Shown one piece after another: positions 1-64,000 of a stretch of DNA of 64,000 nucleotides (the stretch's first letter is position 1; the number at the start of each line of letters is the position of its first letter). The position numbers and the translations under genes were made by a program. Source of the stretch: Candidatus Hydrogenedentota bacterium (GTDB taxonomy: Bacteria > Hydrogenedentota > Hydrogenedentia > Hydrogenedentales > GCA-2746185); the NCBI GenBank assembly GCA_947486375.1, contig CANKTP010000001.1, positions 17,118 through 81,117 of the forward strand, given 5' to 3'. The notes beneath the pieces were generated by a model. That model did no database searches and was not told where the DNA came from. It worked only from the letters and a program-made list of their open reading frames with translations.

Positions 1-1
1 C

Positions 2-3000
2 ACTGAATTCACATGGACCGCCCGCGAGGTGCGCCGGATAGGCGAGCCCGCGGAGAATCTTTGGACCGCCTCCGACATCCCGTTTTTGACGCTCGAACCG
101 AATACCGCGACCGACGGTACCGTGACGGGCGAAGACCGTATCGAGGGCACGACTTCGACCGAAATTGACCAGATCAACCTTATTGCCAATCGCACAGGTC
201 TTGCGTCTCGCGACTACACGGACATCGGCATCGAGATTCAAAGCAGCGCGGGAATCCAAGTGGTTCCCGTGTCGCTCAAGGTAATCCAGGCCCTGAGCGT
301 CACCCCGACGGTACCGCTGCTTATCCAACCGAACCTCAACTCCGAGACCTTCACGATTCGCAACAACGGCTCGTTGCCATTGTCGTATCGTGTGGACGCC
401 CTCTCGGATCCCGACGATCTAGGCTCCATCATCCCTCTGCCGGAATATGTTGACCGTATCCCCCCCGGCTCGATTCCGGCCGGTAGCTCCAAGCCCATCG
501 TAGTGACCATCGACCGGACCGGCCTGGACCCGGCGCAATACACCACCTATCTACTAATTCGGACCGAAGTCGGCAGTCCCGCAACGAACGGAGGGACTGC
601 GGTGGTGGAAGTCATCTTTGGCGTCGGCGGCGTTGGCGTTTTCGAGGTCACCCCCGATAACATTACCGAAACGGTCAATATTTTCGGCTCGACCGAGCCC
701 AGGGACATTCAATCCATCACGATTAGCAATCCCGGTACTCAACCGCTCACGTTTGCCTTGAAATTCGAGGAAGCCAGCGACGATTTACTCGGAGAACCTG
801 CGGAACTCCCATCGTTCATCTCCATCGTGCCGACAAGCGGGACGGTGGCTGCGGGCCGGGACCTCGACCTGAAAGTGACCCTCGATCCCACCGGACTTAG
901 CGAGGAAACCCGCGTCGATATCAACGTCATTATCGAGGCGGAGGGGTTGGGAAGCGACACGGTCCGCCTCCAGGTGTCCTCCGAATTGGGGCCACGGCTT
1001 TCCATCCAGCAAGAGCCCCCATTCCGCACGTTCGGATCGCTCGATTTCGGGCGCGACAAAGACATCTTGACCATCGGGGTCGGAAACACGGGCCGGGTGG
1101 GACAATCGCTGAAGTTCAGGCTCCAAAACGCCAAGCCCTCGAGCCTGATTATCCTGCCCGGATTGGCCACGGGCGAAAGCACGGCAAACGAGTGCCTCTT
1201 CTCCGAATACATCTCGTGCCATGACTGGCAACAATTCAGCGTCGCCATCCGCCGCTCGGCCATCAACCCGGCATCCGATGTCGATGGCGGTTCGTTCGAA
1301 ATCGTCGCCGTCGACGATGCGGGCGCGGAATTGGAAGGCATCGATCCGATTTCTGTCTCGGTGAAGGTCGAGCGCGCGCCGCTGCGCGTCGAGGGCGCGA
1401 CCAACCGCAGCCGCCCGCCCAGCGTCATGCGGTTCGTGTTCATGCTGCGCGATTCGCTGCTCAAGACCGTCGACACCCTTGATCGCGACGTCATGCGGAG
1501 CCTGCAATTCGATATCGAGGAGAACGAGTTGCCCCTCGAGCTCGACGAAACGAATTTCTTCGTACAGGGCCCCGAAAATTTGGTACACAACATCGTGATC
1601 CTCCTCGATTTCACGGGAAGCATGTTCAACGCGGGCACGGAAGAGTCGCCCCCGGTGGCACAAGGCGTACGGATCGAGGCCATGCGCAAGGCGGTGGTGG
1701 ATTTTATCGAGCATCTGGCCGAGATCGATCACCCGGAGAACTTTCGCATCGCCATCCACGAGTATCACGAACAGGACCAGATTTCCAACGTGATACACCC
1801 ATTCTCGACGAGCACGGATTCGCTGGCCGGCGCCTTGGAGAACTTTACGCTGGCTCCCGCCGACCATGGCGAATCGGAAATATTCGACGCGCTCGACGAT
1901 GCGGTGACCGCGCTCGATGGCCAGGACGCGGGAGTCATCTCCTTCGACGAGGCCGATGTCAGGTCGATCATCTTTGTGTCCGATGGAAACGACACCTCGA
2001 GCGCACTCGACATTAGCGCCGTCATCGATCACGCAAACGAAAAACGCGTTCGCTTGTACCCGGTATCCTATGGGGACAATGCAAACTTGGGCAACTTGAT
2101 CCCCATGGCCAGCGAAACCGGCGGAAGCACCTACAGTGTCCTCGGTACGAGCACCCTGGCCAGTTTCTTCGGGACTGCGGACAAGGAAGGCGACATTTGG
2201 TACGACCTGCAACGTCAATTGGCGTTGACCTATATCTCGCTCGCCGATGGCGAAACCACCTACAACATCACAGTGTCCCTGGCGGACAATGTCTCGGGAC
2301 AATTCGAGCGGGACGCGACCGTATTCACGGGCGATTCGCGCGCTGGCCAACTCTCCCTCTTGACGGGCGGCAATACGGCCACGGCGGACGCCAACGGCAT
2401 CGCGGAAGTCATCGTCCGGCTCGACTACGCGCCCCGCAATATTTCCCAGTTTCGCTTGCGGTTCATCATCCCGCCCGAGTATCGGGCCAACTTGCTGATC
2501 CCTGCGGACCCGGGCCCCGGCTTTGTCGATGACGCCGTACTGCTTTCGGCGAGCGATGACGATGGGCTTTTGAGTGGATGGCACATGGCGCCCGAGGGCG
2601 ACAACGTATACAGTCTCGTCACTTTCCCCGACAATCCCCTACCCTTCGGGGCCTTCGGGAACATGATGCGCTTGACATTCCATGGGCTCACGCCCGGGGA
2701 TGAATTCGAAGTCGGATTCCGCGTGGACAACACGCTTTACCAGCAAGCCGATCCGAACAGCTCGGTAAATACGAAGTTCTTCGTCTATCCCGGCGCCCAC
2801 ACAAACCCCGAAGGCGTCCTGGCGGTCACGAAAAACCCGGGGATCGCGGGGCCGGGCGAATCGATTGCGGCCTTGCAGGACACTTCGTTCAATCCCGAGG
2901 CCGTATTCGCCTACGACCGCGACAAGGACGGGTTGTTCGACTTCGACGATCCGTTCCCAGACGATAAAGACGCCCCAGGGGCAATGATAGACCCCGCCTT

Positions 3001-3325
3001 CCTTACAGTGCCTGTCGGGGCGGTCGCCGGAACTGTCCTGCTCACGAACAATCGCCTGGACACGCTAAGTTGGGAAGTCGACCTGGATCCCTCGTCGCCC
3101 ACGGGACCGTCCGGGCCCCTGTTCGATGCCCTCACCCTGCCGGAAGGCGTCGAGCGCGTTCGTTTTTCCCCGAACTCAAGCGTACTCGAACCCGGGCATT
3201 CGGTGGAAATTGCGGTGACGATAGATCGAGCCGGGCTGCCGGCCGGCGTAATTTTCGGCGACGTGGGCATCCTTACAAATCTGACGGTCGACCCCGTCGC
3301 GCTTCGCTTAAACGTGGTGAAATAA
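2..3325 (+). CDS. Large extracellular surface protein, 5'-truncated at the window edge. It has repeated Ig-like beta-sandwich domains (choice-of-anchor-D/ASH-like) and a central von Willebrand factor A (vWA) domain.
   Basis: The reading frame is open from nt 2 with no upstream stop; the first alternative start (GTG) is at 29. There is no signal peptide at the apparent N-terminus, consistent with truncation. Repeated motifs of the form 'FG.LDFG....ILTIGVGNTG' are typical of choice-of-anchor D domains. The vWA MIDAS-like motif 'ILLDFTGSM ... VSDGNDT' sits at about 1580-2000. The protein is Thr/Asp/Gly-rich. It is paralogous to the next gene. Confidence 0.6.
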   Translation, partial: TEFTWTAREVRRIGEPAENLWTASDIPFLTLEPNTATDGTVTGEDRIEGTTSTEIDQINLIANRTGLASRDYTDIGIEIQSSAGIQVVPVSLKVIQALSVTPTVPLLIQPNLNSETFTIRNNGSLPLSYRVDALSDPDDLGSIIPLPEYVDRIPPGSIPAGSSKPIVVTIDRTGLDPAQYTTYLLIRTEVGSPATNGGTAVVEVIFGVGGVGVFEVTPDNITETVNIFGSTEPRDIQSITISNPGTQPLTFALKFEEASDDLLGEPAELPSFISIVPTSGTVAAGRDLDLKVTLDPTGLSEETRVDINVIIEAEGLGSDTVRLQVSSELGPRLSIQQEPPFRTFGSLDFGRDKDILTIGVGNTGRVGQSLKFRLQNAKPSSLIILPGLATGESTANECLFSEYISCHDWQQFSVAIRRSAINPASDVDGGSFEIVAVDDAGAELEGIDPISVSVKVERAPLRVEGATNRSRPPSVMRFVFMLRDSLLKTVDTLDRDVMRSLQFDIEENELPLELDETNFFVQGPENLVHNIVILLDFTGSMFNAGTEESPPVAQGVRIEAMRKAVVDFIEHLAEIDHPENFRIAIHEYHEQDQISNVIHPFSTSTDSLAGALENFTLAPADHGESEIFDALDDAVTALDGQDAGVISFDEADVRSIIFVSDGNDTSSALDISAVIDHANEKRVRLYPVSYGDNANLGNLIPMASETGGSTYSVLGTSTLASFFGTADKEGDIWYDLQRQLALTYISLADGETTYNITVSLADNVSGQFERDATVFTGDSRAGQLSLLTGGNTATADANGIAEVIVRLDYAPRNISQFRLRFIIPPEYRANLLIPADPGPGFVDDAVLLSASDDDGLLSGWHMAPEGDNVYSLVTFPDNPLPFGAFGNMMRLTFHGLTPGDEFEVGFRVDNTLYQQADPNSSVNTKFFVYPGAHTNPEGVLAVTKNPGIAGPGESIAALQDTSFNPEAVFAYDRDKDGLFDFDDPFPDDKDAPGAMIDPAFLTVPVGAVAGTVLLTNNRLDTLSWEVDLDPSSPTGPSGPLFDALTLPEGVERVRFSPNSSVLEPGHSVEIAVTIDRAGLPAGVIFGDVGILTNLTVDPVALRLNVVK

Positions 3326-3384
3326 TGTGGCGGCATGGCGGGGTAGCCGATGCCGGCAAGCCGGTACGCAGTAAGGAGCAGGAC

Positions 3385-6300
3385 ATGTCTCGCATGACAG
3401 TACGCTTGGCGAAGACTGCCGTGGCGATCGTCGCCGCCGTCGCGCTCGCCGGGTGTCCCACCGGCGGGGGGGCCACGCTCACGATTTCGCAAGTCGCGTT
3501 CGTATTCAATAGTGACGCCACTGCGGATACATTCACCATCTCCAACACCGGCTCCGGGGATTTGGCATGGTTCGTCACGGCCGACGTCCTGCCTGATTGG
3601 CTCCAGCTCTCCCCGCTCGAGGGAACTGTCAGCGCCAATCCGGACGGCGATTTGAACGGCGCGCAAGTGGTGACCATGTCCCTAGTCGAGGCGGAGGCAG
3701 AGGTCCTTGAACCGGGCCTCTATCGCGAGGAGTTCACCGTCTTCTCGGACGGGGGAAATGAGGTCATCTCGGTCACGCTACGCGTCTCGACGCTTGGCGA
3801 TCTCATCGTCGACCCGGCGGAAATTCCCTTCGGCGACATCACGGTCGAGGCGTCGTTCACCATTGCCAATGGCGGCGACGAGGCGCTCAACTGGGAGATA
3901 GCCTCGATAGAACCCGAGGACGAATGGCTCAGCATCGCCACCGGCAGTCCCCGCGAAGGGACCATTCCCAATTCGGGCTCGGAGCCGCAGACGGTCAGGG
4001 TCGCCGTAAACCGCAACGCCCTTGAGCCGGACGACTATATCGGTTCCATCGTCGTAACCTCGGACGGCGGTACCAGGACAATCGGCGTTACGATGTCAGT
4101 GACCGAACTGGCCGGGGAATTGCAGGTTGCCCCGGACGAACTGAGTTTCGAGACCGACACGCAACAGACCAAACAGGTCGTGGTCCGGAACACGGGCACC
4201 GCTGCCATCGAGTGGTCGATCAAGTCGAACACGGGCGATTTGCCAGACCGGCTCAACTTCGATGTGACCTCCGGGGACATCGCGGCCGGTGCCGCAGGCG
4301 ACCGTCTGGCCCTCACGGTCGACGCGACAAACCTAGATCCCGCGACGTACCGCCAAACGATTGTCTTCTCGGCGGTCGGCCCCGACAACGAATTCGCCGG
4401 CCCAGACGAATCCCTGGCCGTGACCCTTACGGTCCCGATTCCGATCCCGAAACTCGAGGTCATCACCTCCCTGCCGGATCATCGAATCGCGATGGCGGGC
4501 CAACAGACCGACGACTTCTTCCGTATCGAAAACGCCGGGACCGGGGTGCTCGTGTGGACACTGGCCGTGAGCGAAGATTCCGGATGGATCCAGATCGCGG
4601 AAGAAGACTTGTCCGGTTCATCCGACATCGATAGCGGCATCGTCGACTTCACCATCGATAGGGCCTCATTGAACCCGGGCACCCAGGTCGGAACCGTGAC
4701 CGTTAGCTCGTCCAGCGACCCTGCGGCCGATCCCGATGTGATCGTTACCATAGAAGCCGTGGTGCTCCCTCCCCGGCTCGAGGTGGTGCCCGATATCCTT
4801 GAGTTCGACACAAACATCGTTACCCGGCGTATCCTGATTTTCAATTCCGGCGTGGGAGAAATCACGTGGACCATCGACACCGACGATGACGCCACCGATC
4901 CGCTCCAGGCGGATGAACTTCCGGGATGGCTCCGCCGGCCTGGTAACGGCCCGGCCTTTTTCTCGAAAACCTCCGGCGTGGTGAGCGCGAACACGACCGA
5001 CCTTGTCGAAATCTCCGTGAACCGAAACGGCTTGCCTCCGGGCAATTATGCATGGCCCTGCACCTCCGCCGCCGATTGCGTCGCCCCGGGCGATTTTGCC
5101 GATTTCCCGGATTTGCCGCAAATCGTCATCCGCGGCGGCACGCGCGTTGTCCCGTTGCGGCTATTCATGTCCGTTTCCGAGAATCCCGCGTTCGCCGTTA
5201 ACACCGGCGGCAGCGTGGATTTGGATGGGGTCGCTTTCGTGAATGTCGGTTTACAAACCGAAGCGGACTTCACCATCTCCAACGAAGGAACGGGCACGCT
5301 GACATGGCGAATCATGCCGGATCCGGAGGAATCTTTCCCCTCATGGCTCACCGTCGGCCCCCAGGGGCCCAATTCCCTGGCGAGTTCCGACGGCGATGTC
5401 CCGATTCACATCGCGGTAAACCGGACTGGTCTCACCGCAGGCTCGCAGAAATACACCTTCCACTTTATCACCGACGACCCCGACACGCCTGACGTCCCGG
5501 TACGGGTCGAAATGGTCGTGCCTCCGGTGCCCATAATCGAGGTGTCCCCTGAGAACCTCGACTTCGGGTTCGCGGACACCACTGCGGACGTGTTTGTCGC
5601 AAATTTTGGCGACGATCCCTCCGTGTTGGATTTCGAGGTGACCAGTAACAAACCCTGGCTCTTCGCGTTCCCCGCCATCGGGCAGAGCCAGGGCGTCGCC
5701 GATCCCGAATTGGCCGCGGACTACCAGGTGGTCAGCGTCTCGATTGACCGCTCGGGCCTCTCGGAAAGCGGCTCTGGGACGGGAACCCTCACCATTGTTG
5801 CCCTGATGGACGGTGTAGATGACGAGAACAACGCCATCAAAATCCCCGATCCATCCATCGAGCCTGCCGAGATATTGGTGTCGGTCGGAGCGGCCGAACT
5901 GTTTTTCGAGGTGGCCCCGGCCCGGCTGCGCGTACCGACTCAAGCGCGATACGTCATGTCGATGCGAAACCTTCGATTCGGACCGATCACCATTCCCGAC
6001 GACAAGTTGGCGGAAATTAGCAATGCGTTCCTCCTTTTCGAGGACAATCAAGCGGTCGAGTTGAGCGAGACAAATTATTTCGTCACCAGCGCGTCGAACC
6101 TGCGCACCGAAATCGCGATACTCCTCGACTATTCCGGAAGCGCCGTCGAGTCCGCATACCTCGCCCAGGACAATCACTTGGCGGTCCTGGATCATCTGGT
6201 CGACGAGGCCGCCGAAAACGGCACGGGACGCGATTACGAGGAATTCGACGGGTTCGCCGAGGCGCCGGATCCGCTCCAGTTCATCTACAACGCGACCATC

Positions 6301-9300
6301 GGCAAACTAATCTCCGAACTCCCCGAGCATTACCGCATCGCGATCCGGGAATTCCACGACCGCGATCAGGAAGGTCAAACCGTAATCGGTTTTACTCCCA
6401 ACACCGTTGCGGGCCGCGTGAGACTTATCGAAGCGCTTGAAGCGATCAATATCACCGATCCCGGCGCCACCGAGCTGGTGCCGGCGATAATCGATGCCGC
6501 GACCGCCATCTATTCCGAGGACGTTCCGCTGCCATCGAGAAATCCCGTTGTGCCGATCATTTCGTTCAACGATGCGGACGTGCGGGGAATTATCGTGGTC
6601 TCGGACGGCCGTTTAACCACGGGTCCCACGGAAATCCCCGACGCAGTGGATGCCTTGCGAGGTTTCCGCGCACGCCTGTTCGCTATTTCGTGGGGTGCCG
6701 AGCCCAATCCGGGCCCCTTGGCGACCATTGCCGCCGAGACGGGAGGTCACCTCTACGTGGCCCCCCTGTTGCTCAATGGCCCCTTGCTCGGCGAAGACAC
6801 GGAACGGGTGCCCGGCATCGAGACATTGTACGATTGGTGCAGCACGGACATACTGGACGACGATTGCGACTTGTCGATCAAGAACGACCTCATATCGCAA
6901 CTGGTCCTGAGCTACGTCTCGCTCAGCGCGGAAGATACAGTGGCAAGCCGCACTGCGGCCACCTTCAACGATCCGAGCGATGGGCGCTTTCCCTGCGACC
7001 TGCCGAACCAAGGCCTCATCTCGGGAGGTTTTTCCCAGGACATCGATATCGGATTGGTGAACGGCAACCTCTCGCCCTTTGTTGCGTTCCCCGGCGGAAT
7101 CACCAACGTGGCCCAATTTGGGATGTCCACGCTTGGCGATGAACGCGGGCTTGCCACGGTCGATATATTCATGGACTACATGCCGCATGACATTCGCACC
7201 ATGCGATTTGTGTTTGCCGCCAATGAAATCAATCCCGACACGGCGGTCTCGATTGACGACATCAACTTGGAAGTCGTAATCGCTACCATTGGCGACGGCG
7301 GGGTGGCTTCCACGGCATGGACCCTGACCGGGCCGGTGGACAGCGGAATCGATGCCGAAACCAGCCTCGACACAGTGACCTACACCTTCGACCTAGCCGG
7401 CGGGCCGCCGATCGAATACGGTCTTTTCGGGAATCTCCTGCGCGCCACCATGGACGTCCCGGGAGGCACGCCGTTCAACTTCCGGCTGCTTTCCATCACC
7501 GGCGAGACCGGAAACGACGATGTTCCTGGATTCACGCACCCTGACGGGATTCCCATCGCGGCGGATGAAGACGCTGTCCCCATCGATGCATTGGCGCCCT
7601 CGTTCCCGACCGCGCGTTTCTCGAACACGATACTTGACTTCTTCGATTCGGAAAGCGTGGCTACCTTCACCATCGAGAATATCGGCGGGGCATTTACCGA
7701 GGGCGGAATCTCGCTCCAATGGAACGTAATCGGCGGGGAGAAGCCGACCGAGGGGGTCCGTGTGTTCCCGTTCGTGGGCAATCTTGCCACCACCGCCGAC
7801 GTGGATCCGGTCCGGGTATTCGTCGACCGGAGCGCATTCGATCCCGGCCAACTCGGGGCCACGTTCGACATGCGAGCGGCAACGGGCATAGGCGGGGTGG
7901 TCCAAGATATCCCGTTTGTCATTAGTGGAATTATCCAGGATCCCGTGATCGAGGTGGTTTCCGGCGGATTTAGTCCTCCGGACACGCAACAACTCCCGTT
8001 CGACGTGTCCCCCCTCGATCTTCGCCAGCAAGAGGAGGTGGTCACGGTCCTCAATACCGGGGACAGCAGCATGGGCTTTTTCCGCGCGGACGATGCCCCT
8101 GCGTGGTTGGATGCCGACCAAACCGGAAACAACATCGTCGATCCCAACGATCTACCCCCGGGCGATACGGCCGTCCCCTTCAATATGATCGTCAAGGTTG
8201 ACCCCACCCTGCTTGGGTTTGTCTCCCCGGTCGTATTTCCGATCGCTATCCAGCACGACATCGTGCTTGTCGGCACCGATCCGAACGGGCGCGAGATCGG
8301 GAGGCAAACTATCCGGGTCATCGCGAATGTCAGTCCGAATCCGATCACCGTCGCGGATATCCCGGACGCGACCGTAACCCAGGGGTCCACCTATACTGGC
8401 CCAACCCCGGCGATACTCGAGACGGGCGCCATTCCATTGGCTTGGACGCTGGTGTCCGGCCCTGCCGGCATGACTATCAATGCTTCTACCGGTGTCGTGA
8501 GCTATCCCAATGCGAGCTTGACGGGGAGCCCGCATACGGTCACGATACAAGCAAATCGCACGGACAATGCCGCGACGTTGGATACCGAGACGTGGCTTTT
8601 GACGGTGGCGCCGCTCGCCATCGTGGACATACCGGACGATTCGGTGGTCGAGGGCGACTCGTATACCGGACCTACGCCGGCTAGTGCGTCTCCCGGTGCG
8701 CAGACGTTGACGTGGTCGCTGGTCGTCGGCCCGGCTGGAATGACCATTAGCGCCGCGACCGGCGTCGTGTCATACCCTGTGGCCAGTCTCGCGGGAAGTC
8801 CGCATCTCGTGACAATCCGCGCGCAAAATGCCACGGACCCGGCGATTGTTGCCAGCGAATCCTGGTTGCTCGCCGTGCTCGCCACGTCGCCGGTGATACA
8901 GACCATTTCGAATATCACCGTGAACGAAGGCGCCGCCTATGTGGGACCGATACCCACCTTGCTCCAAGGCGGCGAGGTCCCCGTGGTGTGGACGTTGCTG
9001 CTCGGCCCTGCCGGCATGACGATCGACCCGGCCACGGGTCAGGTGACGTATCCCAACGCCAGCCCAGCCGGCAGTCCGTACTTCATCACCATCAAGGTCG
9101 CAAACGCGGAAGACCCCTCCTTGTTCGATATTATCTCGTGGCAATTGACGGTCACGCCGACGCCCGTGGCGCCGATTCTGGCCGCAATCGACGACGACAC
9201 CGTGGCGAATAACGACCCCTACACGGGCCCGACGCCGGTGGTGGTGACGGGCACGTTGCCCGTGACGTTCAGCCTCGTGCAGTCCGCGCCGGGGATGACC

Positions 9301-9432
9301 ATCGTTGCGACCACGGGCGTGGTGTCGTGGTCCGCCGCGGACAGCACCGTTGGCACGGTGACCATTGGTATCCGCGTCGTGAACACGGCCGGAACCTACA
9401 TCGAGTTCTTTGATCTCACGGTGGACCCATAG
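3385..9432 (+). CDS. Giant (2,016-aa) lipoprotein-type surface protein. It has multiple choice-of-anchor-D-like Ig domains, a vWA domain (about 6100-6620) and 4 C-terminal cadherin-like/'putative Ig' (He_PIG-like) repeats.
   Basis: The track ORF 3070..9432 overlaps the upstream gene. An internal ATG at 3385 is preceded by AAGGAG (3374-3379). It is followed by a lipoprotein signal 'MSRMTVRLAKTAVAIVAAVALAGC' with the lipobox LAGC. A perfect MIDAS motif 'LLDYSGS' is present, with downstream 'VVSDGRLTTG'. The C-terminus carries four ~91-aa repeats containing 'YTGPTP...GPAGMTI..ATGVVSYP'. Confidence 0.75.
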   Translation: MSRMTVRLAKTAVAIVAAVALAGCPTGGGATLTISQVAFVFNSDATADTFTISNTGSGDLAWFVTADVLPDWLQLSPLEGTVSANPDGDLNGAQVVTMSLVEAEAEVLEPGLYREEFTVFSDGGNEVISVTLRVSTLGDLIVDPAEIPFGDITVEASFTIANGGDEALNWEIASIEPEDEWLSIATGSPREGTIPNSGSEPQTVRVAVNRNALEPDDYIGSIVVTSDGGTRTIGVTMSVTELAGELQVAPDELSFETDTQQTKQVVVRNTGTAAIEWSIKSNTGDLPDRLNFDVTSGDIAAGAAGDRLALTVDATNLDPATYRQTIVFSAVGPDNEFAGPDESLAVTLTVPIPIPKLEVITSLPDHRIAMAGQQTDDFFRIENAGTGVLVWTLAVSEDSGWIQIAEEDLSGSSDIDSGIVDFTIDRASLNPGTQVGTVTVSSSSDPAADPDVIVTIEAVVLPPRLEVVPDILEFDTNIVTRRILIFNSGVGEITWTIDTDDDATDPLQADELPGWLRRPGNGPAFFSKTSGVVSANTTDLVEISVNRNGLPPGNYAWPCTSAADCVAPGDFADFPDLPQIVIRGGTRVVPLRLFMSVSENPAFAVNTGGSVDLDGVAFVNVGLQTEADFTISNEGTGTLTWRIMPDPEESFPSWLTVGPQGPNSLASSDGDVPIHIAVNRTGLTAGSQKYTFHFITDDPDTPDVPVRVEMVVPPVPIIEVSPENLDFGFADTTADVFVANFGDDPSVLDFEVTSNKPWLFAFPAIGQSQGVADPELAADYQVVSVSIDRSGLSESGSGTGTLTIVALMDGVDDENNAIKIPDPSIEPAEILVSVGAAELFFEVAPARLRVPTQARYVMSMRNLRFGPITIPDDKLAEISNAFLLFEDNQAVELSETNYFVTSASNLRTEIAILLDYSGSAVESAYLAQDNHLAVLDHLVDEAAENGTGRDYEEFDGFAEAPDPLQFIYNATIGKLISELPEHYRIAIREFHDRDQEGQTVIGFTPNTVAGRVRLIEALEAINITDPGATELVPAIIDAATAIYSEDVPLPSRNPVVPIISFNDADVRGIIVVSDGRLTTGPTEIPDAVDALRGFRARLFAISWGAEPNPGPLATIAAETGGHLYVAPLLLNGPLLGEDTERVPGIETLYDWCSTDILDDDCDLSIKNDLISQLVLSYVSLSAEDTVASRTAATFNDPSDGRFPCDLPNQGLISGGFSQDIDIGLVNGNLSPFVAFPGGITNVAQFGMSTLGDERGLATVDIFMDYMPHDIRTMRFVFAANEINPDTAVSIDDINLEVVIATIGDGGVASTAWTLTGPVDSGIDAETSLDTVTYTFDLAGGPPIEYGLFGNLLRATMDVPGGTPFNFRLLSITGETGNDDVPGFTHPDGIPIAADEDAVPIDALAPSFPTARFSNTILDFFDSESVATFTIENIGGAFTEGGISLQWNVIGGEKPTEGVRVFPFVGNLATTADVDPVRVFVDRSAFDPGQLGATFDMRAATGIGGVVQDIPFVISGIIQDPVIEVVSGGFSPPDTQQLPFDVSPLDLRQQEEVVTVLNTGDSSMGFFRADDAPAWLDADQTGNNIVDPNDLPPGDTAVPFNMIVKVDPTLLGFVSPVVFPIAIQHDIVLVGTDPNGREIGRQTIRVIANVSPNPITVADIPDATVTQGSTYTGPTPAILETGAIPLAWTLVSGPAGMTINASTGVVSYPNASLTGSPHTVTIQANRTDNAATLDTETWLLTVAPLAIVDIPDDSVVEGDSYTGPTPASASPGAQTLTWSLVVGPAGMTISAATGVVSYPVASLAGSPHLVTIRAQNATDPAIVASESWLLAVLATSPVIQTISNITVNEGAAYVGPIPTLLQGGEVPVVWTLLLGPAGMTIDPATGQVTYPNASPAGSPYFITIKVANAEDPSLFDIISWQLTVTPTPVAPILAAIDDDTVANNDPYTGPTPVVVTGTLPVTFSLVQSAPGMTIVATTGVVSWSAADSTVGTVTIGIRVVNTAGTYIEFFDLTVDP
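8330..9430 (+). repeat. Four tandem ~273-nt coding repeats encoding ~91-aa cadherin-like/He_PIG-type Ig domains at the C-terminus of the 3385..9432 protein.
   Basis: In the translation, blocks of the form 'I.DIPD.TV..G..YTGPTP......P..W.LV.GPAGMTI...TGVVSYP.ASL.GSPH.VTI' recur four times. Confidence 0.6.
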
Positions 9433-9465
9433 CTGGCGAGTGCGATCATTCGGGAAATACTTGTC

Positions 9466-9505
9466 CCCCGGACGGATCGACCGTCCGGGGGGCGTTTCGT
9501 TTCCG
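9466..9505. terminator. Bidirectional intrinsic terminator (11-bp GC stem, 5-nt loop) between the convergent 3385..9432 gene and pdxH.
   Basis: CCCCCGGACGG-atcga-CCGTCCGGGGG is followed by gcgTTTcgTTTcc on the + strand. It sits in a 90-nt convergent gap. Confidence 0.6.
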
Positions 9506-9523
9506 GCCACCGATGGGGTCGAA

Positions 9524-10126
9524 TTATGGATACAGAAGCCGCGTCTCCCACGGGCCATCCAATGCCGCGCGCGCATAGACGCGCCGGTCGTGGAGACGGT
9601 GGCGCCCGCCTTGCCAGAACTCGATATAGACCGGGGCCAATCTAAACCCGGACCAATGCGGCGGCCTGGGAATTTCCTGTCCGTCGAACCGCCTCGTGAT
9701 TTCCTCGAACCGGGCATCGAGTTCCGCTCGCCCGCCCGCGAGCGGTCCCGATTGGTACGACGCCCACGCGCCAATCCGGCTCTCGCGCGAGCGCGTCGCG
9801 AAATAGGCGTCGGCTTCGGCATCGGAGACGCGCGTCACGAGCCCCTGGACCCGGACTTGGCGATCGAGAGGCATCCAGTAGAAGCAGAGGCCTGCCGCCG
9901 GGTTCGCCAGAAGATGGCCGCCTTTGCGGCTATTGAAGTTGGTGTAGAACGCGAACCCATTCGTATCGACGCCCTTGAGGAGGATTACCCGCGCCCAAGG
10001 CATGCCCGCGCCGTCGACCGTGGCGAGGGTCATCGCGTCGGGCTCGCGCAGCTCCCTGCATGCCCGGGCGTCGGCATGCCATTGCGTAAAGAATTCAATT
10101 GGATCGTCGACTACGGGAATACTCAT
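9524..10126 (-). CDS. pdxH: Pyridoxamine/pyridoxine 5'-phosphate oxidase
   Basis: The hallmark C-terminal block 'APVYIEFWQGGRHRLHDRRVY...P' is present. 'YTNFNSRKG' and 'IGAWASYQS' are also conserved. The start overlaps the ggt stop by 4 nt. Confidence 0.85.
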   Translation of the reverse strand: MSIPVVDDPIEFFTQWHADARACRELREPDAMTLATVDGAGMPWARVILLKGVDTNGFAFYTNFNSRKGGHLLANPAAGLCFYWMPLDRQVRVQGLVTRVSDAEADAYFATRSRESRIGAWASYQSGPLAGGRAELDARFEEITRRFDGQEIPRPPHWSGFRLAPVYIEFWQGGRHRLHDRRVYARAALDGPWETRLLYP

Positions 10127-11943
10127 GGGGTCTCCGGTGCGCGTCCTTTCGGGGGCTCGACCGCCTCGGGCTGCGTTTCGACGGGCGCTACTTCCTCGGG
10201 CGATATGCGCTCTTTTGCGTGGCCGGGGAATAGGCCCGCCGCCGCATTCTCCCCGCGGGGATCCGGGGCGCCATAAAATCCGTCATCGCCCACGAGAATG
10301 CAATTGGCCTGGCCGATGTGGCCCGCTGGCTCGTCCAACACATGCCCCATTGCCGCCAACGCCTCGGCCACGTCCTTGGGGAAGGCGCGATCCTCGTGGA
10401 TAACGGTGTCCGGAAGCCACTGGGAATGATGCCTGGGCGCGTCCACCGCTTCTTGTATGTCCATGCCGAAGACAATGGCGTTCAGGAGTACTTGGAGCAC
10501 GGTCGTGATGATGGTCGATCCTCCGGGCGATCCCGCGATGATCCATGGCTTGCCATCCTTGAGCACGATGGTGGGGGACATCGAACTCAACATGCGCTTG
10601 CCGGGCCCGATTGCGTTCGCCTCGCTTCCCACCAAGCCGAATAGGTTGGGTACGCCCGGCTTGACGGAAAAATCGTCCATCTCGTTATTGAGCAGGAAGC
10701 CAGCCCCATCGACCACAATGCCCGAGCCGTAACTGGCGTTAAGCGTGGTGGTGACCGCGACCGCGTTGCCTTCCTTGTCCGCCACCGAGTAGTGGGTGGT
10801 CTCCGTGTTTTCCGCGGCCGGGGGATCGCCCGCCCGGACCTCCGCGCTGGGAGTGGCCCTCGTCATCGATATGTCCCCGGCCCTGGAGAGCGCGTATTCG
10901 CGCGACGCCAAGCCTGCGACCGGCACTTTCCATGAGTCGGGATCTCCCAAGTGTTCGGCGCGGTCGGCGAATGCGCGGCGCTCGACCTCGGTGAGCAGGT
11001 GGACATAGGCGGAACCGTTCCAGCCCATGTCCTCGAGGGGCCGGTCGGAAAGCATGTTGAGCAGGTGGATCAACATGACGCCGCCCGAGCTTGGCGGGCC
11101 CATCGAGAGTATTTCGTGCCCCCTGAACTCGCCGGCGACCGGTTCCCGGTAGACGGATTCATATGCATCGAGATCCGCCTCCGTGATGAGACCTTCCCTC
11201 GATCGCATCTGGCGTGCGATCATCGCCGCGACGGGGCCCCCATAGAACCCGTTGCGACCCCCGCTGGAAATCCGCCGGAGCGTCTTGGCCAGGTCTTCCT
11301 GCACGAATTGATCGCCTGCTTCCCAGAGGCGCCCGTCAGCCCGGACGAATATTTTCGCCGCGCCGGGGTCGGCGGTGAAAAAGTCCTTGTGTTCGTTCAG
11401 GTCGGCGGCGAGCCCGCGCGACAAGGGAATGCCCGAACGCGCCAGCTTGATTGCGGCGGCGAATAGCTGTGGGCGCGTGATTTTCCCGGAGCCGTGGTCC
11501 TCCCAGGCCTTCAGGAGGCCGTCCACCGTTCCCGGTACTCCCGAGGCCAGGTGCGATCGAAGCGACAAGCCTTCCCTGACCTGTTGGTCCTTGTCGAGGA
11601 ACATGTCCTTGTGCGCGGCTGCCGGTGCTTTCTCGCGGAAGTCAAGCGTAAATGCCTTGCCATTGGCGAGCCGGGCCACGAGGAACCCTCCGCCGCCAAG
11701 ATTGCCCGCCTGGGGGTGTGTCACGGCAAGGACGAAGCCCGTCGCCACGGCCGCATCGATGGCGTTGCCCCCCTCGCGGAGAATCTCGATGCCGGCCTCG
11801 GAGGCCGCTCTCGAGGCGGACACGATCATGCCGTCCGGCGCGTACACGGGGTCGGGACTGGCCGCGAGCGCCGCGCGGCTCGAGAGCGCGGCAAGAAGTA
11901 CCGGGACGATCACGCCCCATGAGAAGCGATTCAACAACGTCAT
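10123..11943 (-). CDS. ggt: Gamma-glutamyltranspeptidase (secreted)
   Basis: The catalytic-threonine block 'TTHYSVADKEGNAVAVTTTLN' is present, along with 'GSPGGSTIITTVLQ' and 'GGGGFLV'. The track ORF extends to 12201. The start was moved to the internal ATG at 11943, which has GGGAGA about 8 nt upstream and gives the signal peptide 'MTLLNRFSWGVIVPVLLAALSSRAALAA'. Confidence 0.85.
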   Translation of the reverse strand: MTLLNRFSWGVIVPVLLAALSSRAALAASPDPVYAPDGMIVSASRAASEAGIEILREGGNAIDAAVATGFVLAVTHPQAGNLGGGGFLVARLANGKAFTLDFREKAPAAAHKDMFLDKDQQVREGLSLRSHLASGVPGTVDGLLKAWEDHGSGKITRPQLFAAAIKLARSGIPLSRGLAADLNEHKDFFTADPGAAKIFVRADGRLWEAGDQFVQEDLAKTLRRISSGGRNGFYGGPVAAMIARQMRSREGLITEADLDAYESVYREPVAGEFRGHEILSMGPPSSGGVMLIHLLNMLSDRPLEDMGWNGSAYVHLLTEVERRAFADRAEHLGDPDSWKVPVAGLASREYALSRAGDISMTRATPSAEVRAGDPPAAENTETTHYSVADKEGNAVAVTTTLNASYGSGIVVDGAGFLLNNEMDDFSVKPGVPNLFGLVGSEANAIGPGKRMLSSMSPTIVLKDGKPWIIAGSPGGSTIITTVLQVLLNAIVFGMDIQEAVDAPRHHSQWLPDTVIHEDRAFPKDVAEALAAMGHVLDEPAGHIGQANCILVGDDGFYGAPDPRGENAAAGLFPGHAKERISPEEVAPVETQPEAVEPPKGRAPETP

Positions 11944-12221
11944 CCGCACGATCTCCCATTGCCCATCGTCCGGTCGATTGTGGCAGACCGGAAGGGATTT
12001 GTCCACGCCCCGCACGGTCCCGCCCGGGGCGGTACCACGGCCATCGCCGCCAATCGGCATCGCCTTGGCGAGCCGAGCAGCGTTAATGTACACTATCGAT
12101 GTCTCGGGGAATAACCGCTGGCGGCATTCCAGCGCGATGCAAGGTGTCCATGATGTGTTACGCGCGCGCTCCGATACGTTGCTCTTGGCGGCGTTGCCCA
12201 ACCCCCCGCTCGTTCGTCCCT

Positions 12222-13583
12222 TTGCCCATTATCCGTGCGTCCCTGTGGATACTGTGCCTGGCCGCTCCCGCCCCTGCCGGCACGCTTGTCGAGAACACTA
12301 CCCTCGACCATGACGGGCTTGTGCGCTATTTCGATTATTACGTGCCGTCTTCGTTGCCGAATGCGCCCGTCCCGCTCGTATTCGTCCTTCACGGCGGCAC
12401 CCAGAGCAACAAGGACATGCTTCTGTTGCGCTCGACATGGGCGCAATGGCCGATCATTGCCGACCGCGAAAAGTTCATCCTCGTCCTACCCAACGGCACC
12501 ACCGAGGCCACGGGTCTTTCCGGTCCCACCGGCGACTTCACTTGGAACGATTGCCGGGGCGATGGGATCAACACGACGGCCGACGACGCCGGATTCATTG
12601 CGGCGTTGATTGAGTGGGCGGAATCGGATTTTGCAATCGACCCGCAACGAATCTATTCGACCGGCGCCTCGAACGGGGGGATGATGTCCTTCCGGCTGGC
12701 GCTGGAGTACTCGAACCGAATTGCCGCAATCGCGGCCGTGGTGGCGAACCTTGCGGTCGACAGCGACTGCTCGGAGGACCAGCCGGCGCACCCGATCTCC
12801 GTCCTCATCATGAACGGCACCATGGACACATGGGTGCCGTGGAACGGGGGCCAAGTGATCGGAAACAGGGGCACGGTGATGTCGGCCCACGCGACGCGGG
12901 ATGCCTGGCGATCTATCCTGGGAACTTCCGAAACTCCCGTCCATACCGATTTCCCGGATTTCAATTCGACCGACAATTCGACCGCCGCGCTCGACCGTTA
13001 TTTCGGTGGCGCGGAGGAGACCGAGCTGCTCTTCCATACCATCTCGGGCGGCGGTCACAACATCCCGAGTCTCTCGCGTTACATCGGCGCCTTTGCGGAG
13101 TCCCTCGTCGGCAAGCAGAATCGCGACATCGAGGCCACAGATATCATGTGGACATTCTTCGAGGGGCATACCTTGGACGAAAGCGGGGAGGGAGAGGGGG
13201 AAGGTGAGGGCGGGGATCCGCCCCGTCCCACGTTTTTTCTATACGAAGAAGGCGACCGATTCGAGCGGACGATTCCGGATCCCGTGGACGTCGAACAGCC
13301 GATCCGTTGGTATCGCGACGGGATTGAGCTGGAAGATGGGGGGGCGATACACGGCGCGAACAGCGCCACATGCGTGATCGATCCGTTGACGGCCATTGTC
13401 GATTCGGGAACGTATCACGCCACCTACGACAATGGGTCGAAGACCGGCGCCCTCTATGGCCCTCTCGTGATCATCGTGGTCGAGGCAGGCGAGCTTCCGT
13501 TGGACGGGCTGTCCGTCGCGGCGGCGCTCGCGGGACTCCTATCCTCCCTCGGCGTGCGGGTTTTGGTTCGGCCCCGGCAATAA
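12222..13583 (+). CDS. Secreted alpha/beta-hydrolase esterase (PHB-depolymerase/LpqC-like). It has a GEGEGEGEG linker, a C-terminal Ig-like domain and a hydrophobic + basic C-terminal tail.
   Basis: The oxyanion/nucleophile context is 'LVFVLHGGTQS' ... 'YSTGASNGGMM'. The start is uncertain: the track ORF begins at 12099, and a TTG at 12222 would give the signal-like 'MPIIRASLWILCLAAPAPA'. The C-terminus reads 'WYRDG...TYHATYDNG' (Ig-like), then 'LPLDGLSVAAALAGLLSSLGVRVLVRPRQ'. Confidence 0.6.
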   Translation: MPIIRASLWILCLAAPAPAGTLVENTTLDHDGLVRYFDYYVPSSLPNAPVPLVFVLHGGTQSNKDMLLLRSTWAQWPIIADREKFILVLPNGTTEATGLSGPTGDFTWNDCRGDGINTTADDAGFIAALIEWAESDFAIDPQRIYSTGASNGGMMSFRLALEYSNRIAAIAAVVANLAVDSDCSEDQPAHPISVLIMNGTMDTWVPWNGGQVIGNRGTVMSAHATRDAWRSILGTSETPVHTDFPDFNSTDNSTAALDRYFGGAEETELLFHTISGGGHNIPSLSRYIGAFAESLVGKQNRDIEATDIMWTFFEGHTLDESGEGEGEGEGGDPPRPTFFLYEEGDRFERTIPDPVDVEQPIRWYRDGIELEDGGAIHGANSATCVIDPLTAIVDSGTYHATYDNGSKTGALYGPLVIIVVEAGELPLDGLSVAAALAGLLSSLGVRVLVRPRQ

Positions 13584-13878
13584 GCCCGAGGCATCTCCCC
13601 TCCATCGGCCTTGGTTCTGGTTCAATACCCCGATCGGGCCTCCACCTTCCTGGGCCAAGCCTGCCGTCAAAATCGGAAGGCGGGAATGTCGCGGATCTAA
13701 CGGATGCGCCGATCGCATCGACCGGCATACCCGGAATTTGCCAAAGACGCTTCGTCACGGGCAATGCGTCTCCGTTTCGCAGCACGCTTGAGGCAGGGGC
13801 ATTTCGCGGTTATGCTATGCGGTCTTGAAGAGCCGGTTCAGGGCAAATCACGCGGGTTAACCAAGGAGCGAAGCGGGA

Positions 13879-14667
13879 ATGAGCGCATCGATAAGTTTGA
13901 AGGGCAAGGTCGCCATCGTTACGGGCGGCGGGCGGGGCATCGGCAAGTCGATCGTGAAGAAGTTCGTCGAGGCGGGGGCGGACGTCGTCATTGCGAGCCG
14001 CAAGATGGAGAATCTCGAGGCCACGGCGAGGGAATTCGCGGATCTTGGCGGGCGCATCCATCCCGTGGCCTGCCACGTGGGCCAGGCCGACCAGTTGGAG
14101 AACCTCGTCAAGGAGGCCGAGAAGGCCTTCGGGCCGGTCGACATCGTGGTCAACAACAGCGCGACGAACATCGGCCAGGGGCCCTGCCTGAGCGTCACGG
14201 ACGACATGGTCGACAAGATGGTCGACATCAACGTGAAGTCGGCCATGCGGCTGATCAATCTCACGGTGCCCAAGATGATCGAGCGGAAGTCCGGCGGATC
14301 GATCATCAACATCGTCTCGATCGCCGGGTTGCGTCCGCAATTCCAGGGACTGCTCTACAGCTTCACCAAGGCCGGGCTCATCATGATGACGAAAAGCTAC
14401 GCGCAGGAACTGGGCCAGCACAATGTGCGCGTGAACGCCATCGCGCCCGGCCTCATCAAGACGGACTTTAGTTCCTTCTTCTGGAAAAACGAAGATCGCG
14501 TCGAATCCGTTCACCACAGCCAGCCAATTCCGCGCATCGGCGATCCGGACGAGATTGGCTTCGCGGCCTTGTATCTTGCCTCGGACGAATCGAGTTACAT
14601 GACAGGCGAGATCATGGTCATCGACGGCGGCGCGCTCTACTCGAAACCCGGCGGCGGCACGATCTAG
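13879..14667 (+). CDS. Short-chain dehydrogenase/reductase (SDR) family oxidoreductase
   Basis: The Rossmann motif '[15 protein letters not shown]' is present with the 'NNSA' motif. The catalytic 'YSFTKAG' Y-x3-K and 'IAPGLIKTD' are present. AAGGAG lies upstream of the ATG. Confidence 0.85.
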
Positions 14668-14696
14668 CGGGCATCCCCGGCCGGCAAGACGGACAC

Positions 14697-16103
14697 ATGC
14701 GAATGGCAAACGATCCCTACACCCCGGCGGGTTTGGCGCATCTCGACAAGGACCGCCTGATCCATCCGTTCACGTCGATTGCGCGACACCAAGCAACCGG
14801 GCCCTTCATCGTGGAGAGCGCGCGCGGAATTCGGTTGCGCGGCGCGGACGGTCGCGAATACATCGACGGCATGGCCGGGCTGTGGTGCGTCAATTGCGGA
14901 TACGGGCGCGAGGAGATGGCCACGGCCATCGAGGCGCAAGTCCGGCGGCTCTCGTACTATCACTCTTTCCTACAAACCTCGACCGAGCCGGTCATCCGCG
15001 TGGCCGAACGCCTGGGCGCGATCGCTCCGGGCAACCTGAACAAGATATTCTTCGGGAACTCGGGGTCCGACGCGAACGACACGAACGTCAAGCTGGTCTG
15101 GTACTACAACAATCTCCGTGGCAAGATGCGCAAGAAGAAGATTATCGCGCGGAAAAAGGCCTACCACGGCGTCACGATCGTCGCATCGAGCCTGTCCGGC
15201 CTGCCAAACCTGCATGCCTCGTTCGACGTGCCCCTCGATCGCTTTCTCCATGTCTCGACGCCGCACCACTACTGGGAAGCGCCCGCGGGCATGTCCGAGC
15301 GCGACTACTCCGCCACGCTCGCCACCGAATTGGACGAAACCATCCAGCGCGAGGATCCGGAGACGGTCGCCGCGTTTATCGCCGAGCCGGTCATGGGCGC
15401 GGGCGGCGTGCTAGTCCCGCCCGAGGGGTATTTCGATGCGATCGTCCCGGTGCTCAAGAAGCACGATGTCCTCTTCATCGACGACGAGGTCATTTGCGGT
15501 TTCGGCCGCCTGGGCACTCCCTTCGGCGCGCAGAAATTCGGTTTCCAGCCCGACATGATGACTGTCGCCAAAGGCCTCACCTGCGGCTATGTCCCCATGT
15601 CCGCCAGCATTATTTCGGATGACATCTGGGCCGTGCTGCGCGAGGCTTCGCCCAAGGCCGGCCCTTTCGCGCACGGATTCACCTACTCGGGGCATCCCGT
15701 GGCCGCCGCAGCCGCCCTGTGCAGCCTCGATCTCATGGAGAAGGACGGCTGGGTGGCGAACGCGGAATCCACCGGGGCCTACATGCAGCAGCGATTGCGC
15801 GAGAGTTTCTCGGGACATCCGATCGTCGGCGAGGTGCGGGGAATGGGACTCATCGCAGGCATCGAACTTGTCGCCAGTAAGGAAGCGAGGAAGCCCTTCC
15901 CATTGGACCTCGGCATCGCGATGCGCCTGCACTACCTTCTCAAGGAGGAGGGCCTCATCAGCCGCGCCATGATGAACACCATGGCCCTGTCGCCCCCGCT
16001 GATCATCACACCGGCGGAAGTCGACGAGGTGATCGCGCGCTTCGCGCGTGGCCTCGACAAACTCACGAATGAGCTTTCCCGCGAGGGAGCGATTCAGGAT
16101 TGA
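14697..16103 (+). CDS. Class-III (omega) aminotransferase, PLP-dependent
   Basis: 'GLWCVNCGYGREEM' and 'FGNSGSDANDTNVKL' are present. The PLP lysine region is 'IDDEVICGFGRLGTPFG...MMTVAKGLT'. Confidence 0.8.
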   Translation: MRMANDPYTPAGLAHLDKDRLIHPFTSIARHQATGPFIVESARGIRLRGADGREYIDGMAGLWCVNCGYGREEMATAIEAQVRRLSYYHSFLQTSTEPVIRVAERLGAIAPGNLNKIFFGNSGSDANDTNVKLVWYYNNLRGKMRKKKIIARKKAYHGVTIVASSLSGLPNLHASFDVPLDRFLHVSTPHHYWEAPAGMSERDYSATLATELDETIQREDPETVAAFIAEPVMGAGGVLVPPEGYFDAIVPVLKKHDVLFIDDEVICGFGRLGTPFGAQKFGFQPDMMTVAKGLTCGYVPMSASIISDDIWAVLREASPKAGPFAHGFTYSGHPVAAAAALCSLDLMEKDGWVANAESTGAYMQQRLRESFSGHPIVGEVRGMGLIAGIELVASKEARKPFPLDLGIAMRLHYLLKEEGLISRAMMNTMALSPPLIITPAEVDEVIARFARGLDKLTNELSREGAIQD

Positions 16104-16122
16104 ACCCACGGAGGGATATTTC

Positions 16123-17421
16123 ATGTCCCAAGAACTGACGCGGCGCGGCTTCGTCAAGGCAGGCGCCGCCGTTGCGGCGTTGACCGCCATGTCGAACAGG
16201 CGCGTTCATGGCGCGAACGAACGGATCCGGGTCGCCTTCTTTGGTGTCGGCAATCGCGGCGGCCAGCTCATCGATGCCGCCCTGCCCAACGAGGACATGG
16301 AGATCGCCGCCCTCTGCGACGTGTATCGCCCATACCTAGAGAAATGGAAGGCGAAGCTCGGCGGCGCGCCCTCGATCCACAAGGACTTCCGCGAGATTCT
16401 CGACCGCGCAGACATTGATGCCGTGTTTGTCGCCACCCCCGACCATTGGCATGCAATCCAGGCTGTCATGGCTTGCGATGCCGGCAAGCATGTCTACGTC
16501 GAAAAGCCGCTCAGCCTTACCGTTTTCGAGGGGCGCAAGATGGTCGAGGCGGCGCGCAGGAACAACCGCGTCGTGCAGGTGGGAGTACAACGCCGCGCCT
16601 CCGCCATGCACCGCGACCTGGGCGAGTTCGTGCGCGGCGGCGGTATCGGCAAGGTCACCATCGCCAGCGCCCACAGGCTGAATAACATGGCCCCGGACGG
16701 AATCGGCAAATTGAAAGACTCCGCGCCGCCCGCCGAACTCGACTGGGACCTGTGGCTCGGCCCGCGGGCCGAGCGGCCGTTCCGCGAGAACATCGCGCCG
16801 TACAAATTCCGCTGGTGGCAGGACTATTCCTCCCAGCTCGGAAATTGGGGCGTGCATTACTTCGACACGATTCGCTGGCTCTTGGGCGAGGAAGCGCCCG
16901 TATCGGTCTCCGCGCACGGCGGCAAATTCGCCGTCGACGACGACCGCACGATCCCCGACACCTTGCACGCGACCTACGAATTCGCCTCCGGGCGCCTCCT
17001 GCTTTTCTCGCAGTTCGAGGCCAGCGGCGTACCCATTTTTCCGCACGGTGCCGAAATCGAGTTGCGCGGCACAAATGGCATTGTCTATGCTGGCCAAGAC
17101 GAATATCGGCTCATCGCCGAAGAAGGAGGCCAGTTCCAGGATCCCGCGCCCCGCCTTGAATCCAAGCATGCGAAGTCCACCGACGGCGACCTTACGAGAC
17201 AACACATCCGCAACTTCCTTGACTGCGTCAAGTCGGGCGATCGTCCTGCTGCCGACGTCGAGGACGGCCATCGTTCGACCACCTTCGCGCACCTCGGTAA
17301 CATCGCCCTGGCCACCCGGTCCCGCATCGAGTGGGACCCGAAGGCCGAGCGCATCACGAATAACGAATCGGCGAACGCGCTGTTACACTATGCGTACCGG
17401 AACCCTTGGACCCTGGGCTGA
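16123..17421 (+). CDS. Gfo/Idh/MocA-family NAD(P)-dependent oxidoreductase with a twin-arginine (Tat) signal peptide
   Basis: An internal ATG at 16123 is preceded by GGAGGGA. The N-terminus 'MSQELTRRGFVKAGAAVAALTAMS' is a canonical Tat motif. 'RVAFFGVGNRGG' is the Rossmann region and 'ATPDHWHA' is present. Confidence 0.8.
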   Translation: MSQELTRRGFVKAGAAVAALTAMSNRRVHGANERIRVAFFGVGNRGGQLIDAALPNEDMEIAALCDVYRPYLEKWKAKLGGAPSIHKDFREILDRADIDAVFVATPDHWHAIQAVMACDAGKHVYVEKPLSLTVFEGRKMVEAARRNNRVVQVGVQRRASAMHRDLGEFVRGGGIGKVTIASAHRLNNMAPDGIGKLKDSAPPAELDWDLWLGPRAERPFRENIAPYKFRWWQDYSSQLGNWGVHYFDTIRWLLGEEAPVSVSAHGGKFAVDDDRTIPDTLHATYEFASGRLLLFSQFEASGVPIFPHGAEIELRGTNGIVYAGQDEYRLIAEEGGQFQDPAPRLESKHAKSTDGDLTRQHIRNFLDCVKSGDRPAADVEDGHRSTTFAHLGNIALATRSRIEWDPKAERITNNESANALLHYAYRNPWTLG

Positions 17422-17468
17422 TTGGGCCGCCCGGGAATCGCGCCGAACCTCGACGGGAGTATCGCGAC

Positions 17469-18614
17469 ATGAAGCAGTATCGAACGATGATTTGGGCGCC
17501 GCTGGCCGTGATGCTGTCCGTATTGCCGGTTTACGCGGACGATCTGCCGAACCCCGAAGAAATGGGGCCCTATCCGGTGGGTGTTACCACGGTCCTCCTC
17601 GAGGATCACAGCCGGATCGATGCCCTGACCAAGGGACCCCGCCCGCTCATGACGGAGATTTGGTATCCCGCCACGGATGACACTCGCGGCATGCCAAAGA
17701 ACAAGATGTCGGATTTCTATCTCAAGGGGACGCATCAAGGCCTGGCCACCGCGCTCAAGATGGCCTTCAAAGTCGACCTGATGGAGCTCGACAAGACATT
17801 CGAGAACGAGTCGGTCCGCGACGCGCGGGTGCGCGATGGCGTGTTTCCCTTGGTATTGTTCTCGCACGGCAACGGCGGGATGCGCATGCAGAACGCGTTC
17901 TGGTGCGATCACATTGCCAGCCACGGCTATATCGTCGTCGCGCCCGACCACACCGGAAATGCGTCGGTGACGACCATCGACGGGAAGCTCATCCCCATGA
18001 ACCCCGCCCAGCGCGAAGCCTCCTCCGCCGATAGGCCCAAGGACATGAGCTTCCTGATCGACGTCATGACCCGCTGGAACGCGGGGGCTGACAGCCGCTT
18101 TCTCGGGAAGTTCGATATCGAGCACATCGCCATGTCCGGGCATTCCTTCGGCGGATACACCTCGACCAAGGTCGCGGATGTCGATCCCCGGGTCGATTGC
18201 ATCATCCCAATGGCGGCCGTCGGGATCGGGAGAGTCAATTATGCCGTCCCCGCGCTAATCATCATCGCCACCGAGGACGACACCATCGGTGTCGCGGGCA
18301 ACGCCAAGATGCGCGAGTACTACGAACAATCCACGGGCCCGAGGGTCCTCCTCGAATTCAAGAATGCGGGCCACTTTTCCTTCACCGAGATGTTCCAGTT
18401 CATACCCGATTTTGGCGACGGCGTGGGAAAAGGCAAACGTACCTCGAACGGCGAGGAGATTTCCTACGTACCCAAGAAGACGGTCTATCGCTATACCAAC
18501 GGGTTCAGTACCGCGTTTCTGGGAAAGTATCTGAAGGGCATGGACGGATACGATGGGTATTTGGCGAAGAACCCCGACCCCTCGGAACTTATCCACGATG
18601 CCAAACTTCCCTAA
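17469..18614 (+). CDS. Secreted alpha/beta hydrolase (PAF-acetylhydrolase/lipase-like)
   Basis: An ATG at 17469 is preceded by GGGAG. The signal peptide is 'MKQYRTMIWAPLAVMLSVLPVYA'. 'VLFSHGNGG' and the nucleophile elbow 'MSGHSFGGYT' are present. Confidence 0.65.
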   Translation: MKQYRTMIWAPLAVMLSVLPVYADDLPNPEEMGPYPVGVTTVLLEDHSRIDALTKGPRPLMTEIWYPATDDTRGMPKNKMSDFYLKGTHQGLATALKMAFKVDLMELDKTFENESVRDARVRDGVFPLVLFSHGNGGMRMQNAFWCDHIASHGYIVVAPDHTGNASVTTIDGKLIPMNPAQREASSADRPKDMSFLIDVMTRWNAGADSRFLGKFDIEHIAMSGHSFGGYTSTKVADVDPRVDCIIPMAAVGIGRVNYAVPALIIIATEDDTIGVAGNAKMREYYEQSTGPRVLLEFKNAGHFSFTEMFQFIPDFGDGVGKGKRTSNGEEISYVPKKTVYRYTNGFSTAFLGKYLKGMDGYDGYLAKNPDPSELIHDAKLP

Positions 18615-18660
18615 CTATCTATGCCTCAAGGAATTGCAGGGAGTAGATTGTTTACGGCAC

Positions 18661-18689
18661 TTGACTAATTTTCGAATAGTGTCTATCCT
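18661..18689 (+). promoter_or_regulatory. Near-consensus sigma70-type promoter (TTGACT-17 nt-TATCCT) upstream of the coiled-coil/MshEN gene
   Basis: TTGACT at about 18661-18666, a 17-nt spacer, and TATCCT at about 18684-18689. It sits in a 104-nt intergenic gap. Confidence 0.4.
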
Positions 18690-18718
18690 TAGCACGGCAA
18701 TAGCGGCGTGAAACCTCC

Positions 18719-20191
18719 GTGTACGGGACAAATTTGACGACGGGGTACGACTGGATGGACAAGCAGGGACTGGACGACTTATTTACCAAGGTGAAGGTCG
18801 CGCTCGGCGAGCATGCGGCCCGGGCCGTGGATGGGAACAACGACATTTCGGCGCGTATAGCGGAGATTCGCGATACGTTGGGCGAGGTGATCGACAGGGC
18901 CGCGAGCGAGCGGGCGAAATCCGTGGGTCTCGCCGATGCGGTAAAGGAACGCCTCAAGGCCCTCGAGGAGTCGATTCCGCGACTGCCCTCAGAGGAGGAT
19001 AAGGAGCGGCTCGCAAAACTGGAGAAGTCGCTTGGCGAGCGCAGCGACGAAGTCGTCGCGTCGAAAAAACGAATCGCCCAACTTGAAAAGGCGCTTTCCG
19101 AGCACGCGGAATCGGAACAACACGCCGCACGAACGATTGCCGCCCTCGAGAAGGAACTTCTCGAACGCAACGAGGCCACCCAAGCCGCAACGCACCGAAT
19201 CGCCGAGCTGGAGAGCCAGGCTGCGGCGATTCCACGGGAAAGGTTGGCCGAACTCGAGAAAACCGTCGCCGACGCCAGAAACGCCGGGAAGGCGTCCGAG
19301 GAAAAACAGAAGGCCCTTTGGGACCAAGTGTCCGCCGAGAAGTCAGCGACCGAGGCAGCGTCGCGGCGGGTATCCGAGCTGGAAGTGGCGGTGCAGGATG
19401 CCCGTGGCGAGCTGGAGTCGCTCCGCAAGGAACGCCAAGCGGAACGGAAGAATCTCGATGAGGCGAATATTTCCGCCCGGGAGGCGGACAACCTCGCGAG
19501 AATGCTCGAGGCGGAGAAGGAACGCGCGAACGCCCTTGATCGAGAACTTGTCGATGAGCGCAAAAAGAGCATGAAATCGGTCCTCGCGCAGCAGCTTACC
19601 GAGGCCCTCAAGGATCGGGAGGACACCCTCGAGGAGGCCATCCGCCTTCGCGCCGAGCTTGCGACGCTCCGAAACGAAGCGCAACCCGCGGGCCCAGGCC
19701 CGGCGAAACCCAAGGACAAAATCGAGGAAAAGATCCGGCAGGCCGCCGCGCCGGACAGCGAGGAAGCGAGGAAGCGCATGGGGGACATCCTCGTGGATGC
19801 GGGCGTGATCACCGGGAAACAACTCGAGGACGCCATCGCGGAACAGAGGGAGTTTCCCATGAAGCGACTCGGGGCGATCCTGGTCGAGAAGAGATTCGCC
19901 AGCGAGGATGTCGTGGCCCAGGCGCTGGCGTTCCAACGCAACGTCGAGTTCGTCCGAATCAAGGCGGAGACCATCGACACGGCCGCCGCAAAGCTCATTT
20001 CGGGCCGGCTCGCCGAACACCACGGTTGCATCCCGATTAGCACGTTCCGGGGAAAGATGACCCTGGCGATGATCAATCCGCTCGATCTCATCGCGATCGA
20101 GGATGTCGAGCGAGCGAGCAACCACCAAGTCGACCCGGTGGTCGCCACCTCGACCGACATCATCAATTGGATTCGCGAAATCTACGACTGA
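18719..20191 (+). CDS. Coiled-coil protein with a C-terminal MshEN domain (N-terminal domain of type II secretion ATPase GspE). It is a putative c-di-GMP receptor.
   Basis: The N-terminal ~330 aa are heptad-rich (ELE/KALSE/RLAELE). The C-terminus contains two tandem matches to the MshEN c-di-GMP motif RLGxxLLxxGLIxxxxLxxxLxxQ. The first is 'RMGDILVDAGVITGKQLEDAIAEQ'. The second is 'RLGAILVEKRFASEDVVAQALAFQ'. A T2SSE_N-like tail '...MINPLDLIAIEDV...' follows them. The track start at 18719 is GTG; an alternative ATG is at 18755. Confidence 0.7.
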   Translation: MYGTNLTTGYDWMDKQGLDDLFTKVKVALGEHAARAVDGNNDISARIAEIRDTLGEVIDRAASERAKSVGLADAVKERLKALEESIPRLPSEEDKERLAKLEKSLGERSDEVVASKKRIAQLEKALSEHAESEQHAARTIAALEKELLERNEATQAATHRIAELESQAAAIPRERLAELEKTVADARNAGKASEEKQKALWDQVSAEKSATEAASRRVSELEVAVQDARGELESLRKERQAERKNLDEANISAREADNLARMLEAEKERANALDRELVDERKKSMKSVLAQQLTEALKDREDTLEEAIRLRAELATLRNEAQPAGPGPAKPKDKIEEKIRQAAAPDSEEARKRMGDILVDAGVITGKQLEDAIAEQREFPMKRLGAILVEKRFASEDVVAQALAFQRNVEFVRIKAETIDTAAAKLISGRLAEHHGCIPISTFRGKMTLAMINPLDLIAIEDVERASNHQVDPVVATSTDIINWIREIYD

Positions 20192-20325
20192 TGCGCCCCC
20201 TGGGCGCGCGCGAATTCGGGACCGCCGGGCCCGTTTGTTATACTTGAACTCCCCCCGCTCGAGACTCGTCCCCGTCATGGCGCCTTGGAGACGGGGCGCT
20301 TGCAACCGCGTCATATCGAGGACTC

Positions 20326-21369
20326 ATGAGCGACGCAAAACTCATCATCGGCATGCCCGCCGGTTCGCTGGCCGATGCCCAGCGCGGCGGCAGCCTTGTC
20401 ACCCTGCTCAAACAGGCTGGTTTCGCCACAAATGGGTACGCCACCGGCGGCCCGACCGTCTTTCCCTTGACGCCGTTCCTTGTCGGCTGGGATGGCCGTC
20501 CGCAGGAATTTGCCAGCCAAATCGCCCTCGAGGAAATCGACATCGCGATTGCCGGCAGCGACTGGATAAACGAACGGCGCCTCGAGTTCAAGTACGAATA
20601 CGGAAGGGAGATTCCGCTCGAGAATGTCCTCTCGCTTGAACGCGGCCACGTGCGGATCGTCATCATCAACCAAGACACGCGCCCATGCGACGATTGGTTG
20701 GGCGAACTTCTCCGGTGCAAACCGCTTGTCACCATGGTCTCCGAGATGCCGTATCTCGCCCTCGATTGGTTCCAGCGCAAGGCCTCGGCGCTGGGATTCG
20801 GAGAATCGCATGGGGGCCTCTACTCGGTACAAAAATTCAAGACCCCGCCGCGCATCGCCAACGGTATCGTGATATACGAGACTTGGGGAAAGACCGAGGC
20901 CAAGGTGGTCAATGGCAGCGTCGATTTTGGCTTGGAAATCACCCAATCCGGGAGCGCCATACGCAACTATGGGCTCAACGTAGCCGACGTGGTGATGCAC
21001 TCCGAGACGGGCGCGTGGATCAATACCGCGCTGCGACAGAATCCCGAGAAATACGACCTTGCGAAGATGGTCCTATTGAATTTGTACGGGGCGGTGTTCG
21101 CCGAACACAAGGTGCTTCTGATGTTCAACAGCCGCAAGGCCGGCGTGAAGGATGTGATCGCATATCTCGAACGGAACAAATTGTTCGCCGACGAGCCGAC
21201 CCTGATCGAGGGCAGCGGTTTCGTCGAGTTCAGCATACAGCTCGACGCGATCTCGAGCGAGTTGCCGTTGGCAAAGGTCCGATATGAACTCGCGAAGCTC
21301 GGGGCGACTGGCATCGAGACCGTGCCGCTCGAGTCGTCGATTCCGGGAATCGACGCGATTGCATTCTGA
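20326..21369 (+). CDS. hisG: ATP phosphoribosyltransferase-like protein (HisG family, long form with an insertion)
   Basis: 'LIIGMPAGSLADAQRGGSLVTLLKQAGF', 'DIAIAGSDWINE' and 'VNGSVDFGLEITQSGSAIRNYGL' correspond to the E. coli HisG blocks LRIAMQKSGRL..., DLGIIGENVLEE and NGSVE...STGATLEANGL. Confidence 0.6.
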   Translation: MSDAKLIIGMPAGSLADAQRGGSLVTLLKQAGFATNGYATGGPTVFPLTPFLVGWDGRPQEFASQIALEEIDIAIAGSDWINERRLEFKYEYGREIPLENVLSLERGHVRIVIINQDTRPCDDWLGELLRCKPLVTMVSEMPYLALDWFQRKASALGFGESHGGLYSVQKFKTPPRIANGIVIYETWGKTEAKVVNGSVDFGLEITQSGSAIRNYGLNVADVVMHSETGAWINTALRQNPEKYDLAKMVLLNLYGAVFAEHKVLLMFNSRKAGVKDVIAYLERNKLFADEPTLIEGSGFVEFSIQLDAISSELPLAKVRYELAKLGATGIETVPLESSIPGIDAIAF

Positions 21370-21396
21370 CGCTGGCGCAATTTGGAAGGACCGACG

Positions 21397-22074
21397 GTGA
21401 AATTCGTATTGACCAACGACGACGGCATTGACGCCCCCGGAATCCGGGCGCTGCAAATTGCCATCAAGGGCGAAGGCACCGTGGTGGCCCCCAAACACCA
21501 TAAATCCGGGTGTAGCCACACGATTACCACCACGGAACCGATCCATGTGGCCCGGCGCGGCGAACGGGCTTTTGCGGTCGACGGCACCCCCGCCGACTGT
21601 GCGCGTCTTGCCATCACCCACCTATGCCCCGATGCGAACTTTGTGCTGTCAGGCATAAACGCGGGCGGCAATCTTGGCGCGGACGTCTACATCTCGGGAA
21701 CGGTGGCGGCCGTTCGTGAGGCGGCGTTTCTCGGCGTGCCCGGGATCGCGGTTTCGCTTCACCAACGGGATTTTCGCGCCTTCGATTGGGAGACGGCGGC
21801 CCGATGGACGGCGAAGGTCATCGAGGACCTCTTGGCCCTTCCGCTTTCCCACGGCGAATTTTGGAATGTAAACCTGCCGCATCTCGATGCCGGCGTGCCG
21901 GATCCAGAGGTCGTGTTTTGTGCGGTCTGCACCGCCCCGAAGTCCGTGCGATTTAGGCTCGAGGGCGAGCACTACCATTTTATCGGCGACTACGCCGACC
22001 GTCCGCCCACGCCCGGGGGCGATTTCGAACAATGCCTTGCGGGCAAGATTACGGTGTCGAAACTGATACTCTAG
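21397..22074 (+). CDS. surE: 5'/3'-nucleotidase SurE
   Basis: 'VKFVLTNDDGIDAPGI', 'SGINAGGNLG' and 'SGTVAAVREAAFLG' are present. The track start at 21382 is TTG. A GTG at 21397 has GGAAGGA 6 nt upstream. Confidence 0.8.
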   Translation: MKFVLTNDDGIDAPGIRALQIAIKGEGTVVAPKHHKSGCSHTITTTEPIHVARRGERAFAVDGTPADCARLAITHLCPDANFVLSGINAGGNLGADVYISGTVAAVREAAFLGVPGIAVSLHQRDFRAFDWETAARWTAKVIEDLLALPLSHGEFWNVNLPHLDAGVPDPEVVFCAVCTAPKSVRFRLEGEHYHFIGDYADRPPTPGGDFEQCLAGKITVSKLIL

Positions 22075-22132
22075 TCCCGTCGCAACTTTCCGCCGGATTG
22101 AGGCATCCATCGGGCAGGGGTATAGTGGGCCC

Positions 22133-23050
22133 ATGGAATCGAAACTCGCATCGTCTGTCCGGCGTTTCGGCTGGAAAAGCGCCGCGCGCTTTAGTCTCGC
22201 CCTGGGCATCGGCTTGGCGTTTCTCCTGCGCCCCGATGCGGTCGGCGGCATCTCGCAACACACCGCGTTGATGGATGCGTCCGGCCAGTTGCTCGACGAT
22301 TCGTTGGATCGCAACCTCGTCACATTCATCAGCCTGAGCGGCATCAAGTCTGTCCTGGCCTTGGTCGAGGGTAGCTCGGTCGGGGTGGGATTCGATATCG
22401 AGGTGGGCGACATCATCCAGCCGGCCTACGACTACGTCGATTTTATCTGGACGATTTTTGTCTACGCCCTGCTCGTGCTCGGGTTCTACAAGCTGCTCCT
22501 GGAGACCGGGATCCTCGGCGTGGGGTTCGCGTTCATCGGCGGCGGCTTGATTCTCATTGCCGCGGGCCGGCTTCCCTCGGCAGCCGCGGACATCCTGCGG
22601 AGGTGGGGCCGATTCATGGGTCTCGCCGGCATCCTCGTGTCCTATATCGTGCCCCTCTCCCTATTGGCCACCCAGTACGTGGGCGACAAGTACCTTGCGC
22701 CGGCAAAGGCGTCCAATGCCGCGCGCATCGACAGCGTCAGGGCGAATTTCGACGCCGCACAGGAGTCATTGCTCGATCTCCGCGACAAGATTTCGCTGCT
22801 CAATCCGGGGGAAAGCTACGAACAGGTTAAAACCAGCGCCCTGTCCATAGCGAACCGCGTCGCCGATTCGGTTTGGGGGAGCCTTTTCGCGTTTTTGAAT
22901 TTTGTCCTGATACTTCTCGTCGAATTGCTGTTGCTCCCGTTCTTGAGTGCGTTTCTATTGTATCGAATCCTGTCGATCGCGACCGGGGGAATTCCGATGC
23001 CGGGGCGCAAAGGCGATGGCGCCGCAGTCGCGCCTCCGCCAGGAACTTAG
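22133..23050 (+). CDS. Hypothetical integral membrane protein
   Basis: Several hydrophobic helices are present, for example 'IWTIFVYALLVLGFYKLLL' and 'SLFAFLNFVLILLVELLLLPFLSAFLLY'. No recognisable catalytic motif was found. Confidence 0.5.
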   Translation: MESKLASSVRRFGWKSAARFSLALGIGLAFLLRPDAVGGISQHTALMDASGQLLDDSLDRNLVTFISLSGIKSVLALVEGSSVGVGFDIEVGDIIQPAYDYVDFIWTIFVYALLVLGFYKLLLETGILGVGFAFIGGGLILIAAGRLPSAAADILRRWGRFMGLAGILVSYIVPLSLLATQYVGDKYLAPAKASNAARIDSVRANFDAAQESLLDLRDKISLLNPGESYEQVKTSALSIANRVADSVWGSLFAFLNFVLILLVELLLLPFLSAFLLYRILSIATGGIPMPGRKGDGAAVAPPPGT

Positions 23051-23086
23051 GCCGGGGTCTTGTGCCGGGCGCCCGGACTCGTTAGC

Positions 23087-26000
23087 ATGTCGGGGTACGA
23101 GGGCAGCAGCGGGGACGCACTCATGGAAACACTTGGCGGGAGCGGGAGCGAGTCGGGGCCCGAATCGGAAAGCCCCAGACAAGTATCGATACCCACGGTT
23201 CGCCCAGAAAAGGGCGGTCTTCGCCCGGATGCCCCGCGCACCCCCAGCCCCGCGCCCCAGACAAGGCCGCGCGAATACGATGGGTTTCAATTCTCGTCGC
23301 GCTTCGGACGGCTTCGGGTTCCCCAAGGCCGGATGTATCCCGTCTCGCGCTGGATTCTCCTCATCGCTTTTGTCTTGGCGAGTGTTTACACCGTAGGCCG
23401 AATGATCTGGAGCCAGACGCACACGCGCCTACCCAATTCGTTCGGTCTCGGACTCGATAGCGCGCACCACGCCAAGATATTCAATCTTGACGACGGATAT
23501 CGATTGGTCGAGGTTGACGGCATCCCGGTGGGGAACCCCGGCACGCTGTCCGAAGTGCTCGATTCGTCGTCCGCCAAGGAAACGCGGCTTCGATTCGAGA
23601 GGCAAGACCGTTCACGGCGAATCGCCCGCGAAGTTGTGTGGGTGGTGAGTCCCGAGTTGCCGGAGATCGATGGGCCAATTCACGACTCGTATCTCCTTGG
23701 CCCCGGCGTCGACCCCGGCCGGTACGGCATGGCCGGCGGGGAACGCATTGTTTCTGTCGGCGGCCCCTGGCCCGGCGGCCCTGGCTGGCAACGATTGTTC
23801 GATGTTCCGGACACCGGAATCCTAAGGCTCACGGTGCAACCCGCAGGCCGGGATTTGCCGCCTCACGATGTCATCATTTGCCACATCGATTGGAGTGCCC
23901 AGTGGACCCGATTTTCCGTGGGTTCCTTCTTGGGGTTCCTGGGCGTATTCGTCTTTTGGAGGTTGCCTGAGACGCGAAGCTCCCACGGTTTCACCGCCTT
24001 GACCCTGATGATGGGACTCTCGATTTTCTCGGGGGCGGTCCCGCATCCATACCGTCTCGAATTGGAGAATGTCGCGCGGCTGCTACTCCATGTGCTCTTG
24101 CCCTCGGCGGCGTTGCTATTCGTGCTGCGCTTCTCGGCATGGCGGCTGGCGGTTGCCAAGGCACGTTTCCCCATGCTGCTTACGTGGAGCCTCGGCGCGT
24201 GCGCCATCGTGGCGAATCGAAGGTTCTTTCCGGACGAGGCCGACGCGGGTTCGTTGGGAAGCCCGATCGTTCGGGCCATGATTGGCGTGTACGCGGCGCT
24301 GGTCCTGTGCGCTCTTTGCGGGGAACCGCTGGCCAGGGCATTCCGTGCACGCCTCCGGGCGACCGATCGCCAGCGCGGCATAACGATGCGTTTCGTCGCA
24401 TGCGTGGCCCTCCTCCTGGCCCTGGTGTACGCGGCCTTGTCCTATTGGGATGTCGGACGGGATATCAGGATATTCCTCGAATTTGCCGTAATGGCCTGCC
24501 CCGCGATGCTTGCGTATGCTGTCCTGCGCCATGGTGCGCTTGAGTTCCGGGAACTTATACGCGACGCGGCGCCCTATCTGGCGCTTCTCGTGGCGCTCCC
24601 AGCGGCCTACGCGGCATTGGTTGACGGACTCTTGCCCCTCGCCGGACTATGGGCCGGTCTCGAATTTGGCCTGGCAAGCCCGGTCGTCATGGCCGCACTG
24701 GGGCTTGCAGCTGTCCTTATCCGGCCGCGCATACGGGACCATTTCCAATTCCGAATCCAGGGCGTTCCGGCGAACTACGATTCCCTTCTCCAATCGTTCA
24801 GCGAGAAGGCCGCCATCGAGCGCATGCCCCAGGCTTTTTGCGACATGGCCGCGCGGGAACTTGCCCGTACTTCCCATGCGCCCAATGTCGTCATCATCAC
24901 AAGGTATCCCGGCGACGATAGTTGGAACATCGCCGCCGCGACGCCGGGGCCACGGTTGGAACGCGCCCTCGAGTGCATGGACGCCCTGGTCTCACTCCTG
25001 CAACTCTCCCGCAGGGAGATTCGCCGTGACGACTTGTTGGAAGACGTGCGTTACGGCGAGGTGCGATTGCGGGCGCTCGCGGCGATGGACGAGCTGTCCG
25101 CATCCGTTGTGCTTCCGATGATGATCCACGATCGAATGGTCGGTGTGGTCGCCTTCGGCGACAAGGCCGGTTTTCGAAACTTCTCGACCGACGATCTCCG
25201 CTCCTTGCGGAGGGTCACGCGCCACATGGCGTTCACTCTCTGGGGTATGGTCGACACGCTCTTGGCGCGGCGTAACACGCGGATAGTGGACCTGCACCCC
25301 GCGCTGCCCGACGTCATCGGTCGATGGAGCATTTCCGGGTTTCTGGGCAAGGGAGGCATGTCCTACGTATATCTCGGGCGCCATGAGGGTACCGAGGCGG
25401 CCGTCAAGGTGGCCAACGGGGCCGTGCAGGCGAGCGTTCTTTTGCTCGAGCGCTTTCACCGGGAGGCCCTCTCGATGAAACGCATTGACCATCCGAACAT
25501 TGTCCATGTCCTCGAGGTTGCCCACGCCAAAGGCGAACCCTATATCGCGTTGGAATACTTCTCGGGCGGCTCGCTGCGCGACATGGTCCGGACGCGCGGC
25601 CCGCTCGGGGAACCCGAGGTGCTCGATTACGCCCGCCAAGCCGTACACGGGCTAAACGCCGCACTTCGACACGGCGTCATTCACCGGGACATCAAACCGC
25701 GCAATTTGTTTCTTTCCTCCGGGGGGGTACTCAAGGTGGGGGACTTCGGGCTTGCGCGCATGGAGGATATTTCGACCATCACGAGCGTTGGCGACGTCTT
25801 GGGCACGCCCGATTACATGAGCCCCGAGGTGGCGCGGGGCGACCGCGTCGATTGGCGCGCCGATCAATATGCGTTGGGCATCACGATGTACGAGTTGCTC
25901 GCGGGGAAGCGGCCCTTCAAGTCCGATCGCGCCGATGCCCTCATCCTGCAATACCTCACCGGGTCCGTCCCCGATATTCGCAAGCAGCGTCCGGAGGTCT

Positions 26001-26152
26001 CCGTCCTGACGGCCCGGATCATCATCCGGATGATATCCAAGGTGCCGGAGAAGCGTTTCCCCTCGTATGACGAACTCATCGAGGCCCTGTCTCACGCACT
26101 CGAGTGGAACCGGGGCGGCGGCCAGGTAGACGGGAGCGAGGGAATTCATTGA
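23087..26152 (+). CDS. Multi-pass membrane sensor Ser/Thr protein kinase. It has an N-terminal PDZ-like segment, about 8 TM helices, a GAF-like domain and a Hanks-type kinase.
   Basis: The kinase motifs 'GKGGMSYVYLG', 'AVKV', 'HRDIKPRN', 'DFGLAR' and 'GTPDYMSPE' are present. A GAF-like block 'VLPMMIHDRMVGVVAFGDKAGFRNFS' is present. The start is uncertain: the track ORF begins with TTG at 23060, and ATGs lie at 23087, 23123 and 23333. Confidence 0.75.
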   Translation: MSGYEGSSGDALMETLGGSGSESGPESESPRQVSIPTVRPEKGGLRPDAPRTPSPAPQTRPREYDGFQFSSRFGRLRVPQGRMYPVSRWILLIAFVLASVYTVGRMIWSQTHTRLPNSFGLGLDSAHHAKIFNLDDGYRLVEVDGIPVGNPGTLSEVLDSSSAKETRLRFERQDRSRRIAREVVWVVSPELPEIDGPIHDSYLLGPGVDPGRYGMAGGERIVSVGGPWPGGPGWQRLFDVPDTGILRLTVQPAGRDLPPHDVIICHIDWSAQWTRFSVGSFLGFLGVFVFWRLPETRSSHGFTALTLMMGLSIFSGAVPHPYRLELENVARLLLHVLLPSAALLFVLRFSAWRLAVAKARFPMLLTWSLGACAIVANRRFFPDEADAGSLGSPIVRAMIGVYAALVLCALCGEPLARAFRARLRATDRQRGITMRFVACVALLLALVYAALSYWDVGRDIRIFLEFAVMACPAMLAYAVLRHGALEFRELIRDAAPYLALLVALPAAYAALVDGLLPLAGLWAGLEFGLASPVVMAALGLAAVLIRPRIRDHFQFRIQGVPANYDSLLQSFSEKAAIERMPQAFCDMAARELARTSHAPNVVIITRYPGDDSWNIAAATPGPRLERALECMDALVSLLQLSRREIRRDDLLEDVRYGEVRLRALAAMDELSASVVLPMMIHDRMVGVVAFGDKAGFRNFSTDDLRSLRRVTRHMAFTLWGMVDTLLARRNTRIVDLHPALPDVIGRWSISGFLGKGGMSYVYLGRHEGTEAAVKVANGAVQASVLLLERFHREALSMKRIDHPNIVHVLEVAHAKGEPYIALEYFSGGSLRDMVRTRGPLGEPEVLDYARQAVHGLNAALRHGVIHRDIKPRNLFLSSGGVLKVGDFGLARMEDISTITSVGDVLGTPDYMSPEVARGDRVDWRADQYALGITMYELLAGKRPFKSDRADALILQYLTGSVPDIRKQRPEVSVLTARIIIRMISKVPEKRFPSYDELIEALSHALEWNRGGGQVDGSEGIH

Positions 26153-26344
26153 GTGAGGGCTGTTTTGACGGTGCGGCGCAGGGTTTGAAAGCGCTGGGAA
26201 GGTGCGCATATGATTCGATTGCCGCGAATTGGGAAGCGAGAGGCTCGGAACAGCCGGAAGGCGCGAGTCGCCCGTGGCGATTTCGGGTTTAATTCCCATG
26301 GAGCATACGAATCCTTCTTGGAAATGATGGGGACACCGGTCTCA

Positions 26345-27133
26345 ATGCATTCGATAAATGGCGCGGCTTTGGCCCTGCTGGCGCTCGTGTGTTGTCCCTT
26401 CGCGCATGCGGGCGACGCCACCGAGTCGCCTTTCGTGGATTGGCAGTATCCGGCGTGGTTCGACGCGACGCAGGGGGTGACCGTGTCGTTTCGCGCGGGG
26501 ACCTTGGCCGGGGGGACTACGGAGACGGTTGTCGAGTACGTTTACTCGACCGGACCCAAGGGCCAGATAATCGCGGCGGCGGATCCTTCCGAGAACGGCC
26601 GTTTCGCCGCCGTAATACCGGGACTTCCGGAACCGGTGCTTGGGAATTTGGAAGTCACCGCGCGCGCCAAGGTGGACGGACGCGAGCTGCGCTCGCAGAC
26701 AGTCGCGATTGCGGCCGCGTACGTGAAAGAATTCGAGGTGACGGGGAATCCGCCGGTCGTGCTGCCCTACCCGCTCCTCGATGACGCTTATCTTGCGCGG
26801 TACATCCCCTGCTGCAATATCTTTGGCGGCGTCCTGGTAGGCAAGCGGATTCCGGTGTTGCCGACCGACACGCGAGACGGTCTCCCCGCGAGATTGGTGA
26901 GTGACTTCGCCGTACTCGAGCCCGACGGTCTCACCGAGTCGACTGCGGGGTTGCACATGCAATTTCGTTACGACCCCACCGCCGTCGAGGCGACGGGGGT
27001 GACTACCGTCGCATTGTATACGTGGGATATCCGGGCATGGCGTGAAGTCCGGAGTTACGAAATCGATACCCTCGCGGGGACGGTCGATTTCCATTGCCCG
27101 GCGGGCGGGATTTTTGTGCTCGGAGAAAAATAG
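26345..27133 (+). CDS. Hypothetical secreted protein
   Basis: The internal ATG at 26345 gives the signal peptide 'MHSINGAALALLALVCCPFAHAG'. No recognisable domain was found. Confidence 0.45.
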   Translation: MHSINGAALALLALVCCPFAHAGDATESPFVDWQYPAWFDATQGVTVSFRAGTLAGGTTETVVEYVYSTGPKGQIIAAADPSENGRFAAVIPGLPEPVLGNLEVTARAKVDGRELRSQTVAIAAAYVKEFEVTGNPPVVLPYPLLDDAYLARYIPCCNIFGGVLVGKRIPVLPTDTRDGLPARLVSDFAVLEPDGLTESTAGLHMQFRYDPTAVEATGVTTVALYTWDIRAWREVRSYEIDTLAGTVDFHCPAGGIFVLGEK

Positions 27134-27179
27134 CAGGCCACCGCCGATGTCGGTTTGGTTGCCGCGGCGCGCTTTCCCT

Positions 27180-27360
27180 ATCAAATGTTCGCTATGTTTG
27201 TCAGTGGAGAATCGAGAGTGAAGTCTCGTTGGCGATAATTATCGATAGTAACGTATCAATTATGTAGACAACTAAATGCAATTAAAGGCGTTGTGCTATA
27301 AATTTCTATACTGAGTATCAATGGAATGAAAATTGCTATGAAAAATGCGGGAAAGCCTGC
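27180..27360. promoter_or_regulatory. AT-rich island (roughly 35% GC) immediately upstream of the giant gene. It is a probable promoter/regulatory region.
   Basis: The run 'tatcaaatgttcgctatgtttgtcagtgg...ataattatcgatagtaacgtatcaattatgtagacaactaaatgcaattaaagg...ctataaatttctatactgagtatcaatggaatgaaaattgctatgaaaaatg' contrasts with the ~65% GC flanks. The palindrome AGCGCAtttcttgTGCGCT lies at about 27381-27399. Confidence 0.5.
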
Positions 27361-27451
27361 CTTGTGGTAGCATGAAGCGTAGCGCATTTCTTGTGCGCTG
27401 CGGAATCTGTATCATCGAATGTCGTGATTGGATCAAGTGGGAGGGGAAGAC

Positions 27452-30400
27452 GTGCGGCATCAGCCGGAATCCGAAACAGGGGGCGGTGTTTCGGGTTTTC
27501 GTGTGCCGGTCTTGGCGTTCACCCTTGTCGCCCTGCTTGGGGCCTTTGCCGCGTCTGCGGCAGAATACGCAACCGAGTTTTTCGAAGGAACGGATGTCGA
27601 TCTAGGCGGGCAGTCGTTCACGTTCACCCCGGATGCGTCTGGGGGGAACTATGCGGTTTGCCGGTCATTGGCGGCTGCCTTTCCTGCCGCAGTGGACGCT
27701 GCGGCCCAGATTGTCCTGGGCGACGACGACTTTGAGGAAATCGTCCTTCTAGACGGGGCGACGGTTGGATATTTTGGCCAATCGTACACGTCCGTTTTCG
27801 TCGGCAGCAACGGGTACCTGACGTTCGGCTCGGGTGACTGGGGTTATTTCGAGTCGCTCGAGGCCCACTTCGACTTTCCGCCGCGGATTTCGGCCCTGTT
27901 CGACGACCTGAACCCCACGGCGGGGGGCTCGGTCTTTTTTGAACAAGCGGCCGACCGTATCGCGGTCACCTTTCAAGACGTGCCCGAATATAGCGTGGGC
28001 GGGGCGAATAGTTTTCAGGTCGAGCTTTTCTTCAGCGGGACCATACGGATCACGTATTTGGGTCTGTCGACGCTGGATGGGCTGGCGGGGCTTTCGGCGG
28101 GGCAGGGGTTGCCGGACGATTTTCAAGAGAGCGATTTCTCAGGCCTGCCCATGGGGTGCGACGACCTCGCGATCTCGCCGCAGGCGCCGTTCGACTCTTA
28201 CGGCCTGGTGGGCGGCCCGTTCGGGCCGTCCGCAAAGGTATACACGCTTTCCAATGCGGGGACCCAGCCGCTCGATTGGAACGCCGGGACTATCTCGCCC
28301 GTGACGTGGATGTCCGTGGTGCCCACAGGGGGGACCCTAAATCCGAGCGAGTCGGTCGTGATAGCGGTCGCGCTCACGGGCGAGGCCGACACCCTGCCGG
28401 CAAGCGCTGTCCCTTATTCGACCCTAATCGCGATTACGAACGCGACAAGCGCGCGAACGAGTTTCCTCGAGGCGGGGTTGGAGATTCGTAATCCTCCGGG
28501 AGATCTCCTTATCCGGGACAATGTAATCCCCAGATATGACCGCCGGTTGTCATTCCGTGACGTCGCCGTCGGTTCGACGGGCGGAGTACCCAATTCGGCG
28601 CTCGGCGTCATTTCGTTGAAGAACCTCGGGCCGGGCGCCCTTACCATCGCCCGGATCGGCCTGATGCGGTATTTCGAGAGTTTCAGCGACGGACTCGCTT
28701 CCGGATGGACGCCCGACGTGGGCGACAACTGGGCGGCGGCGAACAGCATGTTCCGAGCCAGGAACACCTCGACCGATCCCGATTTCATGACCGCCGTCGA
28801 GTCGACCGAATGGAACGAGGACATCGCGGTCGAGGTCACCACGGTCCAACAAGGAAACGATTCGCATCCGCACGGGATAGCCATCGCGGCGTCGGAAGGT
28901 TTCGACGCCGGCGAATTCGACGGGACGTTGCACGCCACCGGGAGCGGTTATGTGTTTCTTATCGCGTCGAATGGCGCCTTTAGCGCGTGGAAGTTCGAGA
29001 ACGGAAGCCAGATTCCGCTAAAGGCGTGGAGCTATTCGGCGGCCATCGAATCCGTGGCGAACGACTTGCGCGTGACGGCCGTTGCCGAACCCGATGGCGG
29101 CGTCCGGTTTCGATTCGCGATCAACGGGACGCAGGCGTGGAGCGGGGAGGACCTCGAGCCGCTTCCCAACGGCCGCATCGCCCTCATTGGATATAGCGAG
29201 GGCAATAGCACCATCTATCGCTTCGACAACATTCTCGTCAGTCCGCCGGGGGCGGAAGATGGGGTATCGGCCTCGACGCCTGCTTTCGGTTTGCCAGCGG
29301 ACAGTCTCCCCGACTTGCCGTTGACCATCGAGGCCCAAGCCGAGGCGTCTTTCGACGTCCTGTTTCAGCCCGACCACGAGGGTGACTTCAGGGACGTGCT
29401 GGTAATCCTGAGCGACGACGCCGACGACCCGGACGCCCAGGTCTCGCTCGAGGGCGCCGGCGAATCCGTGATCGAAATCGTCCACGATCCGCTGCCCGAC
29501 ACCGTCGATTTGGGTCCGTATAGCGCGATCGCCGCCATCACGGCCGGCGCCGGGCTTCTCGAGTCGGAATTGTGGCTCTATTATCGAGTAGTCAGCGGCG
29601 GACCATTCGCGCGCTTGCCGCTTTCGGTCTTGGAGAGCGGAAGTTATTTCGCCGAGATTCCCGCCCAAGCATTGGGAACACAGGTCGAGTACTACATTTC
29701 GGCGAGTGACGTCATGGGGCATGTCCTTACGGATCCGTTTAGGGTCCCCGATCGGCTCCATTCATTCATCGTTGGGCTACCGTCCTTGGTCGTGACTGTC
29801 CTGGCCCCGACCCTGGATGTGGAGTTGGCGTCCGGCGACAGCCAGACGATCCCGGCGTCAGTCCGTCTCGACAACGTGGGTTATGGCGACTTGATTTGGA
29901 GCGTAGGCGAGACGGTCCGTTCGCTTGCCGGGACGATTCAGTCCGCGTCGCTGCAACCGTTTGCCGTGCGGCCGGGGACCGAGGATATTGCGACCAAGGG
30001 GGTGCAACAACCGGCCTCCGGCAGTCATTCCGGAGTCGAGTCGATCGGCGGACCTGACGAAGGGGGATACACCTATACCGACAGTATCGAGCCCGGCGGA
30101 CCGTCGGTCGGCCAGTATTGGGTCGAGATAAGCGAGACCGGCACGAACCTGGGCATGACAGACGACGTATACGCCTTTCCGATCCCGCTCGATTTCATCT
30201 TCGATTTTTACGGGACGGCGTACACGGAAGTCGCCGTGGGGTCGAACGGGCTGATTTATTTCGAGGACACCTACCTCGGGTACGGCAATTCGTGCATTCC
30301 GGGAATGAACTACTACGGCGTGAATCGATTTATCGCGCTTTATTGGGATGACCTATATCCATCTGGAACCAACAACGTCTATTGGCAGGTGACGGGAGAC

Positions 30401-33400
30401 GCGCCGAACCGCAAATTTGTGGTGCAGTGGCACCACGTGGCGCATTTCGGCGCGGGCGGCGATCTCACCGCCCAGGTCCAGCTATTCGAAAGCGGCGGAA
30501 AGATAGTGCTGCTCTACCAGAACGCCGCGCCCACGTTTGGCCAAAACGCGACCGCCGGAATCCAAGGCGACCCGGAGACGGGCCTGCAGTACCGCTGCGA
30601 CGCCCCCAACCTCGAGGGAGGCTTGGCCGTCCTGTTCCAGCGAGGGGTGGGTTGGCTCGATGAGGTCCCGACCTCGGGAAGAATCCCGGCGGGCGGGTCT
30701 TCGACCATCGACCTTGTCTTCGACGCCGCGGGCTTGCCGCCGGGCTATGAGGAGGGGGCCCGGCTCGTCTTCTCGAGCAACGACGCCGACACGGCGGTAC
30801 CGGACTTCGCCGATGCCAGCTTGCGCGTGGCGCAAGCGGTCCGAATTGACCACGATCCCCTGGGAGACACGGGCGACACGGCCGGGCCATACCCCGTTTG
30901 CGCGAATATCACGGCGGTCGAAGGCGTGGATACAAGCGCGCTTTGGGCGTATTACCGCGTCAACGGCGACGGGGCATTCCTCCCCGCACCCATGTCTAAC
31001 ACCGGCGGCGATAATTTTTGCGGTTCAATTCCGGGCCAACCGATTGGCACGGAAGTCGAATACTATCTTGTCGCGCAGGACATGCTTGGCGGGGTCACGC
31101 GCCATCCGCCACAAGCGCCGTCCCTCGTGCATGCGTTCCACGTTGTCGATGCATCGGGCCAAATTGAGGTGATCGACCCCGTCGAGCCGTCGAACGACCT
31201 GTTCCTGCCATTCTCGCCGCCGGCGCTGGAAATTGGGACAAGCGCGGTCCGGACAGTGACCATTCGGAATGCCGGATTGGCGGCGTTGACCATCACGGGA
31301 ATTCTCGATAGTTTCCTGTACCGCGAAAGTTTCGACGACGGACTTGCCCAAGGTTGGGTCGAGGCGGTCGACTCCCAGTGGAACGCGGTCGACGGGGAGT
31401 ATCGCGCATTGACGGACCAACCCGGCGTCTGGATGCAATCAACTTATGCCGCCGCGACTTGGGAAGACCTTTCCGCGAGCGTCGTGATGCGCCGCGCGGG
31501 CGACACCGGGAACGTGTCGGCGTTGGCGGTGCGCACAAGCCCGGATTTCGACTTGGGATCGTACAGCGGATCGGCTTATGCGGTCGGCATCGACGGTTCC
31601 GGCAATTTTTGGGTCATCCGGTTTAGCCCCGGGGCCTATGCGTGGCTTCAATCTTGGACCTTCTCGCCGTATCTGAACACCGGCGAGTCGGCAAATGAGG
31701 TCACCCTCAGCGTCGAGGGCCCCGCGATTGGAGTCTATTTCAACGGGAACTTGGCGTGGATGGGATTCGACTTGGGTCTTGCAGGCCCCGGCGGCATCGC
31801 CCTCGATGGCTACAGCGGCTATGGCTTGGCGACCACCCATGTATACGACGACTTCGAAGTAGGGCAGCCGTTGCCCGCCCCGGCCGGACTGAACGCCGCG
31901 CAGCAATGGTACAACGGACATGCAAACGAGGCGGGATCGCCGGAGCTCGCCCCGCCAAACGATTTCGTTCCGCCCTATCCCGGCGGCGATCCGGGGGCGC
32001 TGGCGGATGCGACCGAAGTGCCGGAGACGCTCCCCGATGTATTCGAGTTGCAGGCGGTGCCCGAGCTGCCGTTGTTGCTGGCGCCGGACGCATCGGTCAC
32101 CTTTGACGTGGCCTTCAACCCGGTCGAGACCGGCGAGTTCAGCGGGGCCGTCGTGATCGAGAGTGACGATCCGGTGTCTCCCGAAGTAATCCTCGTCCTG
32201 ACCGGAATGGCATCGGAAGCCCTCGCGCTCGCTCATGTGCCGTTGCCGGACACGACGAACGCCCTGGGGCCATACCCAGTCGAGGCTTTGGTGACGTCGT
32301 TGTATGGGGTCGCCTCGGCGACCCTGCGGTGGAGTATCGATGCGGGACAGAATTTCACCGAAGTCGAGATGGTCGAGGGACAGGCTGGTGTCCACTCGGG
32401 CAACATTCCGGGACAGGACTCCGGCACGACGGTGTTGTATTCGATCGAGGTGGTGGACAGCCTCGATGCCTCCGTGGCCGACCCCGTCGGGGGCGGAACG
32501 CATCAGTTCCAAGTGACGGGCATACCAAACCTTACGCTTTCCCCCTCCAATCTAGAATTCGAGATTCCCCATGGCGAAACGGAAACCCGCGAAATTACAT
32601 TGCAAAACACCGGGAATTGGCCGGCCACTTGGTCGCTTCGCGAGTTGTTTGCGCCAAACCTAAAGGCACTCGGCGTGAACGCGCCGCAAGGCGGTCCGGG
32701 CGCGGCGCCATTGGCGGGCGCGAATCGCCCGAAGCCCCCGGGCGGAGGTCCGGCGGTGGATTGGCGTACGGCACACGTCCCCGGTCGATTGCTCGTGAAG
32801 TTCGCGCCAACCAAGTCCGGCCTGTCGGCCAAGGCGTCTGTCCATGCCTTTGCGGGCGGCCGCCCGATTCACTCGTTCCGCTCGATTCCGTTGGATGTGG
32901 TGCAAATTCCGCGCGGGGCGAACCTCGCGGCGATGGCGGCGGCATACCGCGCCCGCCCGGAAGTCGAGTACGCGGAACCCGATTACATCGTGCAGGCCGA
33001 CGTGTTCCCCGACGATCCCGCCTTCGCGCAACAATGGGCACTGCACAATACCGGGCAGACCGGCGGCCTCGAGGATGCCGACATCGATGCCCCCGAGGCG
33101 TGGGACACGCAGACCGGTAGCGCTACCGTGGTCGTGGCCGTCATCGATACCGGGATCGACTATACCCACCCGGATCTGGCCGCCAACATTTGGATCAACG
33201 AGGCCGAGGCCAACGGGACGCCCGGGCTCGACGACGATGGCAATGGCATCGCGGACGACCTCCACGGGGCGCGCTGGACCGATGGGACGGGTGCGCCGAC
33301 CAGCGGCGACCCGATGGACGGCAATGGCCACGGAACGCACGTGGCGGGGACTATCGGCGCGGTGGGCAACAACGGCACCGGTCCCGCCGGCGTGGCGTGG

Positions 33401-36400
33401 GACGTGCGCCTAATGGGCCTCAAGTTCCTGACTGACAGCGGCAGCGGTTCCATCTCGGACGCCGTTTCGGCCCTCGAGTACGCCATCGAGATGGGGGCCC
33501 ACGTGTCGAGCAATTCCTGGGGCGGGGGCGGGTTCAGCCAGGCGATGGCAGACATGATTGACGCGGCGCGCGCGGCGAACCAGCTTTTCATCGCCGCGGC
33601 GGGCAACGAGTCCCAGGACAACGACGCCAATCCGCACTACCCAAGCAGTTACGAACTGGACAATATCCTCTCGGTTGCGAGCAGCGACCAAGCCGACGCG
33701 ATGTCTTGGTTCAGCAATCATGGGGCGACCTCGGTCGACCTCGCCGCCCCGGGGTCGGATATATATTCGACTTGGCCGGGCGGCGGGTATAACACGATTA
33801 GCGGGACATCGATGGCCACGCCGCACGTCGCGGGCGTTGCCGCGCTCTTGTTGGGAAGCGCCCCAGACACGCCGTACTCCGACCTCAAGGCATGGCTGCT
33901 ATCGAGCGCCGATGTCCTGCCCGCATGGAGCGGGTTAACCTTGAGCGGCGCGCGCCTGAACGCCTCCGCGGCGCTCGGCAACTCGGGCAAGCCCTGGATC
34001 GACGAGGACCCAATTGAGGGAACGCTCGCCTCGGGCGAATCCAAGACGATCGCCGTGACCGTCGATACCACTCGACTCGAAAATGGCTTCTCCGATACGG
34101 CGATTTTGTCGATTGCCGGCGATCCCGACGGCGCGATCGAAGCCGGGGTGTCCCTGAATGTGGCCGGGTACGTTGCCTTTGACCATGATCCCTTGGTGGA
34201 CACAACCGCATCCGGCGACTACGAAGTGTGCGCCATGATTACGGCGCTGTCCGGTTCGATTGTCCGTACCGAGCTGTTCTGGAGCGTCGACGGGGGCGCA
34301 TTCACCGCGATTCCCATGACCGGCAGCGGCGGCGGCAATCTGGACTGCGCGGCGATACCGGCCCAAGCCGTCGGGTCGGATGTGTGCTATTACATTGAGG
34401 CCGAGGACGATCAAGGCCACGTTCAACGCAGGCCCTTCGAGGGCGCCGTCGCGCCGATTTGTTTCCAGGTCCAGGGAATTCCAAACTTGGAAGTCGCACT
34501 GCCCGAACCTGGCGGCCTGGATTTCTTCCTCAACCCGGGCGCCGCCGAGACCCGCGGTATCGTGATCACGAATTCGGGCACATGGCCCGTCGATTGGTCC
34601 CTGGGACTTCCGGGAGCGGGAGTGCTGACGACCACGATCGTCGATCTGCCGGCCATCTCCGCCATACCACGGGCGGGTATTTCGGGTGTTTTACCCGAGG
34701 GATGGGCCAGTTCGGGCCGTCCTTCGTCGCGGGAGGCCGTGCGCTCCTTGATACGCGCCGATGCCACGCCCGTCGATCTATTGATATTGTCGCCGAATAG
34801 CGTTCCGTCGACGCTGCAGGCCGGTCTGGAGGCATTCGAGGACATCGGCGCCCTGGACTATTTCGACGCCGCGATTTCCCCTCCCATCCCGGCCGATCTC
34901 GCGCCGTACGGCGTCGTGATCGTGGCGAATGGATTCTACTGGGCGGACGCCGAGGCGACAGGAAACGTGCTGGCGAGTTATGTCGATTCCGGGGGTAAAG
35001 TCATCGTCGCCGAGGCGGGATTCGACGGGTTCTGGGGATATGGCCTCCAGGGCCGGTTCGCGGACGAGTCCTATGGACCCTTCGTCGGCGGGCTCATTGA
35101 CCAATCCATTCAAAGGACCCTCGGCGCCCACGATGCCGATCATCCCATCATGGCCGGTGTCGAGTCCCTGGCCGATTCCGTCGTTACCCTGGTGGATTTG
35201 CAGCCCGGGGCCCAATGGGTCGCGGAGTGGGGGGATGGAGTTCCCCTCGTCGCGGTCATGGATTTTTCGTCCGTGGTCGGAATCAACATGTTCCCCTTCG
35301 ATTACGGCAACATCTCCGGAGACTATATATCCCTGTTCCATAATGCGGTCGTTTGGCTGGCGGATGGAGGGACCTCGAACGGGTGGATGTCGATGGGATC
35401 GGCATCGGGCAGGCTCGACCCCGGGGCATCGGTCGAGGTGCTCATCACGGCGGACGCGACCGGTCTGCACGACGGATTCCATGCGTGCCGGGGACTCGAA
35501 TTGTCGGGCGATCCGGATGGCGTACTGGATGTCACGGCGTGCCTGACCGTGTATAACGGCGCGCTTTTCCTCGGGCATTCGCCCCTGGAGGACACTTCGA
35601 ACGAGGGGCCGTATCCCGTCGAGACTACCATCGTTTCGGCCAGCGGCGTGTCGCGCGCGGACCTGTACTGGAGCACGGACGGGGGAGCGGTATTTGCCAC
35701 GACGCCGATGATCCCCATCTCCGGCGATTCGTACGGCGCATCGATCCCCGACCAGCCCGTGGGCACGATCATCGACTACTACCTCGAGGCCGAGGACGGC
35801 ATCGGCAATATCGCCGCGGAACCCGATACGGCGCCAGCCTTGTTGCACCGGTTTGAAGTCGTATCGACTCCCCCCGATATTTTCGTGACCGACTCGGTGG
35901 TCCCCGCGGACGATGGGATCGTGTCCTTCGATCCGCCGATCCCGATCGGGTCGAGCTCGGTCGAATCCATCACGGTGGAGAACCTGGGCGAACAGCCGCT
36001 CACCCTGAGCGGCGCGAGCGTGGCGTACAGGGTATCGGACAACAACAGCCCGCAAGGACCGGCCTTCGACTGGATCGAGATTGGCGTAAGCGGGACCAAC
36101 CTTGCCCTCATCGACGATAGTTATTCGTACCCGATCTCCCTGCCGTTTGGTTTCGAGTTCTACGGAAACGAATATACGGATATCGCCGTGGGATCGAACG
36201 GGGCGGTCTATTTCGAGGACAAATATTTTGCCTTTGCCAATTCCTGCATCCCCGGGAGCGGTGCCGTGGACGTCAGCCGGTTCATCGCCTTGTATTGGGA
36301 CGATCTCAGCCCGTCCGGCATCGACAACGTCTACTACCAGATTGTGGGCGAAGCCCCAAGCCGCAGGCTCGTGGTCGAATGGAGCAACGTGCCGCACGTT

Positions 36401-39400
36401 TGCTGCGGCGGGTCCCTGACCGCGCAAGTGCAACTCTTCGAGTCCACCGGGCACATACTCTACTTGTATTCGGAAACGGACCCCGGGGAAGGGGAGGGCG
36501 CCACCGCCGGTATTCAGGATTCCCCATCGCAAGGCCTTCAATATAGTTGCGACGATTCGGTGCTTGCGCCGGGATTGGCGGTGTTGTTTCAACCGGAACG
36601 GTATTTCGCCCTCGAGAACCTGCCCGACTTCCCGGCGGTGTTGGACCAGTTCGATTCGTTGTCGTTCGACGTCCGGTTTCAATCGCCCGACATTGGGAAT
36701 TTTCTCGGCGCGGTATCCATCCGGAGCGACGACCCCGACGCCCCCGAGGTTCAAGTCGATGTGGCCGGGTCGGCGGTCGATGTGATCGTGATCGGCCATA
36801 ATCCCTTGGGCGACACGAGCTTGGCCGGCCCGTATTCCGTGGAAGCGACCATCGCGGCCCCGCATGGCCTGGTGCGGGCAGACCTCTTGTGGAGCGTGGA
36901 CGGCGGAAATTCGTTCACATCCACGCTATTGTCCATTGTATCCGGCGATCTTTACGAGGCATCGGTTCCCGGTCAGCCCGTGGATACGGTGGTCGATTAC
37001 TACATCGAGGCGGAGGACTCCATGGGCAGCGTGCGCCGCGAGCCCGCCGATGCACCCTTCGCCACGCATCGGTTCTCGGTCGTGCCGCCGTCTGGCGACA
37101 TTGCCGTTTCGGACACCGCCCTGCCCGCCGACGACCGATGGATTCCGTACTCGCCGCCGATCGTCGGGCCCGGCGATAGCGTACTTCATACAATCACGGT
37201 CGATAACGCGGGCCTCGGAAACTTGGTTATCACCTCGATTCGCGCGGGCTTGTACTACGTCGAGAATTTTGAGGATGGCCTGCCGCAGGGTTGGACGGAA
37301 TCGGTCGACTCGCACTGGACGGTAACAGGGGGCGAATACCGCGCCCAAGCGGGATTTCCGGGCGTGAGCATGCAGTCGCGTTACGACGCCGCGTCCTGGG
37401 ACAATCTTTCGGCCCGGGCGCTGATTCGACGCACGGGAAATTCGTCCAACGTTTCGGTGTTGGCGGTCCGCACCAGCCCGGATTTCGACTACGCGACATT
37501 TGCCGGGTCCGCGTATGCCACGGGCATCAACGTGGACGGGACGTATTGGGTCATCCGGTTCAGCCCCGGCGGATTTTCATGGCTCCAATCGTGGACATTC
37601 TCCCCCTATCTCAATACCGGGGAAGCAACCAACGATGTGATGTTCAGCATCGACGGGGACGCCATCAACGTCTACTTCAACGGCAATTTGGCATGGAGCG
37701 GCTTCGACAGCGGCCACGGCGAGGCCGGCGGCATCGCGCTGGTGGGGTATAGCGGTTCCCTGTTCGAGATCGCCCATTTCTACGACGACGTCGAGGTCGG
37801 CCTTCCGGTACCGCCCGTTGAAGGCCTGTCGGCGGCCCAAGCGTGGTACAACAACCGTCCGCTCGAGGGGGGAACGCCGGCGGAGGCGCCGCCGGGTGCC
37901 GCCATCGCGGAATTTCCGGGCACGGCGGGAGGCCCGATTGTGGGAGATGCCCTGTCGGCGGAATCGGTGATGCCGGCATTCGTGACGGAAGGACTTCCGT
38001 CGTTGCCCGCCGTGCTGGGACCGGGCCAGTCATTCGCATTCGAGGTGCGATTCCAACCGGAGGCGCAAGGCGAGTTTACCGAGACCTTGTTCATCAACAG
38101 CGACGATCCCGATACCCCGGCATTGGAGGTGGGGTTGACCGGGACCGCCGGCGATCTTTTCGGAATCGAACACGGGCCGCTTGGCGACACGATCAACGAT
38201 GGGCCCTATGTGCTCGGGGCCACGATAACGGCCGCGAACGGAATCGCTCGCGCCGACACCATTTGGACCGCGGACGGCGGAGCCACGTTCTCGTCCGTCT
38301 CGATGGCGAATGTATCCGGCGATCATTACGTCGCGGCGATCCCGGGAGGACACCCCGACGGCACGGTCATCGGGTATTACATCGAAGTCGAGGATGCCGT
38401 GGGCAACATCGACACGGGACCCGGCGGGGCGCCGGTCGAGTTATACGAGTTCACGATCGAGGCGCCGCCAGGCGATCTCGCCGTGTTCGATTCGGTGGAT
38501 CCCGTGGACGACCGGCTATTGCCGTTCTCGCCTCCAACGGTGACGGTGGGCTCGAGCGTTGTCGAAACGATTACGGTCCTCAATGATGGGCTCGGGCCCC
38601 TGACCATTGGGAGCGTGCTCGGAGGATTATTCTACGCGGAGAATTTCAACGATGACTTGGCCCAAGGATGGGTCGAGACCGTTGACGCCCAATGGAATGT
38701 CTCGGGCGGCGCATACGCGGCCCGGGAAGATGTCCTGTCCACATGGATGCAGGCATCGTACGATACCGCGCCCTGGGAGAATTTTTCGGCAAGCGTCCGT
38801 ATGTCGCGGACGGCGACCGCGTCGAATACCTCGGCATTCGCGGTGCGTACCAGCCCCGATTTCGATATCCAGACATCGACCGGGTCCGCGTACGCCACCG
38901 GTATTCTCGGAGACGGTACTTTTTGGGTCATTCGGTTTAGCCCCGGCGGCTATGCATGGCTCCAATCGTGGACCTTCTCTGCGTATCTGAATACCGGGGA
39001 GGCGGTCAACGACGTCGCCATGAGCGTCAGCGGCGACGCGATCGCCGTCTATTTCAACGGTCATTTGGCCTGGAGCGGCTCCGATTCGGGAATTCCCGAT
39101 GCCGGGGGAATTGCGCTCATGGCCTACAACAACCCGGAAGGCATTTACCTCTACGACGACATTGAAGTGGGTCTGCCCATACCGTCCGCGGATGGATTGA
39201 GCGAGGCCCAAGCCTGGTACAACAGCCATCCCCTCGAGGGAGGATCGCCTTGGGAAGCGCCCGCGGAATCCATGGTCGCCGCGTTTCCCGGGGAGCTGGG
39301 CGACCCGATGGCTTCGGACAATCGCACATCTGGCGGCGAATTGGGATTGGAGTCCGTCGGGTATTCCGCGCTGTTCAATTCCGGGACCGATGGATTCACG

Positions 39401-42400
39401 GCAGACCCCGTCATGGGCGGTGGCTTATGGCACCAGACCGCGGGCTGCGAAGCGGCATCCGGGGACCACTCCACGCCCGGGGCGCTGTACTACGGAGTGG
39501 ACGGGGCATGTAACTACGACGCGGGCATTACCGCCGGGGCCGTGGTATCGCCGCCGATTGCGCTACCCGGGGACGCGACGGCAACCTTGACGTTCGCGTA
39601 TTTCCTGGAAACCGAGCGCGCCCCATCGTACTTCGACATGGCCTCGGTGGAGGTTTCGTCAGACGGGGGCGTCACCTATACGCTCGTGGCCCATAACGAT
39701 GCGAACGCAGGGGCCGCATTGATCGAGGAAACCGAGGGTGCGTGGCGGCAGTTGACCGTGAATCTGGCCGCGTTCGCCGGCGACGAAATTGTGATTCGCG
39801 TCGGTTTCGCGACGGTCGACAGCGGCGCGAATACCTATCGCGGATTCTATATTGACGACCTGTCGGTCGACCTGGATTCGACACAGCCATTTGAATTCGA
39901 AGGTCTCCCCGCATTGCCTGCAGTGCTGGCGCCGGGCGAATCTTTCGTGTTTGACGTCCGGTTCCAACCGATCGTCGATGGTCCATTCACCGGCGTCGTC
40001 CACATCGAGAGCGACGATCCGGAGACTCCGTCGGCCCGGGTGGATTTGTCGGGAATGGCCCAGTTCGCCATCGTCATCGATCACACGCCGCTGGGCGCCG
40101 CCGCTGCGGATGGGCCTTATGCGGTCGACGCCGCGATACTCAGCCAGGCCGCCCTCGTGCGTTCCGAGGTGTTTTGGAGCACGGACGGGGGGGCGAATTA
40201 TGCGTCCGTCCCGATGGCGATTGTCTCCGGCGATCTTTATCAGGCGCTAATTCCCGGGCAACCCGTGGGGACGCAGATCAAGTACTACATCGAGGTCGAG
40301 GACTCGCTGGGACTTGTGATTGCCCATCCGGCCGCGGCCCCCGGGGAGACGCACCAATTCGACATCGTGATTTATCCCGGCGACATCGAGGTCACGGATT
40401 CCGTCGAACCCCCGGACGACTTTTCGGCCCCATTCTCCGCCGTCAATATTGGCGCCAGTGCCACCGAGACAATGACGATCCGGAATAACGGCTTGGGGCC
40501 GCTCTCGATCGAGAATATTTCGGAGGCCGCGGCGCCCGGGATGAATTCGGCGCCGGACTCCGTCGGCGGCCCTGACGCCGGGGGCTACACGTTTATCGAC
40601 AATTACGAGCCCGGCGGACCCGCGTTCGACTGGATCGATGTGACCGGTACCGGCACGAACCTAAACCTTGTCGACGAGAGCTCGTCGCCACCGATCGCGA
40701 TTCCCTTCGCATTCGAGTTCTATGGGTCGGCGTACGACGCATTCGTAGTGGCCGACAATGGCGCGATCTATTTTGAGGGCGGTTACTTCGGTTATGCGAA
40801 TGCCTGCCTCCCCGACGGCGGCGTCTCGGGGATCGGCGCCTTTATTGCGCCATACTGGGCCGACCTATACCCGGGAGGGACGAACAACGTCTATTATCAG
40901 GTCGTCGGCGATGCCCCCAATCGCAGGCTCGTGATCGAGTGGTACAACGTCTATAGCGTGATCGGGGGCGAAACCGTCACCGCCCAAGTCCAATTGTTCG
41001 AGAACGGCGGCGACATCCTGTTTCTCTATGAAGACGCGTATCCCGTTTACGGCGGATACGCGGCGGCGGGTATCCAGGGAGATGCCGTCACCGGAATTTC
41101 ATACAGCTGCCAACAAGGCGATCTCTACCCGGGTTTGGCGGTATTGTTCGAGCCCGGCGATGCTCCCGGCGAAGGCGAAGGAGAGGGGCCATCCGCGTTT
41201 TTCATCGAGGGTCTTCCCGAATTTCCGGCGACCTTGGCCCCGGGCGACTCGCTCTCCTTCAGCCTGCGTTTCGAGCCGATTGTGGCCGGCGAGTACTCGG
41301 GGACCGTGTCCATCGAGAGTGACGATCCTTCCTCGCCGGTGATTGAGACGAACTTGACTGCTTCCGGCTTCGAGGCGTTTGGCGTCGCCCATGATCCCCT
41401 CGAGGGCGCATACGATTTTGCCCCATACGCGATTTGCCTGGAACTCAGCGCGTTCGAGGGGCTCAATCCCGCCGAACTTTGGTTGTATTACAGCATCGAT
41501 GGCGGGGTCACTTATGCGGGGCCGTTGCCCCTCATCCTGTCGGGCGAGGGCGTGTATTGCGCTGACATTCCCGCGCAACTTGCCGGCGCCACCGTGCATT
41601 ACTATGCCGTGCTCAGGGATGCATTGGGCCGCGTGGGGACATTTCCGCTTGGGAGTCCGTGGAGTTTCGAGGTTGCCGGCACGCCGGACTTCGAGGCGGA
41701 CCATCCGGACGAAATCGTATTCGTGCTAAATCCGGGGGCGTCGCAAACGCAAACGATTACCGTCGGCAATACCGGGCCCCAAGCCACGGCGGCGGGCGAG
41801 TGGCACATCGCGTCCGACGTGCTGCTGGCGTATGCAGGCGGACCCAAACCGGACGAGTTGCGTCGTCAACTCGAGGCCTTCCCCGAGGTCGCGCGGGTCG
41901 AGGCGTTTGACGCGTCCCGCTCGACACCCACCCTCGATGAACTCGAGGACTTCAACGTGGTGATCGTGCTGAGCGCGGATTCGTTCGCCGACCCGCTGGC
42001 GATGGGCGACGTCTTGGCGCTCTACGCCGCGGGCGGCGGCAAAATCATCCAGACCCTGGCGACCTTCGAGTCTTCCGCGGCGTGGGAGCTCGGGGGCGCG
42101 TTCGCGCGCGACTACAGCCCCTTCACGTCTGGCGAGTTTCAATTCCGGTACATGCAACTCGGCGACTACGATCTCGCCCACCCCATCATGGCCAGCATCG
42201 GATTCATCGAGGCCGAGTTTGCCGTCGGGGTTGGATTGGCGGAAGACGCCGAGCCGGTCGCCGATTGGGACGACGGGACCCCGGCGATCGCCACGCGAGG
42301 CGGAAACGTCGTCGCCATGAATGTCCTCCCGTTCGCGCAAGGCGAATGGCAGGCGGATGCGAACGTCCAGCAGCTGTTGCGCAATGCCATCGAATGGCTC

Positions 42401-45400
42401 AATCGCCAATGGCTCTCCGTGTTTCCCGTGTCCGGGAACTTGGAAATTGGCTCGGAAACCGTCGTGAGCCTGACGGCAAGCGCGGAAGGTTTTTCCGACG
42501 GCGACGAAACTACCACGACCCTTGTGATTGCCGGGGACCCCCATCCGGACGGTAACATCGAGCGGACCGTGAGACTGATCGTGGACGAGTATCTCTCGAT
42601 CGTGCATGAGCCGCTTGAGAACACGCCCGATGCCGCGGGCCCCTATCTGGTCGATGCGACGATCACCGCGGAAAACGGGGTGAACGAGTCGAAACTGAAG
42701 CTCTATTACAGCGTGAATCGCGGACCGATCGAGGAAGTCGCACTGCAGCCATTGGGGCTTGGCGCCTATCGCGGCGAAATTCCCGGCCAACCCTTCGGGA
42801 CCTTGATCGAGTACTACCTTTCGGCCCAGAACGCGATCGGGCAGTTACTGACCAATCCCATCGAGGCGCCAGACGACCGCCATGCGTTCAGGGTTTTCGA
42901 TCCCAGCTCCAACCTTTTCGCGGCGACATTCGAAACGGGCGGGGACGGCTTCGTCTTCGACAACGGCGCGGGCACCGGCGGCGGTTTGTGGCACCATACC
43001 ACGGCGTGTCAGGCAGTTGGGGCGGAAGGCGCCTTGTACTACGGTATCGACGCCTCCTGTTCCTATGACGCGGGCAACACCCAGGGCTTCGCGGTTTCCC
43101 CGCCCGTGGTCCTGCCGCCGCCGGGTCAATCCGCGACGCTGACATTCTCCTACTTCCTCGAGACCGAGGGGCTGCCCTCGAGTTACGACAGGGCGTCGGT
43201 CGAAGTCTCGACCGACGGGGGCGCCTCATGGGGGTTGGTCGCCCACAATTACGCCGGCGCGGCGGCCGGACTCGTGCTATTGCAGGATCCGACGGCCTCA
43301 TGGCGCCGCGCGACGGTCAATCTGTCCGCATTCGCCGGCTCGGAAATCATGCTTCGCCTCGGGTTCGCGACCGGCGATTCGATCGCGAACGGCCATAAGG
43401 GGTTCTATGTCGACGACCTGTCCATCGACCTCGCTCCGGACTGTGAAGTCCCGGCAAATCCGAGTCCGGCCGACGCAGAGGCGAATGTCGCGGTCAACGT
43501 CACGTTGGCATGGGACCAGGCCAAGGCGTTGGCCGAATATCTCGCCGCGTTGCGTGCGGGCGAGACCGGGGTCGAGTCCCTGGTTCGCGGCAGCGACGAG
43601 ACTCCGCTGTTCCCGCCGGTGCCGTCCGAGACGCCGCCCGTCGTTGTGCCCGACGCCCTGGCGAGCGTGGCGATCTTTCAGAACCTGGCGCCCTGGGGCA
43701 CGGCCTCGAACCAGGTCGTCTTGACGGCCAATGGAATCTCGCACCAAATCTTCGGCTCCGCCGACATGGGATACGTCGACTTGGCGGGCTTTGACAAAGT
43801 CATCGTGTCGTCTGTTCAGGATGCCCAGTTTTATGCGGCCCTGGCGGCCAATCGAGACTGGTTCGAGGACTATGTGATCTCGGGCGGATTGCTCGATCTG
43901 CACCTGGCGTCGTATACCTCGGCCCCGGCCGACGGCTTGGAGCTGCCGGGCGGCTTCGTGACACAAAGTTTGTTGTCCAGCTCGGTCTCGATTGCGGATC
44001 CGTTCCACCCCATCGTGACGGTGCCCCACGCAATTTCCCACGCGGAGCTTCAGGGTTGGAATTATTCGACGCACGGCATTTTCAGTTCGGCGCCGCTGGA
44101 CGCGGTGCCCATCGTGAACGAGACCGGCAGCGGGCTTCCGTGCGCCATGGAGTTGGCGCTCGGCGCCGGGCGTATCCTCGCCACGCTCCAGACGGTCGAA
44201 TGGATCGGTTCGTCGCCCAATTATTTCGAGAACATGACCCTCCACGAACTCGGCGGGTGCGCGCCCTCGTACGACGTATATTTCGGGACCGATCCCAATT
44301 CGCTGGCCCGGGTTTACACCGGCCTCGAGCAGCCCTACTGCGATTTTCCCTCGCTGAGTCCCGGCACCGTCTATTTCTGGCAGGTGGATGCGATCCGTTG
44401 CTGTGGCGCCACCCTTGGCCCCGTCTGGAGTTTCACGACCGGCACGGGACAGCTTTCGGTGGATGCGTTTGAAGCCGACGACTCGCCCCAGTCCGCGTCG
44501 CCGATCGCGCTCAACGGCGTGCCCCAGGAGCGGACCCTCGATCGACCGGGCGACGTCGATTGGGCGATTTTCTTCGCCGCGGCGGGACAGGCCATTCATG
44601 TGGACGCGACGGCCTCTGCCCCGGGCGCGCAGCTCTTTGTCCAACTGTATCGCTTGGAAGGCATTGCCCTTGTGGCCGAATCCGTCCCGCTCGGGAATCG
44701 CGACGTTTCCGCCTCGATCGAATGGACCGCCGACGCGAGCGGGGGATACCTTGTCCGCGTCGCCACGGCCACTCCCGCGGCCACCGGCGCCAGCGCTGCT
44801 TACCGCCTCGACGTTTGGGTCGAATCAATCATCCCCAGCACGCTCATCGTCCGCGCCGTCGACGAAGCGACAGGAGAGCCCATCGACGGCGTGGAAATCA
44901 TCATCGACGACCTCGCCAACGGTTACTTCACGAATGAGGATGGATTGTTTACCCTCCCAATGGAGCCGGGTCCCCACACGGTGTGCGCAAATGGCGGCGC
45001 CGTCGGTTTCACGGCCACCTGCGAGAGCCCGGCAAACGTCGACGTATCCGACTCGGAACAGGAAGTCGTCCAATTCGAGCTCGATCCCGACGCGAAACTC
45101 GAGGTGACGCCCGCCGGGCTTAACTTCGGGCGGGTATACCTCGGCTCGACGGTGGAGCGCCTCGTTACCGTCACAAACGTCGGCACGGGCACGCGCGTCA
45201 TCACCGGCGACGCTCTGTGGAACGCGCTCGGTCCCATACGAATCATGGACGGGTCTCACTATGTTTTAGACCCCGGTCAATCGAGCCAGGTTATCGTCGA
45301 ATTTGCCCCCCTGGCACCGGCGATCACCCAAGGGACGATGGAATTCACGACCGGTGTCCGCGGCAGCGAGACGATTGTGGTGTCCGGGACCGGCAGGGAA

Positions 45401-48400
45401 AATGCCGCGCCGGTGCTCGCGGGCATCGGCCCCAAGGCATTCACGGAGAACCAGGCGGGTAGTTTCACTGTCACGGCGAGCGATGTCGACGGCGACACGC
45501 TGACGTATGGCGTGTCCAATGCCCCGGAGGGCGCCGTCTTCGATCCCGGCACGCGCACGTTCTCCTGGACGCCGGACTTTGACAACGCCGCGGCGTACCC
45601 CGGCGTGACGTTCACCGTGACGGACGACCGCGCGCCTTTCAGAAGTGACACGGAGACGATTACGATCACGGTACAAAACACGAACCGGCCGCCCGTATTG
45701 AATTCCATCGGCGATCAAGCGTTCACCGAAGGGCAGTTCGACAGATTTACAGTGACCGCCACGGATCCGGACGGCGACGATTTGACCTACACCGCCATCG
45801 GATTGCCGTCCGGCGCGGCGCTCGACTCCGTCACCGGCGAATGCTCGTGGTCGCCCGGTTTCGAGTCCTTGCGAAGCTACTCGGGCGTCCAATTCATCGT
45901 GACGGACGACGGATTGCCAGTGCCCCTCCAGGCCTCCGGGCCGATAACGATCACGGTGGCGAATACGAACCGGGTGCCGTTTCTGGATTCAGTCGAAGAT
46001 CAGTCCGTGGCCGAAGGAGAAACGCTTTCCTTCACGGTGACTGCCAGCGATTTCGATGGTGGCACGCCGGTCTTAAGCGTCTCAAACCTACCCGGCGGCG
46101 CCACCTTCGATCCGGCCACCGGAAACTTCGCCTGGACCCCGGGGACAACCGATGCGGGCCCATACGAGGTGACCTTCATCGCCACCGACGGCGAGGGGCT
46201 GGCGGGCACCATGAGCGTTACCATTACGGTCACCAATGTGAACCGCGCACCCTCGTTGGATCCGATCGATAACCAATCGATTGCGGAGGGAGAACTCCTT
46301 ACATTCACCCTCTCGGCGACCGATCCCGACGACGATACGTTGACCTTCGGCGCGACGGATTTGCCCGGCGATGCCACGTTGAACGCGACGACCGGCGTGT
46401 TCGTATGGACACCGGGTTACGAGGATGCCAGCGAATATCCCGTCGAGTTTACAGTCTCGGATGGCGCTGCGCCGCCCGTTGCGGGGGCCGTCGTCATCAC
46501 GGTGTCGAATACGAATCGCGCCCCCGCGTTGTCGCCGATAGGAAGTCGGGCGGCGGGCGAGGGGGAAACCCTGACCATCGTTCTCTCGGCTTTCGATCCG
46601 GATGGCGACGCCATCGCGTATGCCGCGTTCGGCCTTCCCGAAGGCGCGCAATTCGATCCCGGGACAGCGACGTTCACTTGGACTCCGGGATTCGGCGAAT
46701 CGGGGAACTATGGCGTCGAGTTCGCGGTCACGGACAACGGTACGCCCGTTCTCAGCGCCTCCGAGGCGATTACGATTTCGGTGGGCGATGTGAATCGCCC
46801 GCCCGCGCTCGAGGCAGTCGGCGACCGGCAGGCCTTGGAAGGCGAACGCCTGGCATTAACGCTCACGTCCGTCGATCTCGACGCGGAAGACACGATGACC
46901 TACCTCATGACCAACGCGCCTACCGGGGCGGAACTCGATCCGGTGACCGGATCGTTTGGTTGGACGCCCGGATTCGACGACGCCGGGGTGTATACGGGAG
47001 TTGTGTTCACGGTAGCCGACGACGGAACGCCCATCGAATCGGACTTCGAGTCCATCACGATTACGATCATCAACTCGAACCGCGCGCCGGAGTTGGCCGA
47101 AGTCGCGGATCGAGAAGTGGCCGAGGGCGCGCCCCTCGAGATTGCGCTTGGCGCGAGCGATCCGGATTCGGGCGATGCGCGGACATTCGCCATGTCTAAT
47201 ACACCACCCGGCGCCTCACTCAATCCCATCACCGGCGTGTTTGCGTGGACGCCGGGGTTTGACGATGCCGGGAGGTACGACGTCGCGTTCACGGTGACCG
47301 ACGATGGAACGCCGGCGCCCCTGGATGACGCGGAACTCGTCACAATTACGGTCACCAATACAAACCGTCCGCCGACATTGGCCGCCATCGCGGACAGCGA
47401 GATTTTGGTTGGGCAGCGGCTCGAGATTGCGCTGGATGCCGTCGATCCGGATTCGACCGATCGATTGACGTTTGGCGTCACGGGTCTTCCGCCGGGCGAG
47501 GGTTCCATCGATCCAATCACGGGTGTGTTCGCATGGACACCCAGCGCCACGGGCACGTATGAGGCGATGTTCACCGTGACCGACGACGGCACGCCGGGGC
47601 CGCTCCAAGCATCCGAGACGGCCACGATCGCGGTGAGCGCCTTGCCGGTGGCGGCGTTCAGCGCGGACGTGCGCTTGGGAACCGCCCCGCTGACGGTCCA
47701 ATTCACGGATGAATCGGTATCCGGCAGCGCGGAGATTACTTCGTGGAATTGGAACTTCGGCGATGACACGTTCAGCGAGGAACAACACCCGGGACACGAT
47801 TACGCCTCTGACGGAGTGTACACCGTGTCGTTGACGGTGACGACCGCCACGGGTACCGACGCCGAGATCAAGACCGGCTATATCACCGTGACCGGCGACC
47901 CGGCGTCGCCAACGGCAGCATTCAGCGCGGACGTCCTCTTCGGTCCCGCCCCCCTCACGGTTCGATTCTCGGACGAGTCAGCCCCGGGCACCGCCCCAAT
48001 TACGGCGTGGGCGTGGAACTTCGGCGACAGCGGGCCGATCGGCGCCGATCCGGATCCAGAACATGTATTTGCGTTGGAGGGCGTGTATTCCGTGTCGTTG
48101 ACGGTGACGACCGCAGGGGGCATCGATCTCGAGATCAAGACCGCCTACATCACGGTGGGCAACGATCCGGTGCCGCCCGTGGCCGACTTCAACGCGGATG
48201 CGCGGTTCGGCCCGGCCCCCCTGTCGGTGCAGTTTGTGGACGAGTCAAGACCGGGCAGCACGGGCATAACCGAATGGTTGTGGAACTTCGGCGATGCCGC
48301 CACCAGCACGCAACCGAACCCAAGGCATGTCTATGAGTCCGACGGCGTGTACACGGTATCGTTGACCGTGACGACGGGCGTGGACGACAACACCGCGACG

Positions 48401-50452
48401 AGAACCGGATTTATTACGGTAAGCAGCCTCCCCGTGCCTCCCACGGCTGCATTCAGCGCGAATCCGACTTCCGGAACCGCGCCGCTCGCCGTGGAGTTCG
48501 CCGACGAGTCTGGCCCGGGAAGCGAATCGATTACCGGGTGGGAGTGGGACTTCGGCGACGGCACGAGCAGCAATCTCCAGAACCCGGCGCATGTCTATGA
48601 AGTGGCGGGCGTCTATCCGGTTTCATTGGCCGTCACGACGAGCGTGGACGAGGACACCGAGGTCAAGAACGGTTTTATCACCGTGCGATCCGCGGCGGGA
48701 CCGGCGGCGGACTTTAGCGCGAGCCTCACCTCGGGTCCCGCGCCCCTCACCGTGCAATTCACGGACGAGTCGGCGGAGGGGAACGCGGAGATTGCCTCGT
48801 GGGCCTGGACCTTTGGCGACACCGGCACAAGTGCGGAGCCGAACCCAGGCCATGTATACGACGCCGAGGGGGTCTATACCGTCTCATTGACCGTCACGAC
48901 CCCGTTGGGAACCGACACCGAGACGAAATTCGGATTCATCGAAGTATTGGGTTCGGGCGGGGAGCTATGCGACGTCTATCTCCAAATCCACGAGCAATAC
49001 GACGCATTCCGCTCCCACTTTGGGATCGTGGACGATGACCTCGACGACGATGGGTTGCCCGACGAAGCGCTGCTCGATCTGCTTCAAGGGTTGCTGTGCC
49101 CGGACCTCACGAAGGCGACGGTCGCGGATGCGGCCCTGCGCGCCGCCTTTGACACGAACCTCGCCGAACTGATTGCGCGGAACGATCCGGCGGTCGCCGA
49201 GTATCGCGAGCTACTGGCGCTGCTCCTGGCCGTGTCCGCAGAGAGCCGCGACGCCGTCATCGCCGAACTTGCCGCCGACGGCGTTACGCTTGCCGCCTCT
49301 GGCTTCGATACGTTGACGGGCGAGGACGCCCTATACGACGGAGGGGCGGACTTGGACGGCGACGGCGTGTCCAATGCCGACGAGTACGATCTCTTCGAGG
49401 CAACCTGCGATATCTGTAGCATCGAGGACTTGGTGGATGCCGTCAACAATCCCCTCAACGTCGGCGCCGAGCTGAGCATTTGCGAATCCCTGGGCGAAGT
49501 CGAAACCCAGTACGCGGCCTTTGTCGCCGCGTTCGCCGCCTCCATCGATCGAAACGACGACATCGACAACGATTTGCTTCCCGACGCCCATGCGCTTGCC
49601 CTGGTCGAGTTCACCTGCGGATTGGTCGACTGCGGGCTGTCGGGAGATTTGCGCCTGGCCTACGCCGGAAATTTGGCCGCCCTGGACGGCGAGAATCCGG
49701 CCGCCGTGACCGCGCTCGAACCATACCGCAACGTCTTAGCTGCGCTGATGACCCTCGGCGACGCCACCGTTCAAGCGGTGAAGGACATTGTCGCGACCCA
49801 GGCTTCCCTCACCGGCGCCTACACCGCCGTCGAGGGCGCTACCGTGGGGTGTATCGCGAACGCCGGGGCCGGGGTCAGCGAACTCTATTCAGCCGCCGGC
49901 GACTTCGACGGGGACGGATTCACGAACTTGGACGAATACGACAACGTAGCGGCCCGTGCCGGAACGACGATTGCCGATTTCGTCGAGGCGGCAACGGATC
50001 CCGGCTCGGATGGGTCCGCCGACAATCACGTCCCTTCGTTGAATGCCGTTGGCGACCAACAGGTCAAGGAAAAACAGCCACTGACATTCGTGATTTCGGG
50101 AGGCGATCCGGATGCCGGCGACTCATTAACGTACAGCGCCACCAACCTTCCCCCGGGCGCCTCGTTCGATCCGGCGACTCGTACATTCGCCTGGACACCC
50201 GCGGCGGGCGATGCAGGGACCTATCCCGGCGTGGTGTTCAAGGTTGCCGACCATGCCGGCCTATCGGACTCGGAATCGATAGCCATACTTGTCACCCCGG
50301 GCGGGTGCGGCTCCGCCGCAGATGGGCACGGCGGCGCCCCGGCGCCCCAAGGCGACCTTGAGTTGTCGCTGACGATCGCCGCTTTCCTGTATGCGTCGAG
50401 AAGGCGCGGCGGCTCCGGCGCACACCGCGAATCGGATGTAGCGCCCCGATAG
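27452..50452 (+). CDS. Giant (about 7,670-aa) mosaic cell-surface protein with many repeated modules and an embedded I9-S8 subtilase.
   Basis: A single uninterrupted 23-kb ORF; the track start at 27428 is TTG. A GTG at 27452 is preceded by GGGAGGGG and gives '...GFRVPVLAFTLVALLGAFAASAAEY' (signal-like). The domains were recognised by eye. I9 propeptide + S8: 'VAVIDTGIDYTHPD' (Asp), 'HGTHVAGTIGAVGN' (His), 'GTSMATPHVAGVAALL' (Ser). Five PKD domains: 'FGPAPLTVQFTDES...WNFGD....PNP.HVY...GVYTVSLTVTT'. Nine cadherin-like domains: 'NRPP.L..IGDQ...EG..L.FTVTATDPDGD.LTY......PGA.FDP.TG.F.WTPG'. Ca-binding loops: 'DLDGDGVSNADEYD', 'DFDGDGFTNLDEYD'. The C-terminus is '...LELSLTIAAFLYASRRRGGSGAHRESDVAPR'. 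Confidence 0.8.
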   Translation: MRHQPESETGGGVSGFRVPVLAFTLVALLGAFAASAAEYATEFFEGTDVDLGGQSFTFTPDASGGNYAVCRSLAAAFPAAVDAAAQIVLGDDDFEEIVLLDGATVGYFGQSYTSVFVGSNGYLTFGSGDWGYFESLEAHFDFPPRISALFDDLNPTAGGSVFFEQAADRIAVTFQDVPEYSVGGANSFQVELFFSGTIRITYLGLSTLDGLAGLSAGQGLPDDFQESDFSGLPMGCDDLAISPQAPFDSYGLVGGPFGPSAKVYTLSNAGTQPLDWNAGTISPVTWMSVVPTGGTLNPSESVVIAVALTGEADTLPASAVPYSTLIAITNATSARTSFLEAGLEIRNPPGDLLIRDNVIPRYDRRLSFRDVAVGSTGGVPNSALGVISLKNLGPGALTIARIGLMRYFESFSDGLASGWTPDVGDNWAAANSMFRARNTSTDPDFMTAVESTEWNEDIAVEVTTVQQGNDSHPHGIAIAASEGFDAGEFDGTLHATGSGYVFLIASNGAFSAWKFENGSQIPLKAWSYSAAIESVANDLRVTAVAEPDGGVRFRFAINGTQAWSGEDLEPLPNGRIALIGYSEGNSTIYRFDNILVSPPGAEDGVSASTPAFGLPADSLPDLPLTIEAQAEASFDVLFQPDHEGDFRDVLVILSDDADDPDAQVSLEGAGESVIEIVHDPLPDTVDLGPYSAIAAITAGAGLLESELWLYYRVVSGGPFARLPLSVLESGSYFAEIPAQALGTQVEYYISASDVMGHVLTDPFRVPDRLHSFIVGLPSLVVTVLAPTLDVELASGDSQTIPASVRLDNVGYGDLIWSVGETVRSLAGTIQSASLQPFAVRPGTEDIATKGVQQPASGSHSGVESIGGPDEGGYTYTDSIEPGGPSVGQYWVEISETGTNLGMTDDVYAFPIPLDFIFDFYGTAYTEVAVGSNGLIYFEDTYLGYGNSCIPGMNYYGVNRFIALYWDDLYPSGTNNVYWQVTGDAPNRKFVVQWHHVAHFGAGGDLTAQVQLFESGGKIVLLYQNAAPTFGQNATAGIQGDPETGLQYRCDAPNLEGGLAVLFQRGVGWLDEVPTSGRIPAGGSSTIDLVFDAAGLPPGYEEGARLVFSSNDADTAVPDFADASLRVAQAVRIDHDPLGDTGDTAGPYPVCANITAVEGVDTSALWAYYRVNGDGAFLPAPMSNTGGDNFCGSIPGQPIGTEVEYYLVAQDMLGGVTRHPPQAPSLVHAFHVVDASGQIEVIDPVEPSNDLFLPFSPPALEIGTSAVRTVTIRNAGLAALTITGILDSFLYRESFDDGLAQGWVEAVDSQWNAVDGEYRALTDQPGVWMQSTYAAATWEDLSASVVMRRAGDTGNVSALAVRTSPDFDLGSYSGSAYAVGIDGSGNFWVIRFSPGAYAWLQSWTFSPYLNTGESANEVTLSVEGPAIGVYFNGNLAWMGFDLGLAGPGGIALDGYSGYGLATTHVYDDFEVGQPLPAPAGLNAAQQWYNGHANEAGSPELAPPNDFVPPYPGGDPGALADATEVPETLPDVFELQAVPELPLLLAPDASVTFDVAFNPVETGEFSGAVVIESDDPVSPEVILVLTGMASEALALAHVPLPDTTNALGPYPVEALVTSLYGVASATLRWSIDAGQNFTEVEMVEGQAGVHSGNIPGQDSGTTVLYSIEVVDSLDASVADPVGGGTHQFQVTGIPNLTLSPSNLEFEIPHGETETREITLQNTGNWPATWSLRELFAPNLKALGVNAPQGGPGAAPLAGANRPKPPGGGPAVDWRTAHVPGRLLVKFAPTKSGLSAKASVHAFAGGRPIHSFRSIPLDVVQIPRGANLAAMAAAYRARPEVEYAEPDYIVQADVFPDDPAFAQQWALHNTGQTGGLEDADIDAPEAWDTQTGSATVVVAVIDTGIDYTHPDLAANIWINEAEANGTPGLDDDGNGIADDLHGARWTDGTGAPTSGDPMDGNGHGTHVAGTIGAVGNNGTGPAGVAWDVRLMGLKFLTDSGSGSISDAVSALEYAIEMGAHVSSNSWGGGGFSQAMADMIDAARAANQLFIAAAGNESQDNDANPHYPSSYELDNILSVASSDQADAMSWFSNHGATSVDLAAPGSDIYSTWPGGGYNTISGTSMATPHVAGVAALLLGSAPDTPYSDLKAWLLSSADVLPAWSGLTLSGARLNASAALGNSGKPWIDEDPIEGTLASGESKTIAVTVDTTRLENGFSDTAILSIAGDPDGAIEAGVSLNVAGYVAFDHDPLVDTTASGDYEVCAMITALSGSIVRTELFWSVDGGAFTAIPMTGSGGGNLDCAAIPAQAVGSDVCYYIEAEDDQGHVQRRPFEGAVAPICFQVQGIPNLEVALPEPGGLDFFLNPGAAETRGIVITNSGTWPVDWSLGLPGAGVLTTTIVDLPAISAIPRAGISGVLPEGWASSGRPSSREAVRSLIRADATPVDLLILSPNSVPSTLQAGLEAFEDIGALDYFDAAISPPIPADLAPYGVVIVANGFYWADAEATGNVLASYVDSGGKVIVAEAGFDGFWGYGLQGRFADESYGPFVGGLIDQSIQRTLGAHDADHPIMAGVESLADSVVTLVDLQPGAQWVAEWGDGVPLVAVMDFSSVVGINMFPFDYGNISGDYISLFHNAVVWLADGGTSNGWMSMGSASGRLDPGASVEVLITADATGLHDGFHACRGLELSGDPDGVLDVTACLTVYNGALFLGHSPLEDTSNEGPYPVETTIVSASGVSRADLYWSTDGGAVFATTPMIPISGDSYGASIPDQPVGTIIDYYLEAEDGIGNIAAEPDTAPALLHRFEVVSTPPDIFVTDSVVPADDGIVSFDPPIPIGSSSVESITVENLGEQPLTLSGASVAYRVSDNNSPQGPAFDWIEIGVSGTNLALIDDSYSYPISLPFGFEFYGNEYTDIAVGSNGAVYFEDKYFAFANSCIPGSGAVDVSRFIALYWDDLSPSGIDNVYYQIVGEAPSRRLVVEWSNVPHVCCGGSLTAQVQLFESTGHILYLYSETDPGEGEGATAGIQDSPSQGLQYSCDDSVLAPGLAVLFQPERYFALENLPDFPAVLDQFDSLSFDVRFQSPDIGNFLGAVSIRSDDPDAPEVQVDVAGSAVDVIVIGHNPLGDTSLAGPYSVEATIAAPHGLVRADLLWSVDGGNSFTSTLLSIVSGDLYEASVPGQPVDTVVDYYIEAEDSMGSVRREPADAPFATHRFSVVPPSGDIAVSDTALPADDRWIPYSPPIVGPGDSVLHTITVDNAGLGNLVITSIRAGLYYVENFEDGLPQGWTESVDSHWTVTGGEYRAQAGFPGVSMQSRYDAASWDNLSARALIRRTGNSSNVSVLAVRTSPDFDYATFAGSAYATGINVDGTYWVIRFSPGGFSWLQSWTFSPYLNTGEATNDVMFSIDGDAINVYFNGNLAWSGFDSGHGEAGGIALVGYSGSLFEIAHFYDDVEVGLPVPPVEGLSAAQAWYNNRPLEGGTPAEAPPGAAIAEFPGTAGGPIVGDALSAESVMPAFVTEGLPSLPAVLGPGQSFAFEVRFQPEAQGEFTETLFINSDDPDTPALEVGLTGTAGDLFGIEHGPLGDTINDGPYVLGATITAANGIARADTIWTADGGATFSSVSMANVSGDHYVAAIPGGHPDGTVIGYYIEVEDAVGNIDTGPGGAPVELYEFTIEAPPGDLAVFDSVDPVDDRLLPFSPPTVTVGSSVVETITVLNDGLGPLTIGSVLGGLFYAENFNDDLAQGWVETVDAQWNVSGGAYAAREDVLSTWMQASYDTAPWENFSASVRMSRTATASNTSAFAVRTSPDFDIQTSTGSAYATGILGDGTFWVIRFSPGGYAWLQSWTFSAYLNTGEAVNDVAMSVSGDAIAVYFNGHLAWSGSDSGIPDAGGIALMAYNNPEGIYLYDDIEVGLPIPSADGLSEAQAWYNSHPLEGGSPWEAPAESMVAAFPGELGDPMASDNRTSGGELGLESVGYSALFNSGTDGFTADPVMGGGLWHQTAGCEAASGDHSTPGALYYGVDGACNYDAGITAGAVVSPPIALPGDATATLTFAYFLETERAPSYFDMASVEVSSDGGVTYTLVAHNDANAGAALIEETEGAWRQLTVNLAAFAGDEIVIRVGFATVDSGANTYRGFYIDDLSVDLDSTQPFEFEGLPALPAVLAPGESFVFDVRFQPIVDGPFTGVVHIESDDPETPSARVDLSGMAQFAIVIDHTPLGAAAADGPYAVDAAILSQAALVRSEVFWSTDGGANYASVPMAIVSGDLYQALIPGQPVGTQIKYYIEVEDSLGLVIAHPAAAPGETHQFDIVIYPGDIEVTDSVEPPDDFSAPFSAVNIGASATETMTIRNNGLGPLSIENISEAAAPGMNSAPDSVGGPDAGGYTFIDNYEPGGPAFDWIDVTGTGTNLNLVDESSSPPIAIPFAFEFYGSAYDAFVVADNGAIYFEGGYFGYANACLPDGGVSGIGAFIAPYWADLYPGGTNNVYYQVVGDAPNRRLVIEWYNVYSVIGGETVTAQVQLFENGGDILFLYEDAYPVYGGYAAAGIQGDAVTGISYSCQQGDLYPGLAVLFEPGDAPGEGEGEGPSAFFIEGLPEFPATLAPGDSLSFSLRFEPIVAGEYSGTVSIESDDPSSPVIETNLTASGFEAFGVAHDPLEGAYDFAPYAICLELSAFEGLNPAELWLYYSIDGGVTYAGPLPLILSGEGVYCADIPAQLAGATVHYYAVLRDALGRVGTFPLGSPWSFEVAGTPDFEADHPDEIVFVLNPGASQTQTITVGNTGPQATAAGEWHIASDVLLAYAGGPKPDELRRQLEAFPEVARVEAFDASRSTPTLDELEDFNVVIVLSADSFADPLAMGDVLALYAAGGGKIIQTLATFESSAAWELGGAFARDYSPFTSGEFQFRYMQLGDYDLAHPIMASIGFIEAEFAVGVGLAEDAEPVADWDDGTPAIATRGGNVVAMNVLPFAQGEWQADANVQQLLRNAIEWLNRQWLSVFPVSGNLEIGSETVVSLTASAEGFSDGDETTTTLVIAGDPHPDGNIERTVRLIVDEYLSIVHEPLENTPDAAGPYLVDATITAENGVNESKLKLYYSVNRGPIEEVALQPLGLGAYRGEIPGQPFGTLIEYYLSAQNAIGQLLTNPIEAPDDRHAFRVFDPSSNLFAATFETGGDGFVFDNGAGTGGGLWHHTTACQAVGAEGALYYGIDASCSYDAGNTQGFAVSPPVVLPPPGQSATLTFSYFLETEGLPSSYDRASVEVSTDGGASWGLVAHNYAGAAAGLVLLQDPTASWRRATVNLSAFAGSEIMLRLGFATGDSIANGHKGFYVDDLSIDLAPDCEVPANPSPADAEANVAVNVTLAWDQAKALAEYLAALRAGETGVESLVRGSDETPLFPPVPSETPPVVVPDALASVAIFQNLAPWGTASNQVVLTANGISHQIFGSADMGYVDLAGFDKVIVSSVQDAQFYAALAANRDWFEDYVISGGLLDLHLASYTSAPADGLELPGGFVTQSLLSSSVSIADPFHPIVTVPHAISHAELQGWNYSTHGIFSSAPLDAVPIVNETGSGLPCAMELALGAGRILATLQTVEWIGSSPNYFENMTLHELGGCAPSYDVYFGTDPNSLARVYTGLEQPYCDFPSLSPGTVYFWQVDAIRCCGATLGPVWSFTTGTGQLSVDAFEADDSPQSASPIALNGVPQERTLDRPGDVDWAIFFAAAGQAIHVDATASAPGAQLFVQLYRLEGIALVAESVPLGNRDVSASIEWTADASGGYLVRVATATPAATGASAAYRLDVWVESIIPSTLIVRAVDEATGEPIDGVEIIIDDLANGYFTNEDGLFTLPMEPGPHTVCANGGAVGFTATCESPANVDVSDSEQEVVQFELDPDAKLEVTPAGLNFGRVYLGSTVERLVTVTNVGTGTRVITGDALWNALGPIRIMDGSHYVLDPGQSSQVIVEFAPLAPAITQGTMEFTTGVRGSETIVVSGTGRENAAPVLAGIGPKAFTENQAGSFTVTASDVDGDTLTYGVSNAPEGAVFDPGTRTFSWTPDFDNAAAYPGVTFTVTDDRAPFRSDTETITITVQNTNRPPVLNSIGDQAFTEGQFDRFTVTATDPDGDDLTYTAIGLPSGAALDSVTGECSWSPGFESLRSYSGVQFIVTDDGLPVPLQASGPITITVANTNRVPFLDSVEDQSVAEGETLSFTVTASDFDGGTPVLSVSNLPGGATFDPATGNFAWTPGTTDAGPYEVTFIATDGEGLAGTMSVTITVTNVNRAPSLDPIDNQSIAEGELLTFTLSATDPDDDTLTFGATDLPGDATLNATTGVFVWTPGYEDASEYPVEFTVSDGAAPPVAGAVVITVSNTNRAPALSPIGSRAAGEGETLTIVLSAFDPDGDAIAYAAFGLPEGAQFDPGTATFTWTPGFGESGNYGVEFAVTDNGTPVLSASEAITISVGDVNRPPALEAVGDRQALEGERLALTLTSVDLDAEDTMTYLMTNAPTGAELDPVTGSFGWTPGFDDAGVYTGVVFTVADDGTPIESDFESITITIINSNRAPELAEVADREVAEGAPLEIALGASDPDSGDARTFAMSNTPPGASLNPITGVFAWTPGFDDAGRYDVAFTVTDDGTPAPLDDAELVTITVTNTNRPPTLAAIADSEILVGQRLEIALDAVDPDSTDRLTFGVTGLPPGEGSIDPITGVFAWTPSATGTYEAMFTVTDDGTPGPLQASETATIAVSALPVAAFSADVRLGTAPLTVQFTDESVSGSAEITSWNWNFGDDTFSEEQHPGHDYASDGVYTVSLTVTTATGTDAEIKTGYITVTGDPASPTAAFSADVLFGPAPLTVRFSDESAPGTAPITAWAWNFGDSGPIGADPDPEHVFALEGVYSVSLTVTTAGGIDLEIKTAYITVGNDPVPPVADFNADARFGPAPLSVQFVDESRPGSTGITEWLWNFGDAATSTQPNPRHVYESDGVYTVSLTVTTGVDDNTATRTGFITVSSLPVPPTAAFSANPTSGTAPLAVEFADESGPGSESITGWEWDFGDGTSSNLQNPAHVYEVAGVYPVSLAVTTSVDEDTEVKNGFITVRSAAGPAADFSASLTSGPAPLTVQFTDESAEGNAEIASWAWTFGDTGTSAEPNPGHVYDAEGVYTVSLTVTTPLGTDTETKFGFIEVLGSGGELCDVYLQIHEQYDAFRSHFGIVDDDLDDDGLPDEALLDLLQGLLCPDLTKATVADAALRAAFDTNLAELIARNDPAVAEYRELLALLLAVSAESRDAVIAELAADGVTLAASGFDTLTGEDALYDGGADLDGDGVSNADEYDLFEATCDICSIEDLVDAVNNPLNVGAELSICESLGEVETQYAAFVAAFAASIDRNDDIDNDLLPDAHALALVEFTCGLVDCGLSGDLRLAYAGNLAALDGENPAAVTALEPYRNVLAALMTLGDATVQAVKDIVATQASLTGAYTAVEGATVGCIANAGAGVSELYSAAGDFDGDGFTNLDEYDNVAARAGTTIADFVEAATDPGSDGSADNHVPSLNAVGDQQVKEKQPLTFVISGGDPDAGDSLTYSATNLPPGASFDPATRTFAWTPAAGDAGTYPGVVFKVADHAGLSDSESIAILVTPGGCGSAADGHGGAPAPQGDLELSLTIAAFLYASRRRGGSGAHRESDVAPR
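32790..33980 (+). other. Embedded peptidase inhibitor I9 propeptide + subtilisin-like S8 serine protease domain inside the giant ORF. It has an intact D/H/S triad.
   Basis: I9-like segment: 'GRLLVKFAPTKSGLSAKASVHAFAGGRPIHSFRSIPLDVVQIPRG...EVEYAEPDYIVQA'. S8 motifs: 'DTGID', 'HGTHVAG', 'GTSMATPHVAG'. Confidence 0.75.
45400..47640 (+). repeat. Array of 8 tandem ~280-nt coding repeats (cadherin-like/He_PIG-type domains) within the giant ORF. A 9th copy lies at about 50020-50300.
   Basis: Eight consecutive ~93-aa units each begin 'NR[AP]P.L' and contain 'F[TA]VTA[TS]D.D.D.LT[YF]...P.GA..D..TG.F.WTPG'. Confidence 0.7.
47640..48950 (+). repeat. Array of 5 tandem ~270-nt coding repeats encoding PKD domains within the giant ORF
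   Basis: Five units of the form 'A[AD]F.A.....GPAPL.V.F.DES..G...I..W.W.FGD........P.HVY...GVY.VSLTVTT......E.K.G.ITV'. Confidence 0.75.
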
Positions 50453-50478
50453 ACTCCCCACACAGGATGACTATTGAG

Positions 50479-50520
50479 CGTCCCCCTGGATGGGTTCGAG
50501 GGGGACGTTTCTTGCTTTTC
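50479..50520 (+). terminator. Rho-independent terminator after the giant gene
   Basis: CGTCCCCC-(13-nt loop)-GGGGGACG is followed by TTTCTTGCTTTTC, starting about 27 nt after the stop codon. Confidence 0.65.
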
Positions 50521-50554
50521 CGCGCTATCCACACCTTCGTTTCGAGGGTGTAGA

Positions 50555-50595
50555 GAATACCCTTCTATTGTAGTCATATCTCTGATATAATCCGG
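50555..50595 (+). promoter_or_regulatory. AT-rich putative promoter for murC, with a TATAAT box at about 50587-50592
   Basis: 'cttctattgtagtcatatctctgaTATAATccggacacataccatatattgcaatgg' is the only AT-rich patch between the terminator and murC. The -35 element is weak (TTCTAT). Confidence 0.3.
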
Positions 50596-50622
50596 ACACA
50601 TACCATATATTGCAATGGCTTC

Positions 50623-52092
50623 TTGGCTTTACACAATAATTCGGCGGAGTCCGCAAGGGTGAACGGCGTCAAACGAAAAGTTCATTTTGTCGGTGTGGGC
50701 GGCATCGGCATGAGCGGACTTGCCGAAATCCTCCTGAATCTCGGATACGAAGTGTCCGGCTCCGATATTCACGCATCGGAAATCACCCGCCGCCTCGAGG
50801 AATTCGGGCTCTCCTTTCGCGAGGGCCATCAGGCATCGAATATCGGCGATGCTGGCATCCTCGTCGTCTCCGCCGCGGTGGCTGCGGACAATGTCGAGGT
50901 TGTCGCCGCGAAAGATCGCTCGACTCCCGTCATTCACCGGAGCGATTTACTCGCGGATCTGCTCCGGCTGAAGCCAAATGCGGTGGTGGTGGGCGGCACC
51001 CACGGCAAGACGACAACGACCTCGATGATCTCCGCCATCCTCGACCGGGCGAACATCGGGGCGACCTCGATCATCGGGGGCATCCTCCATCGGAGCGGCA
51101 CGAACGCGCGCTGGGGGACCGGCGAATATATTGTCGCCGAGGCCGACGAGCACGACGGATCGTTCCTGCGGCTTCACCCGACGATCGCGGTGGTGACGAA
51201 CATCGACGCCGAGCACCTCGAGTATTACGGCACCATTGACCGGATCAAGCGGGCCTTCGTCGATTTTTGCAATGGCGTGCCCTTCTACGGGTATTCGATC
51301 CTCTGCCGCGACGATGCCGGTGCCCGCGCCATACTCGAGCATGTGGACAGCGTGTGCCTTACCTATGGATTGGACGACGGTGCCTCGTTGACCGGGTCGA
51401 ATGTCGTCCTTGCCGAGGGGCGTCCCGGCGAATCCAACCTGCAGGGGCTCTCCCGCCTGCGTACCCGCTTCGACGTCACGAGCCATGACGCGCGCCTGCG
51501 CGCCACGGGCCGCCTGGGGACCGTCGAGATCAATGCAATTGGCGAGGACAACGTTCGCAACGCCCTCGCCGCGTGCGCCGTCGGCCTATGCCTCGGGATG
51601 CCGTTTCAGCGTATCGCCGATGGCCTCCGGGATTTCGACGGGGTACAGAGGCGTTTGCAGGTCCGGGGTACCGCCCGCGGGGTGGTCGTGGTCGAGGACT
51701 ATGCCCATCATCCGACCGAACTCGCCAGCACGCTGAACGCCGTCCGTTGGGCCGCGCCCAAGCGCGTCATTTGCGTGTTCCAACCGCACCTCTACAGCCG
51801 CACGAAATTCTTTAGCGACGACTTTGCCCGTGTCCTGTCGACGGCCGATCGGGCCGTCGTGACCGCAATCTATCCGTCGCGGGAGGAGGCCATGCCGGGC
51901 GTGGACGCCGCGCTCATCGTGGATGCCGCCCGCTCCGCGGGGGCCGAGCATGTCGAGCTGATCGAGGACATGAATGACGTCCCCGGGAGGCTCGCACCTG
52001 ATTTGCGCGCGGGTGACCTCGTGCTTGTGCTCGGCGCGGGAAACATCAACCGGATTGCCGGTCCGCTCTTGCGGGAAATTGAGGCGCGCTGA
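50623..52092 (+). CDS. murC: UDP-N-acetylmuramate--L-alanine ligase
   Basis: 'VHFVGVGGIGMSGLAEILLNLGYEVSGSD' and 'VVVGGTHGKTTTTSMI' are present, with a Mur ligase C-terminal domain. The track start is TTG; a GTG 12 codons downstream is an alternative. Confidence 0.85.
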   Translation: MALHNNSAESARVNGVKRKVHFVGVGGIGMSGLAEILLNLGYEVSGSDIHASEITRRLEEFGLSFREGHQASNIGDAGILVVSAAVAADNVEVVAAKDRSTPVIHRSDLLADLLRLKPNAVVVGGTHGKTTTTSMISAILDRANIGATSIIGGILHRSGTNARWGTGEYIVAEADEHDGSFLRLHPTIAVVTNIDAEHLEYYGTIDRIKRAFVDFCNGVPFYGYSILCRDDAGARAILEHVDSVCLTYGLDDGASLTGSNVVLAEGRPGESNLQGLSRLRTRFDVTSHDARLRATGRLGTVEINAIGEDNVRNALAACAVGLCLGMPFQRIADGLRDFDGVQRRLQVRGTARGVVVVEDYAHHPTELASTLNAVRWAAPKRVICVFQPHLYSRTKFFSDDFARVLSTADRAVVTAIYPSREEAMPGVDAALIVDAARSAGAEHVELIEDMNDVPGRLAPDLRAGDLVLVLGAGNINRIAGPLLREIEAR

Positions 52093-52871
52093 TGGCACGG
52101 CCCCGCAAACGCAGGCGGGCTGGACGCGGACGTTTCGTCGATCGTCCCATCGCATATGTCCTGGAGGCCGCGCTCGCCCTCGGCCTGCTCTACACGTTCG
52201 GCCAATCGTTCTATTCATACGCGCAGACCTCGCCTGCCTTCGGCGTCCGGAATATCCAGGCCCTGGGACTCCAGCGGCTCGACCTCGACGAGGTCGTCGC
52301 GGCGTCGGGCCTCACCACCGGGGACAACCTGTTGTTCCTCGACAAGGACGCCATCCGCGCGCGCGTCGAGTCCATGCCCTATGTGAAGTCCTGCGGCTTG
52401 CGGGTATCGTTTCCCGATCTCGTCATCCTCGACGTGGTCGAGCGCGAACCCTTCGCGGCGCTCTTGGTGCATAGCCGGTCATATGAGATCGATGCCGACG
52501 GCACCGTGTTGCGGGAGGTTGGCACCGCCGAGATGCCCCTCGCGCCCTTCATCAGTTGCGTGGGCGGACTGGAATTCGTCGACCTCGGCGACCGCATCGG
52601 CCTGCCCGCCCTGCAAGCCGCCCTCGAGCTTTGGAAAGTGTTCGGCGCCTCGCCGCTCGCGCGGCAATTCGAGATATCCGAAATCGCCGCGATTCATGAG
52701 GACGACCTTCGAATGTACGGTGCGGCCGTTCCCTACGAATTGCGCTGGGGACGGGGTGAATTCGCGGACCAGGCCCGTCGCCTAGAGATTCTATGGGAAA
52801 ACAAGGGAGGAGAGTTGGGATGCAACGAATTCCTCGATCTACGTTTCGGCGAAGGCCTGGTCTGCCGCTAG
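52092..52871 (+). CDS. ftsQ: Cell division protein FtsQ/DivIB (TM anchor + POTRA domain)
   Basis: The ATG overlaps the murC stop (ATGA). The N-terminus is basic and followed by a TM helix 'IAYVLEAALALGLLYTF'. A POTRA-like block 'VRNIQALGLQRLDLDEVVAASGL..GDNLLFLDKDAIRARVESMPYVKSCGL' is present. Confidence 0.75.
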   Translation: MARPRKRRRAGRGRFVDRPIAYVLEAALALGLLYTFGQSFYSYAQTSPAFGVRNIQALGLQRLDLDEVVAASGLTTGDNLLFLDKDAIRARVESMPYVKSCGLRVSFPDLVILDVVEREPFAALLVHSRSYEIDADGTVLREVGTAEMPLAPFISCVGGLEFVDLGDRIGLPALQAALELWKVFGASPLARQFEISEIAAIHEDDLRMYGAAVPYELRWGRGEFADQARRLEILWENKGGELGCNEFLDLRFGEGLVCR

Positions 52872-52965
52872 GATGGCCAACCGCGATACCGGGTTTGGAA
52901 ACATGCGTGATAGGATTATCAACGGGGTCTTCCGGGGCATGCCGGAAGCACGGAAAGGACCAGCG

Positions 52966-54222
52966 ATGAACATCGGGATATCGGATGAGCTCACGTCGTT
53001 CGACCAGGGGGCCGTCATCAAAGTCTGCGGCGTCGGCGGCGGCGGCAACAACGCCGTCATGCGGATGATCGAGGAGGGGCTTTCGGATGTGGAATTCATT
53101 GCAATCAATACGGACGCCCAGGCCCTCAAGAAGTCGCCGGCGGCGGTCCGGCTCCAAGTCGGCGCAGAGGTCACCGGCGGACTCGGTTCCGGCGCCAAGC
53201 CCGAGATAGGCCAGAAGGCCGCGATGGAGGATCGCGAGCGCATCGCGGATGTGCTTCGCGGGGCCGACATGGTCTTCATCACGGCCGGCATGGGTGGCGG
53301 CACCGGCACCGGCGCGGCGCCGATCGTGGCCGAGGTGGCCCGCTCGGGCGGCGCGCTCACGGTTGGGATCGTCACGCTCCCCTTCGGTTTCGAGGGAAAC
53401 GAGCGGATGGACAACGCCATGCGCGGCCTGGAGGCGCTCGAGCAACATGTCGACACCCTAATCGTCGTTCCCAACGATCGGGTCGCCGAGCTGTGCCAGA
53501 ACAACGTGTCGCTCCTCGATGCGTTCAAGCGCGCCGACGAGGTCCTCCATAACGGCGTGCGCGCTATCAGCGAGTTGATTACGGTTCCCGGTCTCATCAA
53601 TCTCGACTTTGCCGACGTGCGCACCATCATGCAATCCCGCGGCCGCGCCTTGATGGGGATCGGGGTCGCCGAGGGCGAGGGCCGCGCCATCCGCGCGGCC
53701 GAGGAGGCCATCATCTGTCCCTTGCTCGAGCAGTCGAACATACACGGCGCCATGGGCGTCATCGCCAACGTCAAGGGCGGGCGCGATATCGGCATGCGCG
53801 AGGTGCAGGATGCCGTGACCGCCGTGCAGAGGGCCGCGCATCCCAACGCCAACATCATTTTCGGCGCGGTCGTGGACGAACAAGAGCGTACCCAAATACA
53901 AGTCACCGTCATCGCAGCCGGATTCAGCAACCGCGCCACCGGGGGCCTTGCCCGCCAGCACCGCGCCGCCGCCGCGGACAATGTGATCGAGCTCCGGTCG
54001 AAGGAGCCCAAGGCCCGCGAGGTGGCTCCCGTGGCCGCGGCGCCCGCCTCCGCGGTTCCCGAGGTGCCAAGTCCCGCGACCGCGCAACCCAAGGCGCCGG
54101 AGCCCGAGCCGGATTATTTGTTTCCCCAAGACGAGCCCGCCGCCCGTCTCCCCAAGGCCTCGGATCCGGACGACGATATGAGCATTCCCGCGTTCATGCG
54201 GAACCGGAAGAAGTCGTCGTGA
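52966..54222 (+). CDS. ftsZ: Cell division GTPase FtsZ
   Basis: 'IKVCGVGGGGNNAV', the tubulin signature 'GMGGGTGTGAAPIVA' and 'NLDFADVRTIM' are present. The track ORF starts at 52873. The internal ATG at 52966 has GAAAGGA 6 nt upstream. It gives an N-terminus of typical length, 15 aa before 'AVIKV'. Confidence 0.85.
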   Translation: MNIGISDELTSFDQGAVIKVCGVGGGGNNAVMRMIEEGLSDVEFIAINTDAQALKKSPAAVRLQVGAEVTGGLGSGAKPEIGQKAAMEDRERIADVLRGADMVFITAGMGGGTGTGAAPIVAEVARSGGALTVGIVTLPFGFEGNERMDNAMRGLEALEQHVDTLIVVPNDRVAELCQNNVSLLDAFKRADEVLHNGVRAISELITVPGLINLDFADVRTIMQSRGRALMGIGVAEGEGRAIRAAEEAIICPLLEQSNIHGAMGVIANVKGGRDIGMREVQDAVTAVQRAAHPNANIIFGAVVDEQERTQIQVTVIAAGFSNRATGGLARQHRAAAADNVIELRSKEPKAREVAPVAAAPASAVPEVPSPATAQPKAPEPEPDYLFPQDEPAARLPKASDPDDDMSIPAFMRNRKKSS

Positions 54223-55325
54223 AAGACCATCGGGACCAATTTTTAAAACTGCTCCAGCGTGCCATCCAGAAGGATGCCTCGGACATACATATGAAGTCGG
54301 GCAGCCTGCCGTATTACCGCATTGATGGCCGGGTCGAGCCCCAGGGCTCCGAGGCCCTCCAGACGGAAGACATCGAGACAATCCTTTCCGTCCTGTTCAG
54401 CGACGAGCAGCGCAAGCACTTCGCGCGTAACGGCGATATCGACCTCGCGTTTACCGAGCGCGGCGTCGGACGTTTCCGCGTCAACGTGTTCCGCCAACGC
54501 GGGCTCGTGTCGATTGTGATGCGGCGCATCAAGAGCAAGATCCTGAATTTCGAGCAGCTCTATTTGCCCGAGGGCGTGCGGCGCCTCACCGAGTTCGTCC
54601 GCGGCCTTGTGCTCATCACCGGCACGACCGGCAGCGGGAAATCCACCACGCTCGCCTCGATCATCGACGCCATCAACGACACGCGCAAGTGCCATATCGT
54701 CACCATCGAGGACCCGATCGAGTTCGTCCACACCGACAAGAAGGCCGTCGTCAACCAGCGCGAGATCAACATCGACACCCGGGACTTCTCCTCCGCCCTA
54801 AAGGCCATGATGCGGCAAGACCCCGACGTGATTCTCATCGGCGAAATGCGCGACTTCGAGACCTTCCAAGCCTGCATTTCCGCCTCCGAGACCGGGCACC
54901 TGGTCTTCAGCACCCTGCACACGTCCAACGTGATGCAAACCATCGACCGAATCATCGATCTGTTCCCGTCCACCCAGCACGACCAGGTCCGCTCGCAGCT
55001 CTCGTTGCAACTCAAGGCCATCATGTGCCTGCGGTTGCTGCCCAGGGCCGACGGAATAGGCCGCGTTCCCGCCTGCGAATTGCTCTTTGGGAGCCCGATG
55101 GTGCGCAAACTCATCAAGGAAAACCGGATATCGCAGATCGAGACGGCCATCCAACAGGGTCGCGACGACGGGATGCTCACCTTCAACGACAGCCTCTACG
55201 GCCTGATCAAGTCCAAGCTCATCACCTACGAAGAAGGCCTCAATATCTCCGAAAACTCCGAGGAACTCAACATGATGCTCCAGGGAATCCGCCTGAATTC
55301 GGCCCGCGGCGGCATCATGAGGTAA
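54219..55325 (+). CDS. pilT: Type IV pilus retraction ATPase PilT/PilU family
   Basis: The GTG start overlaps the ftsZ stop (GTGA). 'ASDIHMKSG...YRIDGRV', Walker A 'GTTGSGKSTT', 'TIEDPIEF', 'ILIGEMRD' and the His box 'TLHT' are present. Confidence 0.85.
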   Translation: MKDHRDQFLKLLQRAIQKDASDIHMKSGSLPYYRIDGRVEPQGSEALQTEDIETILSVLFSDEQRKHFARNGDIDLAFTERGVGRFRVNVFRQRGLVSIVMRRIKSKILNFEQLYLPEGVRRLTEFVRGLVLITGTTGSGKSTTLASIIDAINDTRKCHIVTIEDPIEFVHTDKKAVVNQREINIDTRDFSSALKAMMRQDPDVILIGEMRDFETFQACISASETGHLVFSTLHTSNVMQTIDRIIDLFPSTQHDQVRSQLSLQLKAIMCLRLLPRADGIGRVPACELLFGSPMVRKLIKENRISQIETAIQQGRDDGMLTFNDSLYGLIKSKLITYEEGLNISENSEELNMMLQGIRLNSARGGIMR

Positions 55326-55523
55326 AAGTACCCTTGGGCCGCGCGGCGAAGCGGCCCGATGCGCATATGGTTCGATAATGCCGCGGGATTACCCGCAGAA
55401 ATCCCGCAGTGCCTGCGGGCCCTGCGCTTCGGAATGTCACTTGGGCGTCGTCCGGATGATCGCGCGGGCTCGATACGTTATAATGCGTGCGCTGCCCCCA
55501 CCGAGAAATCAAGGAGAACCGGC

Positions 55524-56393
55524 ATGTTTCGCGGATCGGTTGTCGCGTTGGTCACCCCGTTCAAGCAGGATTTCAGCATCGATTTCGACGCCTACGCGCG
55601 CCTGATCGAGTTCCAAATCGAGAACGGCACGCACGGCATTGTCCCCTGCGGATGCACGGGCGAAGCCGCCACCCTGAGCCACGACGAGCAGAAGGCGATC
55701 ATCAAGTATTGCGTCGAGCGCGTCGCGGGGCGTGTAGCCGTGGTCGCGGGGACGGGATCGAATAACACCAAGGAAGCGCTCAATCTCACGGCCTACGCCA
55801 AGGAAGTCGGCGCGGACGCGGCGCTATTGATCACCCCCTACTACAACAAGCCTACCGCCGCCGGGCTCATCGCGCACTACACCCTCATCGCCGAGAAGAC
55901 CGGCATTCCCATCATGCTGTACAACGTGCCGGGCCGGACAGGGACCAAGATTAGCCCCGAGACCATCGCCCAACTCAGCAAGGTTGCCCACATCGTGTCT
56001 GTGAAGGAGGCCTGCGGTAGCGTCGAGCAAGTCACGGACATCCTCAGTCTCTGCGACATCAACGTCATGTCGGGCGACGATTCGTTGACCCTTCCCATGA
56101 TGGCGGTGGGCGCACGCGGCGTCGTGTCGGTCGCGGCGAACGTCGTCCCGGACCGCGTGGCCGCCATGTGCAACGTATTCGACGAGGGCGACATCGAGGG
56201 TGCCCGGAAGATTCACTACGAACTCGCGCCCTTGGTCAAGGCCCTCTTCGTCGAGACCAACCCCATGCCCGTCAAGGCGATTCTCGCCGCAATGGGCATG
56301 ATCGAGAATGTCCTTCGGCTTCCCCTCACGCCAATGTTGCCCGAGAAATTCCGCTCGATAGAGCCCGTCATCGGCGCCTTGGCGGTTTCCTAG
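55524..56393 (+). CDS. dapA: 4-hydroxy-tetrahydrodipicolinate synthase
   Basis: An internal ATG at 55524 has AAGGAG 8 nt upstream. 'MFRGSVVALVTPF', 'GIVPCGCTGEAATLS', 'GTGSNNTKEA' and the Schiff-base lysine context 'VSVKEA' are present. Confidence 0.85.
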   Translation: MFRGSVVALVTPFKQDFSIDFDAYARLIEFQIENGTHGIVPCGCTGEAATLSHDEQKAIIKYCVERVAGRVAVVAGTGSNNTKEALNLTAYAKEVGADAALLITPYYNKPTAAGLIAHYTLIAEKTGIPIMLYNVPGRTGTKISPETIAQLSKVAHIVSVKEACGSVEQVTDILSLCDINVMSGDDSLTLPMMAVGARGVVSVAANVVPDRVAAMCNVFDEGDIEGARKIHYELAPLVKALFVETNPMPVKAILAAMGMIENVLRLPLTPMLPEKFRSIEPVIGALAVS

Positions 56394-56463
56394 GGCTTCG
56401 ACGGGATCGATTCCTTCGCCGATCCGGGAACACGCACTCGGCGGTTCCGCGCCGTCATTCATC

Positions 56464-57054
56464 TCAATCGCCGTCGCGAATCTGCCTGACCGTCGCCAAG
56501 GGAAACCCGGACACCTTTCGGATTCGGTCGAACGGCAGATATACGCCGTACACCCTGCCGATGATCGATGCCTTGGGCACCCCCGCGACTCGGGGCGGCG
56601 ACGATTCCTCGACCGCCCAGTTGTGGCTGTCGACGCTCTCGTTCCGGTTGTCGCCGAGCACGAAGATTTCATCTTCCGCCACCCGGTAGGGTTCGAGGGC
56701 ATAGTCGATCTCCTCCCGCAGGTAGGGTTCCGACGCGAAACTTCCGTTCAGGAACAGCGCCCCTCCGCGAACCGAGACCTCGTCGCCGCCGAGCGCAATC
56801 AGGCGTTTCACCAGATACTCGCCCGGAAACACCGGGTCGTCTATCACCACGATGTCACCGCGCCGATACGGTTCGCCCTGTAGTGTCACGAGATACTCCG
56901 GCGGCACAAGGGTCGGCTCCATCGAGCGGGTGGGCACGACGAAGAAACGCATCTGGCGGGCCACGAGAAGGTATATCAAGCACAACGATAAGACAATGAT
57001 GAGAACGTACCGGACATTTCTCCGAAAAAGGGAGGTCCTTCGGCTACGGCGCAT
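56464..57054 (-). CDS. lepB: Signal peptidase I
   Basis: The TM anchor is 'YVLIIVLSLCLIYLL'. The catalytic Ser block is 'VVPTRSMEPTL', the Lys block is 'YLVKRLIALGGD' and 'VLGDNRNESVDS' is present. Confidence 0.85.
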   Translation of the reverse strand: MRRSRRTSLFRRNVRYVLIIVLSLCLIYLLVARQMRFFVVPTRSMEPTLVPPEYLVTLQGEPYRRGDIVVIDDPVFPGEYLVKRLIALGGDEVSVRGGALFLNGSFASEPYLREEIDYALEPYRVAEDEIFVLGDNRNESVDSHNWAVEESSPPRVAGVPKASIIGRVYGVYLPFDRIRKVSGFPLATVRQIRDGD

Positions 57055-57150
57055 CGGTAAACCCGGAATCAGCCGTTGCAGGGGACTGACTCCGCCTTTT
57101 GCCCGGCAGTTTGGGCAAAACGCGGTGTCTGTCCCTCGCCCTCGCGCGGC

Positions 57151-58098
57151 TCACGACTTCGGCGCGGCCGGGGCTTGCGCCCGCTCCAGTAATTTCTTGG
57201 TCGGGTCGCTGTCCGGGTGCAACTCGAGCGCGGCGTGGAGAGGCGGCACCGCCAGTTCCGGCTTGCCTTCGTTTAGCCGGCAACGGGCCTCGTTCAAGTA
57301 CGTGTGGAACCGGTCTTGGTTGGTCCGGGCCAGCGTGCGCGCCGCCGCAAAGGCCTTCGCGGCCTCCCCCCAATCCACCTCGACCTTGAAGTTTTCCCCC
57401 GCAAAAAAATTCACGGCGTAATCCAGGCACATTTCGTAATCGTCCGGTGCGAACTTCGCGGCTTCGCGCGAGAGCCGCATTGCTTCCTTGTAAATCTTCT
57501 CCGGCTTCATGTCGTATCGGGCCTGGATGTCTGGGAAAAACAAGAGGTACATCTGCGCGAGGTTGTAGAGGTAGTCGGGATTCTTCTTGTCCAACTTCAA
57601 CGCCCGGCCCAGGTGAGTTAACCCCCGTGTGGGATCGCCCGAATGAAAGTAATGGATTCCAAGGTTGTTATGGGCCCGGTGTTCCTTCTCGTCGAGCTGC
57701 AAGGCCAACAACCACAACCGCACCCCGTCCATCGACTGGCCCCGGTAATCGTACATCACCTCGCCGAGGTACGTGTTCGCGCGCGCGTTATTCGGATAAC
57801 AATCGAGCGCATAACGCCAAGCCGTCTCGACCAAGTCGATCCGCCGCGTCGATTCCTCGATCTTCGCCTTTGCCAAGTCCTCCTTTTGCGCCGAGGCATA
57901 TTCGCCCGCGAGGGTCCGGTCCCATTCGACGAGGTCCTGCTGTTGCTTGTCGAGCCGGCGAACGGCGTCCACGAGCGCCTCCTCGTCGTCTTGAAGCGAC
58001 AACAGGTGCATCAATTCGAGAGGGAGCGGCGGATCCGCGCACATGCCGGGGAACGCCCCCGCGAACGCGACCAAGCCCATGACGACGAAATGTTTCAT
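57151..58098 (-). CDS. Secreted TPR-repeat protein
   Basis: The signal peptide is 'MKHFVVMGLVAFAGAFPGMCA' (ATG at 58098; an alternative ATG lies 4 codons upstream at 58110). Multiple 34-aa TPR-like units are present, for example 'ANTYLGEVMYDYRGQSMDGVRLWLLALQLD' and 'AHNNLGIHYFHSGDPTRGLTHLGRALKLD'. Confidence 0.65.
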   Translation of the reverse strand: MKHFVVMGLVAFAGAFPGMCADPPLPLELMHLLSLQDDEEALVDAVRRLDKQQQDLVEWDRTLAGEYASAQKEDLAKAKIEESTRRIDLVETAWRYALDCYPNNARANTYLGEVMYDYRGQSMDGVRLWLLALQLDEKEHRAHNNLGIHYFHSGDPTRGLTHLGRALKLDKKNPDYLYNLAQMYLLFFPDIQARYDMKPEKIYKEAMRLSREAAKFAPDDYEMCLDYAVNFFAGENFKVEVDWGEAAKAFAAARTLARTNQDRFHTYLNEARCRLNEGKPELAVPPLHAALELHPDSDPTKKLLERAQAPAAPKS

Positions 58099-58125
58099 GA
58101 CAAACCCCATACAATCCGGTGGGAG

Positions 58126-58458
58126 TTAAATAAGTTGGAGTTCCGCGACTTCCATCCCGCCTTCGTGGCGGAACGTCACTCCAAGGGGAAGCTCCTGGCC
58201 CCGGCGAACGATGTGAAAACGGGCCTGTTGCGGATGTCCGTTGGATGCCGGGGGAAGGTTGGCCAGCTCGCGCAATCGCGAAAGCAGGTCCACCGTCTCC
58301 TTGGCCGGCGGGTGTGGAAACGCCACATACTCGCCGCCCACCCGCATCTCGATGCGGAACCCGCGTTCGATCCGGGTTATCCGGATGTCGTTCGTCTCCA
58401 GCCGAAGCGCCTCGACGACGAGACTGCGAATATAGGTGTCGATCGAAGAGTAGTCCAT
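58126..58458 (-). CDS. Orphan ~110-aa protein resembling only the N-terminal (N2) region of GspE/PilB/PilT-type secretion ATPases. It has no ATPase core.
   Basis: The ATG at 58458 has AAGGAG 7-8 nt upstream. 'NDIRITRIERGFRIEMRVGGEY...LSRLRELANLPPASNGHPQQARFHIVRRG...LGVTFRHEGGMEVAELQLI' aligns by eye to the region preceding the Walker A in these ATPases. The first corresponding block is ASDIH..p....R.DG. The second is sRik.la.ld.ae.R.PQDGR. The third is lRvSt.Pt..GEkvvlRil. Confidence 0.5.
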   Translation of the reverse strand: MDYSSIDTYIRSLVVEALRLETNDIRITRIERGFRIEMRVGGEYVAFPHPPAKETVDLLSRLRELANLPPASNGHPQQARFHIVRRGQELPLGVTFRHEGGMEVAELQLI

Positions 58459-58504
58459 GGATAGGTCTCCTTTCCTGTGTTCGCGCCACGGTGGGGCCGC
58501 GAAC

Positions 58505-59446
58505 TCACGAGTATACCGAATCTTCACCCCCCTTTTGCCAGATGAAAGCCGACACGGGCCTCGCCATGCGAAACCCGAGACGTTCGTACAGCCGCCGCGC
58601 GGGGTTGGCAAGCGTCACCCCCAAGTCCATTCGCTGTATCCCCCGGTCCCGGTAGGTCCCGGCAAGGTCGCGCAACAACTGCATCCCAAGGCCGCGCCCG
58701 CGATACTTCGGCAAGACAGCCAGGTGCAGCACGAAGCCGATGCCCGGCGGTTCCTCGCAGCCAAGCACAATGCCCGCAATTTCCCCGTCAACCGTTGCGT
58801 GCAGGGCGTAACCGGGGAACACGCGGCCGTAGCCGCCGGACATCGCGGAGCATACGAATGTCGCCGCCTCCAAAAGGCTACTCGCCTCCGGATGCAGTTC
58901 GTTTCCCGGTTCCCCCCTGTAGGCCTCGTGCAATACCCGCGCGGCGCGATCAATGTCGCCGGGTTGAAGATCGAGGGACACTCGCTCCATGCCGGCAACG
59001 GTCGATACCTCCGCTGACATGAGGGCGCGTTCGAACGGCGTAAAACCCAGTGAGGCAAATGCCGTTTCCAGCCGGGCCTCACAGAAGCACAAGGGCTCCG
59101 CGAAGATGCGTCCCACGCCGTCCGACCGTAACGACTCGACCAAGGCCCCCACTAGGTGACTTTCCGCTCCAATCCCTGCCGCTTCCTTCAAGACATGCAA
59201 AAACGAGATGTGCCCCGTGCCGTTTCGGTTGACGGCCATGGCCAAACCAATGGTACGTCCATCGGACGTCGCCGCGGCCACGGACACCAAGGGATGCCGG
59301 ACCATTTGGGCCAGGTTTTCCCTCGCATGCGCGGAATTGCCCCGGGCAATCTCCCGCCCGTACAGCTCCTCCATCCCCTCCTGAATCTCAATCCAAAACT
59401 CCGCGTCATTTTCCGGAAGCGAATTCGGGTATTCAATCTGTATCAT
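58505..59446 (-). CDS. GNAT-family N-acetyltransferase (probably tandem GNAT fold)
   Basis: Two acetyl-CoA-binding-like blocks are present: 'ISFLHVLKEAAGIGAESHLV' and 'LHLAVLPKYRGRGLGMQLLRDL'. The track start at 59470 is TTG; the first ATG is at 59446. Confidence 0.65.
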   Translation of the reverse strand: MIQIEYPNSLPENDAEFWIEIQEGMEELYGREIARGNSAHARENLAQMVRHPLVSVAAATSDGRTIGLAMAVNRNGTGHISFLHVLKEAAGIGAESHLVGALVESLRSDGVGRIFAEPLCFCEARLETAFASLGFTPFERALMSAEVSTVAGMERVSLDLQPGDIDRAARVLHEAYRGEPGNELHPEASSLLEAATFVCSAMSGGYGRVFPGYALHATVDGEIAGIVLGCEEPPGIGFVLHLAVLPKYRGRGLGMQLLRDLAGTYRDRGIQRMDLGVTLANPARRLYERLGFRMARPVSAFIWQKGGEDSVYS

Positions 59447-59625
59447 GACCCCAGTATACACGGCATCCAACCCGGTAATCGCGGATTCGTGGGGAACATA
59501 GGGGGCAGGGCGGGGTTAATCAAGCGCGAAACGCTAAGCACCACTCACGATTAGCCGTGGCTTATTGTTATGATTCCTAATGATTCCCTGCTTGACCATG
59601 ACCCAAGCCAACATTTCGAGATCAA

Positions 59626-60141
59626 ATGAACGATCCATTGATCAATCAGGCCCGATTGCTCCACCCGGTGATATCAAGGCTGCGCAATCTCACGATGGCG
59701 AAAGTCCTTGTGCCTGCCGAATCGATGGCCGATTGCGCGGGTGCCCAATTAACTATTCCACAATGGAACACATTGACCGTCATTCGTGAACACAAGGACA
59801 TGAGCGTCAAAGACCTTGCCGAGGCCCAACATGTGTCTGCTCCGTCGGCATCGGCCATGGTCGAGCGGCTCGTCGAGATGGGTTTCGTCGTCAGGGAGCC
59901 CAGCCGGATAGACCGCCGCGAGGTCCGCCTGACGCTGTCGCCCGCAGGCAATGCCGGGGTGGATGCGATGGAGAGACACTTGCTCCAGTCGATCATCGAG
60001 ATCCTGGAGCGAATCGGACCCGAGGCAGCCCGTCAATGGGTGGACGTGTACGAGAAGATTCGGGTCGTGCTAGACGAGGATGAAGCAGTCGATCGGCCGT
60101 CATTCGGCGGCCGCATATCCCAAGGGAGCCAAGCGGTATGA
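59626..60141 (+). CDS. MarR-family transcriptional regulator
   Basis: Winged-HTH blocks: 'LTIPQWNTLTVIREHKDMSVKDLAEAQHVSAPSASAMVERLVEMGFVVREPSRIDRREVRLTLSPAG'. The stop overlaps the start of the downstream adaptor gene by 4 nt. Confidence 0.8.
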   Translation: MNDPLINQARLLHPVISRLRNLTMAKVLVPAESMADCAGAQLTIPQWNTLTVIREHKDMSVKDLAEAQHVSAPSASAMVERLVEMGFVVREPSRIDRREVRLTLSPAGNAGVDAMERHLLQSIIEILERIGPEAARQWVDVYEKIRVVLDEDEAVDRPSFGGRISQGSQAV

Positions 60142-61514
60142 GCAAGACATCGGCATCAAGAACGGTTTTTGTCCTCGTCGCATGCGCCGGAATTCTTGCC
60201 GCCGGCGTCGTTTCGATGCTTACCTTGGTTTCGATGCGGCAGCCGCCGGCCCAAGCGGAGATCAAGGAACGCGCCATGCGCGTGGTTGTGCAGGCGGCCA
60301 AGATTGAGGATGTGCCCGTGCTCATCACGGGCTACGGACAAGTGCGCGCCCGCGACGTAGTCACAGTCGCGCCCGAGGTCACGGGCAAGGTCGCCAAAAT
60401 TCACCCGCGGCTCGAGGTGGGCGAACTCATTCCTGCGGGCGAGGTTCTCTTCGAGATCGATCCCCGGGATTACGCCGCCCGTCACGACAACGCCGAGGCC
60501 ACGGCGAAACAGCTCGAGGTCACCGTCGAGCGATTGAAAAAGGAATTCGGGATCGACAAGGAACGCTTCCAGACATGGAGCCGCAGCCGGGACCTTGCCA
60601 AATCCGAATTCGACCGGGTGAGCCAGCTCCTCGCCAAGGACCAGGTAGGGACCCAGTCCGGGCTCGACCAATCCGAGCGCGCCTACAACCAGGCCAAGGA
60701 TCAGGCTGACCAGTTGGCGCAACAGATTGACCTTTATCCCCTGCGCATCCAGGAAGCCGAGAGCTCGCTGGCGTCGGCCCGTGCAATGCACCAGATGGCG
60801 CAGGCGAATCTCGACCGCACCGTCGTGCGTGCGCCCTTCGACGCCCGGGTCAAGGAGGTCAAGCTCGAGGCCGGCGCCTACGCCATGCAAGGCATGCAGG
60901 CCCTGACGCTCGCCAACGACACCATCCTCGAGATCAGCGTGCCGCTCGACAGCCGCGAGGCGCGCGACTGGCTGTATTTCGAGGATGCCGCCGCCATCGA
61001 TAACCCGGACAAGGCCTGGTTCAGCCGGCTTAAACAGACTCCCTGCGAAATATACTGGACGGAAGGCGAGGGCGAGGACAAATGGACGGGCACGCTTAAC
61101 CGCGTCGAGCAATTCGACCAGCAAACGCGCACGCTCACGGTGGTGATCCAGGTGAAAGGGGCAGACGCCCTTTCCGTGGGAGACAAGCGCTTGCCGATGG
61201 TAGAGGGTATGTTCTGCAAAGTATCGATTCCGGGCCGCATCGCCAAGTCCGTCGTGCGAATCCCGGCCGAGTCGCTTGCCTTCGACCGTGACGCCCAGGG
61301 CTTCCGGACGTTGTACCTCGCGAAACCCGGCGACTCCAATGAATTGCGCCTCACTGCCGTCAAGGTGAAGGAGGTCTACCAACGCGGCGAACTGGCGTAT
61401 ATCGGCGAGGGCCTGAAAGACGGCGACCTGATCGTCACGACCCACCTGGTGAACCCGCTCGATAACTCGCTCCTCGATACGGAGAACGCCGAGGGCGCGG
61501 AGATCGGCTCGTGA
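60138..61514 (+). CDS. Efflux RND transporter periplasmic adaptor subunit (membrane fusion protein)
   Basis: An N-terminal TM anchor is followed by lipoyl/barrel-sandwich motifs 'VTVAPEVTGKVAKI' and 'GEVLFEIDPRDY'. There is a long coiled-coil hairpin, and 'TVVRAPFDARV' is present. Confidence 0.8.
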   Translation: MSKTSASRTVFVLVACAGILAAGVVSMLTLVSMRQPPAQAEIKERAMRVVVQAAKIEDVPVLITGYGQVRARDVVTVAPEVTGKVAKIHPRLEVGELIPAGEVLFEIDPRDYAARHDNAEATAKQLEVTVERLKKEFGIDKERFQTWSRSRDLAKSEFDRVSQLLAKDQVGTQSGLDQSERAYNQAKDQADQLAQQIDLYPLRIQEAESSLASARAMHQMAQANLDRTVVRAPFDARVKEVKLEAGAYAMQGMQALTLANDTILEISVPLDSREARDWLYFEDAAAIDNPDKAWFSRLKQTPCEIYWTEGEGEDKWTGTLNRVEQFDQQTRTLTVVIQVKGADALSVGDKRLPMVEGMFCKVSIPGRIAKSVVRIPAESLAFDRDAQGFRTLYLAKPGDSNELRLTAVKVKEVYQRGELAYIGEGLKDGDLIVTTHLVNPLDNSLLDTENAEGAEIGS

Positions 61515-64000
61515 AGCCCATCTACCTGGCGTTCGTCAAGAACCCCGTATTCGTAAACCTCCTGATGGTGATCATCATCGGGGTGGGTTTGTTCGCGTCC
61601 CAATCGATGGTCCGCGAGATGTTCCCCGAGATTTCCGTCGACACCCTCATGGTCACCATTATTTATCCCGGGGCCGACCCCGAGGAGGTCGAGGAAGGCA
61701 TCTCACGCAAGGTTGAGGAAGCCATCGACGGCATCGAGGGGATCAAGCGTTACACCACGGTCTCGTCCGAGAACGCGGGACGCGCCGTCATTGAGGTCAA
61801 GGAAAGTCACAACATCGACGACGTCTACACGGATGTCCGCAACGCGATCGATTCGATTTCATCTTTCCCGGTGGATGCCGAGAAACCGATCATCACCGAG
61901 TTGACCATCATGTCCGACGTGCTCCAAATCGCCCTGTGGGGCGATCAGTCGGAGAAGACACTCAAGGAGCTCGCGGAGGAAATCAAGGACGACGTCCAGG
62001 GTCTCCCCTCGATTTCGCAGGTGGGCGTCCTCGGCACGCGCGACTACGAGATCGCCATCGAGGTCTCCGAGGAGCGTCTGCGAGAATACGGCCTGACCTT
62101 TGGCCAGGTGGCCGCCGCAGTTCGCCGTGGCAGCATCAACCTGAGCGGCGGCGTGCTCCGAACCAAGGGCGAGGAAATCCGGCTTCGCACCGTCGGCCGC
62201 AAGTACAGCGGCAAGGAATTCGCCTCGATCATCGTGCTCGCCCGGCCCAACGGCGAGACCATCACCCTGGACCGCATCGCCGACATTAAGGACGGATTTA
62301 CCGAGGACCCGATTTACGCGACCTTCAACGGCGAGGAGTGCGTCATTGTCACCGTCCGCAAGACGGAAGAAGAAGACGCCATCGCCATTTCGAGCGAAGT
62401 CAAGGAATACCTCGATAAGAAACAGGCGGCCCTACCCGGGGGAATGCACCTGACCCAGTGGAGTGATTTCTCGCCCCAAATCCAGGCACGAATCGACTTG
62501 CTCGTGTCCAACGGTATCCAGGGCTTTCTCTTGGTGTTTATCCTGCTCTGGTTGTTTCTCGACTTCAGGCTGAGCTTCTGGGTGTCGATGGGTGTCCCGT
62601 TGTCTTTCGGGGGTGCGCTCATCATCATGTGGATATTCGGGGCGTCGCTTAATCAGTTGTCCCTCTTCAGCCTGATCATGGTGTCCGGGATGCTCGTCGA
62701 CGACGCCATCGTCGTGGGCGAAGCGATATACGTCCACCGAAAACGGGGCGATGGCCCCATCGAGGCGGCCGTAAACGGGGTCATGGAAGTGGGCCTGCCC
62801 GTGGTCGGGGCGGTTACGACGACGATTATCGCCTTTCTCCCGCTCATGTTCGTTGCGGGCGTCATGGGAAAGTTCATCGCAATCATCCCGCTCGGCGTCA
62901 TTGCCTGCCTCGTCGTCTCGTTGTTCGAGAGCCTCTTCATGCTTCCGGCCCACCTTAGCCATTTGCCGGACCCCAAGAAGGCCTCCGAAAAACAGAATAT
63001 CGCCGACCGGATTCATCACTTCACGTCTAACGGCCTCGAGTATTTCATCGATCGCGTTTACTATCCGCTCGTCCAGCGGTGCGTGAAATACCGCTACATT
63101 TCCGCCAGCGTCGCGGCGTCCTTTTTCTTGTTCACCATGGGCCTCGTCGCCGGCGGGTTCGTCGAGTTTGTCGTGTTCAGTGCCAACGACGGAAACGACA
63201 TCGTCGCCAACGTCGAGTTTCCCCGGGGCACGCCAGCGGGCGTAACCCAGGAAGCGATGGTCAGAACTGAAGACGCGCTAAACCGGCTCGTCACGCGCTT
63301 GCCGAAAAAGGACGACGGACCCATCGTCAAGAATGTTTTTTCCATATCCGGGGCCGGCCGGGGGGCATCCCCGTTCGAGGGGGAATCCGGTACCCACATC
63401 GGCCAAATCCGCGTCGAGTTGGTGGACGGCCCATTGCGGTTGATGCGATCGAAGGAAATCCAGATCGCTTGGGAAGAGGAGACCGGGAAAATACCGGGGG
63501 CCATTCTCCAGTCCTTCGAGGCGCTCGAACAGGGGCCGCCGGGCGCGCCCATCGAGGTGCGATTGCGGGGGGAGAACCTGGACAACCTCCGCGCCATCGC
63601 CGACGAGATCAAGGCGAAGCTCGAGACCTACAAGGGCGTCTACCAGATAAGCGACACCTTTCGACCGGGTAAGAACGAACTGCGATTCGACCTCAAGCCC
63701 GAAGCCAGGACGCTCGGAATCACGCTCGAGGACTTGGCCCGCCAGGTATACGCCGGTTTCTTCGGCGAGGAAGCCCTTCGCCTCCAGCGCGGACGCGACG
63801 ATATCCGCGTTCGGGTTCGCTACACGGACGACGAGCGCGCGACGCTTGCCGAACTCGAGAAAGTCCGTATTCGGACCCCGAACGGCATGGAGGTCCCCTT
63901 CTTCAGTGTGGCCAGCGTACGGTTTTCACAAGGCTTTTCCAATATCACGCGCATCGACGGCCAGAAGGCGATTTCCGTGACCGCCGAGAACGACGAGAAG
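61511..64000 (+). CDS. Efflux RND transporter permease subunit (AcrB/CzcA superfamily), 3'-truncated at the window end
   Basis: The GTG at 61511 is preceded by GGAG and overlaps the adaptor stop (GTGA). The translation is 'VKPIYLAFVKNPVFVNLLMVIIIGVGLFASQSMVREMFPEISVDTLMVTIIYPGADPEEVEEGI...'. The frame is open to nt 64000; it is absent from the ORF track because it has no stop in the window. Confidence 0.8.
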   Translation, partial: MKPIYLAFVKNPVFVNLLMVIIIGVGLFASQSMVREMFPEISVDTLMVTIIYPGADPEEVEEGISRKVEEAIDGIEGIKRYTTVSSENAGRAVIEVKESHNIDDVYTDVRNAIDSISSFPVDAEKPIITELTIMSDVLQIALWGDQSEKTLKELAEEIKDDVQGLPSISQVGVLGTRDYEIAIEVSEERLREYGLTFGQVAAAVRRGSINLSGGVLRTKGEEIRLRTVGRKYSGKEFASIIVLARPNGETITLDRIADIKDGFTEDPIYATFNGEECVIVTVRKTEEEDAIAISSEVKEYLDKKQAALPGGMHLTQWSDFSPQIQARIDLLVSNGIQGFLLVFILLWLFLDFRLSFWVSMGVPLSFGGALIIMWIFGASLNQLSLFSLIMVSGMLVDDAIVVGEAIYVHRKRGDGPIEAAVNGVMEVGLPVVGAVTTTIIAFLPLMFVAGVMGKFIAIIPLGVIACLVVSLFESLFMLPAHLSHLPDPKKASEKQNIADRIHHFTSNGLEYFIDRVYYPLVQRCVKYRYISASVAASFFLFTMGLVAGGFVEFVVFSANDGNDIVANVEFPRGTPAGVTQEAMVRTEDALNRLVTRLPKKDDGPIVKNVFSISGAGRGASPFEGESGTHIGQIRVELVDGPLRLMRSKEIQIAWEEETGKIPGAILQSFEALEQGPPGAPIEVRLRGENLDNLRAIADEIKAKLETYKGVYQISDTFRPGKNELRFDLKPEARTLGITLEDLARQVYAGFFGEEALRLQRGRDDIRVRVRYTDDERATLAELEKVRIRTPNGMEVPFFSVASVRFSQGFSNITRIDGQKAISVTAENDEK

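Follow-up and report, generated by a model that had tools for sequence, protein, structure and literature searches.

To our knowledge, secretion and pilus ATPases, together with NfrB, are the source of nearly everything known about the function of MshEN domains. MshEN and PilZ were the two known widespread c-di-GMP receptor domains until the recent addition of ComFB (PMC12448109). [quoted passage not shown] Thermus thermophilus PilF contains three MshEN-type domains ahead of its ATPase, and its GSPII-B (8PDK/8PKZ) illustrates that very tight binding is compatible with non-canonical motif residues (PMC11731258). In Escherichia coli NfrB, a c-di-GMP-activated membrane glycosyltransferase lacking an ATPase, MshEN is positioned near the C-terminus as the regulatory input. 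In addition, the fold serves as a protein-docking surface in the complexes of the Xanthomonas citri PilB N-domain with PilZ (7LKM) and of EpsE-N1 with EpsL (2BH1); the N-domains of Xanthomonas PilB and XpsE do not themselves bind c-di-GMP. Fusion to an ATPase, regarded as the normal arrangement in the initial annotation of the locus described here, holds as a majority rule, but non-ATPase architectures were already catalogued in 2016 (NfrB, FrgA, PA3740, REC and CheX fusions; PMC5013675 Supplementary Table 4). The set of Wang et al. 2016, including P. aeruginosa PA3740, M. xanthus FrgA, Bdellovibrio Bd2402 and REC, CheX or HD-GYP fusions, establishes that MshEN is a transferable input module for c-di-GMP, found in proteins other than secretion ATPases as well. 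In none of these architectures is a long coiled coil followed by MshEN at the C-terminus, none is from Hydrogenedentota, and no paralogous expansion like that of the Hydrogenedentota family reported below has been described for them.

The window analysed here is a 64,000-nucleotide stretch of contig CANKTP010000001.1 (assembly GCA_947486375.1) from a Candidatus Hydrogenedentota bacterium. It contains a gene encoding a coiled-coil protein that ends in a complete MshEN domain and has no ATPase (Table 1). The protein shares with VcMshE the two-subdomain fold (as predicted), the hydrophobic triads and a tandem motif pair in which each copy, including the divergent second one, has Arg1, Gly3 and Gln24. 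The domain is N-terminal to the ATPase in VcMshE, whereas here it forms the C-terminus of the coiled-coil protein, and the motifs are separated by five residues in VcMshE and by six (REFPMK) in the window protein. Unlike PilF, with its three domains, the window protein has one, and in place of the membrane glycosyltransferase of NfrB it has just a soluble coiled coil, with no enzymatic domain. The NCBIfam NfrB model matches residues 349-489 when counted from GTG 18719, which is the MshEN part only; its score of 52 bits against a cutoff of 1170, together with the absence of a GT domain by Pfam, places the protein outside the NfrB type.

Table 1 Features of the coiled-coil-MshEN locus (window positions; residues of the 478-aa protein)
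Feature	Position	Strand	Basis or remark
Coiled-coil-MshEN CDS	18755..20191	+	478 aa plus stop; ATGGAC start kept in orthologues
Sigma-70-type promoter candidate, TTGACT-17-TATCCT	18661..18689	+	Consensus scan, 9/12
Candidate -35 box, TTGACT	18661-18666	+	17-bp spacer to the -10 box
Candidate -10 box, TATCCT	18684-18689	+	TATCCT or TATAGT among orthologues
N-terminal helix (head segment), residues 4-72	18764..18970	+	AlphaFold2, pLDDT about 70-86
Long stalk helix, residues 80-268	18992..19558	+	AlphaFold2, pLDDT >90
Family-conserved helix, residues 277-306 (LAQQLTEALK...LR)	19583..19672	+	AlphaFold2 and alignment
Pro/Gly/Lys-rich flexible linker, residues 307-340	19673..19774	+	AlphaFold2, translation
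MshEN motif I, RMGDILVDAGVITGKQLEDAIAEQ, residues 341-364	19775-19846	+	Translation; aligns to VcMshE R9-Q32
MshEN motif II, RLGAILVEKRFASEDVVAQALAFQ, residues 371-394	19865-19936	+	Translation; aligns to VcMshE R38-Q61
MshEN C-terminal (T2SSE_N1-like) alpha/beta subdomain, residues 395-478	19937..20188	+	PF05157, AlphaFold2, Foldseek

The widest frame around the gene (18719..20191, plus strand) comprises 490 aa from GTG 18719, and TTG 18734 is a second in-frame alternative upstream of ATG 18755. Alignment of orthologous upstream regions places the start at ATG 18755, from which the residues of the 478-aa protein are numbered. A 100% identical protein in public assemblies (P0001) is called from the upstream TTG start and has 485 aa. 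The domain boundaries initially annotated began at 19781, two codons inside motif I, and ended at 20188, the last sense codon of the gene. On the opposite strand, an ORF of 504 aa rich in Ser, Ala and Arg (18652..20166) was set aside as the shadow of a high-GC gene: homologues and domains are found exclusively on the plus strand. Upstream of the start, the promoter noted in the initial annotation is present, although a 9/12 match is expected by chance 0.5 times in the 2.1-kb region that was scanned. Stronger support comes from its conservation: across four orthologous upstream regions neither the -35 CTTGACTA nor the 17-bp spacing varies, and both are kept in orthologues with only ~45% protein identity. 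This candidate is therefore probably a real promoter.

The long N-terminal coiled coil recognised in the initial annotation is also seen in the AlphaFold2 model, in which residues 4-306 are helical in three segments, with hydrophobicity peaks at 3.5 and about 7.2 residues, in line with heptad periodicity. The first helix is conserved among close orthologues only. The stalk helix, about 28 nm in length if straight, is 62% A/E/R/K/L in composition and carries a 21-residue repeat containing AAxxR(I/V)A(E/Q)LE(K/Q), with a self-similarity of z = 4.8 at lag 21 and 5.1 at lag 42, against 1.4 at lag 7. TRF found no DNA-level tandem repeat beneath it, and the protein repeats are therefore old and diverged. 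Within the stalk, the orthologue P0002 has a 48-residue insertion. The third helix shows the consensus LxxQLAxAL...LR in the 82-sequence alignment and is followed by a linker with pLDDT <50 at residues 305-319, one short helix (321-330) and coil at 331-341. The whole-protein model is that of a monomer (pTM 0.41); the stalk probably forms a coiled-coil dimer. Coiled-coil arms of this kind also account for weak NCBIfam matches to SMC, Rad50 and MukB, and some homologues are labelled 'chromosome segregation ATPase' or 'SbcCD ATPase subunit' by JGI. A role as an SMC/Rad50-like protein of chromosome segregation or DNA repair is nevertheless extremely improbable: the scores, such as SMC_prok_B at 28.4 bits, lie far below the cutoffs (567 in that case) and cover the arm only, and the protein has neither a Walker A/B head nor a hinge. 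This reading is effectively refuted because Pfam finds no NTPase domain in the window protein, and the labels are compositional artefacts of coiled-coil sequence.

The identity of the C-terminal domain is established by two profile libraries, each above its curated cutoff: Pfam PF05157 MshEN (E = 8.8e-15, 54.9 bits against 23.1) and NCBIfam NF053729 'c-di-GMP_motif' (55.1 bits against 38). This bears out the assignment, in the initial annotation, of a C-terminal MshEN domain without an attached ATPase. The closest PDB sequences found by phmmer are the N-domains of PilF, PilB and MshE. Residues 341-478 are predicted with pLDDT >92 and fold into a four-helix-bundle N-subdomain followed by an alpha/beta C-subdomain, superposing on c-di-GMP-bound VcMshE with a TM of 0.84 (rmsd 2.3 A) and on c-di-GMP-bound PilF GSPII-B with a TM of about 0.75 (Foldseek). 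The C-subdomain (pLDDT 94-98) shows a beta-alpha pattern, contains the family-conserved motifs HxCIP and NPLDLIAIEDVE, and matches the N-domains of MshE, PilF, PilB and XpsE in Foldseek. The protein ends 0 residues after the domain. Neither Pfam nor NCBIfam detects the T2SSE ATPase domain PF00437 in it, and the match to the PilB model TIGR02538 is limited to model positions 2-136 (47.7 bits against 675).

The binding motif RLGxx(L/V/I)(L/V/I)xxG(L/V/I)(L/V/I)xxxxLxxxLxxQ is 24 residues long and expected in two tandem copies joined by a short linker; the initial annotation, which wrote it as RLGxxLLxxGLIxxxxLxxxLxxQ, saw two near-perfect versions. Both copies translate as written and motif I fits, departing from the strict consensus only by L2 to M and L21 to I (9/11 positions) and satisfying the relaxed one at 11/11 (Wang 2016), but motif II is divergent. 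It retains 7-8/11 strict positions and differs from VcMshE by R380 in place of G47 (position 10), A382 in place of L49 (position 12) and V387 in place of L54 (position 17); the two latter residues stand in for Leu-type residues. The relaxed pattern of Wang et al. is missed only at position 10, where R380 replaces G/A/S at a Gly that is kept in 69/82 family members. The residues that matter most for binding, Gly3 and Gln24 of both motifs, are present. The hydrophobic triads M342/V387/L391 and L357/I361/L372 are retained. G343 and G373 correspond to VcMshE G11 and G40, whose mutants G11L and G40I were not thermally stabilised by c-di-GMP, as would be the case if binding were weak or absent (PMC5013675), and Q364 and Q394 correspond to PilF Q190 and Q218, whose double mutation abolishes binding (PMC11731258). 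Across the family alignment, Gly3 is conserved in 79/82 and 80/82 members and Gln24 in 80/82 and 81/82 (motifs I and II, respectively), whereas the unspecified 'x' positions vary freely.

These features bear on the possibility that the domain is a degenerate MshEN, which has kept its fold but lost c-di-GMP binding and would serve only for protein-protein docking, capping a structural coiled coil. MshEN folds that do not bind are well known, with the N-domains of XpsE and of Xanthomonas PilB, which binds PilZ, as precedents, and Foldseek matches the predicted domain to XpsE and to the PilB(N)-PilZ complex as well. The divergence of motif II is in line with such a loss, as is the absence of the first Arg of motif I in more than half of the family. 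Moreover, N441 occupies the position of the guanine-contacting Asp (PilF D266, VcMshE D108; an equivalence drawn from the PilF alignment and a published statement), and the D266/R268 pair of PilF is N441/L443 in the window protein. Asn is found here in >=90% of the family and also in PilF GSPII-A, a non-binder that fails to bind even with its consensus restored, so that motif conservation alone is no proof of binding (PMC12002112). On the other hand, the C-subdomain Asp contact is dispensable in VcMshE, and the first Arg is dispensable in PilF GSPII-B, where hydrophobic replacements raise the affinity (PMC11731258). In GSPII-A the site is blocked by an N-terminally extended helix alpha-1, whereas in the window protein alpha-1 is predicted to start at residue 342 after coil, without such an extension. 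The ligand-contacting Gln and Gly3 of both motifs, kept in at least 96% of 82 diverse family members, are residues that the known non-binders have lost (XpsE G11V and Q61V; GSPII-A H33 and R62), and the score of the window protein is well above the NCBIfam c-di-GMP-motif cutoff. A degenerate domain is thus a possible, if unlikely, reading.

The genomic context provides little indication of a partner. In the initial annotation, the gene, a pilT translationally coupled to ftsZ and an orphan GspE N2-like mini-protein were together taken to hint at a non-canonical c-di-GMP-responsive pilus, motility or division-site module. A family-profile hmmsearch of the six-frame translation finds no second MshEN or GspE-like ORF in the window, and the proposed module is unsupported, because ftsZ-pilT lies about 34 kb away, with the PilT-like gene in the dcw cluster, and conserved or pil/gsp neighbours are lacking. 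No pil or gsp gene adjoins the window gene or any of 82 related loci, and all-against-all ORF clustering of these loci finds no neighbour recurring in more than 11. The same clustering and the neighbourhoods of P0001, P0007, P0008, P0029 and P0047 contain no family-wide operon partner; synteny is limited to sub-clades, for example NTP-transferase / gene / M16 peptidase ... PagL, PilZ.

A narrower form of the pilus and motility proposal would make the protein a regulator of a type IV pilus or type II secretion system, whose MshEN domain mimics the PilB/GspE N-terminus and competes for, or bridges to, a PilM/GspL-type platform or a PilZ adaptor, bringing the pilus under c-di-GMP control. Such a role agrees with the nearest relatives in sequence and structure, the N-domains of PilB, PilF and MshE, with the docking of the equivalent subdomain to GspL or PilZ in solved complexes, and with the PilT-like ATPase encoded in the window. 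We consider it quite unlikely: the distance to that ATPase gene and the missing pil and gsp neighbours speak against it, and two to three paralogues per genome with varied N-termini argue for more diverse outputs.

Pfam scans of the window proteins reveal no GGDEF, EAL or HD-GYP genes. A regular-expression search for GG[DE]EF, EAL and HD..GYP in ~0.9 Mb of related loci, a weak scan of a small sample, gave no usable match, its single HD..GYP match corresponding to no Pfam domain. PilZ-domain genes do occur in related Hydrogenedentota loci, and c-di-GMP signalling therefore probably exists in the phylum. A literature search turned up no experiments on either c-di-GMP signalling or type IV pili in Hydrogenedentota.

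The agreement of profile HMMs, predicted fold and family conservation of the ligand-contact residues argues that the protein is a candidate c-di-GMP receptor, as the initial annotation had proposed. On balance, we favour the reading of the gene product as a c-di-GMP receptor or adaptor that lacks an ATPase and sits on a helical coiled-coil stalk of ~28 nm. Its parts are the N-terminal helix, the stalk, the conserved helix with a flexible linker of about 35 residues, and the complete MshEN domain. Within this receptor reading, we infer c-di-GMP binding, dimerisation, a conformational switch and the existence of a partner. By analogy with VcMshE and PilF GSPII-B, one c-di-GMP would bind across the four-helix bundle that motifs I and II together form. 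Its binding would reorient the C-terminal alpha/beta subdomain, whose counterpart in PilB, GspE and XpsE is a surface on which other proteins dock, and may in this way alter the engagement of a partner. The PilB(N)-PilZ (7LKM) and EpsE-N1/EpsL (2BH1) complexes could provide docking models for this output step. The stalk would serve to hold the receptor at some cellular structure or to connect it with one.

The window protein is one paralogue of an uncharacterised family, specific to the uncultured phylum Hydrogenedentota, with a highly conserved MshEN 'plug' and differing N-terminal regions. At E <= 1e-30, the family comprises >=125 clusters at 50% identity, nearly all from Candidatus Hydrogenedentota MAGs, and many genomes contain two to three paralogues. 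Members were recognised by an MshEN domain lying no more than about 30 residues from the C-terminus, a score of >140 bits on the family profile, and the HxCIP and NPLDLIAIEDVE motifs; the window protein scores 211.8 bits and shows the motifs and the terminal placement. The domain is always C-terminal, a placement shared by about 90 members in 87 loci. Compared with a 67%-identical orthologue, the MshEN domain differs at few positions only, and judged from such sequence comparison it is under purifying selection. A wider reading, speculative and rather unlikely to hold, is that the family represents lineage-specific c-di-GMP-controlled coiled-coil scaffolds, in which the shared 'plug' would dock c-di-GMP-dependently on a common hub, and the variable stalks and N-termini (286-1275 aa) would tether different cellular structures. 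If true, this would be a cytoskeleton-like class of c-di-GMP effectors undescribed in any model organism.

MshEN proteins without an ATPase are already known; for the architecture of a coiled-coil stalk ending in MshEN, our literature search found no earlier description. Should the domain prove non-binding, it would join the degenerate MshEN docking domains already known and be of limited interest. The divergent motif II, with Arg at its second Gly, and N441 make the protein a natural test case for binding-prediction rules. If it does bind c-di-GMP, the known outputs of this messenger would be extended to scaffold or adaptor proteins, and the family would offer a first point of entry into the c-di-GMP signalling and cellular organisation of Hydrogenedentota.

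The C-terminal region of the coiled-coil protein is an MshEN domain, as proposed in the initial annotation. It matches PF05157 (MshEN) in Pfam (E = 8.8e-15, 54.9 bits; gathering score 23.1) and the dedicated 53-residue NCBIfam model NF053729, 'c-di-GMP_motif' (55.1 bits; cutoff 38), and phmmer against PDB sequences retrieves the N-domains of PilF, PilB and MshE. In the AlphaFold2 model, computed from a family alignment of 82 sequences, residues 341-478 have pLDDT >92. Foldseek superimposes this predicted region on the c-di-GMP-bound N-domain of Vibrio cholerae MshE (VcMshE, 5HTL) with a TM of 0.84 and an rmsd of 2.3 Å over 139 columns; further matches are several c-di-GMP-bound structures of GSPII-B from Thermus thermophilus PilF, followed by PilB(N)-PilZ and XpsE. 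The MshEN domain extends to the C-terminus of the protein, in which no T2SSE ATPase domain was found with Pfam and NCBIfam, in agreement with the proposal that no ATPase is attached.

The start codon is assigned to ATG 18755, giving 478 aa, because the alignment of orthologous upstream regions extends to a conserved ATGGAC (Met-Asp) there and the N-terminus of the orthologous proteins coincides with this site; residues are numbered from it. An identical protein in public assemblies (P0001), one source of which is a 91-kb metagenomic contig, uses TTG 18734 (485 aa). The G+C content of the window is ~62%. A Ser/Ala/Arg-rich antisense ORF (18652..20166) was rejected as a shadow ORF because homologues and domain matches all support the plus strand.

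Features of the MshEN gene and its surroundings
Feature	Position (nt)	Strand	Description
He_PIG/BACON-repeat giant ORF	3070-9432	+	~2,100 aa
PAF-acetylhydrolase-like hydrolase			upstream flank of MshEN gene
Candidate promoter TTGACT-17-TATCCT	18661-18689		consensus match 9/12
Coiled-coil-MshEN ORF	GTG 18719 to stop 20189-20191	+	490 codons
MshEN motif I	19775-19846	+	translation RMGDILVDAGVITGKQLEDAIAEQ
MshEN motif II	19865-19936	+	translation RLGAILVEKRFASEDVVAQALAFQ
hisG, surE, membrane protein			downstream of MshEN gene
GAF + Ser/Thr protein kinase	23060-26152	+	1,030 aa; four genes downstream of MshEN gene, same strand
S8-peptidase/PKD giant ORF	27428-50452	+	7,674 aa; S8 peptidase, He_PIG, PKD, MAM-like repeats; downstream of MshEN gene
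ftsZ	52873-54222		end overlaps PilT-like gene start by 4 bp
PilT-like T2SSE ATPase	54219-55325		GTG start overlapping ftsZ stop

The two 24-residue motifs, quoted exactly in the initial annotation, are joined by the six-residue linker REFPMK. Their description as 'two near-perfect matches' suits motif I better than motif II and is overstated in view of the deviations in both. Motif I departs from the published consensus at L2 (to M) and L21 (to I), matches 9/11 strict positions and satisfies the relaxed search pattern of Wang et al. Motif II carries G10 to R (VcMshE G47), [LVI]12 to A and L17 to V, matches 7-8/11 strict positions, and fails the relaxed pattern because of R380.

The residues that the literature ties to c-di-GMP binding are largely present. 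G343 and G373 are Gly3 of motifs I and II, equivalent to VcMshE G11 and G40; the G11L and G40I variants show no c-di-GMP-induced thermal stabilisation, which fits little or no binding (PMC5013675). Q364 and Q394 are the terminal Gln of each motif, equivalent to PilF Q190 and Q218, where Q190E lowers the affinity and Q190E together with Q218E abolishes binding (PMC11731258). The triads M342/V387/L391 and L357/I361/L372 are hydrophobic at every position. The first motif Arg is dispensable, as PilF GSPII-B has Lys and Leu there and binds ~83-fold tighter than MshEN (PMC11731258). In the C-subdomain, N441 replaces the auxiliary Asp (PilF D266, VcMshE D108), an equivalence derived from the PilF alignment and a published residue statement; this Asp contact is dispensable in VcMshE and has at most a ~9-fold effect in PilF.

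With R380 and N441 in mind, the domain could be degenerate and serve in docking only. PilF GSPII-A is a strong caveat to any prediction of binding from motifs: it still does not bind when its motifs are restored to consensus, and its site is blocked by an extended, capped helix α1 and inter-subdomain contacts (PMC12002112). Here, α1 is predicted to begin at residue 342 after coil, so that no GSPII-A-like extension is predicted. Moreover, both Gln and both Gly3 are conserved at ≥96% across paralogues otherwise ~30% identical, which is the best available argument that ligand binding would be retained. We regard a docking-only domain as rather unlikely.

Family-wide conservation focuses on the ligand-contact positions and the C-subdomain, where H423, C425, the invariant P427 and N441-P442-x-D444-L445-x-A447-I448-E449-D450 are conserved. 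The HxCIP motif formed by the first three (~nt 20021-20035), at the start of the C-subdomain, is ≥90% conserved in the family; PilB has (Y/H)x(I/V)(V/I)P there, without Cys.

The N-terminal two-thirds contain predicted helices 4-72, 80-268 and 277-306, the second of which spans 189 residues (pLDDT >90; ~28 nm if straight); a low-confidence, Pro/Gly/Lys-rich linker (307-340) follows the third. Ala/Glu/Arg/Lys/Leu make up 62% of residues 1-330, and the hydrophobicity spectrum of the stalk peaks at 3.5 and ~7.2 residues, a heptad signature. On top of these generic heptads lies a 21-residue repeat: AAxxR(I/V)A(E/Q)LE(K/Q) recurs 21 or 42 residues apart in this protein and its orthologues, and stalk self-similarity has z-scores of 4.8 (lag 21) and 5.1 (lag 42), versus 1.4 (lag 7). 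No tandem repeat behind it remains at the DNA level. In the orthologue P0002 (67% identity), the main difference is a stalk insertion of 48 residues, and the MshEN domain is nearly identical; stalk length therefore changes by indels, while MshEN is strongly constrained. The stalk is probably a coiled-coil dimer, the AlphaFold2 model covering the monomer only. A reading as an SMC-like protein is effectively refuted.

A word-indexed search returned 110 relatives, ~103 of which have MshEN as sole Pfam domain without ATPase; those named by NCBI are all 'hypothetical protein' from Candidatus Hydrogenedentes. Scanning one genome per GTDB species gave 121 loci (80 kept), in nearly all cases from Hydrogenedentota MAGs, with many single genomes contributing 2-3. 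Some bulk-binned ENA MAGs with family loci are labelled Nitrospirales; the homologue P0047 sits on such a contig, in a gene neighbourhood matching that of the Hydrogenedentes protein P0007. In ~90 members total length varies from 286 to 1275 aa, and MshEN lies 0-30 residues from the C-terminus in all. Seven loci (L068, L069, L070, L079, L081, L085 and L087) hold tandem paralogue pairs, adjacent genes each with the conserved C-terminal MshEN. When 1.84 billion cluster representatives were searched exhaustively with HMMER, using only the MshEN domain as query, 125 proteins reached E ≤ 1e-30, mostly with a single C-terminal matched stretch of 45-60% identity, and 11,786, representing the wider superfamily, reached E ≤ 1e-3.

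Gaps of 140 bp before the ATG and 134 bp after the stop fit a separate transcription unit. The near-consensus promoter noted initially is, taken alone, weak evidence, with 0.5 such sites expected by chance in the 2.1-kb region scanned. Among four aligned upstream regions of orthologues, neither CTTGACTA nor the spacer length of 17 bp varies; two of them have TATCCT as the -10 box and the other two TATAGT. An upstream A/T-rich block (ATTGTTTAC or ATTATTTAC) is also conserved, the remaining spacer being divergent. This conservation upholds the promoter claim and supports TTGACT-17-TATCCT as a putatively functional promoter.

The two giant ORFs presumably encode cell-surface or secreted proteins, and no link was established between the kinase gene and the MshEN gene. 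The proposed coupling of pilT to ftsZ is real in its overlap, but the pair lies ~34 kb from the MshEN gene and nothing links them into a module. In the surrounding division cluster (50623-55325), murC is followed by ftsQ and then ftsZ, and ftsA is missing between the latter two. The homologue neighbourhoods are mutually unrelated: the most frequent neighbour family occurs in ≤11/82 loci, recurrences reflect sub-clade synteny, and no pil/gsp genes adjoin family genes in any of the 82. A dedicated T4P/T2SS regulator, as the kinship with PilB, PilF and MshE might suggest, is accordingly improbable.

Neither a second MshEN-like ORF nor GGDEF, EAL or HD-GYP genes were found within the window. PilZ-domain genes are present in related loci, and the phylum therefore has a second c-di-GMP receptor class. 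Among them, PilZ-transmembrane-YkuD (L,D-transpeptidase) homologues, such as L062:3207-4736 (-), adjoin nine family loci of one sub-clade, which points to peptidoglycan cross-linking as a possible target of c-di-GMP in the phylum. At the related locus L045, a 448-aa protein (7067-8410, +) with MshEN (52.5 bits) and, at its C-terminus, a cyclic-nucleotide-binding domain (PF00027, 73.4 bits) is encoded directly 3' of an 834-aa family member.

The protein is most likely a c-di-GMP receptor or adaptor that lacks an ATPase. Its coiled-coil stalk, probably a dimer, would present the MshEN domains via flexible linkers, and each domain would bind a single c-di-GMP molecule across the bundle of motifs I and II. 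Binding may reorient the C-subdomain, as in PilF GSPII-B, and alter the interaction with a partner; in the EpsE-EpsL and PilB-PilZ complexes, the equivalent of this subdomain is the docking surface. The highly conserved MshEN 'plug', set against variable N-termini, suggests that the family shares a common partner or hub.

As a portable c-di-GMP module, MshEN is already well known. The fusion partners listed by Wang et al. 2016 comprise ATPases, glycosyltransferases, REC, HD-GYP, CheA/CheX and kinases, besides FrgA and PA3740 with uncharacterised regions (PMC5013675), so absence of the ATPase alone is not new; in the glycosyltransferase NfrB, MshEN is likewise C-terminal. Not on that list is the architecture of a 741-aa protein at L042:699-2921 (-) (Candidatus Hydrogenedentota MAG AMX-MBFR-4, contig BTUX01000257.1), in which an N-terminal MshEN (PF05157, 59.9 bits) precedes a C-terminal DnaA-type AAA+ ATPase domain (PF00308, 164.7 bits), hinting that a DnaA-like ATPase receives c-di-GMP input. 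In our literature searches, we found neither a long coiled coil with C-terminal MshEN nor the expansion of this family in Hydrogenedentota described. The family would broaden the range of MshEN outputs and open c-di-GMP biology in an uncultured phylum.

Follow-up and report, generated by a model that had tools for sequence, protein, structure and literature searches.

A predicted 7,666-residue surface protein whose head domains appear to sit inside split choice-of-anchor D Ig domains

Giant mosaic surface proteins are already known, and more than 7,000 public proteins are longer than 10,600 aa (bioRxiv 10.1101/2023.11.21.568195). In particular, the giants of the Omnitrophota (Archaeovorin-type and dockerin-type) exceed 30,000 aa, contain many transmembrane helices and, for the most part, SecA-DEAD, and some of them carry S8 peptidases, with domains that are identifiable by structure prediction only (bioRxiv 10.1101/2023.11.21.568195). 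Three further systems are relevant to the protein described here. Deseasin MCP-01 of Pseudoalteromonas sp. SM9913 (PDB 3vv3) is a collagenolytic S8 subtilase of several domains and ~66 kDa (PMC11294657, Table 1) in which a P-domain and one PKD domain lie directly behind the catalytic domain; this PKD domain binds collagen and causes it to swell (PMC11294657). The peptidylarginine deiminase (PPAD) and the gingipains of Porphyromonas gingivalis consist of a prodomain, a catalytic domain, one IgSF domain and a T9SS C-terminal domain, and the IgSF domain of PPAD, a 4+5-stranded sandwich, is defined in PMC4487231. Lastly, RTX/T1SS adhesins of the LapA, SiiE and MpIBP type carry C-terminal RTX nonapeptide repeats together with a T1SS signal, and have no N-terminal Sec signal.

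Here we describe a protein of 7,666 aa encoded in a 64,000-nucleotide window of DNA from a Candidatus Hydrogenedentota bacterium (Table 1). Judged from its sequence, it appears to be an unusual build of this familiar kind of giant cell-surface protein. The N-terminal two thirds would form a backbone made up, in alternation, of choice-of-anchor D Ig domains and PPAD-type IgSF domains, and almost every one of the former would bear a head of 190-440 aa in the same loop: four ConA-like (DUF1080-like), three NIDO-like, two non-catalytic ThuA/GATase1-like and one MAM-like domain, and one deseasin-type S8 protease with its prodomain. (The fourth NIDO-like module, at the N-terminus, would stand outside the nested array, and a second MAM-like module lies behind IgSF-10.) The C-terminal third would be a stalk beside a possible anchor, composed of a CarboxypepD_reg domain, one Ig, eight He_PIG and five PKD domains, a Cys- and Ca-loop-containing region and a ninth He_PIG domain. 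Like the Omnitrophota giants, the protein is a very long and, by prediction, mostly extracellular mosaic of attachment and hydrolytic domains; unlike them, it is 7,666 aa long, lacks the many transmembrane helices and gave no SecA match in the Pfam search. Given the count of longer public proteins, and colinear relatives in several metagenomes, its size of 7.7 kaa is not in itself exceptional, and the original prediction overstated how rare such a size is. The RTX/T1SS adhesin class was considered and rejected: a Sec-type signal peptide is present, and zero RTX/HemolysinCabind matches were found in any tile.

Table 1. Features of the gene and its product, by position in the window
Feature	Position	Strand	Basis
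AT-rich upstream island with weak sigma-70-like match (27212-27239)	27200..27350	+	GC 30-38% against ~62% background
RBS GGAGG and GTG start (27452)	27440..27454	+	direct sequence reading
Whole gene	27452..50452	+	7,666 codons plus stop
Sec-type signal peptide, aa 1-37, with ASA|AE after the hydrophobic core	27452..27562	+	hydrophobic segment aa 11-38
NIDO-like module 1, diverged, N-terminal, not nested	27629..28180	+	27% identity to copy 2; sub-threshold Pfam NIDO
Split Ig with ConA-like head 1, aa 352-672	28505..29467	+	N-half weak; 15.5 bits across junction
Ten PPAD/gingipain-type IgSF spacers	29465..42907	+	profile, AF2 and Foldseek
IgSF spacers 1-5	aa 672-777, 1128-1235, 1589-1691, 2239-2343, 2704-2806
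IgSF spacers 6-10	aa 3110-3214, 3568-3672, 4206-4306, 4641-4744, 5046-5152
Candidate split Ig with NIDO-like head 2, aa 796-1126	29837..30829	+	C-half alone recognisable
Split Ig with ConA-like head 2, aa 1243-1588	31178..32215	+	spliced: 62 bits local HMM, 48.7 NCBIfam
Split Ig with subtilase	32525..34171	+	spliced Ig: HMM 1-100, NCBIfam profile 15-93
Subtilase prodomain, aa 1770-1846; catalytic domain, ~aa 1892-2155	within 32525..34171	+	Pfam
Split Ig with ThuA/GATase1-like head 1, aa 2344-2702	34481..35557	+	spliced Ig support weak
Split Ig with NIDO-like head 3, aa 2814-3110	35891..36781	+	spliced: 52 bits; NCBIfam 32.8 bits, single stretch 29-107
Split Ig with ConA-like head 3, aa 3222-3567	37115..38152	+	spliced: 60 bits; NCBIfam 37.3
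Split Ig with ConA-like head 4 and MAM-like 1, aa 3681-4204	38492..40063	+	spliced: 58 bits; NCBIfam 44.4
Split Ig with NIDO-like head 4, aa 4315-4640, then GEGEGEG run	40394..41371	+	spliced: 63 bits; NCBIfam 58.5, above cutoff 45
Candidate split Ig with ThuA-like head 2, aa 4743-5047	41678..42592	+	both halves weak
MAM-like 2 (choice-of-anchor J), after IgSF-10	42917..43432	+	InhA-like_MAM 31.7 bits; choice_anch_J 28.3
Fn3-like domain split by unassigned ~210-aa insert	43439..44446	+	arrangement conserved in relatives
CarboxypepD_reg-like, then one uninterrupted choice-of-anchor D Ig	44855..45385	+	41 bits, profile 15-104
Eight tandem He_PIG/cadherin-like Ig domains (stalk)	45404..47641	+	He_PIG E=4.6e-62
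Five tandem PKD domains	47654..48946	+	PKD_4 E=1.6e-63, 211 bits
Ala/Leu/Glu/Asp-rich region, 8 Cys, three DxDxDG loops, internal duplication	48959..50011	+	sequence
Ninth He_PIG	50024..50296	+	He_PIG E=2.4e-15
C-terminal tail: GGCGS, 15-aa spacer, 14-aa hydrophobic LELSLTIAAFLYAS, RRR, 14 further residues	50297..50449	+	sequence reading
Intrinsic-terminator-like hairpin, core stem CGUCCCCCU/AGGGGGACG, then UUUCUUGCUUUU	50476..50519	+	RNA folding

The protease is closely related to MCP-01. The S8 triad is intact (D1899 in VIDTG, H1960 in HGTHVAG and S2120 in GTSMATPH), the domain matches Pfam Peptidase_S8 with E=9.6e-58 and 196 bits (cutoff 21.8), and the catalytic domain aligns to 3vv3 with E=5.6e-106 and 359 bits, at ~57% identity over 322 aa, an identity that cannot suffice to transfer substrate specificity; the next-best solved subtilase scored 163 bits only. 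An intact I9+S8 protease had been predicted, and the S8 part holds. The domain search reported no match to Pfam Inhibitor_I9 at E<=0.01, and the prodomain matches Fervidolysin_NPro-like instead (44.7 bits, cutoff 21, E=1.8e-11). The protein shares with MCP-01 the triad, the pairing with PKD and, by prediction here, secretion. It differs from MCP-01 in that the protease is one head of a 7,666-aa chain; this head apparently sits within an Ig domain, and ~4,500 aa separate it from the PKD array downstream.

The spacers of ~105 aa between these units are IgSF beta-sandwiches of the kind found in PPAD. A spacer profile searched against the PDB matched the PPAD IgSF domain (residues 360-465) over its full length (E=3.5e-12), and the AF2 model of the spacer (pLDDT 93.5) matched 6i0x in Foldseek with a TM of 0.79-0.81 and an rmsd of 2.0 A. 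There are ten copies, each scoring 105-138 bits, rather than the approximately 12 copies of an unnamed ~100-aa module that were counted originally. Compared with PPAD and the gingipains, this protein thus has ten IgSF domains that serve as spacers, and profile searches found no T9SS C-terminal domain in it. Relatives of other modules of the protein occur on peptidases, of gingipain type (P0006, P0007) or M28 type (P0008).

Rather than supporting a beads-on-a-string reading, the sequence evidence indicates that the head domains sit inside one loop of choice-of-anchor D Ig domains and not between Ig domains. Ten split-Ig units were defined, alternating with the IgSF spacers. In the native chain the two Ig halves match choice-of-anchor D separately, and N-half and C-half matches alternate, bracketing every head. 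When the insert was removed in silico before scoring, the NCBIfam model choice_anch_D (NF012200; cutoff 45 bits) spanned the junction in a single stretch in eight of nine spliced constructs, two of which scored above the cutoff (48.7 and 58.5 bits) and four others 27-44 bits. With a local HMM, five spliced units scored 52-63 bits, where the native domain that has no insert scored 47, and the spliced S8 unit scored 27 bits over positions 1-100. When the two halves were joined in swapped order as a control, only one half aligned. The insertion site would fall at approximately position 43-50 of the ~100-residue Ig fold, and the long one-sided linkers at the ConA, S8 and ThuA1 heads are what a chain returning to its insertion point would need. 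Note that in the ConA1, NIDO2 and ThuA2 units one Ig half is weak or undetected, and that the spliced ThuA2 construct gave no NCBIfam match. In unrelated proteins, both Ig halves were seen around 31 of 213 ThuA-like domains.

The same bracket of a head inside an Ig domain is found in relatives of the protein. L010 (JBLIRP010000023.1, at least 4,591 aa) and L008 (JBLIRN010000013.1, at least 3,152 aa) are uncharacterised giant ORFs on MAG contigs, and L093 is a related ORF on metagenome contig Ga0315285_10000296; all three share the bracket together with the module set of S8, ThuA-like, NIDO-like and ConA-like domains, and are 36-48% identical where the sequences are colinear (stretches of 900-1,020 aa). 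The pattern also occurs in L083, L086, L087, L089 and L092, and it is repeated up to ~9 times in L010 and L008. The latter two differ from the protein in the window in that a complete choice-of-anchor D Ig domain takes the place of the IgSF domain as spacer, and in that they carry more ThuA-like heads. We tentatively suggest, with a little less than even confidence, that the choice-of-anchor D Ig domain may act as a universal socket, accepting unrelated domains of 190-440 aa at one loop, so that the protein would resemble a bottle-brush rod with an Ig/IgSF backbone and sideways heads, and that duplication and shuffling in this family of giants from uncultured bacteria (L008, L010, L093 and others) may have proceeded by cassettes of an Ig with its insert plus a spacer. 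Were the nesting confirmed, this would be a natural case of a small Ig fold that tolerates many large insertions in the same loop, about ten times per chain; moreover, the insertion design would be conserved across a family of giant proteins, with a bearing on the evolution of architectures and on the engineering of domain-insertion scaffolds.

The fold guesses made originally for the heads (NIDO, ConA/LamG, MAM and ThuA/GATase1) found support in tests by profile, by transitive matches or by structure, and the counts of four NIDO-like and four ConA/LamG-like modules hold, with none of these window copies reaching a curated threshold itself. All four NIDO-like copies fall below the threshold of 25 bits for Pfam NIDO (PF06119; best 15.7 bits, E=0.016). 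The homolog P0006 scores 27.1 bits, above the threshold, within the stretch aligned to module A, and P0007 scores 24.6; the diverged N-terminal copy shares 50-52% identity with segments of L080 and L086. One of the four ConA-like copies matches Laminin_G_3 (E=0.015), and among 13 family members seven match PF06439 (DUF1080; best 4.7e-6), four Laminin_G_3 and three GH59_C; a search of PDB sequences with the ConA-like module gave no match. The two MAM-like jelly-rolls score 38.1 and 31.7 bits with InhA-like_MAM (cutoff 26.9), and 24.9 and 28.3 bits with NCBIfam choice_anch_J, below its cutoff of 30. (Note that of the predicted GEGEGEG linkers there is one, at aa 4573; the shorter GEGEG found at aa 3012 is part of a NIDO module and is no linker.)

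Two of three predicted ThuA/GATase1-like modules are supported by profile and structure. The AF2 model of head 1 (G1; pLDDT 92.3) gave Foldseek matches with TM values of 0.61-0.68, including 4pxy ("putative ThuA-like", the top match; 0.67), 3rht (0.66) and 5fms (0.61), as befits a flavodoxin-like alpha/beta fold. The window copies matched zero Pfam models; members of the family, which comprises 3,320 clusters at 50% identity, match Pfam ThuA, DUF7408, GH42M, DUF4159, DUF4350 and IFT52 GIFT, and two of them (P0039, P0041) score above the Pfam ThuA cutoff. The description of these modules as amidotransferase-like is right as to the fold and does not extend to the catalytic Cys-His-Glu triad: neither module (aa 2425-2645 and aa 4785-4990) contains a Cys, so that there is no glutaminase nucleophile and the modules are not class-I glutamine amidotransferases. 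They also differ from the ThuA-like, GATase1-like and GIFT proteins (4pxy, 3rht, 5fms) in being part of a giant protein and, by prediction, located outside the cytoplasm. The third candidate, the ~210-aa insert of the Fn3-like domain, is unsupported, the link to ThuA being not significant (iE 0.04); P0003 and L085 keep this Fn3-plus-insert arrangement, with identities of 44% (330 aa) and 48.5%, respectively. The extracellular ThuA-like module and the DUF1080-like ConA module are two large families whose copies in this protein escape the current Pfam models that were applied.

In the stalk, the predicted counts of eight plus one cadherin-like (He_PIG) and five PKD domains stand, above Pfam thresholds. 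The He_PIG array has a period of ~91-95 aa (206.9 bits, seven stretches in one tile), and the five PKD copies are spaced at 261-267 nt in the DNA. The region behind them does contain the Cys residues and DxDxDG motifs that had been noticed (aa 7170-7520), and no relative of it was found in Pfam, NCBIfam or the PDB. The protein as a whole is very acidic (pI ~4). It has only two hydrophobic windows in its 7,666 aa, one being a beta-strand-like stretch and the other the signal peptide, which contains no Cys and is therefore not a lipoprotein signal. The C-terminal tail is a possible sorting or anchor signal, as read from its tripartite layout of GGCGS, a hydrophobic stretch and RRR; sorting signals such as MYXO-CTERM consist of a signature motif, a transmembrane helix and a basic cluster at the very C-terminus. 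The tail weakly matches the C-terminal end of the myxosortase-dependent M36 model (myxo_dep_M36; E=0.0024), and a tail like it occurs in L012, a relative from the Myxococcales. Counting against an anchor, the hydrophobic stretch is 14 residues only, includes one Glu and is followed by a 14-aa extension. None of the sorting-signal models matched the C-terminus at E<=0.1, no PEP motif, LPXTG motif or Por_Secre_tail match was found there, and the relative L010 terminates without a Cys/hydrophobic/RRR tail.

We consider it probable, without being certain, that the protein is a Sec-exported, cell-associated giant, built as a rod from which heads project at the side, and that it serves to capture insoluble protein or glycoprotein and to break it down. 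The heads of binding type, together with the PKD domains, would keep the cell or the enzyme attached to such insoluble matter, which the one protease would then digest locally; candidate substrates would be particulate organic nitrogen, a collagen-like matrix or the surface of another cell. The secreted adhesin-plus-protease mosaic that was originally envisaged is supported by the signal peptide, the intact deseasin-type S8 domain, the lectin-like and Ig-like modules, and purifying selection. A putatively cell-tethered deseasin-type protease amid lectin-like and PKD modules would be a plausible means for an uncultured lineage to degrade particulate organic nitrogen.

The position of the prodomain, in mid-chain and directly ahead of an intact catalytic domain, would also be compatible with a self-processing polyprotein, in which the subtilase cuts off its own prodomain (cutting the chain at ~aa 1850-1890), and maybe cuts other sites, to release separate secreted proteins rather than one giant tethered molecule. 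Maturation of S8 subtilases normally involves cleavage at the junction of prodomain and catalytic domain. Moreover, other giant proteins contain S8 and C39 domains that, according to one proposal, divide the long chain into smaller polypeptides (bioRxiv 10.1101/2023.11.21.568195). We nevertheless regard such a polyprotein as unlikely. There is a single protease head, no recurring cleavage-like motif was noticed at the module borders, and the colinear order conserved in relatives fits a single unit (it is compatible with processing too). If the S8 domain is nested in an Ig domain, a cut behind the prodomain would leave fragments held together by a shared beta-sandwich; autocleavage would then nick the chain without parting the resulting pieces (~1,850 and 5,800 aa), which the complemented split Ig would keep together.

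Less likely still is a mainly structural or adhesive role, as a cell-cell or cell-substrate adhesin or as a biofilm-matrix or S-layer-like protein, with a protease that serves maturation only. The Ig-like, He_PIG and PKD domains, over 40 in all, would suit such a role, as would the extreme acidity and DxDxDG loops typical of Ca-stabilised adhesins and the two other large Ig/BACON proteins encoded nearby. However, the closest match of the protease is a dedicated extracellular degradative enzyme, and the protein, a single-copy chain with many different heads, is unlike self-assembling lattice proteins; the S-layer idea found no support, and Pfam and NCBIfam searches revealed no SLH or other known S-layer domain. 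A device for contact-dependent attack or predation, as proposed for the Omnitrophota giants, is very improbable: a link to predation has been drawn for giants that combine peptidase, lectin-like and attachment domains, and the heads could bind foreign cell envelopes, but no multiple transmembrane segments and no SecA-DEAD were found, the protein is 4-10 times smaller than those giants, and its genomic context is one of ordinary housekeeping genes.

An artefact of assembly, such as a chimera, or a pseudogene in decay is extremely unlikely on the sequence evidence. Although the protein is internally repetitive and the source contig is a short-read MEGAHIT assembly (k=141), the strongest repeat within the DNA covers 300 nt and is only 68-72% identical, which leaves nothing for such an assembly to collapse, and colinear homologs are present in independent assemblies. 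As predicted, the 23-kb frame is a single intact one, open on the plus strand from 27428 (27452 when read from the GTG, 7 nt downstream of GGAGG) to 50452 with zero internal stops; a gene caller run on the source contig returned the identical start and length. The probability that 7,666 random codons of the same composition would lack a stop is ~1e-98, and GC3 is 0.76-0.78 in each third of the ORF (0.75-0.87 in housekeeping neighbours). Between paralogous modules dN/dS is 0.14-0.51, with dS near saturation, which supports purifying selection on the modules.

Of the flanking signals predicted, the AT-rich island is real, and the sigma-70-like match within it (TCGAGA-16-GATAAT, 9/12) is weak. 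The terminator is present directly after the stop codon, as a 12-bp GC-rich stem followed by a U-tract, and the 78-nt stretch around it folds at -30.2 kcal/mol (z = -2.5); a consensus terminator scan missed the hairpin because its loop is 11 nt long. Judged from these flanks, it is plausible that the gene forms its own transcription unit.

The giant gene is, as the original prediction held, a single uninterrupted 23-kb reading frame. In particular, the frame is open from the first possible TTG (27428) to the stop codon at 50452, and a GTG start at 27452, with GGAGG 7 nt before it, encodes 7,666 residues without an internal stop; the gene caller used on the source contig also returned a 7,666-residue product. 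That source is a 91,114-bp short-read MEGAHIT contig (ENA ERZ27280197 k141_1955775, run ERR5863202; k=141). A collapsed repeat or chimera was ruled out by comparing the DNA repeats: the longest repeat inside the gene is 300 nt with an identity of merely 68-72%, and the remaining repeat families are 62-81% identical to their reference copy, so that the repeats are too diverged to have given a k=141 assembler material for collapse or mis-joining. A pseudogene or chance reading frame was ruled out by the probability of 7,666 codons without a stop at the same base composition (~1e-98), by GC3 (0.76-0.78 in each third of the gene, and 0.75-0.87 in murC, ftsQ, ftsZ and other neighbours), and by the dN/dS of paralogous modules (0.14-0.51, at a dS of 0.8-2, which is near saturation). 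The modules were duplicated long ago, and purifying selection acts on the copies.

Pfam searches with ten overlapping tiles of the protein recovered the predicted numbers of two MAM-like domains (InhA-like), eight cadherin-like (He_PIG) domains in tandem with a ninth near the C-terminus, and five PKD domains, together with one CarboxypepD_reg-like domain and many HYDIN/ASH-type Ig matches. In NCBIfam, these Ig matches go by the name "choice-of-anchor D", and the MAM-like domains are called "choice-of-anchor J". Peptidase_S8 was matched with an E-value of 1e-57. Thus, the S8 part of a predicted I9+S8 protease stands, with a complete catalytic triad (D1899, H1960 and S2120), and the prodomain directly N-terminal to it matched the Fervidolysin_NPro-like family. 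The catalytic domain is ~57% identical over 322 aa to that of deseasin MCP-01 (359 bits; the second-best solved subtilase scores 163 bits), a collagenolytic protease from a deep-sea Pseudoalteromonas with a PKD domain that itself binds collagen and makes it swell (PMC11294657). A PPC (pre-peptidase C-terminal) domain entertained at aa 5666-5800 found no support in Pfam or the PDB.

A feature absent from the original prediction is that the NIDO-like, ConA-like, ThuA-like, MAM-like and S8 domains (hereafter heads) appear to be nested inside Ig domains. Matches to choice-of-anchor D/HYDIN models that follow each head always start at about profile position 56, and before a head there is just one such match in Pfam or NCBIfam, at positions 29-57. 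With a local Ig HMM built from 140 uninterrupted domains of other proteins, matches to the N-half (~12-43) and C-half (~45-101) strictly alternate along the giant protein, each pair bracketing one head: ConA-like heads 1-3, ConA-like head 4 together with MAM-like domain 1, NIDO-like heads 2-4, the entire S8 unit including its prodomain, and both ThuA-like modules. Just one choice-of-anchor D domain is uninterrupted. When the heads were removed in silico, the halves of six units aligned without a break as a single domain; five of these units scored 52-63 bits, compared to 47 bits for the uninterrupted domain of the same protein, and the spliced Ig of the S8 unit scored 27 bits over HMM positions 1-100. 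In control splices with the order swapped, just one half aligned. The independent curated NCBIfam model choice_anch_D matched one stretch spanning the junction in eight of nine spliced constructs, two of which (48.7 and 58.5 bits) exceeded its 45-bit cutoff. Long linkers occur on one side of several heads (54-56 aa after ConA-like heads 2 and 3, with a conserved GLSxAQxWYN; 33 aa before S8; 45 aa before ThuA-like module 1), which fits a chain obliged to return to its insertion point. Taken together, these alignments suggest that heads are nested within split Ig domains. Note that a conserved Pro/Gly-rich segment of ~55 aa (GLSxAQxWYNxxPxEGGxPxEAP) follows ConA-like heads 2, 3 and 4, and may be a structured return strap, not a floppy linker.

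By alignment, the giant protein belongs with large mosaic subtilases from several metagenomes, a family as yet uncharacterised. It is 48% identical to the protein of locus L093 over 1,020 aa and 36-38% identical to those of L083, L086, L008 and L010 over 870-1,075 aa; one close partial homolog carries the label "Planctomycetota bacterium". A ConA-like head is flanked by the N- and C-halves of an Ig in L083, L086, L087, L089, L092 and L093, and S8 is accompanied by both halves in L086 and by one half in L083, L087 and L093. In L010 and L008, from unclassified metagenome-assembled genomes, a unit consisting of an Ig N-half, a head (ThuA, NIDO or S8), an Ig C-half and a complete Ig recurs up to about nine times, the complete Ig standing where the giant protein has a spacer domain of the immunoglobulin superfamily (IgSF). 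Both of these reading frames end at a locus boundary, so their lengths are lower bounds, and their S8 segment is 36-37% identical to the giant protein over ~900 aa. Both Ig halves were found around 31 of 213 ThuA-like domains, which come from 150 other proteins, and the better-conserved C-half at 66 more. No Ig bracket was found around any of 64 NIDO-like modules from other phyla, which argues that nesting is a trait of this family rather than of the NIDO domain.

Sub-threshold and transitive matches support the ConA and NIDO assignments. The four ConA-like modules, a number that agrees with the prediction, matched no curated model at cutoff. When the family was widened to 13 members, including homologs from 9 metagenome contigs, 7 of the 13 matched PF06439 (3-keto-disaccharide hydrolase, formerly DUF1080; best E-value 4.7e-6), 4 matched Laminin_G_3, and 3 matched the GH59 lectin domain. 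We take all three to belong to the ConA-like clan, which supports a ConA fold. Each of the four NIDO-like modules, as many as predicted, matched Pfam NIDO below threshold, and a gingipain-type homolog passes the threshold inside the stretch that aligns to the NIDO-like module (module A). The NIDO-like module is widespread (176 confirmed loci), and the best 80 of these loci span Bacteroidota, Chloroflexota, Myxococcota, Planctomycetota and Verrucomicrobiota, among others. The closest homolog in genome collections (L003; CAZKZX010000206.1, 3.6 kb) has a NIDO-like module with 57% identity and a ConA-like module. It is binned as "uncultured Methanomicrobia archaeon" and is probably a mis-binned bacterial contig, because all other relatives are bacterial.

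The predicted unnamed module of ~100 aa exists, in 10 copies rather than about 12. Its profile matches, over its full length, the C-terminal IgSF domain of the Porphyromonas gingivalis peptidylarginine deiminase (PPAD; E=3.5e-12), and its AlphaFold model (pLDDT 93.5) superimposes on that domain with a TM of 0.8 and an rmsd of 2.0 A. In PPAD, this 106-residue IgSF sandwich follows the catalytic domain and precedes the T9SS C-terminal domain, with a topology common to gingipains (PMC4487231). Three GATase1/ThuA-like modules had also been predicted, and for two of them the fold is supported by family matches and a model. Neither matches Pfam. A word-indexed search returned nothing for the ThuA-like alignment and Fn3 fragments only for the third region, so that an exhaustive profile search of 1.84 billion representatives was needed; it recovered 3,320 ThuA-like clusters (50% identity; E<=1e-3), which among the matches listed are mostly in large proteins, with up to 10 copies per protein. 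Other members match Pfam ThuA (two barely over cutoff), DUF7408, GH42M, DUF4159, DUF4350 and IFT52 GIFT. A model from a 50-sequence alignment (pLDDT 92.3) has as its top PDB matches a Bacteroides uniformis "putative ThuA-like protein" (TM 0.67), the IFT52 GIFT domain and a Planctomyces GATase1-like protein. The two modules have no cysteine and therefore are not glutamine amidotransferases. The third candidate is not significantly related (hhalign probability 26%; deep family profile iE 0.04, -0.2 bits); it is an insert within an Fn3-like domain, an arrangement kept in the homologs P0003 and L085. The ThuA-like module (P0017-P0166) constitutes a very large extracytoplasmic family that occurs alongside NIDO, HYDIN Ig, BACON_2 and T9SS tails.

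The giant protein has a signal peptide whose site lies between ASA and AE, and lacks a lipobox. Its C-terminal tail consists of GGCGS, a 15-aa spacer, LELSLTIAAFLYAS, RRR and 14 further residues, and resembles tripartite sorting signals with a Cys, such as MYXO-CTERM; a Myxococcales relative (L012) has a similar tail. The hydrophobic stretch is short, L010 ends without a comparable tail, and the NCBIfam sorting-signal models did not match this one. Anchoring through the tail, which we infer, would be the weakest step of the proposed function. The protein is acidic (pI 4.05; 1,012 Asp+Glu compared to 239 Lys+Arg, with Lys at just 0.5%). A salt-in halophile was ruled out as the reason since cytoplasmic neighbours have a pI of 5-7, and the acidity is thus specific to the giant protein rather than proteome-wide. 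Toward the C-terminus lies an Ala/Leu/Glu-rich region with 8 Cys, three DxDxDG loops (type DGDGxxNxDEYD) and an internal duplication (aa ~7200 and ~7400; 34% identity); no relatives of it turned up in Pfam, NCBIfam or the PDB.

The giant protein is exported, its deseasin-type protease is intact, and its many binding-type modules are under selection. We propose that the N-terminal ~5,300 residues would form an Ig/IgSF rod that displays the heads laterally, with the C-terminal third (CarboxypepD_reg, one Ig, eight He_PIG, five PKD, the Cys/DxDxDG region and the ninth He_PIG) as a stalk; the heads and PKD domains would bind insoluble protein or glycoprotein material, which the single protease would digest. 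The main rival explanation is that the giant protein processes itself into several secreted proteins. A prodomain in mid-chain does imply at least one autocatalytic cut; however, it can be speculated that, if the protease is nested, such a cut would leave the fragments joined through their shared Ig sandwich. As for the predicted rarity by size, 7,666 aa is unremarkable beside the 10,000 longest BV-BRC proteins, of which 7,478 remain once gapped sequences are removed, all of at least 10,624 aa (bioRxiv 10.1101/2023.11.21.568195). Omnitrophota giants have many transmembrane segments and SecA-DEAD domains, whereas the giant protein has neither, and it belongs neither with RTX/T1SS adhesins nor with T9SS cargo. 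Judging from sequence, the family differs from giant surface proteins described so far in that unrelated domains appear to have been inserted, time and again, into a single loop of an Ig scaffold. A narrow literature search ("choice-of-anchor") found nothing on domain insertion into such Ig domains.

The predicted AT-rich island and terminator-like hairpin flank the gene as claimed. The island has 30-38% GC, compared to ~62%, and a weak sigma-70-like match lies within it; the stop codon is immediately followed by a GC-rich hairpin of 12 bp and then UUUCUUGCUUUU. A consensus terminator scan overlooked this hairpin on account of its 11-nt loop. An Rfam search of the whole window returned no match. 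The surroundings are chromosomal, with genes for GGT, an aminotransferase, hisG, surE and a GAF-domain Ser/Thr kinase upstream and murC, ftsQ, ftsZ, a pilT-like gene and dapA downstream. At the end of the division and cell-wall cluster, ftsA and ddl are absent between murC, ftsQ and ftsZ, and the ftsQ-ftsZ gap is only ~95 nt. About 590 N-terminal residues of the kinase match no family, and a single small secreted reading frame with no Pfam match separates it from the giant gene. The strong AT skew (0.22) at 18-20 kb and a long antisense shadow reading frame there are due to a gene for a Glu/Ala/Lys-rich, coiled-coil-looking protein with a C-terminal MshEN domain. Two further large acidic surface-type proteins are encoded near the window start, one with HYDIN-type Ig (pI 4.2) and the other with a lipobox (LAGC, after Met at nt 3394), two BACON_2, He_PIG and HYDIN Ig; the organism seems to devote considerable resources to giant Ig-rich envelope proteins.

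Positions of features in the window, the giant protein and two related loci
Feature	Position (nt; window unless a locus is named)	Residues or length (aa)
Acidic surface-type protein, open at window start	29-3325 (+)	at least 1,098 aa
Acidic surface-type protein with lipobox	3394-9432 (+)	~2,010 aa
MshEN-domain protein	18719-20191 (+)	~400 aa
Antisense shadow reading frame	18652-20166	
GAF-domain Ser/Thr kinase	23060-26152 (+)	
Small secreted reading frame	26210-27133	
AT-rich island	27200-27350	
Post-ConA Pro/Gly-rich segments	31874-32041, 37811-37984, 39182-39349	1475-1530, 3454-3511, 3911-3966
ThuA-like module 1	34724-35386	2436-2641
ThuA-like module 2	41804-42421	4788-4985
Insert within Fn3-like domain (rejected third ThuA-like module)		5395-5605
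Uninterrupted choice-of-anchor D domain		5882-5978
Cys/DxDxDG region	48959-50011	7170-7520
End of division/cell-wall cluster (murC, ftsQ, ftsZ)	50659-54222 (+)	
Related reading frame, L010 (JBLIRP010000023.1)	L010:3-13775	at least 4,591 aa
Related reading frame, L008 (JBLIRN010000013.1)	L008:4520-13975	at least 3,152 aa

Follow-up and report, generated by a model that had tools for sequence, protein, structure and literature searches.

An Ig-like module repeated in a giant secreted protein is a relative of the IgSF domain of peptidylarginine deiminase

Results

The recurrent module described here is related to the IgSF domain at the C-terminal end of PPAD, the peptidylarginine deiminase of P. 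gingivalis. It is an Ig-like beta-sandwich of about 100 residues and not a new fold, and it probably acts as an extracellular structural spacer in a giant surface protein. The window, i.e. the whole stretch of 64,000 nucleotides that was analysed, contains exactly ten full-length copies of the module, which is about 102 amino acids long. They are located at nt 29471-42901 in a single giant ORF on the forward strand (nt 27428-50452; 7,674 amino acids), the true start codon of which may lie a few codons 3' of the listed TTG. The host of this secreted protein is a Hydrogenedentota-like bacterium.

The copies were counted with an HMM built from the ten sequences and applied without filters to every ORF in the six reading frames of the window. 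Nothing beyond the ten copies scored better than E=0.39, and the number is therefore ten rather than the "about 12" of the initial annotation. The regular expression H.PL..[TA] also gives ten sites in the giant ORF. The remaining description in that annotation agrees with the data: the module recurs, all ten sequences quoted as examples are genuine copies, the motif pattern is matched by the consensus, and the copies, at aa 682-5158 of 7,674, are confined to the N-terminal two-thirds of the protein. A non-circular significance for the repeat was obtained by pairwise BLASTP among the copies, which gave identities of 28-54% and E-values from 6e-6 to 5e-36. Invariant positions in the ten-copy consensus are H5, P7, L8, Y17, P64, Y74, P89 and F99.

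The N-terminus of the giant ORF is signal-peptide-like (aa 26-44, VPVLAFTLVALLGAFAASA), and the C-terminal end has a hydrophobic stretch followed by RRR. A Pfam search with the whole protein gave no Por_Secre_tail or FlgD_ig match, and thus the protein is without a T9SS C-terminal domain (CTD). The last 110 residues matched no NCBIfam sorting-signal model, and a signal of the MYXO-CTERM or PEP-CTERM type was therefore rejected as unsupported. The extracellular character proposed for the module is supported by the signal-peptide-like N-terminus together with the covarying paired cysteines described below.

Each module closes a cassette, and the ten cassettes were assigned to classes by self-BLAST. 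Copy 1 (nt 29471-29776, aa 682-783) closes a cassette with NIDO-like and BACON-like domains and a split Ig domain with a beta-rich head. The second copy (nt 30839-31150, aa 1138-1241) follows a NIDO-like head and has a cysteine pair at alignment columns 21 and 64. Copy 3 (nt 32222-32521, aa 1599-1698), the most divergent one, and copy 7 (nt 38162-38464, aa 3579-3679) both close cassettes consisting of a split Ig with a beta-rich head. Copy 4 (nt 34172-34477, aa 2249-2350), with two cysteine pairs, is found after a fervidolysin-type prodomain and an S8 peptidase placed inside a split BACON/ASH-type Ig. The cassettes of copy 5 (nt 35567-35866, aa 2714-2813) and copy 10 (nt 42593-42901, aa 5056-5158) contain the two class D heads, and copy 10 is followed by the second MAM-like domain of the protein. 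NIDO-like heads in a split Ig precede copy 6 (nt 36785-37087, aa 3120-3220) and copy 9 (nt 41381-41680, aa 4652-4751), the latter with a cysteine pair at columns 21 and 64. In the cassette closed by copy 8 (nt 40070-40369, aa 4215-4314), the split Ig holds a beta-rich head and an InhA-like MAM domain. All ten copies are on the forward strand. A third class D copy was suspected after aa 5400, where BLASTP gave no significant similarity.

Just a few linker residues separate each module copy from an ASH/HYDIN/choice-of-anchor-D (or BACON-like) Ig domain, of which only the C-terminal half is found here. Its N-terminal half is at the start of the cassette, 250-500 residues upstream, with the head domain between the halves. 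Judged from the sequence, this Ig appears to be split around the inserted head. Only positions 56-95 of the HYDIN/ASH Ig profile match the native sequence, and when the head was spliced out in silico a contiguous match over positions ~12-99 was obtained. The spliced constructs reached the gathering threshold in four cases out of nine, with two more scoring below it. The earlier remark that a choice-of-anchor-D-like Ig precedes each copy is thus correct but incomplete, as the C-terminal half alone adjoins the module and the N-terminal half is at the cassette start. An AF2 model of a whole cassette (aa 3221-3679, four paralogues as alignment) was poor, with pLDDT 51 and pTM 0.36. The head types are the S8 peptidase with its prodomain, NIDO-like, MAM-like and two further classes. 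The last two gave no Pfam match and no PDB sequence match at E<=1, and the labels "LamG-like" and "glutamine-amidotransferase-like" given to two head classes by eye were not confirmed by the same searches.

No Pfam family matches any of the ten copies even at E<=10, which holds for fibronectin type III and PKD as well as for the remaining Ig-like families with a name, and NCBIfam gave no match to the copies. The models for the choice-of-anchor D / HYDIN-VesB-CFA65 (ASH-type) Ig, NF012200 and PF22544, do not match the module copies; models of this type match the neighbouring split Ig. Pfam CBM_56 (PF22184, gathering threshold 27 bits) is found neither in the copies at E<=10 nor in the whole giant protein. 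A dedicated curated model for the module is absent from the curated domain databases tested.

The ten-copy profile, when searched against PDB sequences, matched the PPAD IgSF domain with E=1.6e-11. Positions 2-99 of the 102 in the profile aligned with chain residues 320-419 (IgSF, G360-E465 in protein numbering), and the entries matched were 4YT9, 4YTG, 5AK7, 5AK8 and 6I0X. In the reverse direction, phmmer with the PPAD IgSF fragment as query gave the giant ORF at a summed E=1.6e-31, aligned at all ten copy positions. The template-free AF2 model of copy 1 has nine strands (pLDDT 95.4, pTM 0.87), in agreement with the beta-sandwich fold expected from the initial annotation. The seven best Foldseek matches of this model in the PDB are all PPAD, with TM 0.80-0.83, rmsd 2.0-2.5 Å over 101-104 columns, 26-28% identity and E of about 1e-7. 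The matches that follow are about 10,000-fold weaker and belong to generic Ig/CopC folds. Because both the sequence and the structure match PPAD, the fold and one homologue of the module have been described since 2015 (PMC4487231).

The exhaustive profile search gave a family of 9,810 representative proteins at E<=1e-3 (clusters at 50% identity) from Bacteria and Archaea, Asgard lineages included, with database names of the kind "hypothetical protein" or "Ig-like domain-containing protein". A protein search by word index, which is limited for so divergent a module, returned no protein at E<=1e-5 with one module alignment and two short proteins with the other. Among the best 150 of the 9,810 proteins, 74% of the gaps between successive copies are below 30 amino acids, and tandem arrays have a period of ~109 amino acids and up to ~20 copies. 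Very long arrays are found in both archaeal and bacterial surface-type proteins, and the giant multi-domain proteins with a signal peptide in which the module occurs also contain PKD, He_PIG and cadherin-like repeats. A suspected similarity to the region between the modules of P0040, an archaeal protein, was not significant in BLASTP.

Most positions conserved in the family have a hydrophobic residue or lie in a turn (I3, A21, I61-P62, Y72-Y73, A76, P87 and F97). Near-invariant polar positions are H5 (92%), D78 (95%) and Y72 (98%), and positions 36, 44 and 57 have conserved aromatics. The cysteine pairs 20/58, 71/96 and 51/55 covary, which suggests optional disulfides in an extracytoplasmic domain.

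Discussion

The module and the PPAD IgSF domain share a length of ~100-106 amino acids, a nine-strand 4+5 beta-sandwich and the motifs I-x-H-x-P at the start and Y-Y-I-x-A-x-D-x-x-G, then P, then F-x-V. In both proteins, which are secreted, the IgSF domain comes after a functional domain. The arrangement is different: PPAD, from Bacteroidota, has one IgSF copy directly between the catalytic domain and the T9SS C-terminal sorting domain, whereas the giant protein has ten copies, each preceded by a split ASH-type Ig rather than by the head, and no T9SS CTD. A catalytic domain (S8) precedes copy 4 alone, and there an Ig half-domain lies between the two. Three relatives, P0154, P0157 and P0159, do end in a T9SS-type sorting domain, which is a feature of context and not of the fold. 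A further criterion for a PPAD-type IgSF domain is a bulge between its last strands that touches the domain before it. The PPAD IgSF domain packs under the catalytic domain and its contacts are solely with this domain of its own chain; the solved structure has no bound metal or ligand, and glycan binding has not been reported (PMC4487231).

Two other kinds of domain are comparable. The gingipains RgpB and Kgp (PDB 1CVR, 4IEF, 4RBM) are secreted proteins in which an Ig-like domain likewise follows the functional, catalytic domain. The topology of the gingipain IgSF domain resembles that of PPAD, but with ~83 amino acids and seven strands it is ~35 Å long compared with ~50 Å (PMC4487231). The module, with nine strands and ~100 amino acids, differs in the same way from this seven-strand barrel-like Ig, which was absent from its PDB sequence matches and from its top 50 Foldseek matches. 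Big_7 and related E-set stalk domains are, like the module, beta-sandwiches of ~100 amino acids in long head-to-tail arrays of surface proteins. Partial Big_7 matches of just ~25-40 residues occur on some relatives and never on the copies of the window, and the module has a conserved signature of its own (H5, Y72-Y73, A76, D78 and P87).

A spacer or insulator function is the most likely one for the module. It is favoured by the long tandem arrays, the mostly hydrophobic or turn character of the conserved positions, the covarying cysteine pairs and the absence of a metal or ligand from the PPAD IgSF domain. The module and the split Ig would form the shaft of a long extracellular fibre, and the shaft would hold the heads apart, each folding and acting independently. 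This role would correspond to the "spacer or insulator" put forward for the IgSF domains of PPAD and the gingipains. In the gingipains a role in folding has been proposed as well (PMC4487231, PMC4804311), the wording "spacer or insulator" being found in the RgpB paper (PMC4804311), and for PPAD, too, this function is a proposal. Some observations run against a spacer: the giant protein, unlike PPAD, is without a T9SS CTD, the near-invariant polar residues H5, D78 and Y72 may belong to a binding or metal site and not to a structural network, and the relatives above the CBM_56 threshold together with a weak match to 7QUZ (see below) leave room for glycan binding.

That the module is instead a carbohydrate-binding module related to CBM56, with affinity for beta-1,3-glucan, is unlikely, although several matches point that way. 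The PPAD IgSF fragment itself has a sub-threshold CBM_56 match (E=5e-4, 20.7 bits compared with 27), and 9 of 77 scanned family members match CBM_56 at E<=0.01, the best with E=2.3e-11. In P0061 (35.7 bits), P0112 (30.4), P0157 (28.2) and P0162 (42.3) the match lies inside a module copy, and because such relatives in the same HMM family pass the gathering threshold, Pfam covers the module family at its edge. Module profiles also match the CBM56-containing glucanase BglH (7QUZ) weakly, with E=0.0016-0.024, and the conserved aromatics at 36, 44 and 57 would fit this reading. As part of the same reading, ten such copies would give the protein a multivalent affinity for a polysaccharide, such as a prey or fungal cell wall, a biofilm matrix or the cell's own glycan layer. 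However, none of the ten copies in the window matches CBM_56, the top 50 Foldseek matches include no CBM56 structure while PPAD takes the first seven places, and when a family member that matches CBM_56 was searched against the PDB, PPAD alone was returned and no CBM56. The similarity in sequence pattern to CBM_56 (BglH, BH0236-type glucanases) is limited to the central ~50-70 residues, and the overlap is a ~50-residue core with the common E-set sandwich pattern Y-Y-R..GG.W..M...Y...YY. The 75-position CBM_56 model lacks the N-terminal H-x-P strand and the C-terminal P...F-x-V strands of the module, and the sequences that match it also touch Big_7, CBM_25, CBM_48 and GlgE_dom_N_S. Long tandem arrays are the usual habit of stalk domains and less so of carbohydrate-binding modules, and the arrays of up to ~20 copies are in this respect more stalk-like. 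The PPAD homologue, with no reported glycan binding, also speaks against a carbohydrate-binding module.

Protein-protein contacts, whether between fibres that associate into a surface lattice or in adhesion to other cells, are an improbable function. Many Ig-like domains of bacterial adhesins do mediate such contacts, and the Ig-like fold, the giant signal-peptide-bearing proteins with PKD, He_PIG and cadherin-like repeats and the great length of arrays in surface-type proteins of Archaea and Bacteria would suit them, but the solved homologue contacts its own catalytic domain alone. It is quite unlikely that the family, which at 50% identity comprises at least 9,810 clusters from Bacteria and from Archaea with their Asgard lineages, would carry a ligand site at H5-Y72-D78 (for a glycan, for example, as in the distantly related CBM56 modules) that makes ten copies or 20-copy arrays multivalent binding devices and not inert spacers, with the cassette of split Ig, head and IgSF as an unrecognised way of building giant multi-enzyme fibres. 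The view of the initial annotation, a wholly undescribed family with a new or unassignable fold, is highly improbable. It was right that no Pfam or NCBIfam model matches the copies, and the database names of the family members also count in its favour. The confident Pfam match that it had named as contrary evidence was not found for the window copies, but the equivalent, a known Ig-like variant, was obtained through the PDB, with significant sequence and structural similarity to a domain solved in 2015; CBM_56 and Big_7, in addition, partly cover the relatives. A new fold, or the absence of a described homologue, is thereby refuted, and only the lack of a dedicated model stands. The carbohydrate- or metal-binding unit suggested in the same annotation is a candidate role, and the solved PPAD domain shows neither a metal nor a ligand.

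The main value of the relationship to PPAD lies in annotation. The IgSF domain of PPAD, known since 2015 from a single oral pathogen, is the sole structure for a very large family, most members of which are labelled "hypothetical" and which occurs in giant surface proteins of both Bacteria and Archaea. A dedicated model seeded from the family alignments would annotate thousands of proteins and end the partial mislabelling as CBM_56. For the biology of PPAD and the gingipains, the family shows that IgSF domains are bound neither to T9SS cargo nor to one kind of catalytic domain, which favours a generic structural role. Greater novelty may lie in the two classes of head domain that matched no Pfam family and no PDB sequence. 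The nested cassette, with a head inside a split Ig and then the IgSF domain, would if confirmed be an example of how a large multi-functional surface fibre is assembled.

Module copies in the giant ORF

The interval in which a recurrent module of about 100 amino acids had been described lies within one unbroken ORF of 7,674 codons (27428-50452, forward strand). A motif search gave ten sites, and the full-length copies lie at amino acids 682-783, 1138-1241, 1599-1698, 2249-2350, 2714-2813, 3120-3220, 3579-3679, 4215-4314, 4652-4751 and 5056-5158 (copies 1-10). Together the copies span nt 29471-42901, which agrees to the base with the interval first described. When aligned (alignment A1) they are approximately 102 amino acids long with a mean column identity of 52%, and H5, P7, L8, Y17, P64, Y74, P89 and F99 are invariant. 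An HMM of A1, run with filters off against all six-frame ORFs of the window, found ten full-length copies, all in the giant ORF, and no further copies in the window (best other score E=0.39). Because an HMM made from the copies themselves is circular in this use, an all-against-all BLASTP of the copies was added, and every pair was significant (28-54% identity, E 6e-6 to 5e-36). The repetition reported in the initial annotation is therefore real, but its number of about 12 is replaced by the ten found with motif search and HMM.

Homology to the C-terminal domain of PPAD

No match to Pfam-A was found for any of the ten copies, even at E<=10, and NCBIfam gave nothing on them. The A1 profile compared with PDB sequences identified the Porphyromonas gingivalis peptidylarginine deiminase (PPAD) with E=1.6e-11, profile positions 2-99 of 102 being aligned to chain residues 320-419, which make up the C-terminal Ig-like (IgSF) domain (G360-E465 in protein numbering). 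This is the reliable figure; the value of 1e-21 obtained with a later module alignment (A2) is inflated, as the PPAD fragment belongs to that alignment. Copy 1, modelled with AlphaFold2 without templates, has nine strands (pLDDT 95.4, pTM 0.87). When this model was compared with the PDB by Foldseek, PPAD entries took the first seven places, with TM 0.80-0.83, an rmsd of 2.0-2.5 Å over 101-104 columns and 26-28% identity (E about 1e-7). The matches that follow have scores approximately four orders of magnitude lower and are generic Ig, CopC and L,D-transpeptidase sandwiches. In the reverse search, the PPAD IgSF fragment matched the giant ORF with E=1.6e-31 among all ORFs of the window, with alignments at all ten copies.

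The profile match, the Foldseek search and the reverse search together show that a known fold and a described, solved homologue exist for the module; only a curated model of the family is lacking. The module is therefore a ten-copy new instance of an already known kind of domain, and an entirely new domain is refuted for both fold and homologue. The family is unnamed, as first described, in the sense that the Pfam search gave no confident match for the window copies and no curated model is dedicated to it; it is not undescribed, since the structure search recovered a known Ig-like domain, the IgSF of PPAD. The value of the finding is in annotation: the family is large, has not been curated and has only one member of solved structure.

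Distribution and conservation of the family

An exhaustive HMMER search with A1 of 1.84 billion cluster representatives gave 9,810 proteins at E<=1e-3, of which 2,486 remain at E<=1e-10 and 229 at E<=1e-30. In the databases they are named as hypothetical or Ig-like domain-containing proteins. The best 150 of the 9,810 proteins contain 1,083 module matches, with gaps of less than 30 aa between consecutive copies in 74%; copies among these usually follow one another head to tail, repeating about every 109 aa, and an array may hold as many as about 20 of them. The interspersed layout of the giant protein, with copies 300-550 aa apart, is a minority pattern. Named bacterial members are from Myxococcota, Planctomycetota and Krumholzibacteria. 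The family also reaches Archaea including Asgard lineages, with long arrays in giant hypothetical proteins there; the representatives are from Candidatus Helarchaeota (P0017 and P0168, 6,707-6,711 aa), Promethearchaeota (P0061), Heimdallarchaeaceae (P0151) and Thermoplasmata (P0040).

Conservation is dominated by hydrophobic and turn residues. The signature in 456 near-full-length instances is H5 (92%), P7 (79%), A21 (86%), D25 (82%), I61 (82%), P62 (88%), Y72 (98%), Y73 (86%), A76 (95%), D78 (95%), P87 (94%) and F97 (79%). Cysteines occur in these instances only in covarying pairs, at profile positions 20/58 (12 of 16-18), 71/96 (18 of 18-19) and 51/55 (9 of 9-10). The 20/58 pair is present in window copies 2, 4 and 9, and copy 4 also has the 71/96 pair. 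This pattern suggests optional disulfides in what would be an extracytoplasmic beta-sandwich, and is an independent check on the strand pairing in the predicted model.

Overlap with Pfam models

Some relatives match several E-set-type Pfam models exactly at the module positions, while the window copies match none. In a one-by-one Pfam scan of 77 family members, CBM_56 (PF22184) was matched by nine (best E=2.3e-11), Big_7 by five, and CBM_25 and GlgE_dom_N_S by two each. The CBM_56 gathering score of 27 was exceeded, each time within a module copy, in P0061 (35.7 bits), P0112 (30.4), P0157 (28.2) and P0162 (42.3). The PPAD IgSF fragment reaches 20.7 bits on the same model, and the CBM56-containing glucanase BglH (7QUZ) is weakly matched by the module profiles (E=0.024 with A1, 0.0016 with A2). 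Among Pfam models CBM_56 therefore lies closest to the family and annotates it in part, with an overlap confined to the central 50-70 residues. The threshold is most often crossed by archaeal-type copies.

Apparently split Ig domains and head domains

Each inter-module stretch opens with an apparent N-terminal Ig half (…GSSxxxTITVxNxGLGxLTI…) and ends, 1-6 residues ahead of the module, with a C-terminal half (…LPAVLAPGxSxxFDVRFQP…SDDPxxP…). The native sequence matches the HYDIN/VesB/CFA65 Ig model of Pfam only at profile positions ~56-95 and below threshold. With the halves joined in silico, a single unbroken match (profile positions ~12-99) appeared in six of the nine constructs. Four of these reached the gathering score of 25.5 bits or more (28.6, 32.8, 32.8 and 30.4) and two fell short of it (23.3 and 18.4). 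One construct reached 39.4 bits with the NCBIfam model choice_anch_D, under the cutoff of 45, and the AlphaFold2 model of a whole cassette was poor (pLDDT 51, pTM 0.36). From the contiguous match restored by splicing, the repeating unit is best read as an ASH-type Ig interrupted by a head domain and, after it, a PPAD-type IgSF domain. The Ig in front of each module, earlier noted as a choice-of-anchor-D-like domain, seems to be split with the head between its halves: the C-terminal half does adjoin the module, but the N-terminal half opens the cassette. The cassettes span 27428-42901 (aa 1-5158), with cassette 7 (37088-38161) as an example, and the giant protein would string together about twenty Ig-like domains and bear ten lateral heads. 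This architecture, which the module helps to bring out, is of secondary interest.

Self-BLAST divided the inter-module stretches into NIDO-like (four), beta-rich without assignment (four), class D (two), MAM (two) and S8 peptidase (one). Pfam and NCBIfam identified a fervidolysin-type prodomain with S8 peptidase (aa 1778-2161), NIDO-like segments, InhA-like MAM domains and BACON-like and HYDIN/ASH/choice-of-anchor-D Ig matches. The beta-rich class (~230-350 aa; window ~37238-37900, aa ~3270-3490, with paralogues at aa 356-676, 1243-1597 and 3680-3967) has no Pfam or PDB sequence match at E<=1. By eye it is a candidate LamG/concanavalin-like domain, and it may be more novel than the module. The two class D copies, at 34748-35557 (aa 2441-2710) and 41822-42583 (aa 4799-5052), are 35% identical (E=3e-35) and match neither Pfam nor PDB sequences; a suspected third copy past aa 5400 gave no significant BLASTP match.

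Function of the module

A structural role is best supported. On this reading the module is a stable spacer of Ig-like fold; jointly with the split Ig it would make up the shaft of a fibre outside the cell and keep the heads insulated from each other. Homology, fold, tandem-array habit, short linkers, hydrophobic and turn conservation and the optional disulfides are the observed parts of this reading. In PPAD the IgSF has neither metal nor ligand bound and is packed beneath the catalytic domain (PMC4487231), and that of RgpB "may act as a spacer or insulator" (PMC4804311); by analogy, a similar role is inferred for the window module.

The main alternative is glycan binding of the CBM56 kind, to which the edge matches to CBM_56 among the relatives and the conserved aromatic residues of the family would point. 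It is unlikely given that none of the window copies has such a match, that no CBM56 structure is among the top 50 Foldseek matches of the module model, and that the family is habitually arranged in tandem arrays. Protein-protein adhesion by the module is improbable.

C-terminal region and genomic surroundings

C-terminal to the modules lie CarboxypepD_reg, nine He_PIG, Big_9/cadherin-like and six PKD domains (Pfam/NCBIfam). A Cys-containing region that follows the PKD array and precedes the last He_PIG (48959-50020, aa ~7178-7530) carries two calcium-binding-like motifs, DLDGDGVSNADEYD and GDFDGDGFTNLDEYD, and is helical by eye; it has no Pfam match and no internal repeat by BLASTP. The tail (50303-50449, aa 7626-7674), 'GCGSAADGHGG…LELSLTIAAFLYASRRRGG…', looks like a sortase-type sorting signal with a Cys motif, a hydrophobic stretch and then an Arg cluster, and has no match to NCBIfam models at E<=10. 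The module relatives P0154 and P0157 end in a T9SS CTD, whereas none is found in the giant protein.

A second very large surface-type protein is encoded by a 2,120-aa ORF (3070-9432, forward strand) with BACON_2, He_PIG and HYDIN-type Ig domains and zero copies of the module by the A1 HMM. The neighbours of the giant ORF encode a GAF-Ser/Thr kinase, MurC, FtsQ, FtsZ, a PilT-like ATPase and DapA. A division-cluster fragment (50623-54222) has the order murC, ftsQ, ftsZ; ftsZ starts two bases past the end of ftsQ and there is therefore no ftsA between them. FtsZ shares 60-79% identity with its counterparts in Candidatus Hydrogenedentota MAGs; on this basis the giant ORF is judged to be chromosomal and to belong to a Hydrogenedentota-like bacterium.
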